Shown here: in pieces, positions 1 through 64,000 of the stretch
Layout of the letters: the number at the start of each line of letters is the position of its first letter
Position numbering within the stretch: the stretch's first letter is position 1
Virus record (IMG/VR): IMGVR_UViG_3300043409_000928
Coordinates: 62,001-126,000 of that record
Length of the DNA stretch: 64,000 bases
Reading direction: 5' to 3' (one strand)
The notes under the pieces: model-generated
Database searches by the model: none
What the model saw: the letters and a program-made list of their open reading frames with translations, nothing else
What the model was told of the DNA's origin: nothing
Position numbers and translations under genes: made by a program

Positions 1-1278
1 CTCATATACATCTGATGCTTTACTTGCAGTTGTTGTACTATCGCCATCCATGTCAGTAATACGCAAGGTATCTGGATTAAAACTTAATTCAATTTTCTGT
101 CCAACTGAACCAGAACTACGAGTTTTCATAAACTGCAATTGTACCATGCAACGCTCACGCATTGTGGGTGTGCTGTAAATACCAAACACATTGTCAGCAG
201 TTTGAATCTTACTCAAGCCACCTGCAATCATACTGTGGTCAAACTCCACACTTTCAACTGCACTACGATTTAATTGACTGGCAGTTGCCAATAACAACTG
301 TTCACCAACAACCAAGTTTCGCAATTCTTCTGCAACAAGTTTATCCTTGACAAACATGTCACTGACGCTGATCTTTTGTCCTGCTGGCATCATCAAGTCA
401 AGATAATCAACTAAAATTGCATCAACTTTGATCTTGCGCTGAGTCTGAAATTCTCTAATCCATGCTAACAAATCGTTTGGGGTTACGCCATTTGTCAACT
501 GCACAATTTGTAGTATGCCTGCTTTCTTACCTGCCATACGCACTTTAAGATCCACATGTTCTAATTTCTTAAACACTTCTCGAGTGGGAGTATCCGACAG
601 CATTGCATCCATACGCATTGCACACAGTCCCTCACTGAGTTCTAAACTAAAGTAAACTGTATTCAAACCTGTCATTGCCCAGTTGAGTCCTAGGTTTTGC
701 AAAAACAAACTCTTGCCTGCACCCGAGGCACCTGCAAAAATGTTTAACTCGCCTTTGTTAAAGCCACCATATAGCTTGTCATCAAGACTTTTCCATCCGG
801 TACTCAACTGTCCATTATTATCTTTGAGTGCTGTTAACCTGCCCTGTGGATCAGCAAAGTAATCTGTGCCGAATGTCTTTGGTAACCCTACTTGTACTGC
901 GTCCTTAATTAATTTTTCAACAGCACCATACTGACTTTTATCCAGTAGGTCTGCACTTTTTAAAATTGCCTGTTCCAATGCTTTGTGTCTAGCAAACCCT
1001 TCAAACTCATCAAGGAACCAAGTTGCATGATCCACTGCTGTTTGTCCAGCATCTGTTAACTCTACGCCTGTGATTGCTTTAACTTGTGTTATGTCTGGAA
1101 TGTTACCATGTTCATTTACATAGTTCTTAATAAACTCTGCCGCGGCACGGAGCCTACGATCAAAATGATCTGGATCCAATACATTCTGACAGCGAGCGGC
1201 CAGATCCCTGTTGGAGATTAAAAAGTTCAGAAACAGCTTTTGGGTTTCGTGGTTATATTCTTTTATATCATCTGCCAT
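1..1278 (-). CDS. gp41: Replicative DnaB/gp41-like helicase, 3' end outside the window
   Basis: Translated by hand because the ORF track omits it. ATG at 1278 (TGATG overlap with the upstream ORF), MADDIKEYNHETQKLF..., Walker A FAGASGAGKS, SLELSE, ILVDYLDL, ASQLNR. Open to base 1. Confidence 0.92.
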   Translation of the reverse strand, partial: MADDIKEYNHETQKLFLNFLISNRDLAARCQNVLDPDHFDRRLRAAAEFIKNYVNEHGNIPDITQVKAITGVELTDAGQTAVDHATWFLDEFEGFARHKALEQAILKSADLLDKSQYGAVEKLIKDAVQVGLPKTFGTDYFADPQGRLTALKDNNGQLSTGWKSLDDKLYGGFNKGELNIFAGASGAGKSLFLQNLGLNWAMTGLNTVYFSLELSEGLCAMRMDAMLSDTPTREVFKKLEHVDLKVRMAGKKAGILQIVQLTNGVTPNDLLAWIREFQTQRKIKVDAILVDYLDLMMPAGQKISVSDMFVKDKLVAEELRNLVVGEQLLLATASQLNRSAVESVEFDHSMIAGGLSKIQTADNVFGIYSTPTMRERCMVQLQFMKTRSSGSVGQKIELSFNPDTLRITDMDGDSTTTASKASDVYE

Positions 1279-1475
1279 CAATTATTCCCCCATCGCAATG
1301 CAGTTATTGCGGCATCATCTCTATTGTTAAAATCAAATATCATATAGTTTTCGTTTAGTTCTGTTTTATACTTGCCACCTGGAAGACCAAATTCTTCTAT
1401 CACCCAGGCACATACATGGTTCCACCACTCTGTGGTATCCTGGCCTATTTTCCAACTTAGTTTGACTTTATACAC
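1278..1475 (-). CDS. Hypothetical protein, 65 aa
   Basis: Overlaps both primase and helicase, suggesting translational coupling. No motif recognised. Confidence 0.6.
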   Translation of the reverse strand: MYKVKLSWKIGQDTTEWWNHVCAWVIEEFGLPGGKYKTELNENYMIFDFNNRDDAAITALRWGNN

Positions 1476-2436
1476 ACCACCGCCTACATAGTAATTTAAT
1501 CTTCAATGGTGAGCTCTCAATCGCCGATAACACACTTTGTAGCACAGCAATCCTTCCAAACTTCTGTGCGGCCTCATTTGCATCTTTAATACCATCTGGC
1601 CATTCTGGAAAACTAACACTCCATCCCAACTCTGCCGCTTGCATTGCAAGTACTAAACCAGCTTTGTCTCTATCAGGCAATACCACTGGCTCATTGTCAA
1701 TGTCTTCAATAATTTTTGCTTGCTCTGGGCTAATTGTGTTGGTCATAATAGCAACACCATCCAGTGTCAATGCATCATACTCGCCTTCAGTTACAATTGT
1801 GTATTTGCGACTATGACTTTGATGATCCAAATTGAATACAAAACTTGGAGGACGACTTGTGACCATCTTTGCAGTTTTCTTGTCCGGTACGTCACCTATC
1901 CAGCGGGCACTATATCCTACAATTTTACCATCACTTATATAAGGTAGTATAACACGATTATCCATGCCTTGTACAGGACTTGCACTAGTGTACCAATCGC
2001 TGAGTTCGATTATGCCTCTGCTGTCTAGATATTCGGCAGCTTCTAAATTTAATTCTCTAACAGTCCATGGCCATTGTATTTCTAGCCAATCTGGCTTTTT
2101 GTAGGCTTCATCTATGACTGTATTGTCTTCTGCAACCTGATCCCATAGTTGTATTTTTAATCTTTGTATTTCACCTTCGTCAATGCCCAGTACTCGCATT
2201 AACTTGATTAGTTTAAAGCCTAATCGCTGACCTGGTCTCCATCCTGTTGTGTAACTGCAATTAAAACAATGATAACCTACACGCTCTTGTTCAAATTTTA
2301 AACCACCACGCTTTTTAGTATCTGGTCTGGATTGGCCATTCTGAATACACATCGGGCAGTTCATTGTCAACCAACCGTTTGATGTTGTTTTTAATGCAGG
2401 TAAGTGCGACCTAAGTGTGTTTTCAACTAGACTCAT
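1468..2436 (-). CDS. gp61: DNA primase, gp61-like
   Basis: Zn ribbon CPMC...HCFNC, TOPRIM motifs VTEGEYD and PDRD, located next to the helicase. Confidence 0.9.
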   Translation of the reverse strand: MSLVENTLRSHLPALKTTSNGWLTMNCPMCIQNGQSRPDTKKRGGLKFEQERVGYHCFNCSYTTGWRPGQRLGFKLIKLMRVLGIDEGEIQRLKIQLWDQVAEDNTVIDEAYKKPDWLEIQWPWTVRELNLEAAEYLDSRGIIELSDWYTSASPVQGMDNRVILPYISDGKIVGYSARWIGDVPDKKTAKMVTSRPPSFVFNLDHQSHSRKYTIVTEGEYDALTLDGVAIMTNTISPEQAKIIEDIDNEPVVLPDRDKAGLVLAMQAAELGWSVSFPEWPDGIKDANEAAQKFGRIAVLQSVLSAIESSPLKIKLLCRRWCV

Positions 2437-2448
2437 ATAGAGTTTAGT

Positions 2449-3249
2449 TTACACTCTTATTAGAACTTTGTCAAGGGTGCCTGCGTTCGATTGGCTGTCG
2501 AGTCTTGCCACTCGTAACCAACGCACACCAGCATAATAGTTGTATGGATCTATACCAGTGAAACCAGCTAGGTCTAATTTAGCGGTGGTATAATCCTGTG
2601 GCTTCAGATCTGCCCATAATGTAGATCCAACTACCACATCGTCCAAGGTACCTTGTATAATTATACGACCAGTATAATTTGAAGCATAAATTGCCATCGA
2701 AAACAAACTGGTATCTTTTCTGTAAAACTGTGGCCCGTTGAATGCGCTAGATATCAAAATATTATTACCAGTATTGGTCCAAGTTGTTATTTCTGCACTT
2801 GAACGGCTGGTTGGTATAACTTCATCTTTGACTTCAATATCAAAGCCGGCTTGCATTGCTCTATTCCAAGTTAATGCTGTTTCTAAACCATCACCATCTA
2901 CAAAGGTAGCACCTAATTTATAAATGCCACTTGGCAATGTCATCAGGTCCCTGGGTTGTACTACTAGACGAGCTTGTCCGTTTTCTGCAACAGTGGGAAT
3001 TGATCGTCTACGGAAAATAGTAGTTCCTGTGTCACGATTCCACATTGTGATTGTTAGCTCTCTACGAAGCAAACTAACTGGTCTACGGTCGCTTCCAGTT
3101 ACGGTAATGTCTAATATATTGTCTACTCCTTTAAACCAAACAATCCGTTGATCGGTATAACCGGGTGCATGTCTTGTTGTGCTTGGACCCGTGCCTGCAC
3201 CGGCGTAGTTTAGGGTAGCTGAAGGGATAGATGAGTTAAGTGTCGCCAT
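2449..3249 (-). CDS. Hypothetical late (probably virion) beta-rich protein, 266 aa
   Basis: Start moved from 3411 to the ATG at 3249 (MATLNSS), 5 nt after TAAATA. Beta-strand-like composition. Confidence 0.65.
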   Translation of the reverse strand: MATLNSSIPSATLNYAGAGTGPSTTRHAPGYTDQRIVWFKGVDNILDITVTGSDRRPVSLLRRELTITMWNRDTGTTIFRRRSIPTVAENGQARLVVQPRDLMTLPSGIYKLGATFVDGDGLETALTWNRAMQAGFDIEVKDEVIPTSRSSAEITTWTNTGNNILISSAFNGPQFYRKDTSLFSMAIYASNYTGRIIIQGTLDDVVVGSTLWADLKPQDYTTAKLDLAGFTGIDPYNYYAGVRWLRVARLDSQSNAGTLDKVLIRV

Positions 3250-3295
3250 AACAGTATTTAGCAACGACCGGATCTTTAAAATGCTAAGTAAAGCA

Positions 3296-3673
3296 ATGAT
3301 GGATAGTAAAATCAAAGAATTTTTAGAGCGTTTCCCGTTTATGAGCTTGGTTCGGTACGGCGAAACCGAATTGGTAGGTATTATACAAAATAGTGACCAA
3401 ACAGTGGTCACTATGTATGTCTACAACTTATTAAAAGACGGTGACGATAAAACATTATTCATTGAATGTGGAGAAGAATGGTGGTGGGGCAGTAATAGAC
3501 TAATTCCCATCAACATTGTACTAAAGGCACCCATGCGTACATTCTTGTATGCATTAAAAACATACAGTTCAAAAGATTTTGAAGTTCTGCATGGGAACTT
3601 AACCAGCCTTACCAATGTCATTACTAAACGTACAAAAAGACGTCAAATTAGCCTTATAAGAAAGCTAGATTAA
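3296..3673 (+). CDS. Hypothetical late protein, 125 aa
   Basis: ATG at 3296 (MMDSKIKE) lies 5 nt after TAAGTA. Divergent from the 3249 gene. Confidence 0.65.
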   Translation: MMDSKIKEFLERFPFMSLVRYGETELVGIIQNSDQTVVTMYVYNLLKDGDDKTLFIECGEEWWWGSNRLIPINIVLKAPMRTFLYALKTYSSKDFEVLHGNLTSLTNVITKRTKRRQISLIRKLD

Positions 3674-4539
3674 TTTAAGTTTAAGTAGTCACTGGTACTA
3701 TTGTTATCAACCCACAGGTGCTGTGTATCTTTGTATTTTGCAATACTTCTATCTAACAGATCGACATATTGATTTACCTGGTGATTAGTAATTAATTTAC
3801 CTCTCCAAATAAACAATACTTTCATCCCTTTGGCACTCATGAGACTTCTGTGTTTGGTTCTTAAGTTATTCCAAGCAAATGAATTTGTTTCAGCAAGTTG
3901 TGGTATAGCAATGTACTTGTTTGTGTGTTGCTTAATTGGATCTGTTAACAAGTAAAGAGTTTCGCTGGCATTGTTGTCAAATAATTTAACTCGCATTGAC
4001 AATGGTGCATCAATTAGACTAGTACGGTCGCGATGTGGTATTATATCAGCGGCACTGGACCACATGTTCCATGCAAAATCTTTATCACCTACCCAAGGCA
4101 TGTAGTCGTGTATTTGCTCAAAAATTTCAGGGAATTCGGTGTAGGTTTTCTCCAATGCATTTAAAGACCAAATTGGATTCCATCCTGGCGTTACGCTGTC
4201 TATGCTCCTATAAGTTCGATCTGTTTCCGCAACTGTGGCGCTGGCAAAATCAGCCTGAGCCTTGCTTGCATGTTGTGCATTGTTATTAAAATAAAGAATA
4301 AATTTTTCAATGTCATTGATTTTAATACTAGGAATATTGTATGGAACAAACAAGTACTTGCCATATGTTTGTTCAAGCTTGGAGTGAAGGCCAATGACTT
4401 CGGGTAGTAAGCTCAACTCGTGTTTACGAAGCTTGGTTAAATTTTCCTTGGTCTCGGTTACAGCGCCACCTACTTTACGTTCTACGTTTTGTTCGGTGTA
4501 CACTGTTTGATTATCATTGCTCCTGATCATACTTGTCAA
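3670..4539 (-). CDS. Hypothetical protein, possible cupin/2OG-Fe(II) oxygenase fold
   Basis: 289 aa, ATGA overlap with the mini-DnaE stop. HxD (IIPHRD) and a distal His (WNNLRTKHRS). Confidence 0.5.
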   Translation of the reverse strand: MTSMIRSNDNQTVYTEQNVERKVGGAVTETKENLTKLRKHELSLLPEVIGLHSKLEQTYGKYLFVPYNIPSIKINDIEKFILYFNNNAQHASKAQADFASATVAETDRTYRSIDSVTPGWNPIWSLNALEKTYTEFPEIFEQIHDYMPWVGDKDFAWNMWSSAADIIPHRDRTSLIDAPLSMRVKLFDNNASETLYLLTDPIKQHTNKYIAIPQLAETNSFAWNNLRTKHRSLMSAKGMKVLFIWRGKLITNHQVNQYVDLLDRSIAKYKDTQHLWVDNNSTSDYLNLN

Positions 4540-5120
4540 GTATACCCATAACTGATTTGTTCACAAATTAAATTCATTTGTGCAACAATGGCAACTGCAT
4601 ACGCAGTGGCGTGACTTTTCTTAAAGAAGTATTCATCGTTCTTGGGCTTCGTCCAAACTTCGTTCATAATCGTCGTCCATGGCTTCCCAATCAGATAGCG
4701 TTTCGCGGGACGGATCATTGCTAGGACCGCAGATAATTGTTCCACTGAAGTCGGCTGGGTCCTCCGGAGAATATCGCCATGCCCGTTCAAATGAAATAAC
4801 AGATTTACAAAGTCGTTGTCTTGTAATAGATCCCATAATGGCTCCTGGTTGGCTAGTTGATCCAAATGTTCTTTGCTTTTTACCTTTTGGTACAAGCTTA
4901 CATTCAATAAGTCTACTTTAAAAAATCCTAGTTCTTCTGCTTTTTTATAATCAACATCGCACCATCCGGTAAATGGATTGGCTGGTACTGGATGAAAGTA
5001 CACTCCAGTTTTATGCTTTTGCTGTTGATTATTGGCAATCTGCATTGCTGGCGTGTGTGGCAATAGATTAAGAATTGCTTCTCTATTGGCAAAGTCAATG
5101 TCTACGTCGGGATGATTCAC
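4536..5120 (-). CDS. Miniature DNA polymerase III alpha (DnaE)-like protein, 194 aa
   Basis: DnaE motifs in the correct order: PDVDIDF, KHKTGVYF, FFKVDLLNV, QPTSVEQLSAVLAMIRP, YFFKKSHATAYA. Confidence 0.85.
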   Translation of the reverse strand: MNHPDVDIDFANREAILNLLPHTPAMQIANNQQQKHKTGVYFHPVPANPFTGWCDVDYKKAEELGFFKVDLLNVSLYQKVKSKEHLDQLANQEPLWDLLQDNDFVNLLFHLNGHGDILRRTQPTSVEQLSAVLAMIRPAKRYLIGKPWTTIMNEVWTKPKNDEYFFKKSHATAYAVAIVAQMNLICEQISYGYT

Positions 5121-5320
5121 TTTTTAAGTTTCTCTTTAAACATAGTAGTCAGCTGACTCTGTTGTGTTTTAATTTGATTCATTTCTGCATAGAGCATGTC
5201 AAGCTTTTTTATAAATTCAAGCAATCGCAGTTCTAGAGATTCGTATCTAGCGCCTGCATCATCATTGTGTTGATCCACAGTACTTCGTTCGGTTCTTTTT
5301 TTAATTTCTTTATCCACCAT
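5117..5320 (-). CDS. Small coiled-coil hypothetical protein, start uncertain
   Basis: Fills the gap up to the mini-DnaE (GTGA overlap) but overlaps the upstream gene by 88 bp. Confidence 0.4.
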   Translation of the reverse strand: MVDKEIKKRTERSTVDQHNDDAGARYESLELRLLEFIKKLDMLYAEMNQIKTQQSQLTTMFKEKLKK

Positions 5321-5925
5321 TCAGTTTCCACATGTTTTGCTACCGTATCAATTTGAGCTGGTTCCATTCTATCTAATAGATTCTGTGCCGCTTCAGTGGA
5401 GTAAATGATCCATGGACTTAATCTGCCCATAACTACCATATTCATTCCTGTTGCAGGCGGAATCTTATTAAAGAAATCTCTCCAATTGTTTCCGGTTTTC
5501 TCACCCCACTCGCGCATAGTGAGAATTGTTCTTTCAAGTGCTCTATCTGCCGTTTCTTTTTTTGCGGCTTCCTGAACATACAACTGATAAGTGCCGGGCT
5601 TTTGCCAATCACTTAATTTCACTCCCATTTTAAAAAGCCAGTTAATAAACTTGTCACTTTCGTATGGGCGAAGTTCTATCAAATAGTTAGCAAATTTTAT
5701 AAATGCAATGTAATCAAAACTCCTTATAAAATCATCAACTGTCTTTGTTTTTTTAGCGTTTGGACTAACATAGCTAATAAAGTCTGTCCACACTCTAAAA
5801 CCAATTCTGCTGTCTATGTCATCCTTGTTCATCCACCGCCTTTTCTTTTCACACATGTGGTTACTAAGTGTACTTTCGCGGCTAAAGGACTTTAAACAAA
5901 ATTTACATTGATGTTGTTGTGACAT
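5233..5925 (-). CDS. Hypothetical protein with N-terminal zinc finger
   Basis: CKFCLKSFSRESTLSNHMC fits C-x2-C-x3-F-x5-L-x2-H-x-C. Confidence 0.75.
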   Translation of the reverse strand: MSQQHQCKFCLKSFSRESTLSNHMCEKKRRWMNKDDIDSRIGFRVWTDFISYVSPNAKKTKTVDDFIRSFDYIAFIKFANYLIELRPYESDKFINWLFKMGVKLSDWQKPGTYQLYVQEAAKKETADRALERTILTMREWGEKTGNNWRDFFNKIPPATGMNMVVMGRLSPWIIYSTEAAQNLLDRMEPAQIDTVAKHVETEWWIKKLKKEPNEVLWINTMMMQALDTNL

Positions 5926-6420
5926 TTATTTAAACAATTCTTTAAATTCTTTATTACCCATGTTTTGTGAAGTTGCTATTTCAGCTAATACTTCTGGGCC
6001 ATTTATTTCTCGGAACAGTTCAATTTCATCATTGCTCATTGCTGGAAACTTCTCAATGAGCCATGCTGTTAGCTTGTCTTTCTTTGCACCGCCAATTGGT
6101 GGAATAAATTCATGTCTAAGTTTAACGCCCAGTCCAACCAGTGCCAGGGCCTTCCATCGAAGTTCTTCATGTTCACTTGTGGTGGCAATGTAATCAATGT
6201 TGCTGTAGTTGTTTACATCTATTAGATACTGTTCCTGTACATCTCTAGTACCTTGTACTTGACTGGCCCAACGCTGTGCCATAAAAGTGTTTACCCCTTT
6301 TTTATCCTCATCAGATAACTTTGTGTAATAATCACCTTTACGCAGATCCACTGCCGCCATCAATTGGTCAATGGGAACTTTGTATACAGCAGATGCTGGT
6401 GCTTTCTTTTTGGTAGCCAT
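5926..6420 (-). CDS. Probable clamp-loader small subunit, gp62-like
   Basis: YYTKLSDEDKKGVNTFMAQRWAS resembles the gp62 family. Size and replication-operon context fit. Confidence 0.5.
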   Translation of the reverse strand: MATKKKAPASAVYKVPIDQLMAAVDLRKGDYYTKLSDEDKKGVNTFMAQRWASQVQGTRDVQEQYLIDVNNYSNIDYIATTSEHEELRWKALALVGLGVKLRHEFIPPIGGAKKDKLTAWLIEKFPAMSNDEIELFREINGPEVLAEIATSQNMGNKEFKELFK

Positions 6421-6429
6421 ACTGTTATT

Positions 6430-6936
6430 TTAAAACCAAATCTTGTTTAAGTCAAGCACTTCTGGAATTTTATTTGTTTCTTTTAAAAAGAAAGCACAAA
6501 CTGGTTCTTTTTTATGTTCTAAAGGAACTGCCAACACATGCCCAAACTTTAGCTTGGGCACATACCATTTTACTTCTTGGTAGATGTTGACTATTTCAAC
6601 CTTCATCCATTCGGGCTTGTAGCCGTTGATGGGATTAAAGACAAACGTGCTGAACCCACGGTCATTTAAACTCATTACATTGATAACTTCTGGCTCTCCG
6701 TGATCGGGTTCTCCAATAATCAGTGACCAATCTAATGGCACTTTGAGTTCATGACTTCCTATACGCAATACTGCCGCAGGACAACTGAAGCTTTCTAAGA
6801 AAACAAGTGGTACAAACATATAGTCAACATCAGCAGGATTGCTGTAGTCAAGTACCCCGTAGCGCAAGTCTTCATCAATTTCTTCTGGTAAACGATCTAA
6901 ATCGTATGACAGATTATCAACTGTTAATATTCTCAT
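6430..6936 (-). CDS. Hypothetical protein, possibly a degenerate Hint-like beta fold
   Basis: 168 aa, coupled to uvsW. Fold guess from the hydrophobic pattern only. Confidence 0.6.
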   Translation of the reverse strand: MRILTVDNLSYDLDRLPEEIDEDLRYGVLDYSNPADVDYMFVPLVFLESFSCPAAVLRIGSHELKVPLDWSLIIGEPDHGEPEVINVMSLNDRGFSTFVFNPINGYKPEWMKVEIVNIYQEVKWYVPKLKFGHVLAVPLEHKKEPVCAFFLKETNKIPEVLDLNKIWF

Positions 6937-8390
6937 TTATAAATTACCTTTTCAGTTTGATATGGATAGTTTGCTTCTTCATAAAATTTCTTGCGCTTGG
7001 CCAAGTGTCTTTTGGCAAACTTTGCTGTGCTTGTTATGTCCCATATCTGGACAAAGTCTTTGTCTTCTGCTTTTCTAATACCTCGGCCAATGCTCTGTAT
7101 AACCCTGACAAAACTCTTTCCAGGCTCCACTAGAACCAAGTTAAAGATCCTAGGTATATTAATACCCACAGAGGCCACACCATACGTGGCCACAATGATT
7201 TTATTTGTTGCAAGAGTAACTTCATCATACTCTTCTTTTCTATCCTTTGATTTCATGGACCCTGATACAAATACGCTTTCTGGTAAACGCTCAACCAGCA
7301 TCTTACCCGAAGCAATACGATCGACCAATACCAAAGTATTTCCACTTTGACTAATTGCATCAATGGTCTTGGCCAGTTCATCAATCCTGCGTTCATTGCT
7401 GGTCAGATATGTTAATTCTTCTTGATATGTTTTGTATTCAACTTTATCATCAAATTGCAATACCTTTACATGGCAGTTACTCAATACACCAATGTCCTGT
7501 AGTTCACTGGCCTGTAATCTATGTAGGACATTGCCCAATGATGCTGTTAGACTGATATATTCATGTTCTTCTTTGGGTATGGTACCTGTTAACCCCCAAC
7601 GAATTGGAACATTTGCAAACGGGCCCGTCAACATTGTTTTAAGTACATCAGCCTTGGCCATGTGTACTTCGTCAACAATTACTGCAATCAGGTCATCCGT
7701 AATTGCTTCAATGCCAATTGCACTGGTTCCTTCTTTGCTTCGTTTGATTAAGGAGTTGATACTTTGCCATGTTGCAATGGTATGTGTATGCCCAAGATCT
7801 TTCTCGTCACCAAAGTATACACCAACATCTAATCCCATGTTGACATAGTCTGCATGTGTCTGCCGCACTAGATCCTTGTTGGGTACAATAACAACTGTGC
7901 GGCCATACGGTTCACACGTAAGACTCATGGCCGCTGTCATTAATGTCTTGCCAGCACCTGTTGCAATCTCTTGAACACCATGCGGATTAGCAAGGAAGCG
8001 ATTGATACACTCTACTTGGTAATCGCGAATCTTAATAGGCTGGCCTTCTGCTACGTGTCCTTTGGGCCAAAGTATGTGACTAAAGGTGTCCTCGGTAACT
8101 TCAGCAAAATTGAAATTGTGCGCGGTCCGCTTGTCTTCAATTTCAATTTGCCAACCTTCCTCATCTATAATGGGCAATACTCGTTCTAATAGATTTAGAT
8201 AGGTCGACCCTGCGGTGGTAAAGAAGCTGATCTTACCATCCCATCTTCCTAGCCTAAAGGCCGGCACATGATAAGCATATGGTAATTGATATTTTAGTTT
8301 GGCTTCGCATCGTCTGCGTGTTGAAGCATCTAAGTCGTGAAACTTGACATTTACTTCATCTTTGATTTCTAATCGGCATATTCCAGGCAT
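6933..8390 (-). CDS. uvsW: UvsW-like SF2 DNA helicase
   Basis: IRDYQ, ATGAGKT, DEVH, LTGT, QSIGRGIR. Confidence 0.92.
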   Translation of the reverse strand: MPGICRLEIKDEVNVKFHDLDASTRRRCEAKLKYQLPYAYHVPAFRLGRWDGKISFFTTAGSTYLNLLERVLPIIDEEGWQIEIEDKRTAHNFNFAEVTEDTFSHILWPKGHVAEGQPIKIRDYQVECINRFLANPHGVQEIATGAGKTLMTAAMSLTCEPYGRTVVIVPNKDLVRQTHADYVNMGLDVGVYFGDEKDLGHTHTIATWQSINSLIKRSKEGTSAIGIEAITDDLIAVIVDEVHMAKADVLKTMLTGPFANVPIRWGLTGTIPKEEHEYISLTASLGNVLHRLQASELQDIGVLSNCHVKVLQFDDKVEYKTYQEELTYLTSNERRIDELAKTIDAISQSGNTLVLVDRIASGKMLVERLPESVFVSGSMKSKDRKEEYDEVTLATNKIIVATYGVASVGINIPRIFNLVLVEPGKSFVRVIQSIGRGIRKAEDKDFVQIWDITSTAKFAKRHLAKRKKFYEEANYPYQTEKVIYK

Positions 8391-8395
8391 AAAGT

Positions 8396-8424
8396 ATTAT
8401 AACAGGTGTAAGGGGTAATGTCTA
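8396..8424 (-). promoter_or_regulatory. sigma70 promoter of uvsW, leaderless
   Basis: TAGACA-17-TATAAT with TGn extension. ATG follows the -10 after 5 nt. Confidence 0.8.
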
Positions 8425-8469
8425 TTCGTATGTTACCGTTATGGCAATACATGTATCAATGAGGCTAGA

Positions 8470-8475
8470 TACTTA
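8470..8475 (-). promoter_or_regulatory. Late promoter motif TAAGTA upstream of uvsW
   Basis: Intergenic match to the recurring TAA(A/G)TA motif. Confidence 0.5.
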
Positions 8476-8515
8476 GTGCAAAATCACTGGTTTTAAAAAG
8501 CAATTTGTCCATAAT

Positions 8516-8542
8516 CAAAAGAAAAGGCTCCGTAGAGCCTTC
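8516..8542 (-). terminator. Rho-independent terminator of the DUF4214 gene
   Basis: AAGGCTC-4 nt-GAGCCTT followed by TTCTTTT on the minus strand. Confidence 0.8.
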
Positions 8543-8557
8543 CTTAAATCGAGTAGA

Positions 8558-9457
8558 TTACAAGACTACTGGAGTATACTCAATGCCGGTAGTAGCAAGA
8601 CCAACCAGTCCAATTGTGGTTTCAAATGCTGGCAACTCACTGGCGGCAACTAGCACATCAGCTTGTGACAAATTGCCATTGCTCATCCATGCTGTGTAGT
8701 CTGTGACTTGTGCCAATGTTGCATCAGTGCCAAATACATTTTTGTAAACATGCTTGATGAATGTTTCATTGCTGACGCCACCTGCATCTGTTTTGTAAAC
8801 ATCCGTGGCCAACAACGCTTGGGCCAATTGTTTGTTGGTCCATCCTGCATCAGCTAGACCAATTCCAATTCCTTTATATGCGTTAGTAACATCAGCAGTA
8901 CCAAGTGCGGCTGACAACAATGCATATACATCACCTGCACGACCTGCGGCATCATAGGCAATGGCCTTGTCTGTGAACACCACACGCTCGTGATCAGCAA
9001 GGTTAAATTCCACATTGGTGGCCAATGTGCTGTCTAATTCAATTTTACCAGCAGTCTTGGCAACGGTGTATTCGGTACTTGCACCACCGACCGTATAAGT
9101 GTCAACACCTGCGGTGCCAGTAACATCAACTGTGATATCAACTGTGCCGTCACCTGCACGACCTGTACCTACTACACCAAATGTAGCAATCTTACCTGCT
9201 GTGCCAACTGTGGCCACTGTGACGATTAGGTTGTTGGCCGCTGTTCCACCTAGTGCTGTACCAGCAAGAGTGATAGTGTCACCTGCAACATAGCCCGAAC
9301 CTGAGCTGGCCGCAAGTGAGTCAAGGACCACAGAATATGTTCCGTTGGTCTTTGTAACATCAAATATGGCTCCGTCTCCTGTGCCACCTGTTAAACCTGT
9401 AACATTTTGGTAAGTTGTGTTTACCGGTTTGTCTTTGATTGTAATTGTCGTTGTCAT
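8558..9457 (-). CDS. DUF4214-domain (S-layer/secreted-protein-like) protein, 299 aa
   Basis: C-terminal DHERVVFTDKAIAYD...AGDVYALLSAALG...SNETFIKHVYKNVFG pattern. G/T-rich N-terminal beta domain (GSGYVAGDTITLAG). Confidence 0.75.
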   Translation of the reverse strand: MTTTITIKDKPVNTTYQNVTGLTGGTGDGAIFDVTKTNGTYSVVLDSLAASSGSGYVAGDTITLAGTALGGTAANNLIVTVATVGTAGKIATFGVVGTGRAGDGTVDITVDVTGTAGVDTYTVGGASTEYTVAKTAGKIELDSTLATNVEFNLADHERVVFTDKAIAYDAAGRAGDVYALLSAALGTADVTNAYKGIGIGLADAGWTNKQLAQALLATDVYKTDAGGVSNETFIKHVYKNVFGTDATLAQVTDYTAWMSNGNLSQADVLVAASELPAFETTIGLVGLATTGIEYTPVVL

Positions 9458-9525
9458 AATTTTCCTTTATAGTATGATTTATAAACAAACTGTTTATGTT
9501 ACTATTGTACATGAATTTAATTACA

Positions 9526-9551
9526 AAACATGTGCGTGTACGCACATGTTT
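9526..9551. repeat. Perfect 12-bp inverted repeat, operator-like
   Basis: AAACATGTGCGT-GT-ACGCACATGTTT. Confidence 0.8.
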
Positions 9552-9576
9552 GACACGATTGTCCAGAATATATTGC

Positions 9577-9603
9577 CAAAAGAAAAGGCTCCTAAGAGCC
9601 TTC
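9577..9603 (-). terminator. Rho-independent terminator of the RNA ligase gene
   Basis: 25 of 27 nt identical to the 8516-8542 terminator. Confidence 0.8.
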
Positions 9604-9651
9604 TCCCCACCGACCACATTCCACGCAAATAGTCAGCTGTCGGTGTCGAAC

Positions 9652-10698
9652 TTAGTCCTTGCTTTTCAACAAGAATCTGTTGCTGATTGCCTTAAAGGAT
9701 TGATCAAGTGAGTGTGCCTTAAGCACAATGCCTTCTCTTTCCGTTTGAGCATTAAGGTTACTTTTGCCTTCTGCAAATTTCAACATGTTGGCAATGGTCA
9801 CAATGCCCAGTGAGTCATACAGTTCGGCACTATATGCTAGTACAGGTACATGCATCAGCTGGTACAGCTCACAAAACTCATTTCGTTCTACTGGATTGAA
9901 ATAGCGTTTGGCATCTATGTCATAAATGTCAAAAGTGTAAAAACTTTGACCTTTAATTTTGTAAGGATTCCCCTGAATGCCTTCGCCTACAATTTCACCT
10001 TGTACAGCAAGATTGCGACCGCTTTCGATAATGGCCGTGATGATCTGATCACGGTGTGCCACTTTCCAAAGTGTATTGCCTTCTGTGTCCTTTAGATTTA
10101 GGTTACGGCTACATACTCCATGATCATCACCATTGACATACACTGTCATTGACGAACCATCCAGCTTCTCGGTAACTTCCCAATTGACTCGGTCAGCCTG
10201 CCATTGTGCAAACTCTGTGCTTAGGTTTTGAACACGCTCTTGGTCTGTCTTTGGAATAAATGTTGGGAACAGACCACGCACTTCGCCTGCCAAGTGTGCT
10301 GGCACAGGTGGATCGTATTTTACGATGCCTAAAATTTCAGTGACATCAAACGGTTCATCAGATGCCAAGCGAGTCTTATGAAATGCCTCTACCACTTTGG
10401 GAAAATCCCAGTACCTAAGAAGCAAGCCTTGGCTTAATTGGCCGCGAAGTTTTACTGTACGCAGACGCTCACCTGGAATGCCATCGTATACTCGAGGCTC
10501 TTGACCTTTGCTGAGGAACGGGGCAAGTGCTGTGGGAATCCAACTGTCAATTTCACAATAGACAGCCACGTCTCCCACTTTGAATTCATCCTTTTTAATG
10601 ACCACAGTCCAGCCACCAACCACTGCACATTCAATTGCGTCAGCATCTGGGATTGCCCGGATTTCGTCAATCGTTCTCATGGTTGCTAGTTTACGCAT
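9652..10698 (-). CDS. RNA ligase, Rnl2/DRB0094-like with N-terminal OB-like domain
   Basis: Nucleotidyltransferase motifs EKLDGSS, QGE, FDIY, EGIV, FKAISNRFL. Confidence 0.88.
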   Translation of the reverse strand: MRKLATMRTIDEIRAIPDADAIECAVVGGWTVVIKKDEFKVGDVAVYCEIDSWIPTALAPFLSKGQEPRVYDGIPGERLRTVKLRGQLSQGLLLRYWDFPKVVEAFHKTRLASDEPFDVTEILGIVKYDPPVPAHLAGEVRGLFPTFIPKTDQERVQNLSTEFAQWQADRVNWEVTEKLDGSSMTVYVNGDDHGVCSRNLNLKDTEGNTLWKVAHRDQIITAIIESGRNLAVQGEIVGEGIQGNPYKIKGQSFYTFDIYDIDAKRYFNPVERNEFCELYQLMHVPVLAYSAELYDSLGIVTIANMLKFAEGKSNLNAQTEREGIVLKAHSLDQSFKAISNRFLLKSKD

Positions 10699-10746
10699 AT
10701 CATATTCCTAAATACGGGAGGCATTGCCTCCCGGTAACTTCAGCTA

Positions 10747-11805
10747 TTATTCTGCTCGCTTCATTACAGTAGTTTCTGCAAGACGCTTCCAACGATCGCC
10801 AGCACCTGACATCTTCTTCAAGTCTGCAATCTTAATAACACTACGCAAGCTCAACTCGCGCAAGCGATCCTTGTTAGTGTCAACATACTCATAAATTTCT
10901 TTAGTAGCACCTTCTTCAAAATCATACGCATCCAACATACCATCCATGGTGATCTGTTTGATACGCAACATTTTGTCGCGGGTGGTATCCATTGTCAAGT
11001 CCAGATAGTGACAACGGCTCTCCAATGCTGTCAAGTGATCCTTGAGTTTGGCAGACCTGACATGCTCAAACTTAATGTTGGTAATGAAAATTGCACTGCC
11101 TTTAAAGTCAAACTTGTCTGGCACACCTTCTGAACGCAACATGCGGCTGTCAGTGTTCCAGCTGATAGTGCGCTTCTTGCTAGTATCCAAAGCGGCTTTC
11201 AAAATGTTCAAGCTCAAGTCGTCAAGCAAGATGCTGTCACAGTCGTCAAACACCAGCACATTGCCTTCGTCGCTGTACTGATACAGTTTGCAATACAAAC
11301 CAATGGCGCTCATTGCACCTTTGACCACTTCGTAGCGAGGACGAGTGCCGCCAATCTTGTCAAACATTGCGGCCTTGTTGAGAACTTTCTCAACGCCAAA
11401 GCTCTTACCCACGCCCGGAGGGCCAACAACAATCATTGCACGGACTGAGCCGTCGACTGCGCCTTCTGTCATTTCTTCCAAAATGTCAAAACGCTCACGA
11501 ATACGGGTAATTGCTTCTTGGTCTGTTTCTAATTGCATTGGCTTTTCTTTGCGCTTGGGTGCATCGTAGTTAGCTTCAATGCTGGTTGTGGCGCAATCCG
11601 CGGCACTGGCTGGCTCAACGTCACGCATGGATGCCACTTTAATACGCACCTCACGACCAGCAAACTCGCCAAGGCTTTCGTCACCTAGTACAGTAACATA
11701 GCCACCTTTGGTGCCTTCTTTGTAATCTGCAATCAACTGGAAAGTCTGATTGTTAATGTTGAAGCTACGGTAGGTACCGTTCTTGATAGTAATGTATGCT
11801 GACAT
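10747..11805 (-). CDS. Early AAA+ ATPase, 352 aa
   Basis: Walker A GPPGVGKS, Walker B VLVFDDCD. Start reassigned to MSAYI at 11805, preceded by SD AAGGA. Confidence 0.85.
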   Translation of the reverse strand: MSAYITIKNGTYRSFNINNQTFQLIADYKEGTKGGYVTVLGDESLGEFAGREVRIKVASMRDVEPASAADCATTSIEANYDAPKRKEKPMQLETDQEAITRIRERFDILEEMTEGAVDGSVRAMIVVGPPGVGKSFGVEKVLNKAAMFDKIGGTRPRYEVVKGAMSAIGLYCKLYQYSDEGNVLVFDDCDSILLDDLSLNILKAALDTSKKRTISWNTDSRMLRSEGVPDKFDFKGSAIFITNIKFEHVRSAKLKDHLTALESRCHYLDLTMDTTRDKMLRIKQITMDGMLDAYDFEEGATKEIYEYVDTNKDRLRELSLRSVIKIADLKKMSGAGDRWKRLAETTVMKRAE

Positions 11806-11845
11806 TTTTGGGTTCCTTTGCGTGGAATGATTAAACACAAACTCT

Positions 11846-11874
11846 ATTATGCTACAAAACAGACTACTTTGCAA
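11846..11874 (-). promoter_or_regulatory. sigma70 promoter, proximal, for the AAA ATPase
   Basis: TTGCAA-17-CATAAT with an A-rich upstream element. Confidence 0.7.
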
Positions 11875-11939
11875 CCTCTATTTTTGCTTTGTTGCATTTT
11901 TGCAACACGGGTTGTTTTAGTAGTGTTTTCCTGCATCAT
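11847..11939 (-). CDS. Possible leaderless 30-aa peptide MMQENTTKTTRVAKMQQSKNRGCKVVCFVA
   Basis: ATG lies 6 nt after the -10 of the distal promoter. Translated by hand. Confidence 0.3.
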   Translation of the reverse strand: MMQENTTKTTRVAKMQQSKNRGCKVVCFVA

Positions 11940-11945
11940 GTATGT

Positions 11946-11974
11946 ATTATATGCTGGCTATGCCCAAAGGTCAA
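11946..11974 (-). promoter_or_regulatory. sigma70 promoter, distal, strong
   Basis: TTGACC-17-TATAAT. Confidence 0.85.
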
Positions 11975-12000
11975 CCTATTTTTTGCACTTTCTGGTGCTG

Positions 12001-12013
12001 TAAGTCGTTGATT
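12001..12013 (-). promoter_or_regulatory. IHF consensus site
   Basis: AATCAACGACTTA matches WATCAANNNNTTR exactly, within an AT-rich tract upstream of the -35. Confidence 0.6.
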
Positions 12014-12089
12014 TTGTTGGAGTTTTTACATTATCAGCTTAAAAAGTGTGAGATTTTTGCACTTTTTGCTGTTTTTTAGTTAGTGCGTA

Positions 12090-12554
12090 CTAACTTAACT
12101 CTGCATCTTCCATGCCTGCTACACGAAGCTTGATTACATTGCTCAATTGCCATTGCTTGATATCAATGCCTTTTATTAGTCCCAGGAACTTGTTCCTAAT
12201 CAGTGCAAACTCATTGACAATACTATCCATGTCACACACGTCTGGTTCGCCGTCCACATACTTTTCAGCGTCGCGACTGGTCAGTGTGCGGTTGTAGTGT
12301 TCTGTAAATTCTCGAAACTTGGCACTACGAAGTTTTCTTAATTCAATATTGAGATGCTCAAGTATTGCTTCTATCTCTTGCAATTGGTTGAATCGATATT
12401 CTACAATACCTGGCATGTCTCTGCTGGCTCGCTCTAGGCTACCAGACATTTTTAACTCGGCTCGAGCCTCGGCCAATTGGTTTTCAAAGTAGGCAATACA
12501 GTCAGGTAACTGACCAATATCACCGGCTACTTTTCTATACCATTGACTCATCAA
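12090..12554 (-). CDS. uvsY: Recombination mediator UvsY
   Basis: EHYNRTLTSRDAEKYVDGE...RNKFLGLIKG...VIKLRVAGMED. Located in the same cluster as recA. Confidence 0.8.
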   Translation of the reverse strand: MMSQWYRKVAGDIGQLPDCIAYFENQLAEARAELKMSGSLERASRDMPGIVEYRFNQLQEIEAILEHLNIELRKLRSAKFREFTEHYNRTLTSRDAEKYVDGEPDVCDMDSIVNEFALIRNKFLGLIKGIDIKQWQLSNVIKLRVAGMEDAELS

Positions 12555-12784
12555 TATTCCTCTTCATCATCTGATTCAGATTCTTCATCATCACCTAGAA
12601 TTTCCGAAAATGCATTATCCAATGCAGAGTCTGATCCTTTTGCATCTTTACGGCAACCTTCTAAGTCTACAAAATTTTCCGCCACTCTTAAAAAGGCCAG
12701 TGCCGCATCTTGTCTTTCTTTTTTATCAATATAGGGTTTAAGAGCCAACCATGTTTCGGCTAACATTTCTCCAGATTCTGTCAT
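12551..12784 (-). CDS. Hypothetical acidic protein, 77 aa
   Basis: SD GGAG, overlaps the uvsY start. Confidence 0.7.
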   Translation of the reverse strand: MTESGEMLAETWLALKPYIDKKERQDAALAFLRVAENFVDLEGCRKDAKGSDSALDNAFSEILGDDEESESDDEEEY

Positions 12785-12838
12785 GCTAATTAATTCTCCA
12801 AAAAGTATATCGTTTTGATACAGCGATACTTAGTCGCA

Positions 12839-13297
12839 TCAATTATTTTGTTTTGCCATTTGTGAAAGGTATTCTTCATTGTGAATCCATTTATTCTTTA
12901 CCAAGAAACCCCATTCTCTTTGCTTTGGTCCAGGCACGAACAATGACCAACATGTAATATCTGGGTCAAGCTCGATGCGATGATAAGACCTACTGCTACA
13001 GATTCTAAAGTGACCAGGTTTTCTCCAATGGGCTAATTCGCCAAACTTGTTGCCGTGTTTATCAAATTGAGGAATCCATTCATAGTATCCGCCTTTTAGA
13101 ATCAATGTAAAATACGGCCACGGATGATCATGCACATCATCTGGATCACTTTTGCAAAACTTGTGTACAAAGATGTTGAACGGAAACCATGTACGATCTT
13201 TAAGAAACACATAGTAGCGTTCCAACAACGGTTCACTGCTTCGACGATCTAAAATAATTCTGTGTCGTCCAAGTCTTTGCATTAGTTTTTTAATCAT
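12839..13297 (-). CDS. Cupin-like metal-binding protein
   Basis: HKF...HDHPW...HRIEL pattern. Confidence 0.7.
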   Translation of the reverse strand: MIKKLMQRLGRHRIILDRRSSEPLLERYYVFLKDRTWFPFNIFVHKFCKSDPDDVHDHPWPYFTLILKGGYYEWIPQFDKHGNKFGELAHWRKPGHFRICSSRSYHRIELDPDITCWSLFVPGPKQREWGFLVKNKWIHNEEYLSQMAKQNN

Positions 13298-13502
13298 CTA
13301 CAAACCCACTTAGTATTGCATATACTCCATCTGCACTTCTTTCAATCCTTACTTGATTGCTAAAGCCAGCATACTGAAATACGCCTTGTTCAACTCGTTT
13401 AAAACAGTCAATCATAATTTCTGGTTCACCCATAACATCTGCATGAATCATTTCTGCTTCGTACAATGTTTGAAGCTGTTCGATCAAAGTTTTTATCAGC
13501 AT
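13290..13502 (-). CDS. Hypothetical protein, 70 aa, leaderless
   Basis: ATG lies 5 nt after TGtTATAAT. Confidence 0.65.
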   Translation of the reverse strand: MLIKTLIEQLQTLYEAEMIHADVMGEPEIMIDCFKRVEQGVFQYAGFSNQVRIERSADGVYAILSGFVDD

Positions 13503-13507
13503 AACAT

Positions 13508-13536
13508 ATTATAACATAAAATGTTGTCAAGGCCAA
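13508..13536 (-). promoter_or_regulatory. sigma70 extended -10 promoter
   Basis: TTGGCC-17-TATAAT with TGn extension. Confidence 0.65.
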
Positions 13537-13910
13537 TAGGTATCTTGTCCAAGTAGGGCTCTTATGGATTGAAACTCTTTCCAGGCTTCTCTATACATGG
13601 GATTGTTTACCATCATGTCGTTGTGCTTGGCTCTGTTGTCAAGGTAAAAACTTGTTGGAGAAGTATCCTGTTCGTCTGCATATTTGATTACATGATTCAA
13701 TCTGGACTCGTACATCTGCCATTTTTTAAGCGTTGCACCTGTTACTTCAATTTTATAAAGATGCTCTTCATGTTCGGGCCATGTAATTGCTGTGTCAATG
13801 TCAGGCGATTCTCTAAAAGAAAGCGGCTGGAAAAATGCACGGCGTAAGGGTCGCTTTTCAATGACCCTTACTCCTTGTTCCTGCAACCATTCAGCATGGC
13901 TGTCGGACAT
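13527..13910 (-). CDS. Hypothetical protein, 127 aa
   Basis: SD AGGAG, follows recA. Confidence 0.7.
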   Translation of the reverse strand: MSDSHAEWLQEQGVRVIEKRPLRRAFFQPLSFRESPDIDTAITWPEHEEHLYKIEVTGATLKKWQMYESRLNHVIKYADEQDTSPTSFYLDNRAKHNDMMVNNPMYREAWKEFQSIRALLGQDTYWP

Positions 13911-13912
13911 CT

Positions 13913-15007
13913 TTACTCCTCAGCTACTTCTGCGTCTATTTCGCCATTGGGGCTAATAGCGCCTTGGTAGGCCAAGTCTGTACCACGGGCTACAATGTCT
14001 GCCATGATCTTATCTAAAATTCCATCGGAGTAACCTTTACGGAATTCTTTAATAATCTCACCATCCAAGGTAGTGTAGGAAAGTTTGTTGCCTTCTTTCT
14101 TGAGCCAACCGCGAGCTTCAAACAAGTCTACTAGGCCGCTGTATGGATCCATACCAGTGGTCCACGGAATTTCTACTTGCACACTTTCAAAGGGTTTTGA
14201 ATAGCGTGTTTTCATAATCTTACAAGCGGCACGAATACCATTTACTGTAGTGGTCTTGTTGCCATCAGCATCAACTTTGAGTTTGAGCTTTTTCATAGCC
14301 ACCACCATTGAGCTGGCGTAAACAAAGCCTGATCCACCGGTGATTTTGTCATCGGGGTCAAACATGTCTTGGCTTGCGTAAGTGTGGTTGGTGACAACCA
14401 AGCCAACTGGATGTGGTGCAATACGATTAACAGTATTCTTAATAAGAGCCGTCAATGCCTTGGCCTTACGACCCATGTCACCTTTCATGTCACCTGCTTC
14501 AAACTGGTTAATGTCTGTTGGAGTCAACAACATACCAACAGAGTCGATTACAAACAATACTTTCTTTTGTTCTTCGTATGGAAGATCTGCGTAGGCTTCT
14601 TTGTATTCTTTCATGAACTCAGAGATAAACTTTGCCACTTCGTCAATCATTGATACACCAAAGCGCATCAACTTATCCGGAGCAGTATCAATGCCCAATG
14701 AACGTAACCATTCTTCGTCCAGTGCATTTTCACTGTCTAATATAACTGGAAGGATATCCAGCTTTTGTGCATGTCGAACCAGGTTACCTGAACAGATATA
14801 ACTTTTACCTGAACCAGATTCACCGGCAAACATTGTTACCTTGCCAAGTGGAATGCCACGACCAAAGTCGCCGGTCATCAAATAGTTAAGTGTATGATTG
14901 CCTGTGCTGATCCAATCTCTTGGATCGTTAAAGCCAGAACTCATTGCTGGAATGGCTTTGGTTAAGTTTTTACGAAACTTAGAAACGTCAAATGCTTTCT
15001 GTACCAT
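13913..15007 (-). CDS. uvsX: RecA/UvsX recombinase
   Basis: GESGSGKS, ILDSENA, VIDSVG, TNHTY, GGSG, KTRY. Confidence 0.93.
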   Translation of the reverse strand: MVQKAFDVSKFRKNLTKAIPAMSSGFNDPRDWISTGNHTLNYLMTGDFGRGIPLGKVTMFAGESGSGKSYICSGNLVRHAQKLDILPVILDSENALDEEWLRSLGIDTAPDKLMRFGVSMIDEVAKFISEFMKEYKEAYADLPYEEQKKVLFVIDSVGMLLTPTDINQFEAGDMKGDMGRKAKALTALIKNTVNRIAPHPVGLVVTNHTYASQDMFDPDDKITGGSGFVYASSMVVAMKKLKLKVDADGNKTTTVNGIRAACKIMKTRYSKPFESVQVEIPWTTGMDPYSGLVDLFEARGWLKKEGNKLSYTTLDGEIIKEFRKGYSDGILDKIMADIVARGTDLAYQGAISPNGEIDAEVAEE

Positions 15008-15029
15008 TGTATTATCCTTATAGATGATA

Positions 15030-15051
15030 GGAGGGTAGATCTCTACCCTCC
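15030..15051. other. Stable hairpin between gp32 and recA, no U-tract
   Basis: GGAGGGTAGA-TC-TCTACCCTCC. Processing or mRNA-stabilising role is an inference. Confidence 0.6.
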
Positions 15052-15060
15052 TTTGTTCAA

Positions 15061-16038
15061 TTAAGCTGAACGACTACGAATCATCTTTAGGATGTCATCG
15101 ACGCTGGGCTTTGCGGCTCCAGCAGGTGCGGCCACTGCGGTTGTTACTGTCGGAGCAGGCGCGGCCACTGCGGCAGGCTTGCTTGCTACTACTGGAGTGT
15201 CTTCATCAGCGTCAGCAACTGCCCCTGCTGTAGAAGCAGATGCGGTAAGTTGAACACCACTTGGACGATAAAACTTGCTCCACTTTTCTGGATCATACAA
15301 CTGACCATCAACACTGGCTTCAAACATTTCCATGATAGCACGAACTTCGTCTACACCTGGACGCTTGGGCATAAAGTCGTTCAAGTTGAACAGGCCGTGT
15401 GTTGCAATTGCTTGCAATTCCACTTCGTTCAAGCCACGCTCTTTACGTGCCCAACCTGATGTTGAGTAGTCAGCATAGCCACCCTTTTGCGTCTTGTTCA
15501 AACGGAAGTCTGTGCCACGCATGTAGTCTGTTGGCAATTCTTCCATGTCAGGATCCATTAAGGCCTGTTTGATCAAGGTAAAGATCTGTGGGCTGATGAT
15601 GAAACGGCGCACTGGATTTTCTGGAACACTTGATTCTTCCATTGGGCTGTTGACAACAAAACCTTGGAAAACATAACTGCGTTTCTTCCAATATTTGCGT
15701 CCAAGTGTTTCCATGTTGGGATCTTTGAACCAAGGACGGATTGTTGCGTGAACTGGACATGTTTCGTTCCACATTTCAACGCAAGGTACTTGAACAATAA
15801 CTTTCTTGTTTTCGTCTTGTCCCTTGACTCCCGGGAACTCAATACGAATCATTTGACGCTCACGCCAAAAGAATGTATTTGTGTCATCTCCATCTGGGAG
15901 AAAACGCATTGATGCGGATGTGCCTTCGGGGATATTCCAGTGTGCGTAAATTGCGTTATCACCGGTGCTGGTATTAGAACCACCAGACTTTTGTGCTTGC
16001 TCGGCTAGGCGAGCGCGGATTTCTGCTAAAGTTGCCAT
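15061..16038 (-). CDS. gp32: Single-stranded DNA-binding protein, gp32-like
   Basis: [37 protein letters not shown], flexible C-terminal tail. Confidence 0.88.
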
Positions 16039-16066
16039 GATAAATTTCCTTTATGTATTAGCCAAT

Positions 16067-16090
16067 AATAGTGTCAGACCCTATTGGGTC
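16067..16090 (-). promoter_or_regulatory. Candidate H-type pseudoknot in the gp32 leader
   Basis: GACC-C-AAUAG-GGUC-UGACA-CUAUU. Confidence 0.5.
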
Positions 16091-16127
16091 AAACAACACA
16101 CGCTTCAATTGTTTGGGCATGTGTTGT

Positions 16128-16157
16128 ATTATACTTATGATTGCAGTCAAAGAGCAA
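16128..16157 (-). promoter_or_regulatory. sigma70-type promoter of gp32
   Basis: TTGCTC-18-TATAAT. Confidence 0.55.
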
Positions 16158-16215
16158 TAGCCAAATCAATCTATTTTTGTCATTTTGGGCAAATGCGTTT
16201 AAATTGGTGTTTTGG

Positions 16216-16221
16216 TAAATA
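16216..16221 (+). promoter_or_regulatory. Late promoter TAAATA of the fibre gene
   Basis: Followed by a leader with SD AAGGA before ATG 16259. Confidence 0.7.
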
Positions 16222-16258
16222 TCTCAAAGCCACGACCCTGGCAAAAAGGAAAAATACA

Positions 16259-19200
16259 ATGTCAACTCGTAAAATTAATACCATCAAGGTAAACGATGTA
16301 ACACCAACCGACCACTTGGGACGGTTAGGTGAAATCACCTACAGAGACGGATACTTGTACTACCACGATGGTGTCACCCCAGGTGGTGAACTAATCAGTG
16401 GTGGCAGTGGTGGCGGAGGCGGACCTACAAGCTGGAGTAGCGTTACAGGCAAGCCCAGCTTTGCCACTGTTGCTACAAGCGGATCTTATGCTGACTTAAC
16501 TGGCAAACCAAGTATCCCAAGTAAAGTAAGCGACTTAACAAACGACAGTGGGTTTATTACCAGTGTTGCCTGGACGGATGTCTCTGACAAGCCAGCATTG
16601 TTCTCAGGTGCCTACACAGACTTAACTGGAAAACCAGCATTGTTCAGTGGCGACTACGATGACTTGACCAACAAGCCAACATTGACCACGGGACCTGCTG
16701 GTAATGATGGCGCCGCAGGCGCACAGGGACCACAAGGCGAACCAGGAGCCGCAGGCGCACAGGGACCTGCTGGTAATGATGGCGCCGCAGGCGCACAGGG
16801 ACCACAAGGCGAACCAGGAGCCGCAGGCGCACAGGGACCTGCTGGTAATGATGGCGCAGCCGGAGATCCAGGAGTAGGTGTACCGACAGGTGGTACAGTA
16901 GGACAAGTTCTTGCTAAAATAGACAGCACTGATTATAGCACAGAGTGGGTAACACCCGCTAGCGGCAGTGGCCCAACAAACGAAATTACTAACACAAGTC
17001 CAGAAGGCTCTATATATTCTGTTAGCGTAGGTACTGATGGTGTTGTTACTATGACAACTGCTCGTGGTGGCATTGAGTTCGGTGCCATGCCAGAAGTTGG
17101 CGGACCTTCACACTTCCACATCATGCGTCCAGCGGGACAAAATTCGTCAACTGATTTGTACTTTGGTGATGACTACAACTATGTTAAGATGCCAGGACTT
17201 TATGGATCAAATCCAACTACACAACAAGGTGTTGAAATTGGTTCCAGCATCAACGAAGGCACAGTCAGCGTTTGGAAGTTTGGCACAGATGGTACTACCA
17301 CATTCCCAACGCTAACAGTACCTATCAGCGACAATGCTAATCCAAGTGGCACTGGGCAAACTATAAAGTTCAGCGACTCCTCACAGCAGGCCATCATATT
17401 TGGACCAGCATCAACATCAGAAACTAATTCCGCTCAACGTATTATTATACAAGGTGCACCTGGATATACGGGAACTGGTGGCGAAGGTGGCGATGTTTAC
17501 TTGTGGGCTGGACCGGGCGGTGACACAGATGGTAATGGCGGTGATATCAAAGTCCGTGGTGGCTATGGCAATGGCACTGGTGGCGGTGGATACCTAAACT
17601 TCCAAGCAGGCGATAGTGCCACTGGTCAGGGCGGATACATCAATATTGAAAGCGGGGAATCTGGAACCCAGGGCCAGGGTGGTGATATTGATATTCGGGC
17701 TCGTAGTGGTGGAGACATTGATATCCGTGCTGATGGTGGCGGTGAAATAACACTACTCACACAGTCAGTAGGTGGAAATGAACACAATTGGCAGTTTGGC
17801 AACAGTGGTTCATTAACATTGCCTGGTGGTGGTATAATCACAGATAGTGTTCAAACTGTGACCATAAGTGGTGCTGGAACCTCAGAGGTGAATCAAACAT
17901 ACAACATAGTCTCCAATGGAGTGTATGTTGGGCAAACTGATAGTGCTTACCAAATTGACTACCCGGAGGCACCGTCTACCACATACAAACTACGCATCAA
18001 CACTGATGCCGGAGGGTTTTATGAATCTGAGGATCTTATCACCTGGACTATTGTGGCCGGTGCAGGTGGTGGTACAACACCTGTCCCTACTGGTGTCATA
18101 GTTCCTCAACGCATCACGGTCACTGTTGACTCAAGCAGTTGGAAGTTTGGCGCAGATGGTGATCTAGTATTACCCGCAGGCAAAACAATTAGAGACACAA
18201 GTGGCATAGATTTATTGGCCGACGACACAACATTATTAGAACCATACAAGGGCTTTAGAGCGCACTATGGTACCATGTACAATGGCACGGATGATGAAAA
18301 CGGTCCCATCAACAAACTGGTAATTTACAAATCCACAGCGTCACCTAGCAGTGCCATTGACACCAGCACTGAAAGTGATGACTTTCGAGTAACAGGCTTG
18401 ACCGGCAGTGATGTTGTGGCCATGTTGGTTGTTGTCAGTGATGGCACTGATTTTGAAATACAAACTCCCACTGCAACACTAAAGACATTTGTAGAAAAGA
18501 TCATTGATGAAGTTATCTTAGACGAAGGAGTCGAAGGTGATGTAAACACCGTGTCAGCAATGAGAACAGCATTCTACGCTAACTTCAGTAACTTTAACAC
18601 AGTGATTCCCAATGTAAAAGTTGACCTTGCGTTCTTCACTGTCAATAATCAGTTCAACATCAGTCCTCTATTTACTACAGGAGAAGGTGCAACATTTAGC
18701 GGCATAAGCTATAACATGGTCAACGACACGCTGGACTTGGGTAATTGGGGTCAATCAAATCCAGGTACACACGAAGTAGGTGACGTATATGTGATTCTTG
18801 GTAATACAATTCAAGATGCCAACAGTAATTTTCTTTTAACACCAGACAACGATGTTACTGTAACAATTACTGGTGTTAGTGGCGGCGCAATTCAAACTTA
18901 TACTGTAACAGGTACATTGCCTAGACCAGCAGAAATATGGCCAAGCACAAGTATCAGTGACGGTGGCGATGATGAATACGATGGTGCTAATGCTATTCAC
19001 ACCAACTTGGCCACAGAAATTAGTTACCGTGGCGGTGATGTTTACATTGAAGCAGATGAGTTTAACAGCAACGGCGAATCCACTTATGTTGTAACTTATC
19101 AAGCAGGTATTTTTGGTATATTTGCCACAGGCTGTGACATCAGCACTATAGGCACCAGCGGGGAGGGCGGCTATGGCAACGACAGCAGTAGTAGTGGATT

Positions 19201-20953
19201 TGACGGTGATGGCATTGCTGTCACTGGTAGCTTATATGGCGACAGCGAAAACGCAGTCGACATTGGTGACTTTGTGTTTACTAATTCCACACTTACTGCC
19301 ACAGGCAACGGTGGCGACATGTTCATCAAAGCAGGGGACGATCTGTGGCTGGATGCACTACAAGATGATGTTCATATTCGTGCCAGCGGTGATGTTAGAA
19401 TCAAAGTTGGCTATGATTTTGCCGAGGATACAGCACAATCTGAGTGGCAATTTGACACCGCTGGTTACATCTACTTTCCAGACGGTAGCCAACAAGGAAC
19501 TGCTTATACTGGTGACTATGATGATTTAACTAACAAACCAACTATACCAACCAGCTTCAGTAGTTTAGTCAACGGTTCTTTCACTGCAAGCCTTGGCACA
19601 GACGGCGTACTAACACTACCCGAAGGTGGCACTATAGATAACACACCAACAATCGTTACTGTTACAGTAGACCAGTTAACTTCTATCACAGCCTGGACTG
19701 GAACTTTGGTTTTTACTAGAGTCAGTGACATTTTATATCAAGTATTACCAAGTGGACCAACTATGGAACTGGTTGTCGATACTTGGAGACTGAGGTTTCA
19801 AACTGGTACATGGTACGAATCAACAGACCTTATAAATTGGGGAAATGTTGCCGGTTCATCACCTGCACCGGTTGGTACTCTGGAGATATTGGAGACAATG
19901 AACCTAACAGTGGATAGTAATGAATGGATCTTAGATAATAATGGCACATTAACATTGCCCTCAGGTGGCACTATCTCGGAAGGCGGTGGATTTACTGGTG
20001 CTATTCGACTAACGCCTGCAGGTGGCTCCAACGAATATCAAGCATTGGTAATTTATCCAACTGGCACAGGAGATGGTGATCACATACACTTGACCGCAGG
20101 TGGTGGCACCACTGAACTGTATCTTGGCAGTGACAGCCACTTTGTCAAGTTGGCAAATGATGGCGCTGTAGTAATACAGGCCAATGATGGCGTATCTAGT
20201 AATCAACAATGGCTGTTTGACACAGCTGGTAAACTACAACTACCAGCAGGTGGTGATATTGTTGACAGCACGGGCACAACAGTATTAGGTAGTGGAACTA
20301 CATTGCCCGCAAATGCCAGTGGTTATTTGGTCAACGATGGTGCTGGTGCGTTGTCCTGGGCCGCGGGTGATGGCACATTCAGTGGCGCTTACGCAGATCT
20401 AACTGGCAAGCCAACATTGTTTGATGGTGCATACAGTAGTTTAACTGGCACACCAGCATTGTTCTCAGGTGTTTATGCTGACTTGACTAGCAAGCCAACA
20501 TTGTTTGATGGCGACTACAATAGTTTAACCAACAAGCCAACCATCAGAATAGCTGTGGCAACTGGCAGTGGTCCTGGTGGCAACTTGCAAGCAGATTCAC
20601 TGGCCTTGGCTGGTCTTAACCCCACCGAAAACATACCATCAACTTGGGGTGGCGACCTAATACTTCAAGGTGGTGTAGGTGGCGCCAATGGTGACTTGTA
20701 TGGTGAAGTTAGAATCAAAAGCGGTACAATTGGTGCAAATTATGAATGGCACTTTACTACTGATAAGAAAATTAAATTACCAGCAGGTGGCGACATTGTC
20801 AACAGCACTGGTACCAGTGTAATGGGTGGTAGTGGTAGTTATGCTCCAGCAAATGCCGGTAACTGGGCAGGTACTGCTCCTACTACAATAGCCGAAGCAT
20901 TGGATCGAATAGCTGCCAAGCTTGCGTCTTCGGGTAGTGCTAACATGCCTTAA
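16259..20953 (+). CDS. Large mosaic tail fibre/adhesin with collagen-like segment, 1564 aa
   Basis: Start reassigned to MSTRKIN. G-X-Y repeats, FSGxYxDLTxKP repeats, repeated WxFxxxGxLxLPxGGxI motif, G/T/S-rich. Confidence 0.8.
16691..16857 (+). repeat. 72-bp perfect tandem repeat (2 copies plus 23 bp) encoding collagen triplets
   Basis: Units begin at 16691, 16763 and 16835. Confidence 0.9.
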
Positions 20954-20958
20954 AACAG

Positions 20959-20981
20959 AAAAGCCCCGCAAGGGGCTTTTT
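20959..20981. terminator. Bidirectional terminator between convergent genes
   Basis: AAAAGCCCC-GCAA-GGGGCTTTTT. Confidence 0.9.
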
Positions 20982-21000
20982 CTTTGGAAGTTAAATTGAA

Positions 21001-21852
21001 TTAACCCAGTAACTTGTTTAGTGCGTTGTCTAATTCTGCTACTGCTTCGCTGACCAGGCTATTGTCAACTGTATCTGTATTTGGTAAAGCGTATTCGTTG
21101 ATGTCGGTTAGGTCACCTGTGCGAGCGGCTCTCTCCATCATTCTGCGAAGCATTATTACTTCGTTTCTACCTCGTTCACGAATTTGATTTACTTGTGCGG
21201 TTTCGCCAAGCTTTTTAGACCAGCGTAACAATTCCATAATTTCTTTACGGCGTCTGCTGATCTCAAGAATCTTTTCACCTGCATTGTCCCACGGCTTGCC
21301 ACCTGACTCAACATGCAATGCCATTACTCTGGCGCCCAGTAAATGATTGAATGGGAAACGAAAACGCTCTCCATCTTTTTCAATAAACAGGGCCTTGATG
21401 TTACGGCTACGGGCTCCAGGCTTTTCTTCAGTTACACTTTTAGAGTGTGCCAATCTAACCTGTGTGCCACCCAATGGATGATAGCTAATTTTTAAACTGT
21501 TGCGACTTTCTATTACTTTTTCAGTTCTGTGACTCAATTGCTTGGGCTTGATTTCGCCGTCATAACTGCGGATAGTTGTACCGTACAAATATCTACGGGC
21601 TATAGCTTGTATTCTTGGTTTAAAATCTTCTTCTAACCAATCGGTATCAGTTTTAATAGGATCGTACCAAATTTCAATATCGGTATTCTCGTGATTGATA
21701 AAAACCATTACGCCCAATTTTGGCAAATAGTTATATACAGCGTCGTCTTGTTTTAAGGTGCTGTTACCATCTTCATCCTGAAAATTAGCATCGTGGCTAA
21801 CTCCTGCTACACTGGCAGATACTTCCCTGGCTAAGTCTTCTTTTGTTGACAT
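21001..21852 (-). CDS. Hypothetical late protein, 283 aa
   Basis: Start reassigned to MSTKEDL, 5 nt after TAAATA (21858-21863). Confidence 0.75.
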   Translation of the reverse strand: MSTKEDLAREVSASVAGVSHDANFQDEDGNSTLKQDDAVYNYLPKLGVMVFINHENTDIEIWYDPIKTDTDWLEEDFKPRIQAIARRYLYGTTIRSYDGEIKPKQLSHRTEKVIESRNSLKISYHPLGGTQVRLAHSKSVTEEKPGARSRNIKALFIEKDGERFRFPFNHLLGARVMALHVESGGKPWDNAGEKILEISRRRKEIMELLRWSKKLGETAQVNQIRERGRNEVIMLRRMMERAARTGDLTDINEYALPNTDTVDNSLVSEAVAELDNALNKLLG

Positions 21853-21865
21853 AAATGTATTTACC

Positions 21866-23422
21866 TTATAAGAAGCCAATTGGCATAGGGCGCAGTATTT
21901 CTTCTGTCCCTGCATTAATAAGTCGATCGTATGTTTTAGCGTCCCAAGTCATAATAACTTCTACCATACGCAATACCAGTATAGTTGCCATTACCAAGTC
22001 ATCTGTTTCGCCATCTTTAGCGGCAAAACTTGCTCCGCGGGCAATAAAGTTCTTAAGTTCTCGTAGCAAGTTATGACTATAAATTGTCATCTTATCACTT
22101 TCTACATAATTCTTTAGTCGCATACATGCTGATATTTTTGTTTTGTGAGTAGTAGCAAAGCCGCGGCGCCCCTTGCTTTGTCCTGCTCTGCGTACTTCTT
22201 GCACAAATGTACCAGAAATATTTTGTTCTCCATACTCCCTTACACTAATAAGTGCCGCTTCACCAATTGTGTTGTTTTCTACTGACCAATATAATTCTGC
22301 ACTATTCCCAGTTTCTTCTTTTAGCCAATTTAAAATGGCAACAAGTGTACGCAATTGCCCTTGAATGTCGGTTTTATTATGTTGCCATTCAGCTATTTGT
22401 TCTAGTTCAGGTAGTTTGAATACTTGAATGGCCGCTGGGTCGCTACCTGTGCCCAAACTAGGATCCCAACCAATTACATACGCACCTTGCGGTTGTGGAT
22501 ATTTGAAAATTCTAACTTGTCCCAGCTTGCCACTGGGTTCTTTGCTTTCCATTGTGATTAACTTCATTGAGTTAACCAGTGTTTCGTCTGCAATGATAAA
22601 TTCACATTCGTGTTCGCGCAAGAAACGTTCTTCACCAATTTTAACACGTTCAGTTGCGGCCCAAGCCTCATCGCGATCAGGATGCGAGTTCCAAATAAAT
22701 TTAATGCTGGCAAATCCATTACGACCCAGTCCGGTGGCATTTGGATTACCATATGCATCAGTTTTCTTGGTAGCGTCTTTCCAAATACGTGCAAATTGGT
22801 CATCGTCTTGATTAGGTGTACTAGTAATAATACACTTACCACCTGTACTCAATGTAGGACTGATTGAAGTCCAGAACTCACTGGCTATGCGTGGTTTAAC
22901 GAATGCAAACTCATCGCAATAAATCAATGACAGTGACATACCACGTGCTGTTGTTTCTGTTGTTGTGGTTGATACAATACGACTACCATTGTCAAAGTCA
23001 ATACTACCTTTGTTGTAGCTTGTTGCACCAGCTTTTAAAAATGTTGGAAGTGTTTCGTATGTATAGCGAACCCTTTGCATAATCTCTTGTGCACCGGCAA
23101 ATTTATGGGCCGCAATAAGAATAGTTTGATCTGCCATAAACATTGCTCGCCAAACTAGGTAAGCGGCCGCACATGCAGTCTTGCCCATCTGTCGTCCTAA
23201 CATGTTGATGCTGTAACGATTGTTGTGATAACAATCAATCAGTTCACGTTGATAATCAAACAGCTTGAATTGAACTTTACCTCTGGTTGGATGTTGCACC
23301 CAGCAGTACGTGTCGATAAAGTATATAGGATCTTGAGCGCACAAGGCAAGTTCACGGACATTATCGTCCGTGAACTTTTCTACCTTGAATGGAGCCTTTA
23401 CAAAAGTATTCTCAAGTGCCAT
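21866..23422 (-). CDS. gp17: Terminase large subunit, gp17-like
   Basis: GRQMGKT, LIYCDEFAF, STP, nuclease motifs WDPSLGTGSD and DDLVMA. Confidence 0.95.
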   Translation of the reverse strand: MALENTFVKAPFKVEKFTDDNVRELALCAQDPIYFIDTYCWVQHPTRGKVQFKLFDYQRELIDCYHNNRYSINMLGRQMGKTACAAAYLVWRAMFMADQTILIAAHKFAGAQEIMQRVRYTYETLPTFLKAGATSYNKGSIDFDNGSRIVSTTTTETTARGMSLSLIYCDEFAFVKPRIASEFWTSISPTLSTGGKCIITSTPNQDDDQFARIWKDATKKTDAYGNPNATGLGRNGFASIKFIWNSHPDRDEAWAATERVKIGEERFLREHECEFIIADETLVNSMKLITMESKEPSGKLGQVRIFKYPQPQGAYVIGWDPSLGTGSDPAAIQVFKLPELEQIAEWQHNKTDIQGQLRTLVAILNWLKEETGNSAELYWSVENNTIGEAALISVREYGEQNISGTFVQEVRRAGQSKGRRGFATTHKTKISACMRLKNYVESDKMTIYSHNLLRELKNFIARGASFAAKDGETDDLVMATILVLRMVEVIMTWDAKTYDRLINAGTEEILRPMPIGFL

Positions 23423-23437
23423 TGCTGGCCTCCAATC

Positions 23438-24820
23438 TTACTTTTTACGAGCGATGTTTTCAGAAACAAACTTTCTGTATTCACCCATTGCAGTTTCAAA
23501 CTGTTCTTCAACTGTAACTGTGTGAGTACCATCACCCATTGGGTTTTCACCTTGACCGTTAGCACGGTTTGCGCCAAAGTCTTTACGGCCTGCAGCCTGG
23601 CCACGAGCCGATGGCAAGTTGTCAAACAACTTTGGCTCTGGCATACTTGTACCTTCGGGGCTGTTTGCAAGTTTGCCTTCTGCAATTCCTGCAAGAGCTA
23701 AAATACGACTGTATTCTTGCTGACCTTCATATACACCTTGGCCATATATATTGTTTGATATTGCTGGTGCGTCTTCTTTGACTTCTTTGTCTTTGTCTGC
23801 CCAATCAGGAATGCCATCACCATCTTCGTCAGGCTTCTTGTTGTCGTCTTTCTTTTCGGCTTTGTCGTCTGACTTTTTGCCACCTTTGGCAGCAATCATT
23901 TTTGCAAATGCGGCCTTTTGTGCGGCGCTTTGTGCTTCGTTGGTAACGCCAGCAAGTTGAAGGATACGAGCAGATTCGCCAGACGATTCATGTAAACTAT
24001 CAAATGCCAGTTCGTTTGCAAGTTCACCGTGCTGATCATTGAGTTCATCCATTTCATCATCACTTAGGTCTGTGCCGTCAGTGAACGAAGCTTGGCTGAT
24101 GTATGCATCACTAAAATCTGGATAGTCTCTGGAATCCACACCATCAACTTGAAGACTGGCTCTGTCAACTTCTTTGCCAGAAATCATAATGCCTGATGCT
24201 TCGTTAACATAACCAGATTCTTTAACTTCTTCTTCTTCTTCTTTTTCAGGAACTGCACCTGCTGGAACTGGTGTGTCGTCTTCGTGGTCGTCTTCTGATC
24301 CACCATAATTGCCCGGCCCTGCTTTGTGAACTTGTCCTGTTGGAGTCTGTGTAACTGTTCCACCTTTGGAAGTTCTTGAAACATCACCAACTGCTTCGTG
24401 GGCAATTTTTTCTTCTTGCTCATCTTCGCCGCTGTTGGACATATCGGCTACATCACCACTGTTGGCCATTTCACCACTGTTACTCATATCACCGCTGTTG
24501 GCTCCAACATACATAACTTCTGGTTCGCTTGCACCAATTTCTGCGGCATGATCAGTTATGTCATGGTCGCCGTCACCGTCAACATCGCCCATTGGGGCTT
24601 CGCCACCTAACGTAATACCTGCTAAACGAAGAATGTTGCCAATTTCGTCTGCACTATCTGTCGTAACACTAATGTTCTTTCCTGGCATAGAAATTGTTAC
24701 TGACATTTGCTCGCCATTTCCATCTGAAGTCATTTCCTGACCCTCCATGTCATCCCAACATTCTTCTATGCCTTCTTTGGCTAATCGAATGCCTTCGTTT
24801 AATTTATTATTTGTTTTCAT
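23438..24820 (-). CDS. Acidic modular protein, probable internal head protein
   Basis: Very D/E-rich, three ILxLAG(I/V) motifs, many (L/I/V)xE sites. Confidence 0.65.
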   Translation of the reverse strand: MKTNNKLNEGIRLAKEGIEECWDDMEGQEMTSDGNGEQMSVTISMPGKNISVTTDSADEIGNILRLAGITLGGEAPMGDVDGDGDHDITDHAAEIGASEPEVMYVGANSGDMSNSGEMANSGDVADMSNSGEDEQEEKIAHEAVGDVSRTSKGGTVTQTPTGQVHKAGPGNYGGSEDDHEDDTPVPAGAVPEKEEEEEVKESGYVNEASGIMISGKEVDRASLQVDGVDSRDYPDFSDAYISQASFTDGTDLSDDEMDELNDQHGELANELAFDSLHESSGESARILQLAGVTNEAQSAAQKAAFAKMIAAKGGKKSDDKAEKKDDNKKPDEDGDGIPDWADKDKEVKEDAPAISNNIYGQGVYEGQQEYSRILALAGIAEGKLANSPEGTSMPEPKLFDNLPSARGQAAGRKDFGANRANGQGENPMGDGTHTVTVEEQFETAMGEYRKFVSENIARKK

Positions 24821-25434
24821 TACTTTGTTCCTTTAGTTTGCACTTTAGGATTCTTTACAGAACTTAAAGGACTCAGGCTAGTTTTTACTTCAAAGTCGGG
24901 TTTGCTTTCTTTAGCATCAGACTTGATGCCAGCCTTAACAATATTTGCTTTGGCATCTGCGCGACTCTTGTCAAGATCTTTTAACAAATTTTGTGTATGC
25001 TTATCCCCAAAACATTCTTCTGCTGAAACTGCATTTGCTTCTGCCGCTGTGTAGTCAGTGCCTGTAATGGCTTCTACTTGTTCTTTGGCTTCTGCTTCTA
25101 TTTGTTGTTCCACTGGCTCATCGCGCCCAAATACTTTTAATGTACCCTCGGATGCAAATAACAATGTACGAAGTTCTGATTCCAGTGTTGGCATGCTGAC
25201 TGGCAACCTTGTTACCACATCCATAATAACAATTTCATGTCCAGCATACTGTGAAAAGTCCATTGGCTGTGCTTGAAGCATTAGTTTTTCTGGACGACCT
25301 ACTTCCAGTGCGTCATATTTCTTCATATGTCGCTCTACTATTTCAAGTTGACTTTCAGTTGGCTGAAAAACCATCTTGATACGATAGCGATGTTCTCGCT
25401 GTAATTGATTAATGTACTCTAATAAAGTGGGCAT
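24820..25434 (-). CDS. Hypothetical late protein, 204 aa
   Basis: TAAATA at 25456-25461, SD GAGGA. Confidence 0.75.
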   Translation of the reverse strand: MPTLLEYINQLQREHRYRIKMVFQPTESQLEIVERHMKKYDALEVGRPEKLMLQAQPMDFSQYAGHEIVIMDVVTRLPVSMPTLESELRTLLFASEGTLKVFGRDEPVEQQIEAEAKEQVEAITGTDYTAAEANAVSAEECFGDKHTQNLLKDLDKSRADAKANIVKAGIKSDAKESKPDFEVKTSLSPLSSVKNPKVQTKGTK

Positions 25435-25454
25435 AATTAAATCCTCTCATAAGA

Positions 25455-25961
25455 CTATTTATTGTTACCCGCACTCTTTAGGATGGCTTTGACAATGTCG
25501 TTACGATTTCCTGTAATACCTGCATCTGTAGCATCAATTACATTGTTCGAATCGTTACCTTTTTCGTTGTCCAGTCTTGCTTTACGCAATTGTAGTTCAA
25601 CCATTTTAAGTTTTTTGTCTATTTTTGCTGTTTTGGCGTCAACTGCTGTTTTAAGTAGCTGTGCCGCAACTTCAAATATTTTACCAGCATTCCTATCATC
25701 AACATTAAAACCCAAATCCATCAAGCGATCACTGTGCTCTTGTGCGAGATTGGCCAAAATGTCAAGCTCACGCTCAGCATTTGCCATATCTGTTACTGTT
25801 GGTAACGCCAAGTCAACACGATTTGCCATATCAATTGTAGCTATGGCAGTATCTAGTTCGCTCTGTATTTCTTCAGGTAGCTGAGAATCTTGAGTGTCTT
25901 GTTCGAGGTTAGCTTCATCAATCGGTGGGAAGCCAAAAACCTCTTCTAATTTTTTAGTCAT
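25455..25961 (-). CDS. Probable terminase small subunit, gp16-like
   Basis: Helical protein with FEVAAQLLKTAVD resembling the gp16 core, upstream of gp17. ATG lies 5 nt after TAAGTA. Confidence 0.55.
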   Translation of the reverse strand: MTKKLEEVFGFPPIDEANLEQDTQDSQLPEEIQSELDTAIATIDMANRVDLALPTVTDMANAERELDILANLAQEHSDRLMDLGFNVDDRNAGKIFEVAAQLLKTAVDAKTAKIDKKLKMVELQLRKARLDNEKGNDSNNVIDATDAGITGNRNDIVKAILKSAGNNK

Positions 25962-25975
25962 GCAATTACTTATGA

Positions 25976-26425
25976 CTATTTGCGTCGTTTCTTAGTCGGA
26001 TTGGCGTTGTTAAATATATCTTCTTCAGTTAGAACACGAAAAGTAGCACCCATGCGTTTGCACCATGCTCTTGCGGCTGTCCATTTAACCATATTAAGTA
26101 CTACTGCGGCCTTTTCTTGTTGACTACGAGCAAGTTCCATTACTGCTTGTGCCTTGGGTTTAATTTCTACTAACTCTGCTTTCCTGCCTGCAGGACCCTG
26201 ATACACTACAAAGAAGTCTGGCACATAAAATGTATCTTTACCAGTGAATGGATTACGATAAGGTATACGAACATTTTCGCTTGCCCAACTAACTACGCTA
26301 GGATGATTATCACAAAAGCGCATGAATGTCAATTCCCAGCCACTGCGATACTTTGGAGACCCGTTGCCCACATACTTTTCAGGGTGTAGTACTGTGTAGT
26401 TTCCTTGAGTGTAATTGTTTGCCAT
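25976..26425 (-). CDS. gp4: Head completion nuclease, T4 gp4-like (TnsA-type PD-(D/E)xK)
   Basis: YRSGWE, SWASE, YVPDF, LVEIKP, KWTAA, FRVLTE. Confidence 0.85.
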   Translation of the reverse strand: MANNYTQGNYTVLHPEKYVGNGSPKYRSGWELTFMRFCDNHPSVVSWASENVRIPYRNPFTGKDTFYVPDFFVVYQGPAGRKAELVEIKPKAQAVMELARSQQEKAAVVLNMVKWTAARAWCKRMGATFRVLTEEDIFNNANPTKKRRK

Positions 26426-26718
26426 TACAATTCACGGGCTACCAATCCTGACACAGTCTTTACTGAGTCTTTCCTGTATCGAATAGTGCTGGGTAAATTT
26501 TTATTAATTATATCAAGGATGGGTTGCTCAACATCAAGCTGGCCGTCACGAATGCTATTATCTAAGAATTTTTTAAAATCAATGTCAAGGTCTTGACATA
26601 ATTTCCAAAAAGATAATACCAAGCTTTCTGCAGGAGTCCTACTAAGTCCAATGGCCAGTATGCGTTGTACCGCTTTATCAAATTCAACTTGTGGTATTAC
26701 TTTATAATTCATGATCAA
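26425..26718 (-). CDS. Hypothetical protein, 97 aa
   Basis: Coupled ORF within the late operon. Confidence 0.65.
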   Translation of the reverse strand: MIMNYKVIPQVEFDKAVQRILAIGLSRTPAESLVLSFWKLCQDLDIDFKKFLDNSIRDGQLDVEQPILDIINKNLPSTIRYRKDSVKTVSGLVAREL

Positions 26719-28139
26719 TAAACCTTATCGCGTGGTGCCTTAATGCGGCCATGCCCCGTTGCAGTATCTGGTGGCTGTTTGTATATGCCCGCTTGTTCCA
26801 ATTGTACTTGTCTAGATACAATTTCATTACCTTTTGCATCATTTGGTCTTGATCGGATCACGCTGGTACCTTCTCTTACTGTATTTGGTGCAGGTTCCTG
26901 AGATTTTAAATTGGCATTGGCAGAAGCTATGCCGGCGTCACTGGTTCTAGTTTGAGTTGGATATTTTGAGCCATCTCTTTGGGCGGCGGCATCTGCCGCC
27001 AGTTTGGCCATTTGCTGGGACTGTGGTGAATTGCTCAATGGAGGATTTTTCTTAAGATTTTCAATATAGGATTTTTTATATTCTTCGCTATAAGTAGAAT
27101 TTTTCATGTTAGCTTCTTCTTGTGTAACAAGATCTTTATGCTTTTGAGTAAGCTCTGGTTGTTTATTTGAAGTTGCTGGTATGTTACTTCCTGTACTTGG
27201 GTTTACTGTTCCTGCGGCCACACTATTTGTTGAAGCGGTTCCGTTTGCTGTTCCACCAGGCCATGCACGGGCCGCTTCTCTAGCGGCATTGGCCTGTGCG
27301 GCACGATCGCGTAAACTGCCAGGTCTGATATTTGGATTGCCCAGGCGTGTTTGATTTGTCATAGTAGGATTGCCAGTAGCGGCGCCGCCGCCTGTGACTG
27401 TGCCGCCAGCATTTGTCCAAGCGTTTCCAAAGTCAGGTTTTTTAGTCTCAGCAACAGCATCTGCCTTTGGCGGCTTGGTAATAGGAGTAAAAGAAGAGGA
27501 TGTCTTTTTATCATTTGATATCACTGGCTTTGGAGGCTTTGGTAATGGTTTAATAAGTGTTGGCGGAAACTTTGGAGTAGGACCTTCAAATCCAGGGCCT
27601 TTTAAATCTTCGTAACGAACGGTAATTGTCCATAGTACAGGATCACTTGTTGAGTAGTCTAACGTATCATGCTGAGCATCAACGATGAAAGCATTTGTCA
27701 AGGTGTATACTTTGGGGGCGGCGCCAGGTGCAGATAAGTTTTTCATTGTGATTTCAATTGTCAATGGTTTAAATTTACTGGCCTTGCTTGAATCTGTAGG
27801 GTCAAATTGATCTTTGACAAAGTTCCAAATCATTGATTCAGCAGTACCATTTGCCTGATCATAAAAACTGATGGTGATTGGTTCGTAGTTTAACTTTGTT
27901 TGTACAATTGTTTTATGGTTGTACACATTGACAATTTGCGTTTCTACTGAGAAGCGGGGCAGTTCGCATGACTTTGCCACCAATGGTGGAGCAGAGCTTA
28001 AATCTGAGTCAGTGACCTTAATTGACCATGCATATTTTAAATATACAAAACCATCGCCCAATGGCAATTGATTGGGGTACGGTCCATGGTTCTGTACTCC
28101 ATTTAATATCTTCTTAGTTGCAATGTTACTGAATGACAT
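26715..28139 (-). CDS. Tail-tube-fold protein (gp54/gp48-like) with long C-terminal extension
   Basis: N-terminal ~180 aa parallels the tube gene (ELPRFSVET...VYNHK...YEPITISFYD), followed by a P/K- and A/T/N-rich tail. Confidence 0.65.
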   Translation of the reverse strand: MSFSNIATKKILNGVQNHGPYPNQLPLGDGFVYLKYAWSIKVTDSDLSSAPPLVAKSCELPRFSVETQIVNVYNHKTIVQTKLNYEPITISFYDQANGTAESMIWNFVKDQFDPTDSSKASKFKPLTIEITMKNLSAPGAAPKVYTLTNAFIVDAQHDTLDYSTSDPVLWTITVRYEDLKGPGFEGPTPKFPPTLIKPLPKPPKPVISNDKKTSSSFTPITKPPKADAVAETKKPDFGNAWTNAGGTVTGGGAATGNPTMTNQTRLGNPNIRPGSLRDRAAQANAAREAARAWPGGTANGTASTNSVAAGTVNPSTGSNIPATSNKQPELTQKHKDLVTQEEANMKNSTYSEEYKKSYIENLKKNPPLSNSPQSQQMAKLAADAAAQRDGSKYPTQTRTSDAGIASANANLKSQEPAPNTVREGTSVIRSRPNDAKGNEIVSRQVQLEQAGIYKQPPDTATGHGRIKAPRDKVY

Positions 28140-28148
28140 TTGTTCATG

Positions 28149-28175
28149 AAAAAGGGCGAGTTTAATCGCCCTTTT
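28149..28175 (-). terminator. Terminator after the tail tube gene
   Basis: AAAAGGGCGA-6 nt-TCGCCCTTTTT. Confidence 0.8.
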
Positions 28176-28239
28176 CTTTCTCCTGTAAGGGCAAGCATTT
28201 TTGCTTACACTTACTTATCACTTCTAATTAACGCTTACT

Positions 28240-28845
28240 TTAAGTATCATCACTCAATGAACTTGGATCGCTTTCCTCACCTAATCCGCCGCGTAGTAAT
28301 TCAGCTTGGGTATCGTCAATGTGGTTGGCATTGTCATACTTGATAGCAACAGTAATCTGTAAAGGATCGCTTGTTGCATAGTTGTTTTCGCCATAGTTCA
28401 CGTTCTGAATATAGCAACCACCTAGATGCCAGGCATCTAGTACCGTTTCAGTACCATTGCCACCATCCAAGTTTTCAATGTGCATTGCAAACTTGTAGCC
28501 ACTTCCTGCTTTTGTTGATGATTGATCTGCATGATCCACTTGCTTTTGAATTTGCTTTGCAATACTCTTGGCGACACCGTTTGTTACATCGTCGCGAACT
28601 GTTAATGTAATAGGATCCCAAGTATGCTTGCCTGCTAGGAAGATTCTTGAGTTGTAAACATCAACTACCACATCGTCATGTGTCAAGCTTGGACGGCTTA
28701 CACTAACAACCTGACTGGTTAACTGTTCAGATGTTTCACCACCAAAGTTGATTAATGTAACACGAAAGCGATATGATAGCTTTGGTTGCACTAAAACACC
28801 TTCTACGCCACCCGGTACGTTAAATTTACTTAGATCGACTGCCAT
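28240..28845 (-). CDS. gp19: Tail tube protein, gp19-like
   Basis: YRFRV, RPSLTHD, GKHTWDPITLTVRDD, directly after the sheath gene. Confidence 0.85.
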   Translation of the reverse strand: MAVDLSKFNVPGGVEGVLVQPKLSYRFRVTLINFGGETSEQLTSQVVSVSRPSLTHDDVVVDVYNSRIFLAGKHTWDPITLTVRDDVTNGVAKSIAKQIQKQVDHADQSSTKAGSGYKFAMHIENLDGGNGTETVLDAWHLGGCYIQNVNYGENNYATSDPLQITVAIKYDNANHIDDTQAELLRGGLGEESDPSSLSDDT

Positions 28846-28867
28846 TATATATTTCTCCTAGTGTTAT

Positions 28868-31252
28868 TTAGCGTGTGCCGCCGGCAATCGCGCCAGTGTT
28901 GACAATCCTAACTGGAATGTAGATGAATTCTGCGGCTTTGACTGGCTCGATTGCCACATCAATGTACAGTTCATTTCTATCAATTCTAGTTGGAGTGTTA
29001 TTTGTTTCATCACAAACTACCAAGAAGTCGTATACGGCTCTCTTAGTGAATAAGTCTTGCAAAAATCCAGAAAATACTGCAATTACACGATCTCTAGTTT
29101 TCTTGTCGTTTGGTTCAAAGATGAACGGACGAGCAATAACATCAAAGCGTTCACGCAAGTACGCTAATAGTCGACCCACGTTAACACGATCTAATGCTGA
29201 ATCAAATGGGTACAATGTTTTTTGTCCCCAAATGTACAAACCTTGACCAGGGTAGTTAACCAATGGATTGATTTTCTTCAAATACAATGTATCTCGCTGG
29301 CCTTGGTTCAGTGCCACTGGAACAAATTCATTCTCGGCATTAACTAAACCTAAGTTGCTGATACCGCTCAATGAACCGCGAGTTAAACCAGCTGGGGCAA
29401 ACCATGGATAACTAACTTGGTCGTTATAAGCAATACCACGCAGAACTGCATGACTTGCTGGAACAGCAACATCGTTACCCAGTAAGTCTGTAGACAATGC
29501 GCTTGGGTAGTAAATTGCTACAGCACCATTGCGACTTGTTAAGCCATCTGCACCGTTTGTGCCTGCTTCTGTACCGTTGGCCCATGTAGTAACATCGCTC
29601 ATTTTTGCTGATAACTTCATTGGGGTATCAGCAATAACAAACGCTGTTTCTTTACGGTCCACGTTCAACGTAATCATTTCATCAATACACTCAACATAAC
29701 CTGGTGTTGCTATAATGTTAAATGTCAATGTTTCTGCACGAAGATCTTCGTTGTCTGTTAGTGCGGCTTGTAAACGCTTGACTACTACACGGCGTTGGGC
29801 CTTTTCAAACATGTAAGGGGCGCCTGCTTTAAAGCCACTGTCAACATTGCCAGACTCTGACTGCCAGTGTCCTTCTGCAACATTCCATGCTTTTACGTTG
29901 CCTGAACTTAATGCGCTGTTCCATAGAATCATACCGTCTGGATAAAACGCTGGGTTTGGAACTTGATCATCCATTGGTGTTGCACCGCCGCCAACACCAG
30001 TTGAATCTGCTAATGTTGCTGTTAAGTCAACAAACAATGCGCCATCTGGAGTAGACTGATCGGCGTTATCTTTCTGTACCCAATCGCTACCATTATACAT
30101 TTTAATTACAGGATAGTTGGCTACATCGTTAGTATCAATCCAAACATCACCATTGCTTGCAGTTGAAGGTTCTTCAGTGTTTACACTGACATTTTGAACT
30201 GCTTTCCATGTTGGTAAGCCACCAACTGTGTCTTTAACATAGATATCAACTGTGTCGCCTGCATCGTACCATAACTTACCATCAGGGATAGCACCAGTTG
30301 GAGCATTGGCTGTTGCTGATGGTGAAATTGTTACCCAGGCCGCGCCGTCGTAACGCTTGACTTCAAACTTGGCTTCGTTGTCATCTGCAAACTGTAGATA
30401 AAGATCATTAGTATTTAGAGCTGAGCCAAACGCAGTAGTTGCAGTTGCATTGTCTAGATAACCCACTAACTTGTCAACTGTATTTGGACCAATAACTTGT
30501 GCTGTCCAGCTTTGAGTTGTTGAATTGTATTTCTTTAATTTAATGTTTAATCCTGCATTAGGACTTGTTGTCTTAAACCATACGTCACCAGTAAGCGACC
30601 CTGTTGGTACTGAATAGTGAGGTGCAACAGTAACATTCTGGCTTAAATTGCCTGCTGTCACAGTTTTCCAAACGCCAGCAACTTTCTTATAAAAAGTTTT
30701 TACTGTGGCTGATGTTACATTTAGTGCGTACTGTCCATTGGAACCAACACTGGCACCTGGAACGCCATCAGTTGTTAGAACTGGTTTGACTTGCCATGCT
30801 GTACCAGTGTATTCAAAAATACCATATGTGCTTGCATCTGTATCTAACCAATATTGATTGTTGGTTGGAGGACCAAACGGAGCAGTTGCTTGTGGCTCCA
30901 ACTCTTCCATTTTTAAATCTGCTCGTACTACAATAGCACGGTTGGCGATACCTAAATAATAATAGGCGGCCAACAAGCCGTATTCGTTTAATTCGTGACC
31001 GTGTACTGGTGTACCGTCAACAATGGTGAACTCTGGTTCACCGTATAACTGTACCAACTCGCGCTGGCTAGTTAAAATAAGTGGTTTTTTGGCAAATGGT
31101 GCTGTGGTATAAGTTGCTGTTGATCCGTCTGGTGCTGTTTTGTTAGAACGAGTTGCTAACACAATGACAGGTACAGTTCCATTACCGGCGCCGGCGTAGG
31201 CACTTTCATCAATAATCGAAACGCTTACGCCTGGGGAAACTAGCTGAGCCAT
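28868..31252 (-). CDS. gp18: Tail sheath protein, gp18-like
   Basis: MAQLVSPGVSVSIIDES, YPWFAPAGLTRG, RVNVGRL, IFEPND, AIEPVKAAEFIYIP. Confidence 0.95.
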   Translation of the reverse strand: MAQLVSPGVSVSIIDESAYAGAGNGTVPVIVLATRSNKTAPDGSTATYTTAPFAKKPLILTSQRELVQLYGEPEFTIVDGTPVHGHELNEYGLLAAYYYLGIANRAIVVRADLKMEELEPQATAPFGPPTNNQYWLDTDASTYGIFEYTGTAWQVKPVLTTDGVPGASVGSNGQYALNVTSATVKTFYKKVAGVWKTVTAGNLSQNVTVAPHYSVPTGSLTGDVWFKTTSPNAGLNIKLKKYNSTTQSWTAQVIGPNTVDKLVGYLDNATATTAFGSALNTNDLYLQFADDNEAKFEVKRYDGAAWVTISPSATANAPTGAIPDGKLWYDAGDTVDIYVKDTVGGLPTWKAVQNVSVNTEEPSTASNGDVWIDTNDVANYPVIKMYNGSDWVQKDNADQSTPDGALFVDLTATLADSTGVGGGATPMDDQVPNPAFYPDGMILWNSALSSGNVKAWNVAEGHWQSESGNVDSGFKAGAPYMFEKAQRRVVVKRLQAALTDNEDLRAETLTFNIIATPGYVECIDEMITLNVDRKETAFVIADTPMKLSAKMSDVTTWANGTEAGTNGADGLTSRNGAVAIYYPSALSTDLLGNDVAVPASHAVLRGIAYNDQVSYPWFAPAGLTRGSLSGISNLGLVNAENEFVPVALNQGQRDTLYLKKINPLVNYPGQGLYIWGQKTLYPFDSALDRVNVGRLLAYLRERFDVIARPFIFEPNDKKTRDRVIAVFSGFLQDLFTKRAVYDFLVVCDETNNTPTRIDRNELYIDVAIEPVKAAEFIYIPVRIVNTGAIAGGTR

Positions 31253-31297
31253 ATAATATCTCCGTTATCTAAGGGTTATTCATACCCTTCATGGAGA

Positions 31298-31303
31298 TAT
31301 TTA
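31298..31303 (-). promoter_or_regulatory. Late promoter TAAATA of the sheath gene
   Basis: Overlaps the 5' arm of an SD-occluding hairpin. Confidence 0.75.
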
Positions 31304-31355
31304 GCTGATACAGTTAAAAGTGAGCCTATTTAGCGGAAGTGGTAGATTTACAGTT

Positions 31356-31976
31356 TTACTGGACAATCATTGCCAACTGTTTGTAAAGAGCATCAACTGT
31401 GCTGTTGTTGTCTACTATATAGTCAAAATTGGTTCCAACCCATGCTGTTTCACTAGCATGAATATCTGGGTATGCAATGGCCATATGGTTGAAGTTACCT
31501 CGATTTGTTTCAACCGCAACATCGTACCATTCTGGGTCTTCTCCTCGCACTACCCTGATCACTTGGCCGCCAGCATTTCTAATTGCTTTAATTTCATTGG
31601 GAAATCTACAATCTGATATTACAATATTGTCTGTGGTATTTTGTAATCTTGCTTCTAAGCTAGCAATCCAGATATCATCATGAAAGCTTTTGCGGCAGAC
31701 TTCTGTACCCCACCATTGAAGTACCCAGCGTGGGGTTAGATTTGGCATACCTAAGCGTTCTGCCCACCAAGGATCTACTTGTTCTCGCCATTCACGGGCA
31801 CTCTTAGTGCGGCCTTCAAGTAACTCGCGGTTCCATCCAAATACTGCGGCAACTGCATCTTTAAGAGTTGCGGCAAAGGAGTCTCTGCGGAACTCATAGA
31901 AGTTTACAAGATAATCTGCGGCAGTGTCCTTGCCTGAACCAATGAAACCGCAAATACCAATAATTTGTTTAGTCAT
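31356..31976 (-). CDS. Deoxynucleoside monophosphate kinase, T4 gp1-like
   Basis: GICGFIGSGKDT, TPRWVLQWWGTE, ISDCRFPNE. Confidence 0.9.
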   Translation of the reverse strand: MTKQIIGICGFIGSGKDTAADYLVNFYEFRRDSFAATLKDAVAAVFGWNRELLEGRTKSAREWREQVDPWWAERLGMPNLTPRWVLQWWGTEVCRKSFHDDIWIASLEARLQNTTDNIVISDCRFPNEIKAIRNAGGQVIRVVRGEDPEWYDVAVETNRGNFNHMAIAYPDIHASETAWVGTNFDYIVDNNSTVDALYKQLAMIVQ

Positions 31977-31981
31977 AAACT

Positions 31982-32010
31982 ATTGTAGCATAACTATAAC
32001 ACTAGGTCAA
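31982..32010 (-). promoter_or_regulatory. sigma70 promoter of dNMP kinase, leaderless
   Basis: TTGACC-17-TACAAT with TGn extension. ATG follows after 5 nt. Confidence 0.85.
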
Positions 32011-32015
32011 TGCTT

Positions 32016-32642
32016 TTACTTTTCGTATTTTACCATAAAGTCGGTACAGGTTCTGTACATTTGTGGGACCAAGTTCTTTTCTTTTTCAATTAGCCTATGT
32101 AGGTCTACAAATTGCTCTGCATAGTTTACTGCTCTTAATGCATTCAAAACCAACTCTACACAACTTACATGAGTGTCATCTGCCAAGTCAAACAAGTCAT
32201 CGTACGGCTTACCCTGTTGTTTTAGTAAAGCATCAATAATTTTGGTCCACTCTGTATTGTCAATGTTATTTGGTGTCAGTAAACAAACTGAATCACAAGC
32301 AAATACTTGATCAAATGTAGAATAGTGTACACCTACCCCAGTGGCTTCTACAAACTTAAAGCTGGCAGTATCTGTTGGATCAGTGATATTATCGCAGTTC
32401 ATTAAGGCATGAGTATAGTTTGCCCATATACCAGTCTTGGCCCATGACAAGAATGAAACTATAATACTACTAAGATGGTGCTTCTCTCCTGTTAAGATAA
32501 TGTAATATCCACTGGCCAGCACTTGGGCAATTTCCGTTTTATCAGTTACCGTAACGTAGGTTTTTTTGCTCCAAGAAATTTTGCCCGGCATCATTGCTAC
32601 CCAATGGTATAGCTTGTATAATAGTGTGGAATACTTAGACAT
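32016..32642 (-). CDS. Permuted papain-like NlpC/P60 (YiiX/YebB-type) enzyme
   Basis: His before Cys: YTHAL...GKPYDDLF...SCVELV. Confidence 0.75.
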   Translation of the reverse strand: MSKYSTLLYKLYHWVAMMPGKISWSKKTYVTVTDKTEIAQVLASGYYIILTGEKHHLSSIIVSFLSWAKTGIWANYTHALMNCDNITDPTDTASFKFVEATGVGVHYSTFDQVFACDSVCLLTPNNIDNTEWTKIIDALLKQQGKPYDDLFDLADDTHVSCVELVLNALRAVNYAEQFVDLHRLIEKEKNLVPQMYRTCTDFMVKYEK

Positions 32643-33394
32643 TATCCAAAAATAAATCCCAGTGGTGTTCCACCTTCGGAATATGTTTTTAAATCTTCCT
32701 CAAGCTTTTCCATTTCTGCTTGACCTTGGGCAATTAGGTCGTTGCCGTTTAGCTGTACACCACCTTGCGGACCGGCTAATTGACTGTACTTGCTACGAGC
32801 TTGGCCAAGTGTAAGCTTAGAAACTGCAAGAGCAAATTCACGCACCCAAGGTCCGGAACTGGTGTCTAGTAACAGCATTTCATCTGGGCGATAGTTATAA
32901 GTGTGTACAATAATACTTTCTTCAGCTTTCAAATAACGCTGTAGATTTAATCTCTTGCTGGTGTTAGACCAGTTATACACCAGGTAGGCTCCAAACATTG
33001 TTGCCATTAATTCACGCTGTCCCATGTACAATTCAAAAGATGCTAGGCCACCTTGTCTGATTGAATTCAACATGTACATGTTTAAGTAGCCTGCTTCAAA
33101 GGGATCAAATCCTGTTGCACCACTACTGTCGCTCATGCCGCCGCTATTTGCACGGTATACATTTCGTACATCAATTACTTCATTTGGTAGTGTGTATTCG
33201 CTTTCTCCTGGCGTAATTTGTAACACCATAAAGCTTTCTTCTACCGCCCGACTACTACGCTGACGATATTTGGATACGGCACGATCAATTGCCATATCGT
33301 AGTGTTCTTTATCCAGCTCTACATCAACCATACCTCCGCCGAGGTTCAGTTCAATATATTTTTGAGCTTTAGATCTTTGTGTTGTTTCTGACAT
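32642..33394 (-). CDS. gp13: Neck protein, gp13-like
   Basis: LGGGMVDVELDKEHY, LGQARSKY, GGVQLNG, PLGFIFG. Confidence 0.85.
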   Translation of the reverse strand: MSETTQRSKAQKYIELNLGGGMVDVELDKEHYDMAIDRAVSKYRQRSSRAVEESFMVLQITPGESEYTLPNEVIDVRNVYRANSGGMSDSSGATGFDPFEAGYLNMYMLNSIRQGGLASFELYMGQRELMATMFGAYLVYNWSNTSKRLNLQRYLKAEESIIVHTYNYRPDEMLLLDTSSGPWVREFALAVSKLTLGQARSKYSQLAGPQGGVQLNGNDLIAQGQAEMEKLEEDLKTYSEGGTPLGFIFG

Positions 33395-33410
33395 AGGGTG
33401 TCTCCAGGAC

Positions 33411-33416
33411 TATTTA
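33411..33416 (-). promoter_or_regulatory. Late promoter TAAATA of gp13, inside a hairpin loop
   Basis: Lies in the loop of the 11-bp inverted repeat at 33393-33431. Confidence 0.75.
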
Positions 33417-33436
33417 CCGAAGACACCCTATAAAAC

Positions 33437-34690
33437 TTACTTGATTGCTCGGAGCAAGATCGTTTCTGGACTAATGCGTCCTTTTAGCCTTGTTTCCACT
33501 GACCTAATGGTGTCCATAAACTTACGCAATCCGGGCTTGCCTTGTGTCTTAAACTCTGCCAGCTTTTCTGCGGGTTTACGCAAGGTCTTGCAGGTGCTCT
33601 TGATCTCATCAAAGCCAATGATAGCAGAGCCCTTAACGCCCAACTGTCCCACTACCATGTCGCCATGCATGGCTACAACAAAGCGACCCAACTTACGAGT
33701 CTTGGTATTGTAAGTCCACAGCTCACTCATTTCTAGAATCTCAGTTGGATTGATACTCTTAAGACCCAGCTCAGCAAACTCTCTAAGATACTTTAGACCT
33801 TTAACTTGGCGCTCAGGTGGCACAGGCTTGCGCTTGGGTTTGGCACGGGTGGCTATTTTACTAGTCTTGTATGCACTGGCATCATTGATGATTGCCTCGT
33901 AGAACTTGATTAATGCTTTGACATCACGCTTGTTCATGTGTTTGTAACCCTCCATGAGCTGGCTGTCTCTTCCTTCTAGCAATTCATTTAGTTCGTTAAT
34001 TTTAGGTTGTATTACTTCTGCCACTTTGGCAATGTATTGCACAGAAATGTTTTGCCCTTGGAAGAATTTGTAAGCAGAAAATTCCTTGCCTTCTAAAATA
34101 TAGTCGTCAATTGCTCCTTCAACTTCTCCCATTGCTTCGCTGAACTTTTCAGCAAGCCTGTCTTGTATTGTTTCTTTTTTGACTACTGGTACTGCTGGAT
34201 CAACTACCACAGTTTTCTCAGACGCAAGACGAGCTTCCAAGTTTCCAATTAGCTGATGGATGTGACGCTCCTCATCATTTTGCAGTTCAAATCCTGCCAG
34301 CACCATACGGCACACCCAACCAACTGTTAAAGTATACTGGCTGTCATTGACTGATTTGAACTTGGCAGGATAATGTGCCAATTCTTCTTTGGTAGCACAG
34401 TATGCGTCAAAGAACGCCCTGGCATCTTTATGGTCACAGGAGTAGTTGTACCAGTTAAACGCACGGCTCATTTGAATCCTGCGTTGTACTTCATCCCATG
34501 CGGCTTGTTCGGTCCATTCTGGTTCATGCCCCATACGATGGATGTCTGTGACTTGGATGGCTTTTAGCTTGGGCTTGCCACTGGCATCAAATTTTACTGT
34601 ACCAGAGTCTTTGGCAGTACGAGTGCTTCGGCCCAGTGTTTTTTTCTTTTTAGGGGGTTTTGCGACTGTGCGTTTTGTTGCTGTGGCCAT
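33437..34690 (-). CDS. Early protein of unknown function, 417 aa
   Basis: SD GGAG, perfect sigma70 promoter, basic N-terminus. Confidence 0.8.
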   Translation of the reverse strand: MATATKRTVAKPPKKKKTLGRSTRTAKDSGTVKFDASGKPKLKAIQVTDIHRMGHEPEWTEQAAWDEVQRRIQMSRAFNWYNYSCDHKDARAFFDAYCATKEELAHYPAKFKSVNDSQYTLTVGWVCRMVLAGFELQNDEERHIHQLIGNLEARLASEKTVVVDPAVPVVKKETIQDRLAEKFSEAMGEVEGAIDDYILEGKEFSAYKFFQGQNISVQYIAKVAEVIQPKINELNELLEGRDSQLMEGYKHMNKRDVKALIKFYEAIINDASAYKTSKIATRAKPKRKPVPPERQVKGLKYLREFAELGLKSINPTEILEMSELWTYNTKTRKLGRFVVAMHGDMVVGQLGVKGSAIIGFDEIKSTCKTLRKPAEKLAEFKTQGKPGLRKFMDTIRSVETRLKGRISPETILLRAIK

Positions 34691-34721
34691 GTTTTACTCC
34701 AAGTTGTTAGCGTATGATGCT

Positions 34722-34750
34722 ATTATAACTTATCTTTGCGAACCTGTCAA
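34722..34750 (-). promoter_or_regulatory. Perfect consensus sigma70 promoter
   Basis: TTGACA-17-TATAAT. Confidence 0.92.
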
Positions 34751-34765
34751 GTGACATCTAAGCGG

Positions 34766-34771
34766 TAAATA
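34766..34771 (+). promoter_or_regulatory. Late promoter TAAATA of the gp14/gp15 operon
   Basis: Back-to-back with the sigma70 promoter. Confidence 0.7.
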
Positions 34772-34809
34772 GCATGATGAAATAGGCCCAATAGTGGCCC
34801 AGGAAAATT

Positions 34810-35913
34810 ATGCCTAAAATATCACTTTGGAAAAACGCCAAGACGCAAGACTTTTACTTTCAGGATCGAATTATCCGTGAAGCAGTGGGTGCTGGCGGAA
34901 CTACATTTTTGGTCCATAAGTATCTTGGACCTGCGGCAGTTGAGGACGGATCTGATCCGGCCAAGCCAAATTTGTCGGCTCAAAATGAAATTACAGAATT
35001 AGACATGCAAGACTTGCTGTTTATGGAAAACCGTGATCGGGTATATGATACTTCCATTTATGAATTGCGTGGGACATATAATGTGACCGACCAGGACTTT
35101 GACTTGAGTCAGTTTGGTTTGTTTTTAAATGCCGACACGCTGTTTATTACATTCCATACAAACGAAATGGTTGATCGTTTAGGACGTAAATTGATGGCTG
35201 GTGATGTCATTGAAGTTCCGCACTTGAATGACGACTTGCTATTGGATGCTACTGCAAAAAGCATTAACAAATTTTATGCAGTCCAGGATGCTAGTCGCGC
35301 CGCAGAAGGATTTGGTCCAACTTGGTGGCCGCACTTGTGGCGTATCAAAGTTGCCCCTATTAATGATGCACAAGAGTATCGTAGTATCTTGGGTGACCCC
35401 GAAGATGCTGACAGTTTAAAAAATGCACTGAGCACTTATCAGACCGAAATTAAAATTAATAATGCAATTTTAGCCAGTGCTGAAATGATGACTCCAACAG
35501 TTGGTTATAAAAATCCAGAGCTCAATGATCCAACTTATGTTCCAACTATTAATGTTATGTCAACTGGTGGGATATCTGACAATACTGTTAACACTAGAGA
35601 GTATGCGGCATCCAAAGGTGACACTACTGGAATTGCGAACGGCTTGTCATTTCCACAAAGTCCAGATCAGGGAGAATTGTTTATTCGTATGGACTTCCGT
35701 CCACAAAGACTTTTTGTATTCCGAGGCAATCGTTGGCACAGAGTTCTTGATAATGTAGATCAGTCCAATTGGAGAATTAATACTGTTAATGCTGGCGATT
35801 TTATTGATAACAACACAGGCACATCAGTTAATAATTTAAGCACTACAAAAGACACAATTGATCAAAAGCAAGCACTGAGCAAGGTGTTTACAAAACCTAA
35901 GGCAGATAATTAA
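34810..35913 (+). CDS. gp14: Neck/head-closure protein, gp14-like
   Basis: DLLFMENRDR, LSQFGLF, GDVIEVPH, structural-cluster context. Confidence 0.7.
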   Translation: MPKISLWKNAKTQDFYFQDRIIREAVGAGGTTFLVHKYLGPAAVEDGSDPAKPNLSAQNEITELDMQDLLFMENRDRVYDTSIYELRGTYNVTDQDFDLSQFGLFLNADTLFITFHTNEMVDRLGRKLMAGDVIEVPHLNDDLLLDATAKSINKFYAVQDASRAAEGFGPTWWPHLWRIKVAPINDAQEYRSILGDPEDADSLKNALSTYQTEIKINNAILASAEMMTPTVGYKNPELNDPTYVPTINVMSTGGISDNTVNTREYAASKGDTTGIANGLSFPQSPDQGELFIRMDFRPQRLFVFRGNRWHRVLDNVDQSNWRINTVNAGDFIDNNTGTSVNNLSTTKDTIDQKQALSKVFTKPKADN

Positions 35914-37253
35914 TGGCACAGTCATATTTTTATGATCAACAAATTAGACGTTGGTTACTACAGTTTATGCGACTGTTTGGTGGCTACTCTGTTAAGATGG
36001 GCAAAGATTCAAATGGCAATGATTCTTATCATCAGGTACCGGTGCGCTACGGTGATACAACTCGTATGAGTCAACATATTTTACGCAAGAACAGTGAGAA
36101 CACAATACTAAGCGTGCCTGCAATCAGTTGCTACATTGCAGAACTGTTGCCAAATGCCGAGCGCAGAATTAGTCCAACTTACCAAGATACTGTTCAAGTT
36201 TTTGAAAAGTCATATGACGCCGCTTCAGGAACTTACCAAGATCAAGTTGGCGAAACCTATAGTCTAGATCGACATAGCCCAATACCATATGACTTGACAA
36301 TCAATGTGGACATTTGGACCAGTAACACAGAACAGAAATTACAATTGCTTGAACAAATTTTATTATTGTTCAACCCAAGCGTTAACTTACAAAGCAGTCA
36401 AAATCCCTATGACTGGACCAGTTTGGCAGTTGTTGAGCTTATTAACATTACATGGACTGCTCGTAGTATTCCGCAAGGCACTGATGACATTATTGATGTG
36501 GCAAGTTTAATTTTTCAACTTCCTATATTTTTAACACCACCTGCCAAAATTAAACGACAAGTGCTTATCCATAGCATCATTAATAATGTTGGTGCAGACT
36601 ATGGATTTATTGATGACATTATTATCAATGGCAACTTCCAGGGTAGACAATGGATTACATTTGAGGATCGTCACATTAAAGTTACTGGAGATTATATACA
36701 GCTATTGTCACGCACCAACAGTGCAGTAGATGGGCAAACTGGCAACAATCTAAGCTGGAAAGACCATTTTAAAAATTATGGTGGAATTAATAATGGTATT
36801 ACAGAAATTAGATTAAAGCTTGGTGATCTCTCTGATCCACAGGAAGTAATTTTAAGAGTTGTAGAAGTTGTGGCCAATGAAAATGTTTTAAGTTTTACAA
36901 TGGACAACTCAACATTGCCCAACGATACTATTGCAATGATTAATGGTGTAGTAAATCCCACCACAGGTGTTCCTGGTAACGGTAACATTCCTGCAGTAAG
37001 TGCAGGACAGCGTTACTTGTTGACTGCTGGCGTTGTACAAACTGGTCAATGGGGTTCTGTAGTTGCAGAAGAAAATGATATAATTGAATACAACGGCAGT
37101 GACTGGATTGTGAGCTTTGATGCCAGTGCTGTAAATACCACTGCCTATACTACAAATGCAAATACTATGAAGAAACTTTTCTTTACTGGAACCGATTGGG
37201 TGCTGGCAGTAGAAGGTCTCTTTGAGCAGGGCTACTGGCGAATTGTTAACTAA
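35913..37253 (+). CDS. gp15: Tail terminator/sheath stabiliser, gp15-like with C-terminal extension
   Basis: YFYDQQIRR, VPVRYG, PIPYDLTINVDIWT, QLLEQILLLFNP. Confidence 0.8.
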   Translation: MAQSYFYDQQIRRWLLQFMRLFGGYSVKMGKDSNGNDSYHQVPVRYGDTTRMSQHILRKNSENTILSVPAISCYIAELLPNAERRISPTYQDTVQVFEKSYDAASGTYQDQVGETYSLDRHSPIPYDLTINVDIWTSNTEQKLQLLEQILLLFNPSVNLQSSQNPYDWTSLAVVELINITWTARSIPQGTDDIIDVASLIFQLPIFLTPPAKIKRQVLIHSIINNVGADYGFIDDIIINGNFQGRQWITFEDRHIKVTGDYIQLLSRTNSAVDGQTGNNLSWKDHFKNYGGINNGITEIRLKLGDLSDPQEVILRVVEVVANENVLSFTMDNSTLPNDTIAMINGVVNPTTGVPGNGNIPAVSAGQRYLLTAGVVQTGQWGSVVAEENDIIEYNGSDWIVSFDASAVNTTAYTTNANTMKKLFFTGTDWVLAVEGLFEQGYWRIVN

Positions 37254-37263
37254 CTATTAGATA

Positions 37264-37698
37264 ATGAGAGCAGTTGGCGCACTAATCGTAAGTGAAAAAA
37301 CAAAAAGAGTTTTGATGCAACTCCGTAGTCCTACCGAAACACATGCTATGTGTTGGGGACTGTGGGGCGGAAGACTTGACGGCGAAGAGGGTGACCTCAA
37401 TGGACTAAAGCGCGAACTATGCGAAGAGCTTGGATATCCTGGTGTACCTGATACTATTGCAATGAGTCATGTGTATACATTTACTACCAAAGATAAAAGA
37501 TTCAGGCACGTAAGTTATCTAATTTTATGCAAGGAAGAATTTATTCCTACCATTGATGATGAAAGCGCAGGATATTGCTGGGTCAACTTGTGGGAATGGC
37601 CTGCGCCATTGCATCGTAATACTGCAAAAATGTTTAGTAGTCGAGGATTTAAAACTGCATTGGAAGGACTGTTGAATGTTAAAACTAATCCGACCTAA
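37264..37698 (+). CDS. NUDIX hydrolase
   Basis: Complete Nudix box G-x5-E-x7-RELCEELG. Confidence 0.9.
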   Translation: MRAVGALIVSEKTKRVLMQLRSPTETHAMCWGLWGGRLDGEEGDLNGLKRELCEELGYPGVPDTIAMSHVYTFTTKDKRFRHVSYLILCKEEFIPTIDDESAGYCWVNLWEWPAPLHRNTAKMFSSRGFKTALEGLLNVKTNPT

Positions 37699-38101
37699 GC
37701 CAAGTTCTATTGTTTACAGTGGGCCGCATTATCAACTAGAATTCCAACATTGTTGGGCGCCGTGGCTTAATAATCCGTTGCTGAACAAACTTTATAAAAA
37801 TTCAGTTTGCTATTCTGAACGATGGTACCTTGAAACACGCCGACTAATTAATGACGGGCTCTGGTATCATCCGCTACTAAACAGTATTATAAAAGATCCT
37901 GATATGAAAACTTTACTGGTTAAGAGTACAGTTATCGACGGTGCAATGTTAAGGAGTGTTATACAAAACGAAAGCTATCCAGAGTTTCATATTTCTGCTG
38001 GTATTAATCTTAAAAAGATAAACCGATGGTGTTCGTTTTTTGTTAGTCTACCTGATTCACTAGAAATTCTTGTATCCCTAAGTGCCCAATCTGTCGACTA
38101 A
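37676..38101 (+). CDS. Hypothetical protein, 141 aa
   Basis: Continues the plus-strand operon. Its 3' end overlaps the convergent glycosyltransferase gene. Confidence 0.55.
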   Translation: MLKLIRPKPSSIVYSGPHYQLEFQHCWAPWLNNPLLNKLYKNSVCYSERWYLETRRLINDGLWYHPLLNSIIKDPDMKTLLVKSTVIDGAMLRSVIQNESYPEFHISAGINLKKINRWCSFFVSLPDSLEILVSLSAQSVD

Positions 38102-38702
38102 GATCTAAGTCACAGTATATATTGAATCCATTTTCTTTTAACAAATCGCAAAATCCCATATCTTCTCCGTGCCAGGTTGAACTCGGAGCATGCCATGCTA
38201 AAGGAAAATGAGGACTTGGCATGCTGTCGGCTATTACAGCCTTCATTAGTACACAACCAAAGCCGGTATATCTAATTTTTATCAACCCATGTCCAGTTGT
38301 ATCGACTGGTTCTACTGGATCAATATCAGCAAACGCTGTTGGATGGAAGGGTGGCACTCGCTTGGAGTAGGTTGCACATACCACATTCTTTTTGTGCTCT
38401 AGCAGTCTAACAATAACATCTTCAGGAAATGTCATGTCGCTATCAAACCACATGATGTGATCTGCGTCATGGTCGTTGATTGCAGTATCTAATAAGATCT
38501 GGCGTTGATTACTTAAAACCGTACCAGCATCCATGTCTAGCACTACAGGAATCCCACGAGATTCAGTATAGCGAATGGCATTGACCAAACAAAATGTAAA
38601 TGCAGAATGTACCATACCGTTGGTAGGTACGCATATTACAACCTGCTCGCTTAGTGTTGCTTCTGTGTTTTCAAAAAGACTTTTTGAACCGCTGCCAAAC
38701 AT
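38043..38702 (-). CDS. GT-A (family 2-like) glycosyltransferase
   Basis: IMWFDSDM (DxD), GFGCVL, GEDMGFC, IGH. Confidence 0.8.
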   Translation of the reverse strand: MFGSGSKSLFENTEATLSEQVVICVPTNGMVHSAFTFCLVNAIRYTESRGIPVVLDMDAGTVLSNQRQILLDTAINDHDADHIMWFDSDMTFPEDVIVRLLEHKKNVVCATYSKRVPPFHPTAFADIDPVEPVDTTGHGLIKIRYTGFGCVLMKAVIADSMPSPHFPLAWHAPSSTWHGEDMGFCDLLKENGFNIYCDLDLSRQIGHLGIQEFLVNQVD

Positions 38703-38703
38703 T

Positions 38704-39216
38704 TTATTCTTCTGACTCGGTGTTTACATTTCGTAGGTTGGCTTTTCTTTCAGCAATCCTTGTTACTTTGTTGATAACATTTAAAAAGCTTTGGCATTTA
38801 GTAATAGTTTCTTCGTACAATTCTGCTGGCAATTTTAACATTTGTCCCATGTTGTCAGTTGTCACTGCTTGACATATCGCCTCAACGGCCGAACGACGGG
38901 CTAGTTCTTCTACCCAGTAAGATGCTTCACCTTCTTCAATTGCTTTGGCCAAGTCGGTACCAATCTCAGTTTGTAACTCAACAATTTTAGTATTGACAGC
39001 ATTCATTTCTGCTAGAATTGCTTCTTTTTCCCAATCATTTGATACTTTTAAATATTCCGAATTTAAAAACTCAATGTCCTGGCAAAGAGTTACCAATAAG
39101 CGTGGTCCACCTTGTGTGTTGAATAGGAAATTTTCTCTTTCAAATGTTGTTCTATACGGCACTTGTTTTAACAAGTTGCGTACACTGTATAAAATTTCAT
39201 TTTGTTGTAATGGCAT
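38704..39216 (-). CDS. Hypothetical helical protein, 170 aa
   Basis: SD AGGAG. Confidence 0.7.
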   Translation of the reverse strand: MPLQQNEILYSVRNLLKQVPYRTTFERENFLFNTQGGPRLLVTLCQDIEFLNSEYLKVSNDWEKEAILAEMNAVNTKIVELQTEIGTDLAKAIEEGEASYWVEELARRSAVEAICQAVTTDNMGQMLKLPAELYEETITKCQSFLNVINKVTRIAERKANLRNVNTESEE

Positions 39217-39273
39217 GTAATTTGCTCCTTTGATACACTATGTATCATTTTTTATTCTTAAAAAATAACCAAA

Positions 39274-39297
39274 AGAAAAGGGCCGAAGCCCTTTTCT
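39274..39297 (-). terminator. Terminator of the fibre operon, cUUCGg loop
   Basis: AGAAAAGGGC-TTCG-GCCCTTTTCT on the minus strand. Confidence 0.88.
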
Positions 39298-39314
39298 AAT
39301 ATTACCTAATCAAA

Positions 39315-39509
39315 TTAGGTATCAGCATACGGTGTAGTTCTTAGTCCAAAAGTTGAACTTAAACCAACACTACCTGTTGAAATGCCTAGGTGGCCACCTA
39401 GTGTACCGCGCAAACTGATGTTTGAACCTGCACCAGGGGCTGAGTTAGAGTAACCTTTTTGTACTCGTCCCATTGTCATTGCTGATCCAGTTGCTGGAAG
39501 AATTGCCAT
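39315..39509 (-). CDS. Small G/S-rich fibre-associated protein, 64 aa
   Basis: MAILPATGSAMTMG start, SD GGAGG, directly after the fibre gene. Confidence 0.65.
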   Translation of the reverse strand: MAILPATGSAMTMGRVQKGYSNSAPGAGSNISLRGTLGGHLGISTGSVGLSSTFGLRTTPYADT

Positions 39510-39535
39510 TTTATTTGCCTCCTCTTTTCACTAGA

Positions 39536-42532
39536 TTAAAGTTCAGTTGTCGCTGAACCAGCCAACTTGGAAATTTCTGCTCTTAGAGCATCAATTTGTA
39601 GTTGTTGAGCTTTTACTGCTTCTAGCAATAGTGCTGTTAACTTATCGTACTTAACAGTCTTGTAACCAGCAAACGCACTGGCTGTTACCAACTGTGGCAA
39701 TACTGCTTCAACTTCTTGAGCAATAACACCAACTTCTTCTTTGTCAGTAATACCTAATGCCAACGCTGTTGCATTTGGACGGAAAGTAACACCACGCAAA
39801 CTCATTACCTTGGCAATTGGATCTGTAATTTCTACAATATCTTTCTTCAAGTTAATGTCTGAGTAGTAAGCTGTAACTTCACCAGTAGCTGTAATTGCAC
39901 CTGTTACTGATAATGCACCTGTTGATGCTGTGCCAAAACTGACATTAGAACCTGAACTATAAAAACCGTTGCCGTTAGTTAGTTGGTTATTATTAGTTAC
40001 ATTGGTAGCGCCTGCGGCAATACCATCTAACTTACTAGCGTATGTGCTTGTCATATAACCGTTAACTGCAGACGTTGCCGCTGCCATACTGATTACAGGA
40101 GCTGTCCCACCGCTTGATACTACAGGACCAGTCGCTGTAACACCAGTAACTGTACCTACGTTGGTTGTATAACCACTTGGGTTAGTACTGTTATAAGGTG
40201 TAAAGCCTAGACCTGTTGTAATTTGCCCACTTGTTAATGTGTTACCACTAATACTTGTTACTGTAGCGGCGTTACCAGTTGTAGAACCAGAACTACCAGT
40301 TACGTTACCTGTTACGTTACCTGTTACGTTACCTGTTAGTGCGGCTGAAATTGTACCGGCACTAAAGTTGCCACTTGCGTCACGGAAAACTATTGTACTG
40401 GCTGTGTTTAAGTTAGTAGCATTTGAAGTCACTGTAAAAGTTGCACCTTCTGAACTAGCACTTCCACTTAAACCACTACCTGATACTGCACCAGCCGCTA
40501 CATAGTTACCAGTTGTATCTGTGCCTAGTGCAACTGTATCACCAGCTACTGTAGCTGTCAATGTTACGTTAGCACTACCATCAATACTTACGCTACCAGA
40601 CAAGTCACCACCTAAGGTGATTGTGCGGGCTGTTGTCCACGCTGCCGCTGTAGTAGCTGTAGTAGCTGTACTTGCGTTACCTGTCAATGCGGCTGTAATT
40701 GTACCGGCTGCAAAATTACCACTTGCATCACGCAATACAATAGTTGAAGCTGTATTAGCACTTGCGGCTGTAGTAGTTGCACTATTAGCTTGGCTAGTAA
40801 TTGTACCTGCTGTAGTAGCAGATGTGGCTGTACTAGCATTACCTGTTAAAGCGCCAACAAATGTTGTTGATGTAACACTAGTTAAACCAGCCAATGTTGT
40901 TGAAGTTGCGCCCAGTGCAGTTGATGTTGAACCAATTGTTACTGTGCTGTTTGCCAACTTGGCATTAGCAATACTACCAGCTAACATTGCGTTTGTGACT
41001 GCTAAGGCAGAAATTGTAGACGCTGATGACACACTACCAGATCCATCAAATGCCAAACTGGTCCAAACTACATCACCGCTCATAGCAATAGTTCTTGCTG
41101 TTGCCAATGCTGTTGCTGTACTTGCGTTACCTGTCAATGCACCAGTAAAGCCAGTTGATGTAACACTAGTTAAACCAGCTAATGTGGTTGATGTTGCACC
41201 CAGTGCAGTTGATGTTGAACCAATTGTAACTGTTGTGTTGGTCAATGAGCTGTTAGGAATACTACCCAAGCTAAAAGCACCAGTTCCACTGCTGTAGGTG
41301 ATACCAGTTCCACTGCTACCACTTACTGATGCGCGAGCACGAGCCTGTGTAAAGTATTGGTTTGTTGAACCTTCTGTTAAGCCGTCAGTGTTAACTGCTA
41401 ATGGGTTGTATGTTGCGCCATCATTTGTAAATTGCCAAATGTCTGAACCTTCATTCCAACGAATTTGTACATTTGTGTCATCGCCACGCTCAACTTCAAT
41501 ACCAGCATTTTGACTTGCGGCACCTGTTGCATCACTGTTTAGCGTGATAATGTTGTCAGCCAAGTTAATTGTGTTTGAGTTAACACTTGTAGTTGTACCG
41601 CTAACTGTAAAGTCACCAGCAACTACTACACCACTGGCATTAACTGTCAATGCTGTTGAACCGTCAACTGTAACTGTTACAGTACCTGTACCGCTGTCAA
41701 CCACTGCAACACTTGAGTTACCTTGTGTGATACTGGTTGTGCTGATAGCACTAATGCTTGTATCAACATAAGTCTTTGTTGCCGCATCATTGGCACTGCT
41801 TGGAACACCTAGACCAATAACTTTGTTACCGTTCATTTCGATGCTGTCACCAAAGTTAACTTTGATACCTGCGCTGTCAGTAATGTTCTTACCGGCTGCG
41901 ATTTGCAATGTACCGTCAATGTTGATGTTTGTTGAGCTTGAACCCAACTGTAAAATACCTGCGCCAAGTGTTTTGATACGGATGTTTTGATCTGCATCAG
42001 CACTGAATGTAATTGTACCGGTATCGTCTTCTAGAACTTTACTACCGTTAACATACAAAGAACCTGGACCAACGTAAATATCTTTCCATTGCTTTGCGGC
42101 ACTACCTAAGTCATAGGTAATGTCTGCACTTGGAATGATACTACCAGCAATACTGCTGATACCACCGGTCAATGTTAAACCAGCAAATGCTGGAGTTGCG
42201 CTTGTTGCAATGTTTTGTGATGTTGCAATAACACCAGTTGAACTGCTATAACTAATACCTGTACCTGCACTGACTGCACTTCTTGCACGGGCTGTGGTGT
42301 GGTATTCAGCTGAACCTTCTGCTACGCTATCTGTCGTTAAGACCACAGTTCCTGTAGAACCGTTGACGCTTTTAACTGCGCCAATTTCAATAACTGCCGC
42401 GGTGCCATCATCTTTCTTGATGAAGATTTTACCATCGTATGTATTGATACCAATTTCGCCTAATGCCAACTGCCCAGTTGTTGGTACCTTCGCTGGTGTT
42501 GCACTACGCTTTAAAATGATTGTATTTGCCAT
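39536..42532 (-). CDS. Tail fibre with C-terminal S74-type intramolecular chaperone
   Basis: Mtd-N-like start (IILKRS...LGEIGINTYDGKIF). YYSDINLKKDI...GVIAQEVEAVLP...VKYDKL at the C-terminus. Confidence 0.88.
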   Translation of the reverse strand: MANTIILKRSATPAKVPTTGQLALGEIGINTYDGKIFIKKDDGTAAVIEIGAVKSVNGSTGTVVLTTDSVAEGSAEYHTTARARSAVSAGTGISYSSSTGVIATSQNIATSATPAFAGLTLTGGISSIAGSIIPSADITYDLGSAAKQWKDIYVGPGSLYVNGSKVLEDDTGTITFSADADQNIRIKTLGAGILQLGSSSTNINIDGTLQIAAGKNITDSAGIKVNFGDSIEMNGNKVIGLGVPSSANDAATKTYVDTSISAISTTSITQGNSSVAVVDSGTGTVTVTVDGSTALTVNASGVVVAGDFTVSGTTTSVNSNTINLADNIITLNSDATGAASQNAGIEVERGDDTNVQIRWNEGSDIWQFTNDGATYNPLAVNTDGLTEGSTNQYFTQARARASVSGSSGTGITYSSGTGAFSLGSIPNSSLTNTTVTIGSTSTALGATSTTLAGLTSVTSTGFTGALTGNASTATALATARTIAMSGDVVWTSLAFDGSGSVSSASTISALAVTNAMLAGSIANAKLANSTVTIGSTSTALGATSTTLAGLTSVTSTTFVGALTGNASTATSATTAGTITSQANSATTTAASANTASTIVLRDASGNFAAGTITAALTGNASTATTATTAAAWTTARTITLGGDLSGSVSIDGSANVTLTATVAGDTVALGTDTTGNYVAAGAVSGSGLSGSASSEGATFTVTSNATNLNTASTIVFRDASGNFSAGTISAALTGNVTGNVTGNVTGSSGSTTGNAATVTSISGNTLTSGQITTGLGFTPYNSTNPSGYTTNVGTVTGVTATGPVVSSGGTAPVISMAAATSAVNGYMTSTYASKLDGIAAGATNVTNNNQLTNGNGFYSSGSNVSFGTASTGALSVTGAITATGEVTAYYSDINLKKDIVEITDPIAKVMSLRGVTFRPNATALALGITDKEEVGVIAQEVEAVLPQLVTASAFAGYKTVKYDKLTALLLEAVKAQQLQIDALRAEISKLAGSATTEL

Positions 42533-42589
42533 CTGAGTATATACTCCCTTATGTTAGCGTATGAGTGATCGATTCATACGCTTCAGGAC

Positions 42590-42595
42590 TATTTA
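42590..42595 (-). promoter_or_regulatory. Late promoter TAAATA of the fibre gene
   Basis: The leader carries a 9-bp hairpin (AGCGTATGA/TCATACGCT) and SD GGGAG. Confidence 0.7.
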
Positions 42596-42657
42596 CCCAA
42601 AATCTCTTTTAATTGCCTGTTACGGTCTAAAATACCACATGTAATAATTGTGTAATA

Positions 42658-43158
42658 TTAAAACTCACCACCATCAACACTGATGTCTGTGGCCACAATA
42701 GAGTCAATTTGTCCTGTATCAGTCAGCGTGATCGCCAGAGTCTTTGAAGAATTTCCATATACGCCTGATATATCAACTGGTCCAATTCTACTTTCTTTGG
42801 AAAATGTGATACTTGTAGCACCAGGATTGATGGTGCCTGTGGTAATTAATACCCAGGTCGTTTTTGCATAGGTGTTTCCTTCTTCAATGTAAATTCGTGT
42901 GCCAGCGGTTAAATCACCAGACGAATCAGCATCCTTGGCTCGATAAAGTTTTGAATCACTGGATAACCACTCGTATATGCCGTTTTGAGTGGCTACCGTC
43001 TGGCCGGCCAATAGAACTCGATCATTATCGTTTAAGGTGACCCCGTCAATGATAGTCACTGCGTTGGCCAGAGTCAGCGGTGTTCGAAGTGCAACACGGG
43101 CACTATCTTTGTAGTCAGTTACGGCACTGACAAATTGTTTACCACGAAATATTGGCAT
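42658..43158 (-). CDS. Fibre-like structural protein, 166 aa
   Basis: IDGVTLNDNDRVLLAGQT..TQNGIY motif. TAAATA at 43194-43199. Confidence 0.65.
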   Translation of the reverse strand: MPIFRGKQFVSAVTDYKDSARVALRTPLTLANAVTIIDGVTLNDNDRVLLAGQTVATQNGIYEWLSSDSKLYRAKDADSSGDLTAGTRIYIEEGNTYAKTTWVLITTGTINPGATSITFSKESRIGPVDISGVYGNSSKTLAITLTDTGQIDSIVATDISVDGGEF

Positions 43159-43225
43159 TATTGAGCAAAATCCTATGCTTCTTAGCGACAGCTTATTTAG
43201 TAGATCAAGTAAATGCAGTCATTAG

Positions 43226-43255
43226 AAAAGGGTGCAAGTTTCCTTGCACCCTTTT
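43226..43255 (-). terminator. Terminator with GNRA loop
   Basis: AAAAGGGTGCAAG-GAAA-CTTGCACCCTTTT on the minus strand. Confidence 0.88.
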
Positions 43256-43282
43256 GTGACTAAAATTAGATTTTATTCTAAA

Positions 43283-46200
43283 TTAGTATACACCACCATC
43301 AATTGAACTTGATTCGTTTAGAACACCACCAGCTGTCAAGCTAGAAGTAGAGCTTACACGAACAAAGATATAATCGCCATCTGCAGGAGCTTCAGTCATA
43401 ACAATACTTGATACACTACTAGCTGTGACAAGTGTGTAAGAGTATGTAGGTGCTTGGATTAAACCGTTAATAAACACTTGCGTGTTATCAATTGAGCTTA
43501 CTTCAACACCTGTACTGAATGATGTAGTTGAACCGTTACCAGTGAAGTTTAATGTTGTGGCTGTAACAGCAATGTTCTGTGGAACAAAGTTAGAAAGCGC
43601 ACTAGACCAAACCAATGTGTAACCATCTTGCAAACCACTTGTTAAATCAACATCAGACAATGCACCAACGCTGGCGGCTGCAATACGAGCATCTGCACGA
43701 TTATTCGTGTAATACAAGTTAACTGCACCTTCATCAATTGCATCAGTGGTTGGTGTTACAAAGGTAAACACACCAGTTGCACTGTTGTAGGCTAAGATAT
43801 TAGCATCATCTGATGTTAATGTAATAGCTGAACGAGCCTGAGCATTTGTAAACCATTTGTTTGTACGACCAACATCAGAGATGTCATCACTTGTCAATAC
43901 AACAACGCCTGTTTGTGAGTTAACACTATGAACTGCGGCCAATGTACTGATAACACCAGTACTTGCATCATATACAATGTTACTACCGTTGCTGATGCTG
44001 TTACGAGCACGAGTTGTTGTGAAGTACTGGTTAGTTGCGCCTTCTACTACATCATCTGTAGTTGAATTAGCCAAGTTGAATACAAATACACCAGTTGCAC
44101 TGTCATATGACAATACTGAGTTTTTGCTTGTGGTCAAACTAACAGCGCCTCTGGCACGAGTATTAGTAAAGTATTGGTTAACTGGTGAAGCACCTTCTGC
44201 TACATCATCAGTAACCAATGAGTAACTGGCTCCCAATGCAATAGCATGACCGTTAACTGTAACTCCACTATTTGTCAAACTTGCATTTGGAATACTTGCA
44301 AGAGCAATAACACCAGTTGCTGAGTCATATGTAGCACCGCTTGCTGTTGTTGCGCTTAGGGCTTGACGAATATTTGCATCTGTCACTTTGGCGTATGTGA
44401 ATACACCTGCGGCATAAGTCAAATCACCCCAACCAGTACCACTTGTTGCGGCACTAAAGTGGGCGCGAGCTTCTGTAGCACTTGGACCTGTGTATGTAAA
44501 TGCACCAGTTGCTGAGTCATATGCAAAACTGCCATCACCACCTGCATCGACTCCACTTAATGCACCACGAGCACGAGTATTTGTAAAGTACATTGTACCA
44601 CTTGTTACTGTTGCGGCTGGATCTTCTGTTAGGTCACTGGTGTCATGATTACTAATATCACTTACTTGTCCTGTTACATTACCAGTCAATGGTGCTGTTA
44701 CACCAGCAAAAGTAACACTAGAACCTGTGCCAACTGCTTGACCAATTGCAACAGATGTACCAGTTACTGTAACGCCTGTACCAGCGGTAACCACTGTAAT
44801 GTCAGCACTACCATTGAAGCTTACGCCTTGAATATTACGGGCAGTTGCCAATGTTGTTGTTGTGGTTGCGTTACCAGTTAAGTCGCCGGTTACATTGCCT
44901 GTAACATTGCCTGTAACATTGCCTGTTAGGTTACCAGTAAATGTCGGAGCAGTCAATGTAGTTGTTACACTTAAACCACCTGTAATCGCAACAGTCTTGT
45001 TGAAGTTCCAGCTATCTGTACCACTTGCGTATGTTAATGTTGCACTGGCACCATCAACTGTTAAACCAGCACCATTGGCAGCGGCTGCGTTCGCGGCTCC
45101 CTTGGCAACTGTGATGTTTAAGTCATTGATTTCAACTATAGTTGATTGAATAGATGTTAGTGTACCTTGAACTGTTAAGTCGCCGCTAACTGTTACATCA
45201 CCAAAAGTAACGTCACTTGTTGTACCAACTGCTTGACCAATTTCAAATACACCTGTACCAGCTGTGTATGTTACACCTGTACCACCACTAACGTCTGCAC
45301 GAGTGCGGGCTGTTGTGTAGTATAGGTTAGCGCCTTCTGTAAGATTGGTAGTTGACTTGGTAGCTAACTGAGTATCAAATCTTGCTGTTGTGTAGTATAG
45401 ATTTGAGCCTTCTGCAAGATTGGTAGTTGACTTGGTAGCAAGTCTTGTGTCCCATCGTGCATCTGTCAAGTACTTGTTAGTACCACCAACAGCTTCAGCA
45501 ATGTCATCAGCGTTTAGTGTTGCACTACCACCTAAGGCAATAACAGCACCGTTGACTGTGACTGAGCTGTTTGTCAAACTTGCATTTGGAATACTTGCAA
45601 GAGCAATAACACCAGTTGCTGAGTCATATGTAGCACCGCTTGCTGTTGTAGCACTTAAATTACCACGAACATCAGCGGCTGTTACTTTGGCAAATGTAAC
45701 TACACCAGTTGCTGAGTCATATGTTAATCCACCAAAGCCAGTACCACTTGTTGCGGCACTTAATGCTTGACGAATGTTTGCATCTGTTACTTTTGCATAA
45801 GTGAATACGCCTGCGGCATAAGTCAAATCACCCCAACCAGTACCACTTGTTGCGGCGCTTACGTGAGCACGAACTTCTGTAGCACTTGGACCTGTGTACG
45901 TCATTACACCAGTTGCTGAGTTGTATGCAAAACTGCCGTCACCGCCTACATCAACTGCACTCAGTGCGGCTTGAGCACGAGCATTTGTAAAGTACATTGT
46001 ACCACTTGATGCTGTTGCGGCTGGATCTTCTATGACATCAGTTGTATCTGGAGCAATAATGTCAATGACACCTGTTCCAGAAGTATAGCTTAGGTTAGCC
46101 CAACCTGTTGCACTAATTGAAGCACGGGCTCTTGCATCTGTATAATATAAGTTTGTACCTTCAGCAATATCAGTTGTTGATGGCATTACAAAAGTAAACA

Positions 46201-47137
46201 CACCAGTTGAACTGTTATAGGCTAAAATACTAGAGTTGCCAGTTGTTAAACTTACTGCGCCACGGGCTCTTACATTGGTAAAATATAAGTTTGTACCTTC
46301 AGCAATGTCTGTAGTTGACAATACCACTGCATTAGTTTGTCCGTTAACTGACCAAACTGCGGCTTGTGTACTGATAATACCTGTTGCTGAATCATAAGCA
46401 ATATTGGAACCATTGCTTACACTTGCACGAGCACGGGCTGTTGTAAAGTACTGGTTAGTTGAACCTTCTGCTACTTTATCTGTGTCTTGCTTGGCAAAAG
46501 TAATGACACCAGTACCGCTACTGTATGTTAAAATACTAGCATCATCTGATGTTACGCTTACTGCGCCACGGGCTCTTGCATTACTAAAATATATATTAGT
46601 AGTGCCTTCTAATATGCCATCGCTGTTAGGATGTGAGTATGTAAACACACCAGTACCGCTGTTATATGCCAATACTGTGTTGTTGTCAGTTGTTAAAGTT
46701 ACTGCACTGCGGGCTCTTGTATTGGTAAAATATAGGTTATTTGAACCTTCTGCAACATCATCTGTACTATTGATGTCCTGTGCGTTGATTTCATTATCAA
46801 CATATTGCTTTGTTACGGCATGCATTGCACTTGATGGATCAGCATGTAGTGACAAAAAGCCAGACATTGAATCGCCAGCTTTGGCAACCTTGGCAGCTAA
46901 TGCATTGGTGATCGTAGTTGAAAAATCACCATCATTGGCCAGCGAAGTTGCTAGTTCAGATAGTGTGTCTAAAATACCAGGAGCACCATTAACTAAATTG
47001 GTGATACCTGTGGTAACGAACGCTGTGGAAGCAATTTGCGTTGTGTTTGCACCGGCCGATGCCGTTGGTGTTGTTGGTGAGCCGCTTAACGCAATTGACG
47101 TTTGAAGCGAGCTCGATTTTGCTCTAATTAAAGGCAT
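43283..47137 (-). CDS. Long repeat-containing virion fibre/structural protein, 1284 aa
   Basis: 14 copies of TDxxxEGxxNLYFTxxRAR counted by eye. Confidence 0.8.
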   Translation of the reverse strand: MPLIRAKSSSLQTSIALSGSPTTPTASAGANTTQIASTAFVTTGITNLVNGAPGILDTLSELATSLANDGDFSTTITNALAAKVAKAGDSMSGFLSLHADPSSAMHAVTKQYVDNEINAQDINSTDDVAEGSNNLYFTNTRARSAVTLTTDNNTVLAYNSGTGVFTYSHPNSDGILEGTTNIYFSNARARGAVSVTSDDASILTYSSGTGVITFAKQDTDKVAEGSTNQYFTTARARASVSNGSNIAYDSATGIISTQAAVWSVNGQTNAVVLSTTDIAEGTNLYFTNVRARGAVSLTTGNSSILAYNSSTGVFTFVMPSTTDIAEGTNLYYTDARARASISATGWANLSYTSGTGVIDIIAPDTTDVIEDPAATASSGTMYFTNARAQAALSAVDVGGDGSFAYNSATGVMTYTGPSATEVRAHVSAATSGTGWGDLTYAAGVFTYAKVTDANIRQALSAATSGTGFGGLTYDSATGVVTFAKVTAADVRGNLSATTASGATYDSATGVIALASIPNASLTNSSVTVNGAVIALGGSATLNADDIAEAVGGTNKYLTDARWDTRLATKSTTNLAEGSNLYYTTARFDTQLATKSTTNLTEGANLYYTTARTRADVSGGTGVTYTAGTGVFEIGQAVGTTSDVTFGDVTVSGDLTVQGTLTSIQSTIVEINDLNITVAKGAANAAAANGAGLTVDGASATLTYASGTDSWNFNKTVAITGGLSVTTTLTAPTFTGNLTGNVTGNVTGNVTGDLTGNATTTTTLATARNIQGVSFNGSADITVVTAGTGVTVTGTSVAIGQAVGTGSSVTFAGVTAPLTGNVTGQVSDISNHDTSDLTEDPAATVTSGTMYFTNTRARGALSGVDAGGDGSFAYDSATGAFTYTGPSATEARAHFSAATSGTGWGDLTYAAGVFTYAKVTDANIRQALSATTASGATYDSATGVIALASIPNASLTNSGVTVNGHAIALGASYSLVTDDVAEGASPVNQYFTNTRARGAVSLTTSKNSVLSYDSATGVFVFNLANSTTDDVVEGATNQYFTTTRARNSISNGSNIVYDASTGVISTLAAVHSVNSQTGVVVLTSDDISDVGRTNKWFTNAQARSAITLTSDDANILAYNSATGVFTFVTPTTDAIDEGAVNLYYTNNRADARIAAASVGALSDVDLTSGLQDGYTLVWSSALSNFVPQNIAVTATTLNFTGNGSTTSFSTGVEVSSIDNTQVFINGLIQAPTYSYTLVTASSVSSIVMTEAPADGDYIFVRVSSTSSLTAGGVLNESSSIDGGVY

Positions 47138-47225
47138 TTTTTGTATCCTCGTTGGTTAGATTTCTAGTGAAATCTAAATTCTAAAATTAGCATTTTTAAG
47201 TGTGGTGCCGCCACCATGAGAATAA

Positions 47226-48392
47226 TTATAATACTAGTAACCAGAAATTTTTCGTTATATCAACGCTTCCGTTACTAGCTGTTACTTTTAACTCATATCG
47301 ACTAGGGCTACTGTTCTGAGGCGCAGTTCCTACGATGTGAGTCCCACTAATTGATAACCAATTAAGTGATGTTCCTCCTGCATTGGCAGGTTCAATTATA
47401 ATACTTACAGCGTTATTTACACTCAAAGTAAAATTAATGGTGTCTCCAGCACTAAAAGCCCCTATATAGGAAACTGATTTTGTCCAATAGGGTTTAGAGC
47501 TGGCATAGTTAATAAGTTTTGGAAATACAAATTCATTTCCAGTGGTATCTATCAGAGTTAAATCTTGTTCTGAGTTCCACATTGACAAGGTCATCAATGC
47601 TGTCTCTATCATTAATTGCATTATGTTTGCAGATGGATAGTCAATCCTTGTGATATTTAAGTTTCCAATACGAGCACCGGTTCCAAAAGCAATATCAGTT
47701 GCTGTTATACTAATTGTAGTATATCCTGATAATGTACCATACGATACTCCAGTCACTGTTGGTCTTGGACGATCACTGGTAACTGTGCTTTTTAAAATCT
47801 TAATTTGTATTCTATCGCCTGTAGTTGGTGCTTCGTCAAACACCACAATGTGACTGTCTATTAAGTTGTAACTGTAAAATGGATCTTGTTGTATACCATT
47901 GATAGTAACCACCAACAGGTGTACAGAACTGGATGTGACTTCAATATCAAATGATAATGTGCTATCATCACCAACAAAGTTTTTTGTTGTGGCGATAAAA
48001 GTTTGCGTTTGATTTCTAAATTGTCCAGCATCAATATCAAATGATAATACTTGACCGCTGGTTGGTGTAGAAATAATTACATCAGTTAATGCATTTAGAT
48101 CTAGGTTATCAATTTTAAGACTTAACGCAGATCCAGGGCCTGTGGCACTAATTATATCTGTTGCAATTTTATTATCAACGTAAACTTCATCTGTAATTGT
48201 TTGCCAATTACTTCCATCAAAATATTCTGGCTTTGTTACAATTTGATCAAATCTGATATGGCCACCAACTGCACCCAATGGGCGAGCAGTTTGAGCGCCG
48301 GATGGTAATGCCAATGCACCAGTTGCATCAATTGTTAACACACCAGAGTCTGGTGTAATTGATTCTTGTGCGTGATTGGTACTTATTGACAT
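47226..48392 (-). CDS. Virion structural protein, 388 aa
   Basis: FVGDDSTLSF...NGIQQDP...FDEAPTTGD module also present at the end of the 1284-aa protein. Ig-like C-terminus. Confidence 0.6.
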   Translation of the reverse strand: MSISTNHAQESITPDSGVLTIDATGALALPSGAQTARPLGAVGGHIRFDQIVTKPEYFDGSNWQTITDEVYVDNKIATDIISATGPGSALSLKIDNLDLNALTDVIISTPTSGQVLSFDIDAGQFRNQTQTFIATTKNFVGDDSTLSFDIEVTSSSVHLLVVTINGIQQDPFYSYNLIDSHIVVFDEAPTTGDRIQIKILKSTVTSDRPRPTVTGVSYGTLSGYTTISITATDIAFGTGARIGNLNITRIDYPSANIMQLMIETALMTLSMWNSEQDLTLIDTTGNEFVFPKLINYASSKPYWTKSVSYIGAFSAGDTINFTLSVNNAVSIIIEPANAGGTSLNWLSISGTHIVGTAPQNSSPSRYELKVTASNGSVDITKNFWLLVL

Positions 48393-48838
48393 TAGCTTTT
48401 ACCTGCAATCTTTTCTTGACTACGACCGTATGCGGCCAGTCCCAACACAGCACCCATGGCAATGTGATACAGGCCTGCACCTTGCAGGGTTAGAGGACTC
48501 CATTGGCTAGTTACTTGGCCGCCTTGTACTGCTTGAAGTACACTCCATAAAATTGGGAATATAACAAAGTCTGTGGCACAGGTGACCATATAGATAAATG
48601 CCATCATTGGGCGCCATTTTGAGTTAATGAAGTTGCCAAACTTATCATCTGTTGCCAAAGTGTTTGTAGCACCCATTACTGCTACTTGTGCGGCCGCATC
48701 TGCTACTGCTTTTGTTTTTGCGGCTTCATCTGCACTGGACCAACCACCCTGAGCCACTCTTTGATCTACATTCAGTTGAACTTGAGGACTTAATGCATTA
48801 AATGCACCACTGTCGTCATAATTTTCTAATTTTGGCAT
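48392..48838 (-). CDS. Holin-like membrane protein (GTA 3TM holin-like)
   Basis: WRPMMAFIY, hydrophobic helices, YGRSQEKIAG. Confidence 0.7.
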   Translation of the reverse strand: MPKLENYDDSGAFNALSPQVQLNVDQRVAQGGWSSADEAAKTKAVADAAAQVAVMGATNTLATDDKFGNFINSKWRPMMAFIYMVTCATDFVIFPILWSVLQAVQGGQVTSQWSPLTLQGAGLYHIAMGAVLGLAAYGRSQEKIAGKS

Positions 48839-48870
48839 AATAGCTCTCCTATGAACTATTTACCAGAGGA

Positions 48871-49101
48871 TCATTTTTTTGGTTTAAAAAAGTTGTATGC
48901 CGACTGTGAAATTTCTGATATAAAGTCATTACTTGGTGCAACTTTACCCCATTTTCCTACAGGACAAGATTCATTTGCCAGTGTTACTTTTAAATTAACT
49001 AAACAACCACACTGTCTGCATTGTTTTGCAGGACGATAGTACCATTCACACTTTTGGCATTGCCCTGCTCGTTCTAATCTTATTTGCATTGATGTAAACA
49101 T
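48871..49101 (-). CDS. Small Cys-rich metal-binding protein
   Basis: CQKC...CRQCGC...CPVGKW. TAAGTA at 49108-49113. Confidence 0.7.
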   Translation of the reverse strand: MFTSMQIRLERAGQCQKCEWYYRPAKQCRQCGCLVNLKVTLANESCPVGKWGKVAPSNDFISEISQSAYNFFKPKK

Positions 49102-49119
49102 ATAATTTACTTACTCATA

Positions 49120-49145
49120 AGAAAAGGCTCCAAAGAGCCTTTTCT
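49120..49145 (-). terminator. Terminator of the head operon
   Basis: AGAAAAGGCTC-4 nt-GAGCCTTTTCT. Confidence 0.88.
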
Positions 49146-49178
49146 GTCTAACACTTAAACTTAACTAATCTTGTAAGA

Positions 49179-50378
49179 TTAGATGAAGCTTAGGCTTGTG
49201 CTATCAATAGCGATAGTGTTTACATAATCAGCCGCATTACCTAAAGAGGAACCTGCATTTGACAATTCAACATATCCATAACGAGTCATGAAGCTTACTG
49301 TTGGCTCGAATGTTGCTGGATCTAAAATAACACCAGAACTCATCAATGGAATGTATGGGCAATAAAATGCTGGAGCATCCATCTCGTTTGCGCCTTTGTA
49401 ACCAACTAGCACTGGACTTGCATCGCCTGCATAGTGGTTTACATAAACACGAACTGAGCTGTTTAATGTACCAACAAACTTAGTATTTGTTGGGGCTTCA
49501 AATGTACCTTCTGTTGTACGAGCAAATGCGCTGGTAGTGGCAGATTGTAGAATTGTTAAAGCTGTTGGGCTAACAACGATGTAGTTACCAGCACCACGAC
49601 GTGTGCGGGCGGCAATATCGTTAGCGGCACGGTTTACTAATACTGCAAGTGCGGCGTGTTGATCACCAACAAAGTTGGCTTGACCTGATACTGCTGACTG
49701 ATCGTATGTACCAAAAGCAGAACCTGCCAAGTTGATCAATGAACCGATAACTTCTTGGTCGATTTCAGCAGTAATTTCTTGTGCTAGAGCGGCCATGATT
49801 TCAGCTTCAACATCAACACCGTGGATGGCTTGAGCGTCTTGAGCCGCTTCAAATGTCCAACGAGCTGACAACTTGCGTGATTTAGCTTCAACAGTCTCTT
49901 TCAAGATCTGGATGTTCATCTTTCTGCCGCCGGCACCTTCTAAGGTACCTGTGGCTTCAGCTTTACCAGCTGTGCTACCAGAATACTGAGTAGCGATGCT
50001 GAATGGGCTTAGTGCTTCATCGCTGGCTGTAACAGCTTTACCGATGTTGCCGTCTGCGGCTGAACTTGCACTTACTGATTCTGCATAACGCACACGCAAT
50101 GTGTGGATCTGAGAAACTGGGCCTTGCATTGGTTGTACACCAACTAATTCGTTAGCAATGGTTGTTGGCATTACACGACGAATAACTGGCAAAATAACCT
50201 TGTTTAGTACGCTGATGTTACCAGAAGCTGTACCACCGGCAGTGGCTGTTTCTGTCAAATACTTCTTAGTATTTTCTAAGCATACTTCCATTGTAGTCTT
50301 ACGCTGACCACTTAGACCTTCTAAAAGGGCTGATTTAGTAGCTGACCAATTTTTAGCTTCAAATAGAGCTTGTGACAT
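49179..50378 (-). CDS. gp23: Major capsid protein, gp23-like
   Basis: LPVIRRVMP, GVQPMQGP, KSRKLSARWTFE, EITAEIDQE, FYCPYIPL, FMTRYG. Confidence 0.96.
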   Translation of the reverse strand: MSQALFEAKNWSATKSALLEGLSGQRKTTMEVCLENTKKYLTETATAGGTASGNISVLNKVILPVIRRVMPTTIANELVGVQPMQGPVSQIHTLRVRYAESVSASSAADGNIGKAVTASDEALSPFSIATQYSGSTAGKAEATGTLEGAGGRKMNIQILKETVEAKSRKLSARWTFEAAQDAQAIHGVDVEAEIMAALAQEITAEIDQEVIGSLINLAGSAFGTYDQSAVSGQANFVGDQHAALAVLVNRAANDIAARTRRGAGNYIVVSPTALTILQSATTSAFARTTEGTFEAPTNTKFVGTLNSSVRVYVNHYAGDASPVLVGYKGANEMDAPAFYCPYIPLMSSGVILDPATFEPTVSFMTRYGYVELSNAGSSLGNAADYVNTIAIDSTSLSFI

Positions 50379-50395
50379 TTTGTATGTCTCCTTAA

Positions 50396-51508
50396 TTAAT
50401 TCTTAATACCAGCGAGTTTACGAAGTTGTTGAATTGTTTCATCAGCTTCGGCTGGGATGGCAACGATCTCTACTAGAGATTTGTTACCGGTAATCACAGT
50501 CTTCTGCGATTGGTGTCCTTCAATAAGTTGTTTCTTCTCTCGACGAACTTCCTCATTTAAGACAGACGGCAAGTATTTCTGGAAATGGTCTTTTAGTTTA
50601 GTAGTATCAGTACCTTCTAATAACTCTTCCATTACACCACGTTTGTCTTTTGACAATGGTGAGCATAATTCTTGCATAACGCGAACTCGCTGTGCTTGAT
50701 CTTCCGCAATGCGCTGATGACGAAGCGACTCGCTAATTTGTACTTCTTTTTGTGTTAGTTTTGTATTAGCCTCGGCCAATTGGCCTTGAATTTCGATAAT
50801 TGATTTGTTAAGTTGGCTAACGGCAGTGCCGTCTGCAAACTTAGATGCCATAAATTCTGCGGCAAACGCTTCCATGATCTTGCGACCAAAGTTGTTTTCT
50901 TTTGCTTCACGAATATCTGTTTTTAACTGTGTCATTTCTTTTCTAAATGATTCAGCAACCAAGGTATTAACTTTTTCGCTTGCTTTCTTAACAAAAGCTA
51001 CCTTAGTTTCATTAATTGCTTTACGACCTTCTGCAACTAGTTTAACACGAGCTTCTACTAGTTTCTTGTGATCTTCATGTAATTCACTTAGTTCACCTGT
51101 TAGTTTGCGTAATGCAAATTCTTCAAGTTGACCAATTGCTACTTTAGAAGCTGTACGATCTGAACGAAGTTCGCTGATTTCTTTTGTTAAAGTTCCAACA
51201 ACTAGCTTTTGTAACAAAGCTGTATCTTCTTTGATCTTGGCGGCATACTTTGTGCGCTGTCCAACTGCTTCTTCACGCAATGTTTTTAATTCTGTTGCAC
51301 CGGCACTGATAGTGTCTTGCATTAACTTATCCATTGCTTCAATAAGTTGACCTTTATCGTGATCGTAGCGTGTAGCAAATTCTTCACGCAGTTCTGCCGT
51401 GATGTTTTCACGGCTTTCGGCTAAATGTTTATCCCAAGCGGTGTTGATATTATCGCGCACCTCTTCGGACAAAACTACTGAACCGAGCATTTCTGTAAAT
51501 TGACTCAT
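50396..51508 (-). CDS. gp22: Prohead scaffolding protein, gp22-like
   Basis: Coiled-coil protein between protease and MCP. Confidence 0.85.
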   Translation of the reverse strand: MSQFTEMLGSVVLSEEVRDNINTAWDKHLAESRENITAELREEFATRYDHDKGQLIEAMDKLMQDTISAGATELKTLREEAVGQRTKYAAKIKEDTALLQKLVVGTLTKEISELRSDRTASKVAIGQLEEFALRKLTGELSELHEDHKKLVEARVKLVAEGRKAINETKVAFVKKASEKVNTLVAESFRKEMTQLKTDIREAKENNFGRKIMEAFAAEFMASKFADGTAVSQLNKSIIEIQGQLAEANTKLTQKEVQISESLRHQRIAEDQAQRVRVMQELCSPLSKDKRGVMEELLEGTDTTKLKDHFQKYLPSVLNEEVRREKKQLIEGHQSQKTVITGNKSLVEIVAIPAEADETIQQLRKLAGIKN

Positions 51509-51521
51509 TATAGTAATCTCC

Positions 51522-52163
51522 TCAGACTTTTCTTAAACTTGAAATGAATTTTGATACTTCATTTTCAAGATGTTTTTGTGCGGACCGATCGTGGTTCACC
51601 GCGTAGGCCACATCCATTAGAGCGGCACGTCTACGACTGCCCATTACTCTTTCATAAATTGCGGTAGGGTAGGCTTCTGGAGCACTGGGTTGTGCTACAA
51701 CGTCAACTGTTACGATTTCAAACTCGGAAACATTACCAGATTCCTGGACATTTCCTGAACCGCGACTGCTGACACCTAACTTAACACCACTTTCAAGTAA
51801 TGTTTTGATAATGTTACCCATCGGAGTTGGAATAAGTTTTAATTTACCATATCCATTGGGGCCATCCATCCACATCTCAGTGACCATATGACTTACTCGG
51901 TCAATGTTCACTTGTAGATCGTCTGGATGATCTGCTTCTCCTAATACGGACAAGCCACTATCTAGTCGTTTTCGAATGCTCTCTACAGCATTGGCAATTT
52001 CGTTAACAGGGTAAATGCGCGAATTATGATTGCGTACTCCGCCTTGTATAAAAACGCCTTTCATGTAGAGATCCTTACCGCCACTGGCCGAGTCTTTAGA
52101 TTCGACAACCATAGCTGCCTGATCAAAAGTTAAGTGTTCGCGTAGTGGCTGTAGGTTCTGCAT
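51522..52163 (-). CDS. gp21: Prohead protease, gp21-like
   Basis: LGEADHP, GVSSRGSG, DVVAQPSAP. Confidence 0.93.
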   Translation of the reverse strand: MQNLQPLREHLTFDQAAMVVESKDSASGGKDLYMKGVFIQGGVRNHNSRIYPVNEIANAVESIRKRLDSGLSVLGEADHPDDLQVNIDRVSHMVTEMWMDGPNGYGKLKLIPTPMGNIIKTLLESGVKLGVSSRGSGNVQESGNVSEFEIVTVDVVAQPSAPEAYPTAIYERVMGSRRRAALMDVAYAVNHDRSAQKHLENEVSKFISSLRKV

Positions 52164-52166
52164 GGT

Positions 52167-52847
52167 TTAACCTTTTGTTGAAACTTTGCTAAGAGCTGGC
52201 TTAGTAGTGCCGCCCATGTCTTGTGCTTTTGGTGCTTTAGCTGGTGATGTACCACTAGCTGTACCTTCTGCTGATCCACCTGCAAAGTTTGTTGCTGGAC
52301 GGGCCATCATCGGGTTGCGTTTAGCAACTGGACTTTGTTTTTCATCGGCTTTGTCGCCGTTGTCTGGGGAAGAAACTTTGGTTAATTCTGCAGATTCTTC
52401 AATGCTTTCTGGCATATCTTCAGGAGCAACTTCTGTATCATCTACAGGAGCTTCTTCTTCGCCGCCAACCATTTGTTCAAATTCTGCTTTTAATTTTGCT
52501 AATGCGGATTCAACATCCATCATTGCATCTGCAACATCGCCTGCATCTGCATCAACTGGCGCTTCTGCACCCATATCAGCACCTAAATCGGCTGTTGCGG
52601 CTTCGTCATCGCCCATTTCTGGTGCAACTTCTTCGTCGCCTTCTTCAGTTAAATCTGCATCTACTTCATCAGATAAATCAGAAATAGCGTTTAAATCTTC
52701 GTCTTCGAAGTTGATGTCATCTGCCATAATATCTTCATAGACTTGACGGCCGATTCCAACATAGTAATCATGTAACAATGCAGAGGCTTTATCCTCTTCT
52801 TTATTTAGAAGGTGATCCAATGCTTGTTCGAGAACTGTTTTGCTCAT
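52167..52847 (-). CDS. Acidic prohead core protein, gp67/gp68 position
   Basis: Highly acidic, between portal and protease. TAAGTA at 52908-52913. Confidence 0.6.
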   Translation of the reverse strand: MSKTVLEQALDHLLNKEEDKASALLHDYYVGIGRQVYEDIMADDINFEDEDLNAISDLSDEVDADLTEEGDEEVAPEMGDDEAATADLGADMGAEAPVDADAGDVADAMMDVESALAKLKAEFEQMVGGEEEAPVDDTEVAPEDMPESIEESAELTKVSSPDNGDKADEKQSPVAKRNPMMARPATNFAGGSAEGTASGTSPAKAPKAQDMGGTTKPALSKVSTKG

Positions 52848-53019
52848 TTATATGTCTCCTTGCGCTAAGGGGTACACACCACATTAAGAGTGTGCTTTAC
52901 CAATAACTACTTACAGAAGGCACACTTAAATGATGCTGAAATGGCAGTAAAAACGGAGTTTTTGACAGTTATGTTACGATGATAAATGTAAAAATCCGCC
53001 TTATTATTGGCGGATCTTA

Positions 53020-53226
53020 TTAAGTTGCTGGGGGTCTTGCGTACATTGTTTTAACAAACTTCAGTCTTTGTTTGTTTTCATAATCTCTTAGATCTCTAAT
53101 TTTTCTTAGTTGATTTATATGTTCCAGTGTTAGACGCTTCCTACGCAGGTCTCCAAAGAAAGCAACTTCGGGGTCAATTTCTTTTTCAATTTCTTCTTCA
53201 GCGTTGATAATATCATTGAATCTCAT
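53020..53226 (-). CDS. Hypothetical late protein, 68 aa
   Basis: Start reassigned to MRFNDII, 5 nt after TAAGTA. Confidence 0.7.
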   Translation of the reverse strand: MRFNDIINAEEEIEKEIDPEVAFFGDLRRKRLTLEHINQLRKIRDLRDYENKQRLKFVKTMYARPPAT

Positions 53227-53251
53227 AGCTCTACTTATCCAATTTAGGCTA

Positions 53252-54925
53252 TTAAGCTGGAGGAGATGCAGCCGGTGTTGGGCTTGCAGAAGCGCCAGTA
53301 TCAGCTGTATCTGTGGCAACATCAGGAGCGGCACCTAGATCACCTATGCCACCTGACAGGTCTAAGTCACCTTCTGAAGGACCTTTTAATCCAGTTGCAC
53401 CAAAGTCTGCACCTTCTTCATTTGGTTGACTTTCCCCGGCATTTTCTTCTCTCCAGGCTTTTTCGTTTTCTAAGATTTCATCATCTGTCAGTCCTAAGAA
53501 TTTCTGTAGTTTGAAGCGATGTGCTAGATACGGAATTTCTGCTAGCTGTGTGAATACTGCGGCACGGGCATTGTTAATTTCAATTTCTCTGTAGCCACTG
53601 AAGTTTTGCGGCTCAAGCATGTCAATATCAAAACTCGAGCTATCAATATTAACACCACGCTGTTTTAAGAATATTTTAAATTCTTTATCTAAATACGGAG
53701 CAACTAAACCTTGTAATCGTCTGCAATATCGATTGAATCGAAATTCCTGAATTAATGCTGTACCCATACGTCCGTCTGTAAACTGTACAGCAGTATCATC
53801 TGGGCCAGTTGGCAAATAACTACTTGGAATACGCAGACCACGCAGTAACTTATTAGTAAAAAACTTCAAGTCGTCAATTTCACCCAGCCCTTGCCCACCG
53901 GGCAATACTTCAACTTTTGATCCACGACCATCGGCTGTTTGTGCAAAGAAGAAATCTTCCATGATACTCAATGGATTATAACTAGCATCCATTTGTGTAC
54001 TACCACCAGAACGAGTTGGAATACGGCGTTGATGTATTTCGTTTTTAACACGCTCAACGAAAGCCATGGCCTGGTGACTTGGTAAATTGCCTGTATCAAT
54101 ATAGAATACTCTGCGTTCTGGAGCTCGCTGTACACGATAGATGATAATAGCATCTTCAAGTAATTCTTTTTGCTTGTAAATTTTAAATACACTATCTAAA
54201 ATACTTGCACCAAACGGCCAGCTAGCATCTAACCCTTCATTTAATGTGATATGTATAACATGCTCACCATCAACAGCAATTTCACCACCCTGTGCTCCAG
54301 GTTTACCGTAATTACTGCCTTGACTATATACCCCTGGCGTGTTAGGTGCCGCGGCACCTGTTAATGTCTGTACATTATCAATAGGTTGTGTTGCAACTTT
54401 ATTTGCAAAGTTAGGGTGTACATTGGCAATAACATATTGTTCAACTGCGCGACCTTCGGCTTCATTGATAACTGCTCGTTTCACATCTGCTGAGTTAACC
54501 CAGTACAGTTCAAATGTTTCTGGATCACGCAAGAAGAAATGATCACCATACTTGATTGCATTTCTAAATGTACGGAATATACGCTGATCCATTTTATTAA
54601 TGGCACACCACTTTTTCAATGATGCAGTAACAATCTTACTTTCACTTTCTGTTGGTTCTTCTTTCCACATCACACGGAATGGTAAATTTGTATCTGGTTC
54701 TGATTGTGTGCAAAATTCAGCAATGGTGTCCAGTGCGGCATTGATCTCGCTGTCTTGGTCCATTTGATCGTATTGAACATATCGTTCAACTCTGTTTGGT
54801 TGTCCAGTGTATACATCTTGTAACCAAGATGCAAATTTTGCAGAAGATCCTTGAACAGCTTGACGGCCATTACTTTTTAGTTCACCTTCTGGTTCCCAAA
54901 TTTTAAAATGTTTTCTCCAACTCAT
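53252..54925 (-). CDS. gp20: Portal protein, gp20-like
   Basis: EDAIIIYRVQRAPERRVFYIDTG, EDFFFAQ, LPGGQ, LRIPSS. ATG lies 5 nt after TAAGTA. Confidence 0.95.
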   Translation of the reverse strand: MSWRKHFKIWEPEGELKSNGRQAVQGSSAKFASWLQDVYTGQPNRVERYVQYDQMDQDSEINAALDTIAEFCTQSEPDTNLPFRVMWKEEPTESESKIVTASLKKWCAINKMDQRIFRTFRNAIKYGDHFFLRDPETFELYWVNSADVKRAVINEAEGRAVEQYVIANVHPNFANKVATQPIDNVQTLTGAAAPNTPGVYSQGSNYGKPGAQGGEIAVDGEHVIHITLNEGLDASWPFGASILDSVFKIYKQKELLEDAIIIYRVQRAPERRVFYIDTGNLPSHQAMAFVERVKNEIHQRRIPTRSGGSTQMDASYNPLSIMEDFFFAQTADGRGSKVEVLPGGQGLGEIDDLKFFTNKLLRGLRIPSSYLPTGPDDTAVQFTDGRMGTALIQEFRFNRYCRRLQGLVAPYLDKEFKIFLKQRGVNIDSSSFDIDMLEPQNFSGYREIEINNARAAVFTQLAEIPYLAHRFKLQKFLGLTDDEILENEKAWREENAGESQPNEEGADFGATGLKGPSEGDLDLSGGIGDLGAAPDVATDTADTGASASPTPAASPPA

Positions 54926-54946
54926 AGCGTTACTTACCTTATTTTT

Positions 54947-57892
54947 TTAACTTAGTCTTACCGGAGCATCGCTGGTGGATGGTCTTGTATTACCTCTAAT
55001 TGCGGCCATATCGTTTTGTATTGAACTAACCATTGACATTAATTGGCCAACTGTTTCTTGGGTAAATGTAGGACTATCTTTTGGTCCAGTTTGTACGTCC
55101 TGATTTGCAACAATATTGCCTGCTACATTACTGTCTACACTTGGGGTATTAATACTTGCATACTGTCTCTCAGTAATGGTTCCTGCAATTTGTCCATTTG
55201 TAGAATTTGGATTTGATATTGTAGCAGTTGGTGTTGGCTGTGTAACAATTGAAGCTGTCTGTGTGGCATTTGAAGCTGTCTGAGTGGCAGTTGGGGGTGG
55301 CTGTGTAGCATTCGAAGCTGTTTGTGTAGCAGTTGATGATGCCACAGGGTTTAAATCTTCGTTACCACTTGGCTCAGAATTGTCTGCAACAGCGTTATCT
55401 TTACTAAGACCCATGGCCTTGCCTATCCATGAATCACTTAGCCAACCAAACAAACTAGTAAATGGTTTTGTGATTACTTTCCATATTGCACTGGCACCTG
55501 ATTTTAATATGCTGGTTAAACCGTCAAATGCACCAGTAAAAAGTCCAGTCACTGAATTCCAAATTGCACTGGCACCTGATTTTAATATGCTGGTTAAACC
55601 GCTAAATGCACTACTGAAAACTCCAGTTACTGCATTCCATATCGCACTTGCACCATTGGCAAACCATCCTACTAGATCTTTAAATCCGTCCCATAACTTA
55701 CCAGAAATTTCAACAATTTCATCCCAGAAATAAATGATACCAGCACCCACTGCAACCACTGCCGCAATAATTCCCCATACTGGTGCTGTTATACCAGCCA
55801 GGAGACCACCAATTGCTGTGGCAATACCACCTAGGATTGATCCAAGGCCAGCCATCATACCGCCTAGCATAGGCACTAATTTAGCAATCCAAGGTCCTAA
55901 TTTCCCAAACCAACCAGCAACAGGTCCTATGAATTTTCCAAGCTTGCCAAAACTGCCCACTACCGATCCCCATGCAGATGTTGCCATTGCAATCAGGGCT
56001 GGTATAACAGTTGATAATATTGTCCAGGCCATAACAGCAAGATTTTTTATCATTGCTCCTGCACTAGAAAGTAAGGCCATACTAAATTTGCCCATGGATA
56101 ACAGCATTCCAGTAAACCCACCAGCACTTCGGTATGCTGCCATTGTTCCTGCTAATAGGCTTCCAACAAATTTACCCATTGAAGCGGCCATTCCAACTAG
56201 CCCACCTGCATTTTTCCACATGGCCACAGAGCCTGCTAATATGCTTTTACCAAAGTCCAGTAGTGCTGGTATAATCATTTTAACAGAACCAGCACCACCT
56301 GACATAAATGCACCTACACCACCGGCCGCCAACACAGCCGGTAATATTCCAACTAGGCCTATAATGCCAGCAGTCAATCCAACAAGAACATTACGCAAAC
56401 TTCTCATTGTGTCTGCTAGGTTATCCATTGATTGAATGTTCTTGGCTTCAGAAGTTTTAAACATACCTTCTAATTCTTTTTTTGCACTTGCATCACCTGC
56501 CGCTGCCTTGGCCTGCAGGTCTAACTTTTTAGCCAATACACCAGCCGCAATACCTGCATCAAATAAACCTTCAGTGCCTTTTGCTCCAAGATTTGATCTA
56601 CTGTTTGAAATTGCTTCAAGATTGCCTCGCTGTCCTTGCATGCCTTTTGCCAAGCTTGCCGCATCTACTACACCACCATTTGCTTGCTTGGCACTGGTAA
56701 CTGCTCCTGTTACTGCTTGAAAGTTTGCCATTGCTTCAGGACTGGCATAAGTTGCTGCCGCACCATTATCGCCTTTGGCAATTAACAATGCCATTCTGTT
56801 TAAATCTTCTTCGTTATTGCTTACACCTGCCGCGGCCAGTGCTTGTTTAATATCTTCTGCGCCTTTAACTCCTTGGAGTGCGGCCGCTTGTCCACTTGTA
56901 CTCTTTCTAAAGTTTTCAATACTCTTTAGAATTTCTTTTGAGCTGGTACCAAATGCGTTGCTTAATGTTCTGGCACTGTCAACAGTTTCAGCATACTGCT
57001 TGACCATCATCTGTTGTGCTTCTTTTTCACTTTTAGCAGTCAACTGAATAGTTGCACTCAGTGAACCCATAACATTTGCTTGATCTTCTTGTGTCAATCC
57101 CATTGCCGCAGTAGACTTTGCGGCTTTGTTCATTGTCTTTGTTAATTCAGGTCCAAGATTTTTACTAAGCGTTCCGCTGATAACACCACTTCCCATTCTA
57201 AAACCTCTGGCCAGTTCGCTGAGTGTTTCAACTGATTGTTGTGAGTTTTTACCAAATGCTTTAAATCCGCCTTGACTCTGTTCAATAACTTTAATAAAAT
57301 TATCACCAAGGCCACTCATTAGTTTTGCTTGTGTAATGGAACCAATTTTAAATGCTCCAAGATCAGCCATGCCACCAAGTTGTCTAGCGTCACTGGCAAA
57401 CTCATTCATCATAGTAAGCATAAAACTTACACCACCAGCAAATCCGCCTAAGGCTTTTCCTACCACAGAAGTACTGTATTTTAAATTAGAACTTAGTCCT
57501 TTAAATGCTCCTTCAAAAGTTTGGCCACCTCTAAATAGGTCAGTGCCAAAGTTTTTAAATTCTTTGCCTACATCTTTCATTGAAAGTGCCACTTTGGCAT
57601 GTGCGTCTTCTTCTTTCTTTATTGTCTTGATTAATTCTTCGCGCTCGTCATTGTCCTTTTGAGATAATGATCCTGTTTTTTCCAGAACTTTGCTTAAACT
57701 TGCTAATCTAGATTCTAACTCCAAAAATTCCTTTGACTTTGGCGCTGACTTTGATGATGTCTTTGCTCCGGCTACTCCAGAAGTGGATCCTGTGCCTCGA
57801 CCTACGCCATCAGACATGCCGTTCATTTTTAATGTCAAACGCTCAAGGGCATCTGCCAAATTCCGGCCTGTTTCTTCGGTCAATTCACTCAT
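54947..57892 (-). CDS. Tape measure protein
   Basis: 981 aa, helical A/G/K-rich, long hydrophobic segment, Trp/Phe-periodic repeats. Confidence 0.75.
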   Translation of the reverse strand: MSELTEETGRNLADALERLTLKMNGMSDGVGRGTGSTSGVAGAKTSSKSAPKSKEFLELESRLASLSKVLEKTGSLSQKDNDEREELIKTIKKEEDAHAKVALSMKDVGKEFKNFGTDLFRGGQTFEGAFKGLSSNLKYSTSVVGKALGGFAGGVSFMLTMMNEFASDARQLGGMADLGAFKIGSITQAKLMSGLGDNFIKVIEQSQGGFKAFGKNSQQSVETLSELARGFRMGSGVISGTLSKNLGPELTKTMNKAAKSTAAMGLTQEDQANVMGSLSATIQLTAKSEKEAQQMMVKQYAETVDSARTLSNAFGTSSKEILKSIENFRKSTSGQAAALQGVKGAEDIKQALAAAGVSNNEEDLNRMALLIAKGDNGAAATYASPEAMANFQAVTGAVTSAKQANGGVVDAASLAKGMQGQRGNLEAISNSRSNLGAKGTEGLFDAGIAAGVLAKKLDLQAKAAAGDASAKKELEGMFKTSEAKNIQSMDNLADTMRSLRNVLVGLTAGIIGLVGILPAVLAAGGVGAFMSGGAGSVKMIIPALLDFGKSILAGSVAMWKNAGGLVGMAASMGKFVGSLLAGTMAAYRSAGGFTGMLLSMGKFSMALLSSAGAMIKNLAVMAWTILSTVIPALIAMATSAWGSVVGSFGKLGKFIGPVAGWFGKLGPWIAKLVPMLGGMMAGLGSILGGIATAIGGLLAGITAPVWGIIAAVVAVGAGIIYFWDEIVEISGKLWDGFKDLVGWFANGASAIWNAVTGVFSSAFSGLTSILKSGASAIWNSVTGLFTGAFDGLTSILKSGASAIWKVITKPFTSLFGWLSDSWIGKAMGLSKDNAVADNSEPSGNEDLNPVASSTATQTASNATQPPPTATQTASNATQTASIVTQPTPTATISNPNSTNGQIAGTITERQYASINTPSVDSNVAGNIVANQDVQTGPKDSPTFTQETVGQLMSMVSSIQNDMAAIRGNTRPSTSDAPVRLS
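55485..55601 (-). repeat. 78-bp-period repeat (39 identical bp) in the tape measure gene
   Basis: Identical blocks at 55485-55523 and 55563-55601. Confidence 0.85.
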
Positions 57893-57926
57893 TAAATTAC
57901 GGTCCTGAAGCCATTATATTAGTACA

Positions 57927-57963
57927 TAAATAGATTATGAAAGTAGGCCTACGAACCTATTTA
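57927..57963. promoter_or_regulatory. Face-to-face late promoters for gp26-like (+, 57927-57932) and tape measure (-, 57958-57963)
   Basis: TAAATA present on both strands. Confidence 0.6.
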
Positions 57964-57981
57964 CCGTTAAGGATTAAGTAC

Positions 57982-58875
57982 ATGGATAACCAAAACCCAC
58001 TAAAAAAGCCGTTTAAGGCAGTGACACCAAACCCGTTGGCAGGGTATTACCGCCGCCCTGGCACATACATTGAACTTCCTTCAAAAGGAAGATTTTATAA
58101 GCTTCCACCCAAGGTTTCAGACACAAACGAATTGGCAATCTATCCAATGACTGCCAAAGATGAATTGGCATTAAAAAATCCAGATTCGTTATTAAACGGT
58201 GAAGCGTTAAAGCAGGTAATACAAAGTGTTTGTCCAGATATCAGGAATGTCAACGAAATTCCTGCCCCGGACATTGATGCTATCTTAGTGGCCATGCGTA
58301 TGGCCAGCTATGGTGATGACATGGAATTGAATGTCACACACGGATGCAATGAAAGCGAAGGGAAGAGCCAACGAATTACCATTGGACTAGGCGGAGTTCT
58401 TTCTACTCTTAAAGAAATTCCAGAAGGTGTAGGCTCAGTTACACTTAGTACCGGTGTACGAGTTGAATTAAGACCGTATACGTTAGAATCACAAAGTAAG
58501 CTTCTTCGCATTCAATTTACAACAATGCGACAGTTGCAGGCCATGGAAGCAAACGAAACTTCAACAGTTGATCAAAAAGCAGAAGTTGCTACCAATGGAT
58601 ACAATGTGTTGGTTGATCTAAGTCAAGAAATACTTGCACAAAGTATCATTTCAGTAACATTACCAGATGAAACTGAAGTAACTAACTATTCACATATTTT
58701 TGAATGGGTTAAGAATTTAGATCGTGCAAGCAATGAACGATTAGATGTAGAGCTAAAAAGATTTGGCGAGTTTGGTATTACTCGAACAGTTAAAATAAAG
58801 TGTGATTACTGCAATGAGGATTACACATCAGATATGTTGTTTGACCCCACAAGTTTTTTCGCCAACGGCTCTTGA
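57982..58875 (+). CDS. Baseplate hub assembly chaperone, gp26-like
   Basis: YIELPSKG, YPMTAKDE, PDIDAILVAMR, CDYC, ends SFF. Start at 57982 with SD AAGGA. Confidence 0.75.
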   Translation: MDNQNPLKKPFKAVTPNPLAGYYRRPGTYIELPSKGRFYKLPPKVSDTNELAIYPMTAKDELALKNPDSLLNGEALKQVIQSVCPDIRNVNEIPAPDIDAILVAMRMASYGDDMELNVTHGCNESEGKSQRITIGLGGVLSTLKEIPEGVGSVTLSTGVRVELRPYTLESQSKLLRIQFTTMRQLQAMEANETSTVDQKAEVATNGYNVLVDLSQEILAQSIISVTLPDETEVTNYSHIFEWVKNLDRASNERLDVELKRFGEFGITRTVKIKCDYCNEDYTSDMLFDPTSFFANGS

Positions 58876-59099
58876 TGTTTGGAGTTGATAGAGTAAAGAT
58901 TAGAAACTTTATTGACGCAATCGAATCAGATGCAAGAGCCTTAATCAAAGAAGTATCTACACTAAGCATCTGGGGACCAGTGGATCCAGAATCAATCTGG
59001 AATATGACATATCTTGAAAGACTTGTTCTTAGTGAAGCAATAAAAGAGAAGACAGAAACAATGTATGGGAAAAAAGGTATTGCTCGTAGTCGGATGTAA
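58872..59099 (+). CDS. gp51-like hub assembly protein, possibly the -1 frameshift extension of gp26-like
   Basis: IWNMTYLERLVL resembles the gp51 LENMxPWER pattern. No SD. Confidence 0.6.
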   Translation: MMFGVDRVKIRNFIDAIESDARALIKEVSTLSIWGPVDPESIWNMTYLERLVLSEAIKEKTETMYGKKGIARSRM

Positions 59100-59229
59100 C
59101 TTGTTATATCTTGGTAGAGCGAATACTTCGCTCTTGAATTTCGTATCGCTTCGCTCTACTCATTCATCTTGTATTATATAGAGTAGTTAAAGTAATTATA
59201 GTGGATTATAGTGAATCACATTTGATAAC

Positions 59230-59640
59230 ATTTTGATTACTTGACACTGATGCTTCAGTCACACTTAGCCCTGTTAAGGACTAAGAGAAAACTTGACACC
59301 GAAGTTCAAGCCACATTCAACTAAAGAAACTTGTTAAAGTAAGGGCGGTCACGCTGTACCCTTTTACACTCATCTTATATGACGCTACCGTATTGACCTA
59401 GTTGAAATCGTCGATACAGCATGTAGGTTGTAATAGTTCACCAGAGCCTACTCATTTTAGCTTTCGTATACTAATCCCAGTTCTTTTCAAGCAATTGAAC
59501 TTCGTCCTGTGAAGGATAGTGGGCGTTAGTCTCTGCTACTGCACAGAATTTCCTTCCCCAGCGCAACCCTAGTGCCTGGTTTTATGGGTGTCTAATTATA
59601 TCGGTGACACTGACCTATCAGTAGTGATCTTGTCGTTGTG
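59230..59640 (-). ncRNA. Candidate large structured RNA, boundaries approximate
   Basis: No ORF of 60 aa or more across 660 bp, and at least 7 predicted helices including a cUUCGg tetraloop on the minus strand. Confidence 0.5.
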
Positions 59641-59757
59641 AGTTTGCTAATTGAATTTGCGAAATCGCTGTGAGTGTCTACATTGCGTAGTAAATTAGCC
59701 AGGATGAGTTATTGTACACTTTAATTATCAAATGAGCCAGGTGAGTTATAGCCGTTG

Positions 59758-60186
59758 TTACAGCTTGTTTATTATGTGTGAGCCATGTACACGAACACTA
59801 ATTTGTCCATTGTAATAATCTGTCGATTCCAATACTTTTCTATCAAATTGTTCTTTGGCCTCTATGTAAGAGCATACTGCCTTTGAATTACAGTAATGTA
59901 GAATCTCTCTAATAAAGTTATCTCTACCAAGAGATTCTACATCTTTGTTCAACTGATCGTTGCTACCGTAGTATTCTTTCCAGTCTGAGTCAATCTTAGA
60001 ACGAATACGCTTTTTCTTCTTGACTCCATTTTTCTGTTTGACCACTTTATAGGTAGTCTTGGAAAATTTTGCTAACTTTTTGCCAATATACATCCGATGG
60101 TCAGTTTTATTTGTTATAAGATAAACAAAACCAACGCATTCTTCAGGAAGTACATCTACCACAGTACCTTGATACAGCCAAGTCAT
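59758..60186 (-). CDS. Stand-alone GIY-YIG endonuclease domain, 142 aa
   Basis: GFVY-x9-YIG, EAKE, YYNG. Basic insert KVVKQKNGVKKKKRIR. Confidence 0.85.
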   Translation of the reverse strand: MTWLYQGTVVDVLPEECVGFVYLITNKTDHRMYIGKKLAKFSKTTYKVVKQKNGVKKKKRIRSKIDSDWKEYYGSNDQLNKDVESLGRDNFIREILHYCNSKAVCSYIEAKEQFDRKVLESTDYYNGQISVRVHGSHIINKL

Positions 60187-60377
60187 TACTTGGGAGTTGA
60201 CAGGGCTTCTTTCTCGGCTGTAATCTCTTTACGGCGTTCTTTGATTGCTTTGCTCATTTCTTGCAGAGCCTTACGAGCTCGAGCGGCCGCGGCCTTTACA
60301 CCCTTGCCTGAGAACTTTTCGTTTTCAGCTTTATAATTTTCAAATTGTTCTAAAAGTGTTTCATGATTTGTTGACAT
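60186..60377 (-). CDS. Histone H1-like (Hc1-type) small basic protein
   Basis: KGVKAAAARARKAL motif. Start at 60377 with SD AAGGAG. Confidence 0.6.
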   Translation of the reverse strand: MSTNHETLLEQFENYKAENEKFSGKGVKAAAARARKALQEMSKAIKERRKEITAEKEALSTPK

Positions 60378-60387
60378 TACAGTCTCC

Positions 60388-62166
60388 TTAGTTAATTTCA
60401 TTCACTTGTGTATCTGTGTCAAGCATGGTAAATCCACTTTCTTTGACTACCAAAAGTACATTGTTGACTCGACTTGCTAACTCGTCTCTATGCGAGATTA
60501 AGAAAATATTTCGATTCATTTCTCTACCCATGGATTTTAAGATTGACATTGAACATTCAATACCAACCTGATCCATACCTGAATCCACCAACTCATCAAT
60601 AAACAACAAGTTCATTGGTTCAGTAAAGCTCTCATACACATCTCTAAAACTCCAGCTTAGTGCTAGAATTAATCGATTCCGTTCGCCCCTACTCAAGTTA
60701 TCAAAATCAAAGCTTTGACCCAGTTGGTTGATATCAACTTCTAAATCGCTTCTAAAAGAAACTTGATGCGGCAATTGTAACTTATCCAAGTAATAACCCA
60801 ATCTGTGATTCAAATACGCTAAATTCTGTTCAATAATGCGTTTTCGGACAAATGAGTCTTTGCTTGTAAGTAACTTGAGCAAGAATTCTTGATGTTCAAG
60901 CAGTTTACTTACCCTGTTAATTTCATCCCAGCTAACCTCTGCAAGCGCAGTATTTTTAAGAGCTTCAATTTGTTCCTGATAAGGATCTTCTTCTTGGTCT
61001 TTTGCTTCTAGTTGTTTTCGAATGTTTTCTAGATTATTTTTATGTGCCGCGGCATCCTCTACATTTTGATATTTGGTCTGAGGTCTTGCCGGCAATTGAT
61101 TAATAGTACGCACTACCATGTCAGCCTGCGCCAAATAGCCATGTTCTTCTTTTAATGCAGTATCAGTTACTTTAACAGTATTGGTTGCAGATGCAACCAT
61201 TTCATCGTGCTTCTCGTCATGTACATCTTGCCCACAACTGGGACATTGATGTTCTTCGATTAAAGACAAGCTTCGTTGTGCTGACACAAGTGCATCTTGC
61301 AATTTCTTAACATTGCTTTGTCTTGTTGCCAATTCTTTATTGGCTAACTTTAGGCGATTTTCGTTTTCCTTATAAACAGCAAGGGCTCGATGAGAATCAA
61401 GTTCCAAATCAATATCAGTGTTTTCTAATTCAGTGATAGCAGATACATAGGCAGTAAGATCATCTGTTTTCTTTTTGACCCACGTTCGCGAACGGCGTTG
61501 CAAATCTTCTACAGTTGTTTGTACTCTGACATTGCTTTCTTGTAAAGCTTTGATTCGTGCTTCCTCATCGCGCACTTGCTCTTTACTATTTTTAATTTGT
61601 TCTCGTAGTAACTCAGCCTTTTCACTCAACTGAGTAATGCCAAGCAGTTCTTCGATGATGTCTCTTTGATCGTTTGATTTCAAACTTAAAAACGGTTGTG
61701 TATATGTGTTTAGTGCAACCAGATGTTTGAACATCTCGCTACTCATGCCAATAATGCGACCAATTGCTTCTTGTGTGACTCTATTCTCACCAGCACCTTC
61801 ATCTGTACCAGCTTCGTTGACTTCATGATCGTCAACAATAAAACGTAACAGGTTAGGCTTGCGACCACGCTCAATCCTATACTTGTTGCCGTTCTTTTCA
61901 AATTCAACTGTGACCAACATGTTATTAATGTTGGTCTTATTGATCAAGTTTTCTTTGCGAATGTTGGTAAGAGCTGATCCAAAGATAGCATAGCTGAGTG
62001 CGTTAACAATGGTGGTCTTACCTACACCGTTTCTAGCACCGTCGCCGCCTAAGTCTAAGTTATGCCCTAACACAAGAGTCAATCCATACTGATCCAGTAG
62101 AAGGGCCTGGGTAACATTACCCACGCTCATGAAGTTTTTGATTGTTATATTTTTAAACTTGATCAA
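60388..62166 (-). CDS. gp46: Recombination endonuclease ATPase subunit, gp46/SbcC-like
   Basis: NGVGKT, Zn hook CPSC, LSRGE, LFIDE, ISH. Confidence 0.93.
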   Translation of the reverse strand: MIKFKNITIKNFMSVGNVTQALLLDQYGLTLVLGHNLDLGGDGARNGVGKTTIVNALSYAIFGSALTNIRKENLINKTNINNMLVTVEFEKNGNKYRIERGRKPNLLRFIVDDHEVNEAGTDEGAGENRVTQEAIGRIIGMSSEMFKHLVALNTYTQPFLSLKSNDQRDIIEELLGITQLSEKAELLREQIKNSKEQVRDEEARIKALQESNVRVQTTVEDLQRRSRTWVKKKTDDLTAYVSAITELENTDIDLELDSHRALAVYKENENRLKLANKELATRQSNVKKLQDALVSAQRSLSLIEEHQCPSCGQDVHDEKHDEMVASATNTVKVTDTALKEEHGYLAQADMVVRTINQLPARPQTKYQNVEDAAAHKNNLENIRKQLEAKDQEEDPYQEQIEALKNTALAEVSWDEINRVSKLLEHQEFLLKLLTSKDSFVRKRIIEQNLAYLNHRLGYYLDKLQLPHQVSFRSDLEVDINQLGQSFDFDNLSRGERNRLILALSWSFRDVYESFTEPMNLLFIDELVDSGMDQVGIECSMSILKSMGREMNRNIFLISHRDELASRVNNVLLVVKESGFTMLDTDTQVNEIN

Positions 62167-63185
62167 TGTGTAAGTCCTTGATAGATATGTGCCAGTATTT
62201 GCTTATCAATTTGAGCAGAGTCAATTGCTTGTATCTGATTTAATACAATAGCATCAACTGATTCAAACTGTAGTTCGCCACCCTTCCATTCAGTTGAGTG
62301 TTCTTCTTTCTTGGTTGGCATTAGACTAAGCTCTCGCATTCCATATTCGTTGACCCATTTTTCTTTAATATAGGTTGCTTCTTCAAACGAAATATCAACA
62401 TCAATTGTAACACGGGCAAAAGTATGTTCATCAAACAAACTCTCATGTTTATCAATTGCATCTGTTAGTGTTAGTGTTCTAAATTTTGGGGCACTGGGCC
62501 AGTTTTGGAATTCTGGTTGACCACCATATTCTAAAAACATGCAACCACGCTCGTCATCCCACGCATCGGCGTAGTTGTGCGGGAAACAATTTCCCATGTA
62601 TACAACATTACCTCGCTTTTGTCGTTTATGAAAGTGTCCAGAAAATACAAGCTCTTGGTTGGGAAAGTGTCCTTCGTTCAATCCGCCATGGTCTGGCATT
62701 TCTACCATGGCATTCATTTTAAAATGTGGAAGTTCAAAGTGTCCAAATACATAACGACTCTTTAACTTTTTCATGTTCTCCCATTCACTGCCAACAAGCC
62801 AAGGAACAATTGTCATATCACCGATGGTTGTAATCTCATCAATCAAGTTAACATTGCTCAAGTGTCTAGCAAACGGGAGTGAGTTGATTTCACGCTTCTC
62901 TCTATATGCCAAATCATGGTTACCCATAATAATGTATACCTGCTCAAAGTTTTCTGAAAGGTACTTGACATTTGAAGTAGTGTAGTTGAGTGTGCTCACA
63001 TTCACAGTGGATCTGTTGTTGTGCCAATCGCCAAGGAAGATGCAAGTTTCAGCACCTGCTCGTTTGGCTTCTTGGGTCATCCATTTTATAAAGTTCTCAC
63101 AATCATCATTGTGAGCTCTACTGTTGTTTCTTAAGCCAAAATGAATATCTGTAAAGCACACAGCTTTTTTAAAAGGTTGAGTCAT
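62163..63185 (-). CDS. gp47: Recombination endonuclease nuclease subunit, gp47/SbcD-like
   Basis: DIH, GDW, GNHD, GHFE, SGHFH. Confidence 0.93.
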   Translation of the reverse strand: MTQPFKKAVCFTDIHFGLRNNSRAHNDDCENFIKWMTQEAKRAGAETCIFLGDWHNNRSTVNVSTLNYTTSNVKYLSENFEQVYIIMGNHDLAYREKREINSLPFARHLSNVNLIDEITTIGDMTIVPWLVGSEWENMKKLKSRYVFGHFELPHFKMNAMVEMPDHGGLNEGHFPNQELVFSGHFHKRQKRGNVVYMGNCFPHNYADAWDDERGCMFLEYGGQPEFQNWPSAPKFRTLTLTDAIDKHESLFDEHTFARVTIDVDISFEEATYIKEKWVNEYGMRELSLMPTKKEEHSTEWKGGELQFESVDAIVLNQIQAIDSAQIDKQILAHIYQGLTH

Positions 63186-63190
63186 CAGTA

Positions 63191-63219
63191 ATTATAGCAT
63201 TTCTATTGTTGTAGGACAA
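63191..63219 (-). promoter_or_regulatory. sigma70 promoter of gp47, leaderless
   Basis: TTGTCC-17-TATAAT with TGn extension. ATG follows after 5 nt. Confidence 0.75.
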
Positions 63220-63234
63220 TGACATATCTGCCCG

Positions 63235-63918
63235 TCATTGGTTTGATCCATAGTTGTATATACTCATTGTATATGTAGGATCTCTAAAAATTGCATTGGA
63301 GACTCTGATCTCCAATCTTGTCTTACCAGAATAAGCTTTAACTTGTGCAAATTTGGGATCAATAACAGATAGTACTTTCATTGACTTTTTTGTAAAAATA
63401 CAATCAGACTCTGTAAAATTTACTTGATCGCCGCCAACTTTAAAACCGGCCAACGAACAATTGAGTGCATTGTCTCGAAAAATTGTCAGCATGTAGTATT
63501 CTTTGACTGTGGATACTTTTTTGAACCATCCATCAACAAATAAATTCCATAAGGCCTGTTTATCTTTATTACCAAAGTCAACAGTTGATTTTTCTTGCAA
63601 TGCCAATGGTTGATACATGCTTGCTTCTGTGGTGTAGTTGCCAATAATTTGCATACTTTTGACATCACACTTGATGTTGTCACTCAAGCTGACATCAGCA
63701 ATACCTTTGCCGGCGCCACACCAAGTGGCATTGGCAATACTGTCAGCCACAGCGTATTCCCACAGTTCTTTTCCCATACTAAGCGGTCTGCCAATGGCAA
63801 CATTTTTTCTATAAGGTTGCAAGTATAAATCCATTTCAGACTGAAACGTATTAATAAATGCTGTACCTATTAGTTGTTGCAATTCAGTTACAGCCAATGG
63901 GGTTAAGTAATACGCCAT
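63235..63918 (-). CDS. Hypothetical protein, possible PD-(D/E)xK restriction-like nuclease
   Basis: ADV-x7-DVKS motif. Confidence 0.55.
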   Translation of the reverse strand: MAYYLTPLAVTELQQLIGTAFINTFQSEMDLYLQPYRKNVAIGRPLSMGKELWEYAVADSIANATWCGAGKGIADVSLSDNIKCDVKSMQIIGNYTTEASMYQPLALQEKSTVDFGNKDKQALWNLFVDGWFKKVSTVKEYYMLTIFRDNALNCSLAGFKVGGDQVNFTESDCIFTKKSMKVLSVIDPKFAQVKAYSGKTRLEIRVSNAIFRDPTYTMSIYNYGSNQ

Positions 63919-63924
63919 CTACTG

Positions 63925-63999
63925 TTAGATCATTTCTGCTAACGTGATACGACAGCGAGATAGTTCATCTTTGACAAATAACTTTTTCTTCTTAAGAGT
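63925..63999 (-). CDS. C-terminal fragment of a DUF465-like coiled-coil protein
   Basis: Translated by hand: ...TLKKKKLFVKDELSRCRITLAEMI*. The 5' end lies outside the window. Confidence 0.45.
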   Translation of the reverse strand, partial: TLKKKKLFVKDELSRCRITLAEMI

Positions 64000-64000
64000 A

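Follow-up and report, generated by a model that had tools for sequence, protein, structure and literature searches.

The DNA analysed here, referred to as the window, is a stretch of 64,000 nucleotides from the genome of an uncultured freshwater jumbo phage of ~285 kb (285,304 bp and 347 ORFs examined; the record is ~86% complete). No match was returned when the phage collection was searched by megablast, and the identity to the portal protein of the nearest cultured relatives is only 49%. Eleven genes in the window were reported in a preliminary description to carry an ATG 5 nt, or in one case 6 nt, after TAA(A/G)TA (TAARTA) or TGnTAYAAT. The coordinates and strands of all eleven sites were verified, and one site absent from that description was found at the baseplate hub gene (57937, plus strand; ATAAATA-N4-ATG). 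The sites are listed below with two further copies of TAAGTA; genes are named by the first base of their ATG, and d denotes the number of nucleotides between motif and ATG.

3247-3260, minus strand: TAAATA (3255-3260), 5 nt, ATG (3247-3249); 266-aa virion structural protein, PHROG 14467
3285-3298, plus strand: TAAGTA (3285-3290), 5 nt, ATG-ATG; 125-aa protein, PHROG 11637
8388-8424, minus strand: TAGACA-17-TGT-TATAAT-ACTTT-ATG; UvsW-like helicase (8390), PHROG 16
8470-8475, minus strand: a second promoter element before uvsW, late-type TAAGTA, with its predicted +1 near 8464
13500-13516, minus strand: TGT-TATAAT-ATGTT-ATG; 70-aa ORF (13502), extended -10 only
21850-21863, minus strand: TAAATA, 5 nt, ATG, immediately behind the TerL stop codon; virion structural protein of 283 aa
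25959-25972, minus strand: TAAGTA, 5 nt, ATG; 168-aa protein, PHROG 16202
31974-32010, minus strand: TTGACC-17-TGC-TACAAT-AGTTT-ATG; dNMP kinase (31976), PHROG 139
49099-49113, minus strand: TAAGTA, 6 nt, ATG; 76-aa protein, PHROG 13558
52908-52913, minus strand: leadered control TAAGTA; the head-gene operon, from 52847 to MCP, lies ~60 nt downstream
53224-53237, minus strand: TAAGTA, 5 nt, ATG; protein of 68 aa, encoded downstream of portal, PHROG 13986
54923-54936, minus strand: TAAGTA, 5 nt, ATG; portal protein
57927-57939, plus strand: TAAATA, 4 nt, ATG; baseplate hub protein, PHROG 150
63183-63219, minus strand: TTGTCC-17-TGC-TATAAT-TACTG-ATG; gp47/SbcD-like nuclease (63185), PHROG 100 from residue 5

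A motif-to-ATG distance histogram, which the preliminary description had proposed as a check, was computed over the whole genome and gave a spike at d = 5 for both promoter motifs. An ATG was found at d = 5 from 31 of the 257 copies of TAARTA, compared with a background of 5.6, taken as the mean per bin over d = 9-40 (Poisson P = 9.5e-14). When only ATGs that start an ORF of at least 50 aa are counted, there are 23 at d = 5 versus 2.0 (P = 6.6e-17) and 36 at d = 4-6 (P = 1.3e-16). For the 64 copies of TGNTAYAAT, the corresponding counts at d = 5 were 9 versus 1.3 for any ATG (P = 1.2e-5) and 6 versus 0.34 for ORF-opening ATGs (P = 1.7e-6). At the d = 5 offset, ATG was present 31 times and any other triplet at most 10 times, and the identical scan on T4 and on the cultured relatives PA5oct and Atu_ph07 gave no d = 5 spike. 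Coupling of motif and ATG by chance is excluded. In total, ~34 late-class (TAARTA) and ~9 sigma70-class (TGnTAYAAT) genes are promoter-adjacent among the 347 ORFs (~12%), the layout is present across hundreds of related lake contigs, and the observation is a genome-wide, conserved feature. Five relaxed TGNTANNNT matches (genome positions 10519, 39931, 78037, 229783, and 232706) were rejected, having no credible -10 or lying deep within ORFs.

Shine-Dalgarno (SD) sequences and the base at -1 were counted in a curated set of 42 promoter-adjacent ATGs and compared with the other 305 genes. An SD-like AAGG was found at only 3 of the 42, each time at least 11 nt from the ATG, leaving 39 without an SD, whereas 216 of the 305 other genes have an SD of at least 4 nt and ~89 have no clear one. 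At -1, 35 of the 42 (83%) have a pyrimidine, compared with 41% of the other genes (Fisher P = 2e-7), a result that agrees with the preference of bacterial RNA polymerase for a pyrimidine at -1 and a purine at +1. It had been proposed that high-copy genes keep SD leaders; this holds for the bulk structural genes MCP, the scaffold-like protein, gene 52847, sheath, and gene 28845, but not for the tube-like gene (26715-28139), which has no SD.

The late element takes the form (G/A)N-TAA(A/G)TA, with no conserved -35. In the 80 nt before genes TAARTA is enriched 7-fold, and it precedes head, tail, and portal genes. For 63 copies the next gene, in most cases one with an SD, starts 8-80 nt downstream, and these include copies 15-60 nt upstream of genes with their own SD; upstream of gene 48838 TAARTA stands at a variable distance before a conserved SD, and the head-gene operon behind the leadered control has AAGGAG/TAAGGAG sites that are conserved in orthologues. 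Given this occurrence upstream of SD-led genes and the gp55-like late sigma described below, TAARTA is a promoter rather than a ribosome signal, and the ATG-adjacent and leadered classes have an identical flank bias. The T4 late box, TATAAATA, lies at -13 to -6, and TAARTA equals its last six bases, at -11 to -6 (PMC2988020). By this T4 rule the fixed distance places +1 on the A of the ATG, as the preliminary description argued. Full copies of TATAAATA number only 8 in the genome. A gp55-like sigma is encoded on the minus strand at record positions 126493-127479 (tblastn with T4 gp55, E = 1.6e-5; phrog_12791, E = 5e-90; phrog_234, E = 3.8e-24), and presumably reads the late element. Searches for gp33 and gp45 gave no match to the T4 proteins, PF02916, or PF09116 in this ~86% complete record, and these proteins diverge fast. 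The earlier view of the motifs as promoters is thus upheld by upstream enrichment, variable distance before SD sites, a position behind terminator hairpins (as at 49101), the late sigma, and a step in RNA depth described below. In the sigma70 class, extended -10 and -35 elements are both present at 8390, 31976, and 63185, and orthologues keep TTGACA-17-TGnTAnnnT. Gene 13502, with no PHROG match and no properly spaced -35, is the weakest member. At d = 5 the A of the ATG is the sixth base past the hexamer, an allowed start one base short of the modal one.

Upstream regions of orthologues in IMG/VR relatives were compared. In this series d remains constant while the spacer, the flanks, and the choice of TAAGTA or TAAATA vary, and distant orthologues are SD-led instead. 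Gene 53226 has d = 5 in 37 of 37 distinct orthologue upstreams, with 20 different spacers and either TAAGTA or TAAATA, and in 9 of 10 distant relatives a GGAGG-type SD replaces the motif. Similarly, d = 5 was found for gene 21852 in 23 of 25 distinct upstreams (12 different spacers) and for gene 3249 in 37 of 44, the others having d = 6 (3) or d = 7 (4). The promoters of 3249 and 3296 stand back-to-back within a 46-nt divergent spacer, and orthologues of 3296 have TAAGTA at d = 5-8 from a conserved Met-Asp. Gene 49101 starts a few bases past a hairpin downstream of the MCP gene, and all 18 orthologue upstreams examined share the order hairpin, TAARTA, N4 (14) or N5 (4), ATG. Close orthologues of gene 25961 have d = 4 or 5, and the motif is absent from relatives at 40-50% identity; baseplate hub orthologues have ATAAATA at d = 4-5. 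The portal gene is more variable, with d = 5 in 13 close orthologues, d = 6 in 1, d = 7 in 10, and d = 8 in 5 (d = 7-8 in 15 of 32 orthologues), and its distant orthologues have TAAATA ~25 nt upstream plus an AAAGG SD.

The sigma70 class shows a similar trend. TGnTAnnnT-N5-ATG is kept in 4 of 5 close uvsW orthologues, with differing spacers, and in 8 of 9 close dNMP kinase orthologues (at least 85% identity), with 8 different spacers; 55 of 64 more distant dNMP kinase orthologues combine a sigma70 promoter with an SD leader and encode a protein 4 residues shorter. Of the 22 close gp47 orthologues, 14 have d = 5 and four have d = 6; two others have d = 7 and one has d = 8, and the base at -1 is mostly G. 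The gp47 -10 in relatives overlaps the last codons of the upstream gene (..EML*); in the window this gene is lost and its promoter-bearing remnant is retained as non-coding DNA. The fixed short promoter-to-start spacing by which leaderless genes are recognized is therefore present here, both as the d = 5 spike of the two motifs and as spacing kept in orthologues. The 5-nt layout attributed to both promoter classes is under selection in relatives, but d ranges over 4-8 at some genes (portal, 3296, and gp47).

RNA evidence came from Logan unitigs of lake metatranscriptomes, which are unstranded, break at strain variants, and have a depth of 2-12 at the sites in question; they were used as coarse support only. 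No contig in four runs spans the divergent spacer at 3241-3305. A fragment with adapter ends at 3240, and contigs on the other side start at 3306, 3309, and 3318, a pattern compatible with transcripts that begin at or near the 3249 and 3296 start codons. Contigs covering uvsW in two runs end at 8447-8455, one of them followed by adapter, and depth is 0 past 8471. In both cases, at 3240 and at ~8455, the fragment stops ~9 nt inside the +1 that TAARTA predicts. The uvsW RNA reaches 57-65 nt upstream of the ATG, and the TAAGTA at 8470-8475, conserved in four orthologue loci, is predicted to give a uvsW transcript with a ~74-nt leader and no SD; a terminator-like hairpin lies at 8522-8543 in the same upstream region. 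For one uvsW transcript, then, the outcome is the one that the preliminary description had named as refuting its claim, a start well upstream of the ATG; the sigma70-N5-ATG arrangement is nevertheless kept in orthologues. For gene 53226, a contig covering 53027-53391 represents read-through RNA, as does a portal contig that extends 13-15 nt beyond the ATG, so that RNA contigs are uninformative on transcript starts at 53226 and 54925. Downstream of the leadered control, RNA depth rises from ~3 to ~100 between 53029 and 52831, with contigs ending at 52879 to ~52899. The roles suggested in the preliminary description, a low-copy tier or resistance to host shut-off such as that by toxin-modified ribosomes, gain no support from these data, in which RNA depth is the sole measure of expression: depth is 100-2500 over MCP and 1-16 over portal, a difference already present at the transcript level.

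Three other explanations were considered. If the starts were misplaced, the real ones lying downstream or upstream with an ordinary SD, then the other starts chosen by a simple SD-weighted picker at 13502, 63185, and 57937, and the upstream extension of the ORFs at 3249, 21852, and 53226, would be accounted for. Such extensions, however, would run into neighbouring genes, the ATG is the first in its ORF in nearly all cases, and incidental ATGs cannot yield a d = 5 spike. The N-termini also match those of the protein families: PHROG matches begin at profile positions 1-30 (residue 23 of gene 21852 aligns with position 24 of PHROG 13484), the DIH motif of SbcD occupies residues 13-15, the P-loop of the dNMP kinase occupies residues 10-17, and N-terminal residues are conserved among orthologues from Met1 onward. 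Misplacement is therefore barely credible, and the claim that these ATGs are true starts without an SD stands. A reading of TAARTA-N5-ATG as a signal for SD-independent translation, recognized by the ribosome or by a factor of the phage, instead of a promoter is likewise very improbable. The motif is tightly linked to start codons and takes the place of the SD in orthologues, and AAGG precedes it at portal and 21852, but this AAGG is 11-14 nt from the ATG. The element occurs with the same flanks before genes with their own conserved SD, it matches the T4 late box in a genome encoding a gp55-like sigma, RNA depth and contig ends shift just downstream of it, and the unrelated TGnTAYAAT, with its -35, has equal spacing.

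A third possibility is that the promoters are real and their adjacency to the ATG is a by-product of packing, the proteins being made mainly from read-through RNA by SD-independent initiation or by reinitiation. The read-through RNA over the 53226 and portal starts and the leadered uvsW RNA fit this explanation, as do the stop codons 13-25 nt before many of these ATGs, the ~89 other genes likewise without a clear SD, and the d of 7-8 nt in many portal orthologues. Packing nevertheless does not predict that one distance should survive sequence drift (37/37 and 23/25), nor the pyrimidine at -1. The layout is also found where genes are not crowded, as at 49101 after its hairpin, in the 167-nt spacer of uvsW, and at the dNMP kinase, and the equally compact genomes of T4, PA5oct, and Atu_ph07 have no spike. 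We consider packing unlikely as the main cause; the RNA upstream of uvsW, 53226, and portal does indicate that SD-less internal initiation or reinitiation may contribute to translation.

The preferred explanation, which we regard as probable from the sequence patterns, is that the promoter-fused genes are expressed as leaderless mRNAs; the pervasive leaderless expression originally proposed is partly supported. RNA polymerase would most likely start on the A of the AUG or within 0-3 nt of it, yielding an mRNA with neither leader nor SD. Two promoter classes are involved, a T4-like late element serving late genes and a host sigma70 extended -10, in many cases preceded at 17 nt by a TTGACA-like -35, serving early/middle genes. 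Since SD-led genes are driven by the late element too, two modes of translation initiation would coexist side by side, with bulk structural genes SD-led and with enzymes, portal, hub, minor virion proteins, and many unknown genes on the leaderless side, where host ribosomes would translate the 5'-terminal AUGs. The two-piece, beta-type tmRNA, the sole host clue, hints at a host among the Betaproteobacteria, which are not known for efficient leaderless translation; WhiB and PsbA were sought as further host clues and neither was found. The phage encodes 29 tRNAs in addition to the tmRNA, and two initiator-like tRNAs have the C1xA72 mismatch and lack the three anticodon-stem G:C pairs inspected by IF3. 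Among phage-encoded initiation modifiers, S21 and IF3 were sought and not found. A more speculative and rather doubtful extension is that an abundant freshwater clade of uncultured jumbo phages, possibly on Betaproteobacteria, has made a defined subset of its early and late genes leaderless where they had been SD-led, perhaps aided by its own tRNAs and tmRNA. If true, the phage would have an SD-independent channel for translation while it takes over a host in which leaderless mRNAs are not normally favoured.

Several known systems resemble this arrangement in part. Middle and late transcripts of the Thermus phages phiYS40 and Lalka27a are mostly leaderless, and in their late promoters a -10-like element specific to the phage stands without a -35 (PMC3594737; bioRxiv 10.64898/2026.04.20.719267). 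Most transcripts are leaderless in those phages, whereas here ~43 of 347 ORFs have the layout, SD-led genes share the late element, and that element is a T4-like TAARTA accompanied by a gp55-like sigma. Shifted IF2/IF3 levels have been reported for phiYS40. The phylum of the Thermus phage hosts, Deinococcus-Thermus, is itself widely leaderless (PMC12340547), whereas the host here is probably not from a leaderless-rich phylum. Leaderless genes of Deinococcus-Thermus have a TANNNT-type -10 a few fixed bases before the ATG, without an SD, and this spacing is needed for expression (PMC12340547). The motif-to-ATG histogram is a shared diagnostic, but the trait there is host-wide and uses the housekeeping sigma; here it belongs to a phage clade, involves two sigma specificities, and has SD-led sister clades. 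Genes with an adjacent -10 and no leader are also found in Actinobacteria and archaea. T4 late transcription is similar in its lack of a -35, its last six bases, its gp55-family sigma, and the position of the element upstream of structural genes. It differs in that T4 late genes are leadered, with ORF-opening ATGs peaking 23-29 nt after TATAAATA and none at 4-6 nt; in addition, the first two bases, TA in T4, are G/A-rich here, the fourth position of the element is A or G, and T4 gp55 has 185 aa compared with 328 aa for the sigma found here. The lambda cI mRNA from PRM is a sigma70 transcript that starts at the AUG, with a spacing of 6 nt, and is translated without an SD; this concerns one regulatory gene of a temperate phage, whereas here a lytic jumbo phage has dozens of such genes, most of them at 5 nt. 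The PA5oct transcriptome paper describes sigma70-like promoters only and does not mention leaderless genes, and a literature search for leaderless late genes in T4-like phages, jumbo phages, and cyanophages turned up only gene-finder paper citations.

Among phages, leaderless expression has been documented for individual regulators, lambda cI being one, and on a wholesale scale only for Thermus phages with leaderless-favouring hosts. Here two kinds of promoter, one late and T4-like and the other early and of host type, are both fused to start codons in fixed register, at about 1 gene in 8. Because sister-clade orthologues are SD-led, the clade offers a natural matched set of genes in both configurations, which could show whether a virus gains dosage, promoter-tied timing, or SD independence from leaderless initiation. 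Gene callers that rely on an SD will misplace these starts, and the motif-to-ATG register gives a cheap means of annotation, for promoters as well as starts, in this group of uncultured phages.

On re-inspection, each of the eleven promoter–ATG sites in the preliminary description, which had read them as leaderless genes, was found to be exactly as described, and a further site ahead of the baseplate hub gene, which it had missed, was identified in the window. The ATG lies a few bases after TGnTAYAAT in the sigma70 class and after TAARTA in the late class (R = A/G, Y = C/T), and a -35-like hexamer lies 17 nt upstream of the -10 element in three of the four sigma70-class sites of the window.

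Promoter-adjacent ATGs in the window (genes are named by the position of the ATG)
8390, minus strand: uvsW; TGn-TAYAAT, 5 nt, ATG; -35-like TAGACA
13502, minus strand: gene 13502; TGn-TAYAAT, 5 nt, ATG
31976, minus strand: dNMP kinase; TGn-TAYAAT, 5 nt, ATG; -35-like TTGACC
63185, minus strand: gp47; TGn-TAYAAT, 5 nt, ATG; -35-like TTGTCC
3249, 3296, 21852, 25961, 53226 and 54925 (portal): late class; TAAATA or TAAGTA, 5 nt, ATG
49101: late class; spacer of six bases
57937, plus strand: baseplate hub gene; ATAAATA-N4-ATG

The genome-wide motif-to-ATG histogram that the preliminary description had suggested was built without reference to annotation, by counting ATG at each offset from 0 to 40 after every motif copy on both strands, and it gave a clear excess at offset 5 for both motifs. 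TAARTA (257 copies) was followed by ATG at this offset in 31 cases against a background of 5.6 per offset (P = 9.5e-14), and ATGs opening an ORF of at least 50 aa numbered 23 against 2.0 (P = 6.6e-17), rising to 36 over offsets 4–6. For the 64 copies of TGNTAYAAT, 9 ATGs were counted at offset 5 against 1.3 (ORF-opening, 6 against 0.34). ATG was about three times as common at offset 5 as the next triplet, related control words gave nothing comparable in the same count, and an identical scan of T4, PA5oct, and Atu_ph07 gave no excess at offsets 4–6. The curated genome catalogue contains about 34 late-class and 9 sigma70-class genes among 347 ORFs (~12%). The promoter-fused layout itself is confirmed and extends beyond the sites first listed; leaderless or near-leaderless expression is its best explanation and a fairly probable one.

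Four lines of evidence indicate that the promoter-adjacent ATGs are the real starts. With few exceptions, no earlier ATG occurs in the ORF, and an in-frame stop lies a few codons upstream; PHROG family matches begin at the first residues of the proteins; N-terminal motifs lie close to the start, with SbcD/Mre11 motif I at residues 13–15 of gp47 (N-terminus MTQPFKKAVCFTDIHFG) and the P-loop at residues 10–17 of the dNMP kinase; and sequence is kept from Met1 onward in orthologues. An SD-like tetramer was found at only 3 of 42 promoter-adjacent sites, in each case the AAGG of AAGG-TAARTA at least 11 nt from the ATG, compared with an SD of at least 4 nt at 216 of 305 other genes. The base at -1 is a pyrimidine at 35 of the 42 sites and at 41% of all other genes (Fisher P = 2e-7). 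Bacterial RNA polymerase favours a pyrimidine at -1 and a purine at +1, so this excess is as expected if the A of the ATG is +1.

For seven of the genes, the comparison drew on several hundred surrounding IMG/VR loci, and the distance d from motif to orthologous ATG was tabulated per distinct upstream sequence.

Motif-to-ATG distance (d, nt) in orthologues
53226: d = 5 in 37/37; 20 different spacers, TAAGTA or TAAATA
21852: d = 5 in 23/25; d = 6 in one, d = 7 in one
3249: d = 5 in 37/44; d = 6 in three, d = 7 in four
dNMP kinase (at least 85% identity): d = 5 in 8/9; 8 different spacers, varied -10 hexamers
uvsW: d = 5 in 4/5
49101: d = 5 in 4/18, d = 4 in 14/18; always just after a hairpin
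25961: d = 5 in 9/20; d = 4 in eight, d = 1 in the remaining three
gp47: d = 5 in 14/22; d = 6–8 in seven
Portal: d = 5 in 13/32; d = 7–8 in 15

The register is therefore strongly conserved, with room for 0–3 extra bases at certain genes. In more distant orthologues of these genes, an ordinary leader takes the place of the fused promoter: GGAGG or GGAGAGG precedes the ATG of 53226 in 9 of 10, TAAATA lies ~25 nt upstream of the portal gene together with AAAGG, gp47 is preceded by TTGAC-17-TACAAT-atagtAAGGAG, and 55 of 64 dNMP kinase genes have TTGACA-17-TATAAT and a ~17-nt leader containing GGAG, and encode a protein shorter by four residues. Fused promoter and SD leader are thus interchangeable at the same gene, and the fused form is characteristic of this clade. 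At gp47 in relatives, the -10 element overlaps the last codons (..EML stop) of a small upstream gene, which is absent or replaced in the window, where a promoter-bearing remnant is kept as non-coding DNA:

63186-63234, minus strand: gp47 promoter remnant, retaining TTGTCC-17-TGCTATAAT

The portal genes of Atu_ph07 and Phosso (loci L244 and L245) have TAAATA 22–27 nt upstream and an AAGGA SD; the late element therefore seems common to the wider group and the ATG fusion does not. No TAAATA was found upstream of the PA5oct portal gene. The 46-nt divergent spacer at 3250–3295 holds two back-to-back late-type promoters, each fused to its own ATG, an arrangement kept in at least 40 distinct relatives.

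A hexamer at fixed distance from an ATG could be either a promoter or a ribosome signal, and for TAARTA the evidence points to a promoter. The hexamer occurs at roughly half its base-composition expectation (a rough estimate) and is enriched seven-fold on the sense strand in the 80 nt upstream of genes, and the G/A-rich bases at -2 and -1 are alike for copies 4–7 nt and copies 8–80 nt from the start. In SD-led genes it lies at varying distance ahead of a conserved SD (e.g. ggTAAATA 20–25 nt before AGGAG in 16 relatives of gene 48838), and at 49101 it directly follows terminator-like hairpins. TAARTA also forms the last six bases of the T4 late box, which occupies -13 to -6 (review by Geiduschek and Kassavetis, PMC2988020); 5 bases past TAARTA therefore places +1 on the A of the ATG. 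In T4 itself, by contrast, the peak of ORF-opening ATGs falls 23–29 nt past TATAAATA, a distance that fits leadered late mRNAs. A late sigma factor of the gp55 family is encoded just beyond the end of the window:

L082:1285-2271 (locus) = G000:C1:126493-127479 (whole contig), minus strand: gp55-like late sigma; phrog_12791, E = 5e-90; phrog_234, E = 4e-24

As in T4, this gene adjoins gp46/47. Its product, at 328 aa, is longer than the T4 protein (185 aa) and carries ~140 additional residues at its N-terminus. The gene is itself preceded by a sigma70 promoter (TTGACA-17-TATACT) and a TAAGGAG SD, starts with GTG, and is followed by a MazG-like pyrophosphatase gene. Homologues of gp33 and gp45 were not detected in searches of the record, which is ~86% complete.

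RNA evidence was drawn from assembled, unstranded unitigs of lake metatranscriptomes rather than nucleotide-level mapping. Over the head genes, depth rises from ~3 to ~100 just downstream of TAAGTA 52908–52913, near which contigs end at 52879 to ~52899 (predicted +1, 52902); the depth step and contig ends support the action of this element as a promoter. A contig at 53027–53391 spans the start of 53226 and another extends 13–15 nt beyond the portal ATG, and these two genes are therefore also present on read-through RNA. Across 2700–8650, RNA depth is 2–12. Both genes of the divergent pair 3249 (minus) and 3296 (plus) are covered, and 3241–3305 is covered by no contig in four runs, although coverage holes prove nothing in such data; one fragment ends at 3240 with adapter directly after it, and contigs start at 3306, 3309, and 3318. 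This gap and its flanking ends are what two back-to-back leaderless transcripts would give. Upstream of uvsW, tandem promoters are kept in relatives:

8396-8475, minus strand: late-type TAAGTA (8470-8475, conserved, ~75 nt upstream of uvsW, predicted +1 near 8464) and ATG-fused sigma70 promoter

Contigs of uvsW reach 8447–8455 in two runs, one being followed by adapter, and depth is zero past 8471; there is therefore a leadered late transcript of uvsW, with no SD in its leader. Any leaderless early transcript arising at the conserved sigma70-N5-ATG promoter would come on top of this RNA. Measured from the +1 that TAARTA predicts, both fragment ends, 3240 and ~8455, fall ~9 nt within the transcript, a small consistency spanning one leaderless and one leadered promoter.

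Genes of the sigma70 class encode DNA and nucleotide enzymes (UvsW, gp47/SbcD, dNMP kinase, dCMP deaminase, an exonuclease, and a phosphohydrolase). The late class comprises the portal, the baseplate hub, two 'virion structural proteins', two radical-SAM proteins, a cytidyltransferase, and many unknowns. The pattern fits the proposal that bulk proteins keep SD leaders: SD sites were found at the MCP, scaffold-like protein, and sheath genes, as well as at gene 52847, gene 28845, and TerL, but the tube-like gene (26715–28139) lacks an SD as well as an adjacent promoter. Immediately upstream of its ATG (28140–28190, minus strand) lies a G+C-rich hairpin with a T run after it. From this SD pattern it does not follow that leaderless initiation sets dose, as in the proposed low-copy tier; differences of 10- to 100-fold are already present at the level of RNA depth. 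The proposed resistance to host shut-off is neither supported nor contradicted by the data. One alternative rationale, drawn from uvsW, is that an SD-less gene may depend entirely on its own promoter-proximal transcript for efficient translation, a dependence that would tie protein output to its own promoter and not to read-through.

Mostly leaderless transcripts are known from the Thermus phages phiYS40 and Lalka27a (PMC3594737; bioRxiv 10.64898/2026.04.20.719267), and an ORF-adjacent -10 element is in wide use in Deinococcus-Thermus cells (PMC12340547). The present layout differs in being partial (~12% of genes), in placing two sigma specificities in one register, in resting on a T4-type late element, and in being specific to a clade with SD-led orthologues next door. 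A literature search on T4-like and jumbo phages found no report of such promoter-fused starts.

The source genome is a single 285,304-bp contig of 41.5% G+C, classed as a linear IMG/VR virus, and the window covers its bases 62,001–126,000. Many lake and freshwater metagenomes, as well as lake metatranscriptomes, contain DNA nearly identical to it. Its nearest cultured relatives are jumbo myoviruses of the PA5oct/Atu_ph07/Phosso group, with portal identity of only ~49%. Genes within the window include T4-like ones for replication and recombination (UvsW, gp46/47-like SbcCD, and dNMP kinase) as well as a structural module (TerL, sheath, tube-like protein, portal, protease, scaffold-like protein, MCP, baseplate hub, and fibres). 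In lake metatranscriptomes, the MCP region (49249–49845) is covered to word depths of 600–2600 and shows many strain variants, so this clade of phages is expressed actively and at high abundance in those lakes. No S21 or IF3 gene was found in the phage record. The genome's 29 tRNA genes lie outside the window (G000:C1:16821-33681, minus strand); two of the four tRNA-Met(CAT) genes, at 31062–31136 and 32465–32540, start with CGCGGGG and end with GCAACCA, giving the C1xA72 mismatch of bacterial initiator tRNA, and their anticodon stems lack the three consecutive G:C pairs. A permuted two-piece tmRNA of betaproteobacterial type, a weak hint to the host, has the tag ANDSQFALAA according to ARAGORN:

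L550:332-722 (locus) = G000:C1:43031-43421, minus strand, outside the window: two-piece tmRNA; RF01850, 132 bits, full length

Just downstream of it lies the phosphohydrolase gene, with a sigma70-class promoter-adjacent ATG at 42973.

What the first reader, a model, noticed from the sequence alone, without database searches (positions are those of the whole stretch)
4536..5120. 194-aa C-family polymerase keeping all three catalytic aspartates
Seen: PDVDIDF, HKTGVYF, KVDLL, QPTSVEQLSAVLAMIRP and FKKSHATAYA occur in DnaE order within 194 aa, with clean start and stop overlaps on both sides, so it does not look like a broken fragment. Known: E. coli DnaE (about 1160 aa) uses D401/D403 (PDFDVDF) and D555 (KFDFLGL) and needs PHP, thumb, fingers and OB domains, which are absent or collapsed here. 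Inference: a minimal Pol-beta-like nucleotidyltransferase with a specialised role such as primer extension or hand-off, end-tailing or base modification, perhaps completed in trans by the co-transcribed Zn-finger and gp62-like proteins. Similar small proteins may already be noted in jumbo-phage surveys, which I cannot check.
Basis: partly seen in the sequence, partly recalled or inferred. Interest (0 to 1): 0.8.

Follow-up and report, generated by a model that had tools for sequence, protein, structure and literature searches.

The report
Half of a split mini-DnaE polymerase
This 194-residue phage gene is real and conserved, but it is the metal-binding half of a two-piece miniature DnaE-type polymerase already described in Rak2-like jumbo phages, not a complete polymerase.

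Summary
The ORF exists, on the minus strand (4536-5120, GTG start). It has 4-nt overlaps at both ends. It carries the DnaE motifs in DnaE order, and all three catalytic Asp are at least 95% conserved in 65 homologues. It matches phrog_11778 (E 3e-63) and about 7,500 metagenomic proteins of about 195 aa. Its AlphaFold model hits only Pol III alpha structures.

It is not a self-contained polymerase. It begins exactly at the DxD strand (E. coli residue 398) and lacks the GRGS nucleotide-binding motif. In relatives (Slickus01, RaK2, PA5oct, Atu_ph07) that motif sits on a separate protein of about 170 aa. This protein aligns to E. coli DnaE 320-392 and is encoded 11-182 kb away. Each half is found in 96 phage records with near-identical organism make-up. 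Three rare metagenomic proteins (375-376 aa) fuse the two halves.

Iyer et al. 2021 (PMC7824862) already described this as a split minimal Pol III alpha of group 2.2 jumbo phages.

The N-terminal half is not in this window, and I could not reach it elsewhere in this genome. No biochemistry exists. Verdict: a real but ordinary member of a known, uncharacterised family.

The parts
4536..5120 (-). C-terminal unit (194 aa) of the split minimal DnaE-type (Pol III alpha) polymerase. It comprises the metal-binding palm strands plus a reduced fingers remnant.
   Evidence: phrog_11778 E 2.9e-63; 7,554 homologues, the 120 listed 167-199 aa; collinear blocks with E. coli DnaE 398-767; AlphaFold pLDDT 87.3, and the 13 best Foldseek hits are all Pol III alpha.
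5094..5108 (-). DxDxD strand (D5, D7, D9), matching E. coli D401, D403 and D405.
   Evidence: At least 95% conserved in 65 homologues; aligned to PDFDVDF 400-406.
4998..5015 (-). HKTGVY strand (H36, G39 and Y41 conserved). By eye it corresponds to E. coli HAGGV 511-515; only about 14 residues stand where the thumb (about 78 residues) lies in E. coli.
   Evidence: Conservation. HAGGV position. The pairing of the two motifs is my inference from their order, not an aligned block.
4911..4919 (-). K68-V-D70, matching E. coli K553 and D555 (third catalytic Asp).
   Evidence: K68 and D70 invariant in 26 sequences and in 27 sequences; aligned to KFDFLG 553-558.
4701..4712 (-). R137-P138-A-K140 fingers motif, matching E. 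coli FRPGP 638-642.
   Evidence: Invariant I136, R137, P138 and K140; aligned block 96-139 to 597-641.
4596..4625 (-). FKKSHATAYA fingers helix, matching E. coli FNKSHSAAYA from 756.
   Evidence: F166, K167, K168, H170 and Y174 conserved; block 163-177 to 753-767.
5117..5320 (-). Small upstream ORF (67 aa as listed) whose TGA overlaps the GTG start (GTGA). Context only; function unknown.
   Evidence: A 53-aa gene is called at the same place in relative UFOVP71.
5233..5925 (-). Conserved neighbour: 230-aa phage-specific protein with an N-terminal C2H2-type zinc finger. Not shown to be part of the enzyme.
   Evidence: phrog_11058 E 2.9e-58; weak zf-C2H2; homologues in PA5oct, Atu_ph07 and RaK2 at the same position; ESM atlas shows viral-only clusters.
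5926..6420 (-).
   Evidence: Homologues PA5oct gp218 E 3e-18, Atu_ph07 gp78 and RaK2 ORF121; no Pfam hit.
6430..6936 (-). Conserved neighbour of 168 aa, function unknown.
   Evidence: phrog_11279 E 9e-50; PA5oct gp217 E 5e-55; GAF-like only by language-model features, which is a lead and not a finding.
6933..8390 (-). UvsW-type DEAD/ResIII helicase that heads the conserved block.
   Evidence: Pfam ResIII, DEAD and Helicase_C; phrog_16; same position in RaK2 (uvsW) and UFOVP71. The 'DNA helicase' at the head of the Phosso locus is named UvsW-type only by position.
3281..3673 (+). Conserved antisense 130-aa ORF lying one gene downstream of the C-unit here (the 289-aa ORF 3670-4539 lies between); in PA5oct, Atu_ph07 and RaK2 its homologue directly follows the C-unit.
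   Evidence: Homologues PA5oct gp221 E 2e-38, Atu_ph07 gp73 and RaK2 ORF125w, all antisense there too.
1468..2436 (-). gp61-type DNA primase that closes the conserved block.
   Evidence: phrog_47 E 5e-28 and Toprim_2; same position in RaK2, PA5oct and Phosso.

Best explanation
The ORF is the C-terminal unit of the phage-specific split minimal DNA polymerase III alpha (DnaE-type, family C) of Rak2-like, group 2.2 jumbo phages. It supplies the two beta-strands that carry the three metal-binding Asp (D5, D7, D70), the neighbouring Lys (K68), and a cut-down fingers element (RPxK and FKKSH motifs).

It starts exactly at the DxD strand. It therefore lacks the preceding helix-loop with the GRGS motif, which in Pol-beta-fold nucleotidyltransferases holds the triphosphate of the incoming nucleotide. 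That part is on a separate protein of about 160-183 aa (the N-unit), encoded elsewhere in the genome, usually beside a GroES-like gene and the gp44 clamp loader.

The most likely mechanism is that the two polypeptides associate to rebuild one palm active site. The complex would then act as a small, thumb-less and clamp-less, hence probably distributive, accessory DNA polymerase. It would work in a T4-like replisome whose main enzyme is a family B polymerase.

Shown: identity, conservation, fold, the split in relatives, co-occurrence, and a natural fusion. Inferred: heterodimer formation, polymerase activity and role, and that this genome carries the N-unit outside the window.
For: Family identity:
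- phrog_11778 E 2.9e-63 and full-length-DnaE phrog_405 E 7e-7.
- Collinear blocks with E. coli and M. tuberculosis DnaE.
- AlphaFold pLDDT 87.3, with the top 13 Foldseek hits all Pol III alpha at probability up to 1.00.
- Catalytic residues conserved.

The partner half:
- N-unit found in Slickus01, PA5oct, Atu_ph07 and RaK2 with an invariant GxGRGS.
- Its profile aligns to E. coli DnaE 320-392, E 3e-5, abutting the C-unit's start at 398.
- The N-unit model's 15 best Foldseek hits are DnaE, about 3 A over about 100 columns.

Co-occurrence:
- 96 phage records for each half, with near-identical organism counts.
- 7,554 C-unit versus at least 8,000 N-unit metagenomic proteins; nearly all N-units are flagged PF07733.
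- The halves are never adjacent in 188 N loci and 91 C loci.
- Fusion proteins P0328, P0391 and P0392 read N-unit, about 7-aa linker, C-unit.

Prior description: PMC7824862; the N-unit was noted as 'truncated' Pol III alpha in CBB (PMC5259590) and as Pol III alpha in Atu_ph07 (PMC6102473).

Conserved replication neighbourhood, UvsW to primase.
Against: The N-unit was not found in the window: motif regex, tblastn, and an HMM of 86 N-units with best E 0.43. It could not be retrieved from the rest of this genome's contig. It was also absent from about 105 kb downstream of the C-unit in the closest long relative, UFOVP71, so its presence in this genome is assumed, not shown.

No biochemical, genetic or structural data exist for either half in the library searched. 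Sequence-only similarity of the C-unit to solved DnaE chains is weak (E 0.02-0.04). Foldseek TM-scores are only 0.40-0.46. The fused form rests on three short metagenomic contigs.
Confidence: 0.8

Rival explanations
1. One reading: the 194-aa protein is a self-sufficient minimal Pol-beta-like nucleotidyltransferase. It would do primer extension, tailing or base modification, perhaps helped by the adjacent Zn-finger and 164-aa proteins.
For: All three Asp and K68 are conserved. The gene is intact and translationally coupled to its neighbours. The upstream block is conserved across distant relatives.
Against: There is no GS or nucleotide-binding element in the ORF; it starts at the DxD strand. 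The missing element is on a dedicated partner that co-occurs and is fused to it in a rare lineage. The neighbours have no DnaE or nucleotidyltransferase similarity.
Confidence: 0.06
2. The N+C complex is catalytically active but is not a template-copying DNA polymerase. It could be a template-independent nucleotidyltransferase, a primer-processing or hand-off enzyme, or a maker of a nucleotide signal used against host defence.
For: It has lost the thumb, most of the fingers, the clamp-binding region and OB, all of which serve processive templated synthesis. The phages already have a family B polymerase. The Pol-beta fold is used by many non-polymerase transferases (established knowledge).
Against: The retained non-palm motifs (RPxK, FKKSHxxAY) are DnaE fingers elements and are invariant. 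Both halves sit in replication gene modules: primase/helicase for one and clamp loader for the other.
Confidence: 0.12
3. It is a non-catalytic relic retained as a structural or regulatory replisome subunit.
For: The reduction is extreme. No activity has ever been shown.
Against: Catalytic Asp, Lys and GRGS are near-invariant across homologues down to 24-35% identity in both halves. Pseudo-enzymes usually lose such residues.
Confidence: 0.02

Closest known systems
Split minimal DNA polymerase III alpha of group 2.2 (Rak2-like) jumbo phages, C-terminal unit (Iyer et al. 2021, PMC7824862; PHROG phrog_11778; e.g. RaK2 YP_007007279.1, PA5oct QCG76101.1, Phosso XYS97594.1)
   Same: Same length, same start at the DxD strand, same conserved residues, and the same UvsW-to-primase neighbourhood. 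33-52% identity to cultured members.
   Different: Nothing of substance. This copy is from an uncultured freshwater or lake phage. Its genome has an extra 289-aa ORF between the C-unit and the antisense gene.
Bacterial DnaE / Pol III alpha (E. coli NP_414726.1, 1160 aa; PDB 2HNH, 5LEW, 2HPI)
   Same: Pol-beta-fold palm with DxD plus a third Asp, the K553 equivalent, and the FRPGP and FNKSH fingers motifs in the same order.
   Different: There is no PHP, thumb, clamp-binding, OB or tau-binding part. About 390 DnaE residues are compressed into 194. The GS-motif half of the palm is on another polypeptide.
Full-length DnaE-like polymerases of phages (e.g. Streptomyces, Cellulophaga and Bacillus phage G types; group 3.2 of Iyer et al.)
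   Same: The N-unit hits their palm region directly by tblastn, E about 1e-5 to 1e-6.
   Different: Those are single-chain enzymes of about 1,000 aa or more that resemble host enzymes and serve as the main replicase (PMC7824862).
Fused minimal form (P0328, P0391, P0392; 375-376 aa, metagenomic)
   Same: Contains a complete C-unit (E about 1e-54) of the same family.
   Different: The N-unit is joined to it by a linker of about 7 residues in one polypeptide. It is known only from three short contigs.

Membership tests
Split minimal Pol III alpha, C-terminal unit (phrog_11778) | Standalone protein of about 190 aa matching the family profile end to end | tested here: met
   phrog_11778 E 2.9e-63, aa 4-188 on profile positions 7-194 of 197; the 120 listed of 7,554 homologues are 167-199 aa.
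Split minimal Pol III alpha, C-terminal unit (phrog_11778) | Begins at the DxD strand, with DxD, the third Asp and the fingers motifs conserved | tested here: met
Split minimal Pol III alpha, C-terminal unit (phrog_11778) | Lies in a T4-like (group 2.2) jumbo-phage genome between a UvsW helicase and the primase | tested here: met
   Window annotation; synteny with RaK2, PA5oct, Atu_ph07, Phosso and UFOVP71; source contig of 285,304 bp.
Split minimal Pol III alpha, C-terminal unit (phrog_11778) | A separate N-terminal (GRGS) unit encoded in the same genome | tested here: inconclusive
   Absent from the 64-kb window. The rest of the contig could not be read. Present in every cultured relative examined.
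Split minimal Pol III alpha, C-terminal unit (phrog_11778) | Accompanied by a family B (gp43-type) polymerase | tested here: inconclusive
   None of the ORFs scanned against PHROGs (almost all those of at least 120 aa up to 57.9 kb) is a polymerase. The last 6 kb, including ORFs of 312, 592, 340 and 227 aa, was not scanned. Present in relatives: Slickus01 (two adjacent CDS named DNA polymerase), CBB and Atu_ph07.
Family C replicative polymerase (DnaE / PolC) | Pol-beta-fold palm with three catalytic carboxylates | tested here: met
   D5, D7 and D70 align to D401, D403 and D555 and are conserved; fold match.
Family C replicative polymerase (DnaE / PolC) | GS (GRGS) nucleotide-binding motif in the same chain | tested here: not met
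   The ORF starts after it. The window's only GRGS lies in the portal ORF 53252-54925.
Family C replicative polymerase (DnaE / PolC) | PHP domain, thumb, complete fingers, clamp-binding motif and OB fold | tested here: not met
   No Pfam hit except a sub-threshold finger match. The 194 aa span E. coli 398-767 with the thumb and about 110 fingers residues missing, and the protein ends there. tblastn of E. coli DnaE on the window finds no other piece.
Family C replicative polymerase (DnaE / PolC) | Template-directed DNA synthesis | not testable with these tools
   No experimental report was found.

The most novel reading that the evidence does not exclude
Cutting the active site into two polypeptides is functional, not accidental. 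One half is encoded with the helicase/primase genes and the other with the clamp-loader genes. An active polymerase would therefore form only where primosome and clamp loader meet, that is at a fresh primer. That would make it an assembly-gated primer-extension or hand-off enzyme for the family B replicase. The rare fused form would then be a constitutive variant.
Probability: 0.1. Interest if true: 0.7.

Novelty: new member of a known kind. Interest (0 to 1): 0.3.

Why it matters
On its own this gene adds one more uncultured freshwater example to a family published in 2021, and many GenBank and JGI records already label such proteins 'DNA polymerase III alpha'.

The family itself remains interesting. 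At about 375 residues in two chains it is the smallest known DnaE-type catalytic core. It is very abundant in lake metagenomes (about 7,500 clusters at 90% identity). It coexists with a family B replicase, and nobody has shown what it does.

Two points from this check may help whoever tests it. First, the split falls precisely between E. coli DnaE residues 392 and 398. Second, a natural single-chain fusion exists that could serve as a ready-made construct.

Tried and rejected
Searches for the N-unit in this genome (the window is IMG/VR contig IMGVR_UViG_3300043409_000928, positions 62001-126000):
- Four scans with N-unit queries and one with a neighbouring clamp-loader gene never returned that contig.
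- Ranking loci by tetranucleotide similarity to pick a close relative did not discriminate well enough.

Search in the closest long relative:
- I walked 105 kb downstream of the C-unit in UFOVP71 (LR797824.1; C-unit P0054, 81% identical) with eleven exact-protein look-ups. I found only accessory genes and no N-unit.
- Matching 'longest contig' lengths between the C-unit and N-unit hit lists gave no shared contig.

Other dead ends:
- Megablast of 6 kb against cultured phages found nothing.

Rejected readings:
- A broken DnaE pseudogene: rejected on conserved length, conserved start and gene coupling.
- Other DnaE pieces hidden in the neighbouring ORFs: rejected.

Full report
OBSERVATION

The stated coordinates hold a 194-codon ORF, but on the minus strand; the plus-strand translation is riddled with stops.
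- The start is GTG at 5120-5118 and overlaps the TGA of the upstream ORF (GTGA). An in-frame TAA lies two codons upstream, so the ORF cannot be longer.
- The TGA stop overlaps a TTG of the next ORF, with an ATG three codons further on.
- In the E. coli K-12 dnaE product fetched here, PDFDVDF is at 400-406 and KFDFLG at 553-558.

IS IT MORE THAN CHANCE?

Yes.
- The protein matches PHROG phrog_11778 ('DNA polymerase', profile length 197) end to end at E 2.9e-63. It also matches a full-length DnaE PHROG (phrog_405) at E 7e-7.
- Pfam gives only a sub-threshold finger-domain match.
- In the 5.8-billion-protein collection it has 7,554 homologues; the 120 listed are 167-199 aa, and JGI names many of them 'DNA polymerase III alpha subunit'.
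- Among clusters at 50% identity, 526 representatives match the family profile.
- In 65 unique homologues of 35-99% identity the following are at least 95% conserved: D5, D7, D9, R13, H36, G39, Y41, K68, D70, N73, R137, P138, K140, F166, K167, K168, H170, Y174 and A175.

RELATION TO DnaE

A profile of the family aligns collinearly with E. coli DnaE in four blocks:
- aa 2-22 to residues 398-420
- aa 53-74 to residues 538-559
- aa 96-139 to residues 597-641
- aa 163-177 to residues 753-767

The same order is seen against M. tuberculosis DnaE1. About 390 DnaE residues are thus covered by 194. The thumb region, between 420 and about 511, is reduced to some 14 residues. About 110 residues of the fingers, between 641 and 753, are reduced to about 23. 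The protein ends shortly after the FNKSH helix, so nothing corresponds to the clamp-binding, OB or tau-binding parts, nor to the PHP domain.

In Foldseek against the PDB, the 13 best hits are all bacterial Pol III alpha. The best E is 4.6e-4, probability is up to 1.00, and TM normalised to the query is 0.33-0.46 (0.40-0.46 for the best eight). Everything below those hits is noise.

IT IS A HALF, NOT A WHOLE

The ORF begins exactly at the strand with the DxD motif. It lacks the preceding segment that in DnaE carries GRGS (E. coli 361-364). By established knowledge of Pol-beta-fold transferases, and from Lamers et al. 2006 as cited in PMC7824862, that motif is the nucleotide-binding 'GS' motif.

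Searching the 141.6-kb relative Alishewanella phage Slickus01 for that motif turned up a 170-aa protein, WGH49842.1. It ends '...VWGVGRGSSCASLVFYVLGINDINPLTYNIKFAELSKEM' and lies 11 kb from that phage's C-unit.

Its counterparts are:
- PA5oct QCG76169.1
- Atu_ph07 ASV44743.1
- RaK2 YP_007007317.1

All are 169-177 aa with an invariant GxGRGS.

A profile of 19 such N-units aligns to E. coli DnaE 320-392 at E 3e-5. It therefore stops six residues before the point where the C-unit begins. Nearly all N-units in the big protein collection carry a precomputed Pfam PF07733 (DNA_pol3_alpha) hit. An AlphaFold model of one N-unit (pLDDT 84.4) has DnaE as its 15 best Foldseek hits, at about 3 A over about 100 columns.

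THE TWO HALVES GO TOGETHER

- tblastn finds the C-unit in 96 cultured-phage records and the N-unit in 96, with near-identical organism counts. For C and N respectively: Escherichia 34 and 33, Pseudomonas 11 and 11, Klebsiella 11 and 10, Erwinia 8 and 8, Salmonella 8 and 8, Xanthomonas 4 and 4, Yersinia 4 and 4. The list of C-unit records includes two records under 100 kb, a Klebsiella and an Escherichia phage, which may explain part of the gap.
- The genes are 11 kb (Slickus01), 31 kb (121Q), 33 kb (RaK2), 43 kb (PA5oct), 116 kb (SCTP-2) and 182 kb (Atu_ph07) apart.
- In 188 N loci and 91 C loci with 3-6 kb flanks they are never neighbours.
- The C-unit always sits in a block running UvsW helicase, three conserved small proteins, C-unit, antisense ORF, virion protein, primase.
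- The N-unit usually sits just upstream of a GroES-like gene and the gp44 clamp loader.

A search without a length filter found one 375-aa protein with the C-unit in its second half. It and two relatives of 78-81% identity, from other sources, contain three parts in sequence. These are a complete N-unit (aa 14-180, E about 1e-36), a linker of about 7 residues, and a complete C-unit (aa 188-372, E about 1e-54). Such a fusion is the classic sign that two separate proteins work as one.

PRIOR KNOWLEDGE

Iyer et al. 2021 (Viruses 13:63, PMC7824862) describe exactly this. [quoted passage not shown] They place it in group 2.2 jumbo phages, next to a family B polymerase.
- The N-unit had been noticed earlier as a 'truncated' Pol III alpha in phage CBB (172 aa; PMC5259590) and as Pol III alpha in Atu_ph07 (PMC6102473). 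Both papers also report a DnaQ-like epsilon protein.
- I found no experimental work on either half.
- I did not find the fused form mentioned in the papers searched.

THIS GENOME

The window is positions 62001-126000 of IMG/VR contig IMGVR_UViG_3300043409_000928 (285,304 bp). The offset is exactly 62,000, and the only difference is the GTG start read as V. The DNA occurs in freshwater and lake metagenomes.

The scanned part of the window (ORFs up to 57.9 kb) is a T4-like mix of replication, recombination and structural genes, with no polymerase and no N-unit. The ORFs in the last 6 kb were checked for the N-unit but not scanned against PHROGs.
- Replication and recombination: primase, UvsW, RNA ligase, UvsY, UvsX, gp32.
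- Structural: terminase, sheath, tube, portal, protease, major head protein, tape measure, fibres.

I could not reach the N-unit elsewhere in the contig. It is also not within 105 kb downstream of the C-unit in the syntenic relative UFOVP71. Its presence in this genome is therefore inferred from the strict co-occurrence in relatives.

Short contigs from four lake metatranscriptome libraries lie on the C-unit ORF with 0-3 mismatches. This is compatible with transcription, but DNA carry-over is not excluded.

MECHANISM

Shown:
- family identity, fold and conserved catalytic residues
- the split at DnaE 392/398, co-occurrence and the fusion

Inferred:
- the two chains assemble into one palm, with the N-unit holding the nucleotide's triphosphate and the C-unit holding the two metals and part of the template and nucleotide pocket
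- without thumb, clamp-binding motif and OB fold the enzyme is probably distributive
- it serves beside the family B replicase, in lagging-strand or primer extension, gap filling or repair, as Iyer et al. also suggest

Alternatives are an autonomous enzyme, a non-templated transferase, or an inactive relic. They are weighed in the rival explanations; none is favoured by the data.

VERDICT

The feature is a new, ordinary member of a published but biochemically untouched family.

Noticed in passing
P0328 (= L370:1066-2193), P0391, P0392: Three metagenomic proteins of 375-376 aa, 78-81% identical to each other, from ENA and Logan sources. Each is a natural single-chain fusion of the N-unit and the C-unit with a linker of about 7 residues. 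I did not find this fused form mentioned in the papers searched.
   Followed up: partly
window 5233-6936 (-) and 3281-3673 (+): Three small proteins upstream (168 aa; 164 aa; 230 aa with a C2H2-type zinc finger) and one antisense 130-aa ORF one gene downstream of the C-unit. They keep their relative order in PA5oct, Atu_ph07 and RaK2 and have no known function. The 168-aa protein looks GAF-like only by language-model features.
   Followed up: partly
window 3670-4539 (-): A 289-aa ORF whose start overlaps the C-unit's stop. It is present in the close relative UFOVP71 (287 aa), but no homologue was found among the genes flanking the C-unit in RaK2, PA5oct, Atu_ph07 or Slickus01. It has no family match except a faint PHROG hit.
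   Followed up: no
window 15965-20953 (+): A 1,662-aa ORF with collagen-like or tail-fibre repeat matches. It lies on the strand opposite to its neighbours on both sides and overlaps the start of the gp32-like gene (15061-16038) by about 70 nt as listed.
   Followed up: no
window 12839-13297 (-): A 152-aa protein matching a PHROG annotated as cysteine dioxygenase (E 3e-33), sitting between the UvsY-like gene and the UvsX-like gene (a 127-aa ORF also lies in that interval).
   Followed up: no
window 4536-5120 and flanks; runs X16-X19: Short contigs from four lake metatranscriptome libraries match the C-unit ORF and the upstream genes with 0-5 mismatches. Direction is unknown and DNA carry-over is not excluded.
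   Followed up: partly
L278-L285 (UFOVP71 LR797824.1, about 95-172 kb, and a related Logan contig): The closest long relative carries a large accessory region with unusual genes: release-factor (PCRF/RF-1) fragments, ribosomal protein S21, ClpP, ClpS, HSP20, NifU and Fe-S assembly proteins, at least three radical-SAM genes, a carbamoyltransferase, and SSF and TctC transport proteins.
   Followed up: no
L004:2558-5196 (Slickus01): Two adjacent genes (567 aa and 311 aa) are both annotated 'DNA polymerase' in the 141.6-kb relative. Read together with the T4 gp43-type pair reported in Atu_ph07 (gp276, gp277), this looks like a split family B replicase, but I did not test it.
   Followed up: no

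Follow-up and report, generated by a model that had tools for sequence, protein, structure and literature searches.

The gene encoding P0001 occupies positions 8558–9457 on the minus strand of the window (the whole 64,000-nucleotide stretch of DNA analysed here) and specifies a protein of 299 amino acids from an ATG start, the stop codon lying within these coordinates; its translation contains the peptide GSGYVAGDTITLAGTALGG, as quoted in an earlier, sequence-only reading of this DNA. Because a homologue search returns more than 1,700 homologues and 56 unique coding sequences give a dN/dS of 0.08, every domain of the protein being under strong purifying selection, the open reading frame is a real gene and not a chance one. 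It is also self-contained, as had been noticed from the letters, being separated from its neighbours by 194 bp on the upstream side and 167 bp on the downstream side and equipped with promoter-like elements, a Shine-Dalgarno region (AAAGGAAAA, 9460–9468, minus strand) that is kept across all genomic contexts, and its own terminator, a GC hairpin followed by a T-run. Its description as lying in the middle of a replication block is equally accurate: a DnaB-like helicase, a primase, a DNA polymerase, a UvsW-like helicase and an RNA ligase surround it, together with an AAA protein and UvsY-, UvsX- and SSB-like proteins. The two immediate neighbours, the RNA ligase upstream (9652–10698) and the UvsW-like helicase downstream (6933–8390), both on the minus strand, lie outside the mobile cassette described below and serve as markers of its insertion site.

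P0001 is rich in T, G, A and V, of beta-type composition, and contains no cysteine; its AlphaFold model is confident (pLDDT 94.9). The lack of a signal peptide is confirmed by residues 1–30, which are hydrophilic and hold no hydrophobic N-terminal segment. Along the minus strand, the chain runs from a beta-rich N-terminal domain (residues 1–105, nucleotides 9143–9457) through a short RTX-like beta-roll (residues 106–170, nucleotides 8948–9142) into an all-helical domain built of tandem DUF4214-like units (residues 171–299, nucleotides 8561–8947). The DUF4214 assignment, first made from the sequence alone, withstands an HMM search: PF13946 matches residues 212–274 (nucleotides 8636–8824) at 31.4 bits (E 2e-7), the curated Pfam gathering threshold being 23.2 bits, and a six-frame search of the genome with the same model repeats the match at 34.1 bits. 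Another DUF4214-like unit, which diverges more from the family, is visible at about residues 173–215 in the model and in alignments only, and the helical domain terminates in a conserved motif, LVGLATTGIEYTPVVL. The beta-roll holds a single nonapeptide-like GTAGVDTYT and is similar to RTX rolls at the level of fold only; it resembles those of MIS38 lipase, LipA and CyaA locally (52–71 residues, rmsd 1.5–3.0) with weak Foldseek E values of 0.04–0.2, and the HemolysinCabind model (PF00353) finds no match in P0001 at E ≤ 0.1. Searched as a whole, P0001 has no match among PDB sequences, its model gives weak local matches alone in Foldseek against the PDB (E ≥ 0.02), and a feature search of the ESM Atlas returns scores of 0.81–0.82, which is noise level.

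The relatives that place the second half of the protein are bacterial. Residues ~110–297 are homologous to the stretches with which bacterial RTX, “type I secretion target” and DUF4214 proteins end (30–42% identity, E down to 1e-29) and superpose on the C-terminal ~185 residues of such proteins at 1.8–3 Å over about 188 residues; the fold matches bear names such as haemolysin-type or “Type I secretion C-terminal target domain”. In 114 of 127 relatives, the module lies at most eight residues from the C-terminus and carries the motif LVGLxxTG[IL]E[YF]xP, and P0001, which ends with LVGLATTGIEYTPVVL, shares both the terminal position and the terminal motif of these type I substrates. One bacterial relative, P0291, adjoins a complete type I secretion operon (ABC/AprE/OEP), and another, P0167, has no such operon at its locus; in the phage genome, no ABC_tran or OEP genes were found, so that P0001 has no linkage to a type I system. 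Residues ~106–299 are thus the C-terminal module of bacterial type-I-secreted RTX/DUF4214 proteins. The N-terminal domain has an altogether different company: it is a phage-specific module of about 85 amino acids, copies of which form repeats in giant fibre-like phage proteins, the relatives of the domain being giant proteins encoded in phage tail or fibre modules and giant open reading frames of the same clade. Taken alone, it has no neighbour among solved structures (best Z 3.6) or among cellular AlphaFold clusters (E ≥ 0.14). P0001 is a chimera, in which a phage-fibre-type beta module (residues 1–105) precedes a bacterial secreted-protein C-module.

Comparison of filled and empty sites delimits an inserted cassette of about 1,061 bp (8516–9576, minus strand) comprising a putative activator box, the promoter, the Shine-Dalgarno region, the open reading frame and the right copy of a direct repeat. 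The left copy, of about 24–26 bp (9577–9602, minus strand), consists of the AAGGCTCTTAGGAGCC hairpin plus TTTTCTTTTG and is the terminator of the RNA-ligase gene; the right copy (8516–8541, minus strand) consists of the AAGGCTCTACGGAGCC hairpin plus TTTTCTTTTG and terminates the cassette. Where the site is empty in sister phages, the left hairpin copy alone is present, and such empty RNA-ligase/UvsW sites are found at eight sister loci whose flanking proteins are 88–99% identical. The gene is missing from the RNA-ligase/UvsW gap of the closest sisters, and exactly one copy is found in each of five near-complete genomes that represent a jumbo-phage clade abundant in lakes. The cassette occurs in at least 12 upstream and at least 11 downstream contexts, next to genes for PstS, AhpC, CMD, PsiE, TerC, a porin, tRNAs, tmRNA and replication proteins, and the promoter, Shine-Dalgarno region and terminator move together with the open reading frame. 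Own promoter and terminator, presence and absence between relatives, and repeated stem-loops at the junctions are the attributes of moron- or PeSL-like cassettes. The cassette would move within genomes through recombination, and the copy in the window may have entered the RNA-ligase/UvsW gap at the terminator hairpin, which is now duplicated. Its position in the replication block is a recent and rare insertion, not the ancestral context. In DNA run X1, one low-depth contig joins position 8515 to 9620, with sides of 25 nt, at the repeated hairpin; this joint is consistent, if weakly so, with an empty-site variant in the source sample.

The clade consists of freshwater jumbo myoviruses of about 330–350 kb and occurs in very many lake metagenomes; the gene being universal and strongly conserved in so widespread a group, its role is ecologically relevant. 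Among clade members, dS for the gene is about 1.2, which marks an old family, and homologues at 39–53% identity are found in other jumbo phages. The sequence-only reading had taken P0001 for a captured host gene, which is right for the bacterial-type C-module but not for residues 1–105, which are phage-only, nor for the whole protein, for which a single-protein scan of bacterial species-representative genomes found no close relative. Recent capture from a host is rejected on the strength of that dS, of the jumbo-phage homologues and of the lack of a full-length bacterial relative. The suggested link to Caulobacter and RsaA fails, as DUF4214 (PF13946) is absent from the Caulobacter vibrioides control genome; across the 14 control genomes scanned, the model gave matches in E. 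coli and Synechococcus elongatus. As to the betaproteobacterial host that had been hinted at, the sole pointer is what we take to be a tmRNA tag of proteobacterial style, which does not decide the matter.

Upstream of the gene lies a 24-bp palindrome, AACATGTGCGT-AC-ACGCACATGTT (9527–9550), whose TGTG-N8-CACA core (9531–9546) is a putative CRP/FNR-family site; the predicted −10 hexamer TACAAT (9504–9509, minus strand), which is TATAAT in most relatives, lies exactly 21 nt past the core, and the promoter in the window has no −35 match. Neither the window nor the 285-kb genome contains a second copy of the box, which is also the genome's only intergenic TGTG-N8-CACA. Among 91 loci, it is present in 75, in two sequence variants: the near-consensus TGTGCG-N4-CGCACA is the commonest (the window and about 60 loci), and the exact CRP consensus TGTGA-N6-TCACA is found in at least 13 loci as TGTGATCCGGATCACA and related forms. 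It takes one of two positions, either 21 nt before the predicted −10 with no −35 and a centre at about −41.5, which would fit class II (near −41.5), or 19 nt before a full TTGACA-N17-TATACT promoter with a centre at about −62, which would fit class I (near −61.5); both centres are counted from transcript starts predicted from the −10 boxes. In the remaining 16 loci, the box is absent and the gene has a plain strong promoter or stands behind tRNA or tmRNA genes; regulation through the box is therefore not obligatory.

The palindrome, typical of the sites of a sugar- or starvation-sensing host regulator, is best regarded as a candidate site of a host CRP-family activator, a regulator whose identity we infer. 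That it is instead the operator of a repressor, of phage origin or belonging to some unrelated regulator, or a structural element of RNA or DNA, is unlikely but deserves real weight: TGTGCG-N4-CGCACA deviates from TGTGA-N6-TCACA at position five of each half-site, and a box near a full −35/−10 promoter could equally be a remote operator. Against this, the exact consensus TGTGATCCGGATCACA substitutes for the window-type box in 11 or more close loci and a homologue with 46% identity is preceded by TGTGATGGGAATCACA; the box keeps a fixed spacing that would match two classical activator positions, the −35 element being missing just where the box overlaps it; no CRP-family gene was found in the six phage genomes searched; and cyanophage promoters with sites for NtcA, a host CRP-family protein, provide a precedent (PMC3037559). 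RNA-library contigs 80–90% identical to the gene cover it in three lake metatranscriptomes, where DNA carry-over is possible; these are assembler contigs, whose depth is not comparable between genes. A contig of the RNA-ligase operon ends at 9611 in runs X19 and X20, and one from X25 extends upstream across the box to 9614, which, if it is true RNA, indicates read-through or an upstream start and lends itself also to a non-CRP role of the palindrome.

What P0001 does can be proposed only tentatively, at somewhat less than even confidence: the gene may be a moron-like cassette, driven by the host's CRP, for a type-I-exported, cell-bound receptor mask that confers superinfection exclusion. The timing of expression, the export, the surface binding and the exclusion that we infer would unfold as follows. 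Host RNA polymerase would transcribe the gene, a CRP-family regulator at the TGTG-N8-CACA box being needed for transcription or boosting it; P0001, devoid of a signal peptide, would leave through a host type I secretion system by means of its C-terminal module, export having to rely on host machinery because the phage encodes no secretion genes; the protein would remain on the producing cell, bound to a surface glycan, for instance the LPS O-antigen, by its DUF4214 module, its fibre-type module or both; and the bound protein would mask receptors, so excluding superinfection and perhaps sparing progeny from adsorbing to infected cells. The model for such a device, reported in a 2026 preprint, is Psh (PP_1794), the “phage shielding helix-rich protein” of Pseudomonas putida KT2440, in which an RTX part is followed by a C-terminal DUF4214 domain and which, exported by type I secretion, makes cells resistant to 16 phages by masking receptors (bioRxiv 10.64898/2026.09.02.748959). 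Psh binds the O-antigen and stays bound to its cell, and neighbouring cells are not cross-protected (bioRxiv 10.64898/2026.09.02.748959). As Psh masks phage receptors, the idea of surface masking and superinfection exclusion, already voiced in the sequence-only reading, has a direct precedent.

In a competing explanation, which we hold to be improbable without being far-fetched, P0001 belongs to the virion as an accessory fibre, whisker or decoration of small size and, through its fibre-type N-terminal module and its DUF4214 module, binds host surface glycans from the particle rather than from the cell. The universal presence of the gene, as a single copy in all five near-complete genomes, its strong conservation in every domain and the homology of the N-terminal domain to repeats of giant proteins from tail and fibre modules, some of them the clade's own, are just as compatible with a virion protein, and the T/G/A/V-rich beta composition points the same way. 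However, the gene stands outside recognisable structural modules in all contexts read, its promoters are of the sigma-70 type with an activator box rather than carrying a shared late-type motif, and the C-module of P0001 is the one in which secreted bacterial proteins end. Moreover, a PHROGs search matched no family and tblastn and megablast against about 50,700 phage records found no match; no known virion protein is therefore related to P0001.

Export for other ends is doubtful. P0001 could be secreted or released to alter cell aggregation or adhesion as an escape from grazing, to bind Ca2+ or nutrients, or to act as a soluble decoy after lysis; the nutrient-binding variant would act alongside the neighbouring PstS- and AhpC-type genes, and the decoy would coat uninfected cells or debris. 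The same secretion-type architecture would serve such ends as well as a receptor mask, the cassette often lies among host-like auxiliary or envelope genes (PstS, porin, TerC, AhpC), its control element is of a starvation type (CRP-like), and the cargo borne by bacterial DUF4214 modules is very diverse, ranging over peptidases, FG-GAP and phospholipase-like domains. On the other hand, the sole experimentally characterised RTX-DUF4214 protein, Psh, is a cell-bound phage shield without cross-protection, and a domain search of P0001 found no enzymatic or nutrient-binding domain. More doubtful still is a role inside the infected cell, with the helical domain serving as a protein–protein adaptor and the beta part providing a scaffold: it would agree with the lack of a signal peptide and of phage-encoded secretion machinery, with the placement of the window copy among replication genes, and with the helical domain's only solved-structure neighbours, the phycobilisome linker domains, which are intracellular adaptors (weak, E ≥ 0.02), but the replication-block site is recent, rare and not ancestral, the module at residues 110–297, terminal motif included, belongs to proteins associated with type I secretion, and an RTX-like roll is typical of exported proteins, as is the absence of cysteine.

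The receptor-mask proposal can be carried one step further, into a joint reading that is speculative and to which we give a low probability. The clade may have turned a bacterial anti-phage device on its competitors by building a homologue of the Psh-type secreted shield, a module of its own receptor-binding fibre fused to a bacterial RTX/DUF4214 export-and-anchor part, in a hopping cassette of about 1 kb that is switched on through the host's CRP circuit (starvation or cAMP) and whose product coats the cell by way of the host's type I system. In this same joint reading, the coat would be aimed at the receptor that the phage itself uses.

Secreted RTX-DUF4214 shields are newly described, and as a bacterial defence only; a phage-encoded shield, if true, would be the same device serving superinfection exclusion. 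With its 299 residues, no cysteine and a confident model, P0001 is in addition a compact subject for studies of DUF4214 surface binding. A CRP-type box that travels with one gene through a dozen contexts would offer a clean natural case of wiring to a host regulator, and the filled and empty sites, together with the duplicated terminator hairpin, provide a precise example of accessory-cassette shuffling in jumbo phages.

Among known systems, the cassette resembles in organisation the PeSL (promoter-early stem-loop) cassettes of T4-type phages, in which, likewise, a small accessory gene carries regulatory signals of its own (PMC2839356, PMC4122927). Both are present or absent between near-identical phages, both have repeated terminator-type stem-loops as apparent recombination points, and both occupy many positions within hyperplastic regions. 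They differ in that the junction repeat of the P0001 cassette is a terminator hairpin alone (~24 bp), whereas published PeSLs are composites of promoter and terminator; in that the P0001 promoter is gene-specific and has a unique box, whereas the PeSL promoter is a genome-wide early-promoter motif; and in the phage itself, a jumbo relative of RaK2 and PA5oct, unlike the classical T4-like PeSL phages. The putative P0001 box resembles the NtcA and Pho-box promoters of cyanophages, in which a phage gene under a host global regulator follows host physiology. NtcA sites (GTA-N8-TAC) number 1–16 per cyanophage genome and precede diverse genes (PMC3037559). In contrast, the TGTG-N8-CACA box occurs once per genome, is tied to one gene, and takes predicted positions of both the class I and the class II kind.

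Classical exclusion and masking proteins, such as T5 Llp, T4 Imm and Sp, and prophage O-antigen modifiers, are lipoproteins, inner-membrane proteins or enzymes with Sec/Lol targeting; what they share with P0001 is the proposed outcome, an infected cell surface refractory to adsorption or injection. We know of no description of a phage-encoded, type-I-secreted coat protein of the RTX/DUF4214 type. Psh and P0001 both combine an RTX-like beta part with a helix-rich C-terminal DUF4214 domain, neither has an N-terminal signal peptide, and both fall within the broad set of DUF4214-terminal proteins tied to type I secretion. Unlike Psh, P0001 comes from a phage, lacks neighbouring genes for type I secretion or the O-antigen, has an RTX part cut to one or two turns that fails the Pfam RTX model, and bears an additional phage-fibre-type N-terminal domain; the two are likened at the level of architecture only. 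Bacterial proteins that combine RTX/HemolysinCabind repeats with DUF4214 share with P0001 the C-terminal module and the LVGLxxTG[IL]E[YF]xP motif, but they span 200–1,300 amino acids and have several true RTX repeats and an enzymatic or adhesin cargo (peptidase, FG-GAP, Big_5, phospholipase-like); where they carry this cargo, P0001 carries a module found only in phages.

The anatomy of the gene and of its protein is solid. An ATG-started ORF on the minus strand (8558-9457) encodes 299 residues, contains the peptide quoted in the earlier sequence-only reading and carries a Pfam-A match to DUF4214 (PF13946) at residues 212-274; it scores 31.4 bits (curated cut-off 23.2 bits), and 34.1 bits in a six-frame search of the genome, and the DUF4214-like C-terminus proposed in that reading holds. 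The protein, in which T, A, G and V are abundant, lacks a hydrophobic N-terminal segment, in agreement with the signal peptide having been called absent, and lacks cysteine over its whole 299-aa sequence. The viral record containing the window is 285,304 bp long and 86% complete, and the stretch is found in sequencing runs from freshwater and lake metagenomes. The ORF is surrounded by genes for a DnaB-like helicase, a primase, a DNA polymerase, a UvsW-like helicase, an RNA ligase, an AAA protein and UvsY-, UvsX- and SSB-like proteins; its description as lying in the middle of the replication block is thus accurate. The nearest relatives of the UvsW protein (49-57% identity) belong to jumbo myoviruses, among them Sinorhizobium phage Phosso, Pseudomonas phage PA5oct, Agrobacterium phage Atu_ph07 and Klebsiella phage RaK2. 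Two other ORFs of this region were observed in passing. A 1,662-aa ORF (15965-20953, plus strand), whose residues ~180-360 match collagen-like and tail-fibre PHROGs, abuts the SSB-like gene (ORF overlap 15965-16038) and stands between the recombination genes and the large terminase (21866-23422); a 152-aa ORF (12839-13297, minus strand) with a PHROG 'cysteine dioxygenase' match (cupin-like) lies between the genes for the UvsY-like and UvsX-like proteins and could be a further small accessory insertion within the recombination block.

The DUF4214 protein is a chimera. Its AlphaFold2 model, based on a 61-sequence alignment (mean pLDDT 94.9, pTM 0.82), is beta-rich up to about residue 170 and all-helical over residues 173-290. 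Residues ~110-297 align with hundreds of proteins, 200-1,300 aa in length, over the last ~185 residues of these; many of the proteins bear RTX (HemolysinCabind) repeats (source name 'Ca2+-binding RTX toxin-like protein'). In structure, residues ~110-297 superpose at 1.8-3 Å on AlphaFold-DB cluster representatives, again at the extreme C-terminus, and the names of these representatives are DUF4214, haemolysin-type calcium-binding or 'Type I secretion C-terminal target domain'. The module ends at most 8 residues from the C-terminus in 114 of 127 relatives, whose conserved C-terminal motif, LVGLxxTG[IL]E[YF]xP, is kept by the phage protein. The type I-secreted relatives that had been predicted are thereby borne out, the C-module being the terminal module of such RTX and 'Type I secretion C-terminal target domain' proteins; the link to Caulobacter RsaA relatives is not supported: DUF4214 matches among 14 control genomes were found in E. 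coli and Synechococcus elongatus, not in Caulobacter vibrioides. An ABC-transporter/AprE-type adaptor/OEP operon lies a few kb from one close bacterial relative; the second examined, P0167, has no such secretion operon nearby. P0167 itself, a phospholipase-like RTX/DUF4214 protein (L125:14524-17640), adjoins WYL, SMODS and SLATT genes, a defence-island-like context. Compared with solved structures, the helical part gives weak, local matches to phycobilisome-linker domains and residues ~106-170 to RTX beta-rolls of type-I-secreted lipases; the phage protein stays below the threshold of the Pfam RTX model.

Residues 1-105 have another origin. They match repeats inside proteins of 1,000-2,500 aa that sit in phage tail/fibre modules, beside Mtd_N and homologues of T4 gp13 and gp15, as well as parts of two giant ORFs (2,153 and 4,953 aa) of the clade's own genomes. 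The significant fold neighbours of this domain, modelled alone (pLDDT 90), are all large phage proteins that contain lectin/glucanase-like or chitin-binding-like domains; solved structures (best Z 3.6) and cellular fold clusters give none. With a phage-only N-module and a bacterial-type C-module, 'host-type' therefore applies only to the C-terminal two thirds, and the suggestion of a captured host gene is correct in part only.

The gene is an old, conserved phage gene and not a recent capture. Its relatives number more than 1,700 in a large protein database (identities of 87-93% and lengths of 298-299 aa among the top 120); when 50%-identity representatives were searched exhaustively, the count was 2,398, including full-length homologues of ~300 aa at 39-53% identity that also lie on long phage-like contigs (72-261 kb). 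The dN/dS ratio across 56 unique coding sequences is 0.08 (0.065-0.10 when the three protein parts are taken singly), and dS, at ~1.2, is near saturation. The protein has no match among PHROG families, ~50,700 phage genome records or PDB sequences, and a scan of bacterial and archaeal species-representative genomes found none encoding a close relative. The family is already public as an uncharacterised 'DUF4214 domain-containing protein [uncultured Caudovirales phage]'.

The gene forms a mobile, self-contained cassette, whose insertion can be seen in the window. With proteins ~90% identical, it occupies quite different neighbourhoods: clustering of the 2-kb flanks of ~80 loci gave at least 12 upstream and at least 11 downstream contexts, the most frequent having PstS upstream and AhpC/CMD downstream and the window's arrangement being common to only 3-4 loci. 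Across contexts, nucleotide similarity extends from a palindrome that precedes the promoter to a point just past a GC hairpin and T-run; this constant promoter-to-terminator unit justifies the term 'self-contained'. The suggested comparison with sister phages gave a divided answer. Exactly one full-length copy is present in every one of the five near-complete clade genomes (332-353 kb, completeness 95-100%, terminal repeats in one); in eight loci of the closest sister phages (identity to the window 79-99% for the AAA protein, 91-97% for the RNA ligase, 88-95% for UvsW) the RNA ligase is followed directly by UvsW over 180-215 bp, with no DUF4214 gene and a single hairpin (GGCTCTTAGGAGCC and T-run) 3' of the RNA ligase. 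Comparison of filled and empty sites shows that in the window this hairpin forms a direct repeat, 9577-9602 and 8516-8541, bracketing ~1,061 bp. In the DNA run X1, the probable source sample, one contig joins 8515 to 9620 and skips the cassette (4.8x vs 13.4x, 25-nt sides at the repeated hairpin), weak evidence that an empty-site variant may co-occur in the same lake. A third copy (GGCTCTTTGGAGCC and T-run, readable on both strands) lies far from the cassette at 49122-49143; hairpins of this type may serve repeatedly as terminators in this genome, which would make them ready substrates for recombination.

Other features of the relatives' loci were recorded alongside. Host-like auxiliary genes are abundant around the cassette in L001, L003, L005, L011, L012 and L121: PstS, AhpC/peroxiredoxin, CMD (AhpD-like), PsiE, TerC, a Porin_4 porin, Bax1-I, NifU and Fe-S assembly, ribosomal protein S21, ClpX/ClpP and thioredoxin reductase, with RF-1 fragments in L009. 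In a group of related phages (RNA-ligase loci L032, 6001-8042, L033 and L034), the ligase gene matches as residues 1-112 and 117-348, ~950 bp apart, which suggests an insertion such as an intron, intein or homing-endonuclease cassette. In several clade members the cassette follows the tmRNA at once or lies within the tRNA array: directly upstream of the DUF4214 gene is a tmRNA in L059, L089 and L105, and tRNA genes in L082, L096, L099 and L108; in L096 and L099 the cassette has no separate promoter, so that the gene would be co-transcribed with the tRNAs.

Upstream of the window's gene, a 24-bp palindrome (AACATGTGCGT-AC-ACGCACATGTT, 9527-9550) is followed, 21 nt from its 16-bp core, by TACAAT, then AAAGGAAAA and the ATG; this promoter has no -35 match. 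The core, TGTGCGTNNACGCACA, occurs once in the window and in the 285-kb genome, where TGTG-N8-CACA is found at one intergenic position, the box itself, and at eight inside ORFs (~4 expected by chance). A box lies within 200 bp upstream in 75 of 91 loci with the gene; TGTGCG-N4-CGCACA variants occur in ~60 loci and the exact CRP consensus type in at least 13 (TGTGATCCGGATCACA, TGTGACCCGGATCACA, TGTGATGGGAATCACA), with TGTGATGGGAATCACA preceding a 46%-identical homologue in another jumbo phage. Two geometries recur: box, 21 nt and TATAAT without -35, with the box centre at about -41.5 for a transcript start 7 nt past the predicted -10; and box, 19 nt and TTGACA-N17-TATACT, with a predicted centre at about -62. 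In E. coli, CRP/FNR promoters of class II and class I, respectively, have their activator site at these two positions. Loci without a box have a plain TTGACT-N17-TATACT promoter, often immediately behind tmRNA or tRNA genes. No protein with a CRP-type HTH or cNMP-binding domain is encoded in this genome or in the five near-complete relatives; if the box is read by a CRP-family protein, that protein is therefore expected to come from the host. Sites for a host CRP-family regulator, NtcA, have been reported on phage promoters in marine cyanophages (PMC3037559).

Contigs 80-90% identical to the gene body occur in three lake metatranscriptome runs; the RNA-ligase operon contig stops at 9611, just before the upstream hairpin, in two runs, and one RNA-library contig crosses the box to 9614. 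As assembler contigs, for which DNA carry-over is possible, they are only consistent with transcription of the gene. As for the host, the genome's permuted (two-piece) tmRNA (G000:C1:43002-43400, outside the window) has the ARAGORN tag ANDSQFALAA, and relatives have ANDEQFALAA and ANDSQFSIAA; such tags resemble beta- and gammaproteobacterial ones, a lead that may point to a proteobacterial host. The same record carries 29 tRNA genes (G000:C1:16821-33681, outside the window). Upstream of a 53%-identical homologue, a ~1.6-kb stretch without a called gene (L011:4406-6001) contains an ARAGORN tmRNA call (5582-6024) whose reported tag looks implausible; a by-eye reading suggests a tag ending in ...LAA.

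A precedent for function is Psh (PP_1794) of P. putida KT2440, described in a September 2026 preprint (bioRxiv 10.64898/2026.09.02.748959): a type I secretion system, once restored, exports it, and by receptor masking it makes cells resistant to sixteen phages, which belong to six genera, but leaves neighbouring cells unprotected; its binding to O-antigen is a proposal from modelling and from an aggregate in LPS preparations. In the favoured explanation, host RNA polymerase would transcribe the phage gene under a host CRP-family regulator; beyond transcription, we infer that the host's type I system would export the protein, which would stay on the infected cell and mask surface receptors, resulting in superinfection exclusion. 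Taken as a whole, this explanation by CRP-controlled transcription, type I export and receptor masking is put forward tentatively. The universality of the gene in the clade, its strong conservation and its fibre-type N-domain would equally suit a virion-associated fibre or decoration accessory, the main rival, which is held less likely; its promoter type, its genomic contexts and a C-module of the secretion type count against that role. A secreted protein with another role is improbable, and an intracellular adaptor about equally so.

The C-terminal two thirds of the phage protein have the same order of parts as Psh, and the terminal position and motif of this module are typical of such secretion substrates; the protein has neither signal peptide nor cysteine and, unlike Psh, has an added module from phage fibre-like proteins. 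The insertion resembles the shuffling by terminator/promoter (PeSL) elements described in T4-type phages (PMC2839356, PMC4122927), except that its repeat is the terminator alone. Receptor masking, morons and terminator-mediated cassette shuffling are known in kind; what is new is the fusion of a Psh-like module to a fibre-type one in a protein encoded by a phage, the universality of the gene in an abundant lake jumbo-phage clade, the mobility of its cassette with defined junctions and a gene-specific CRP-type box at what are predicted to be classical activator positions.
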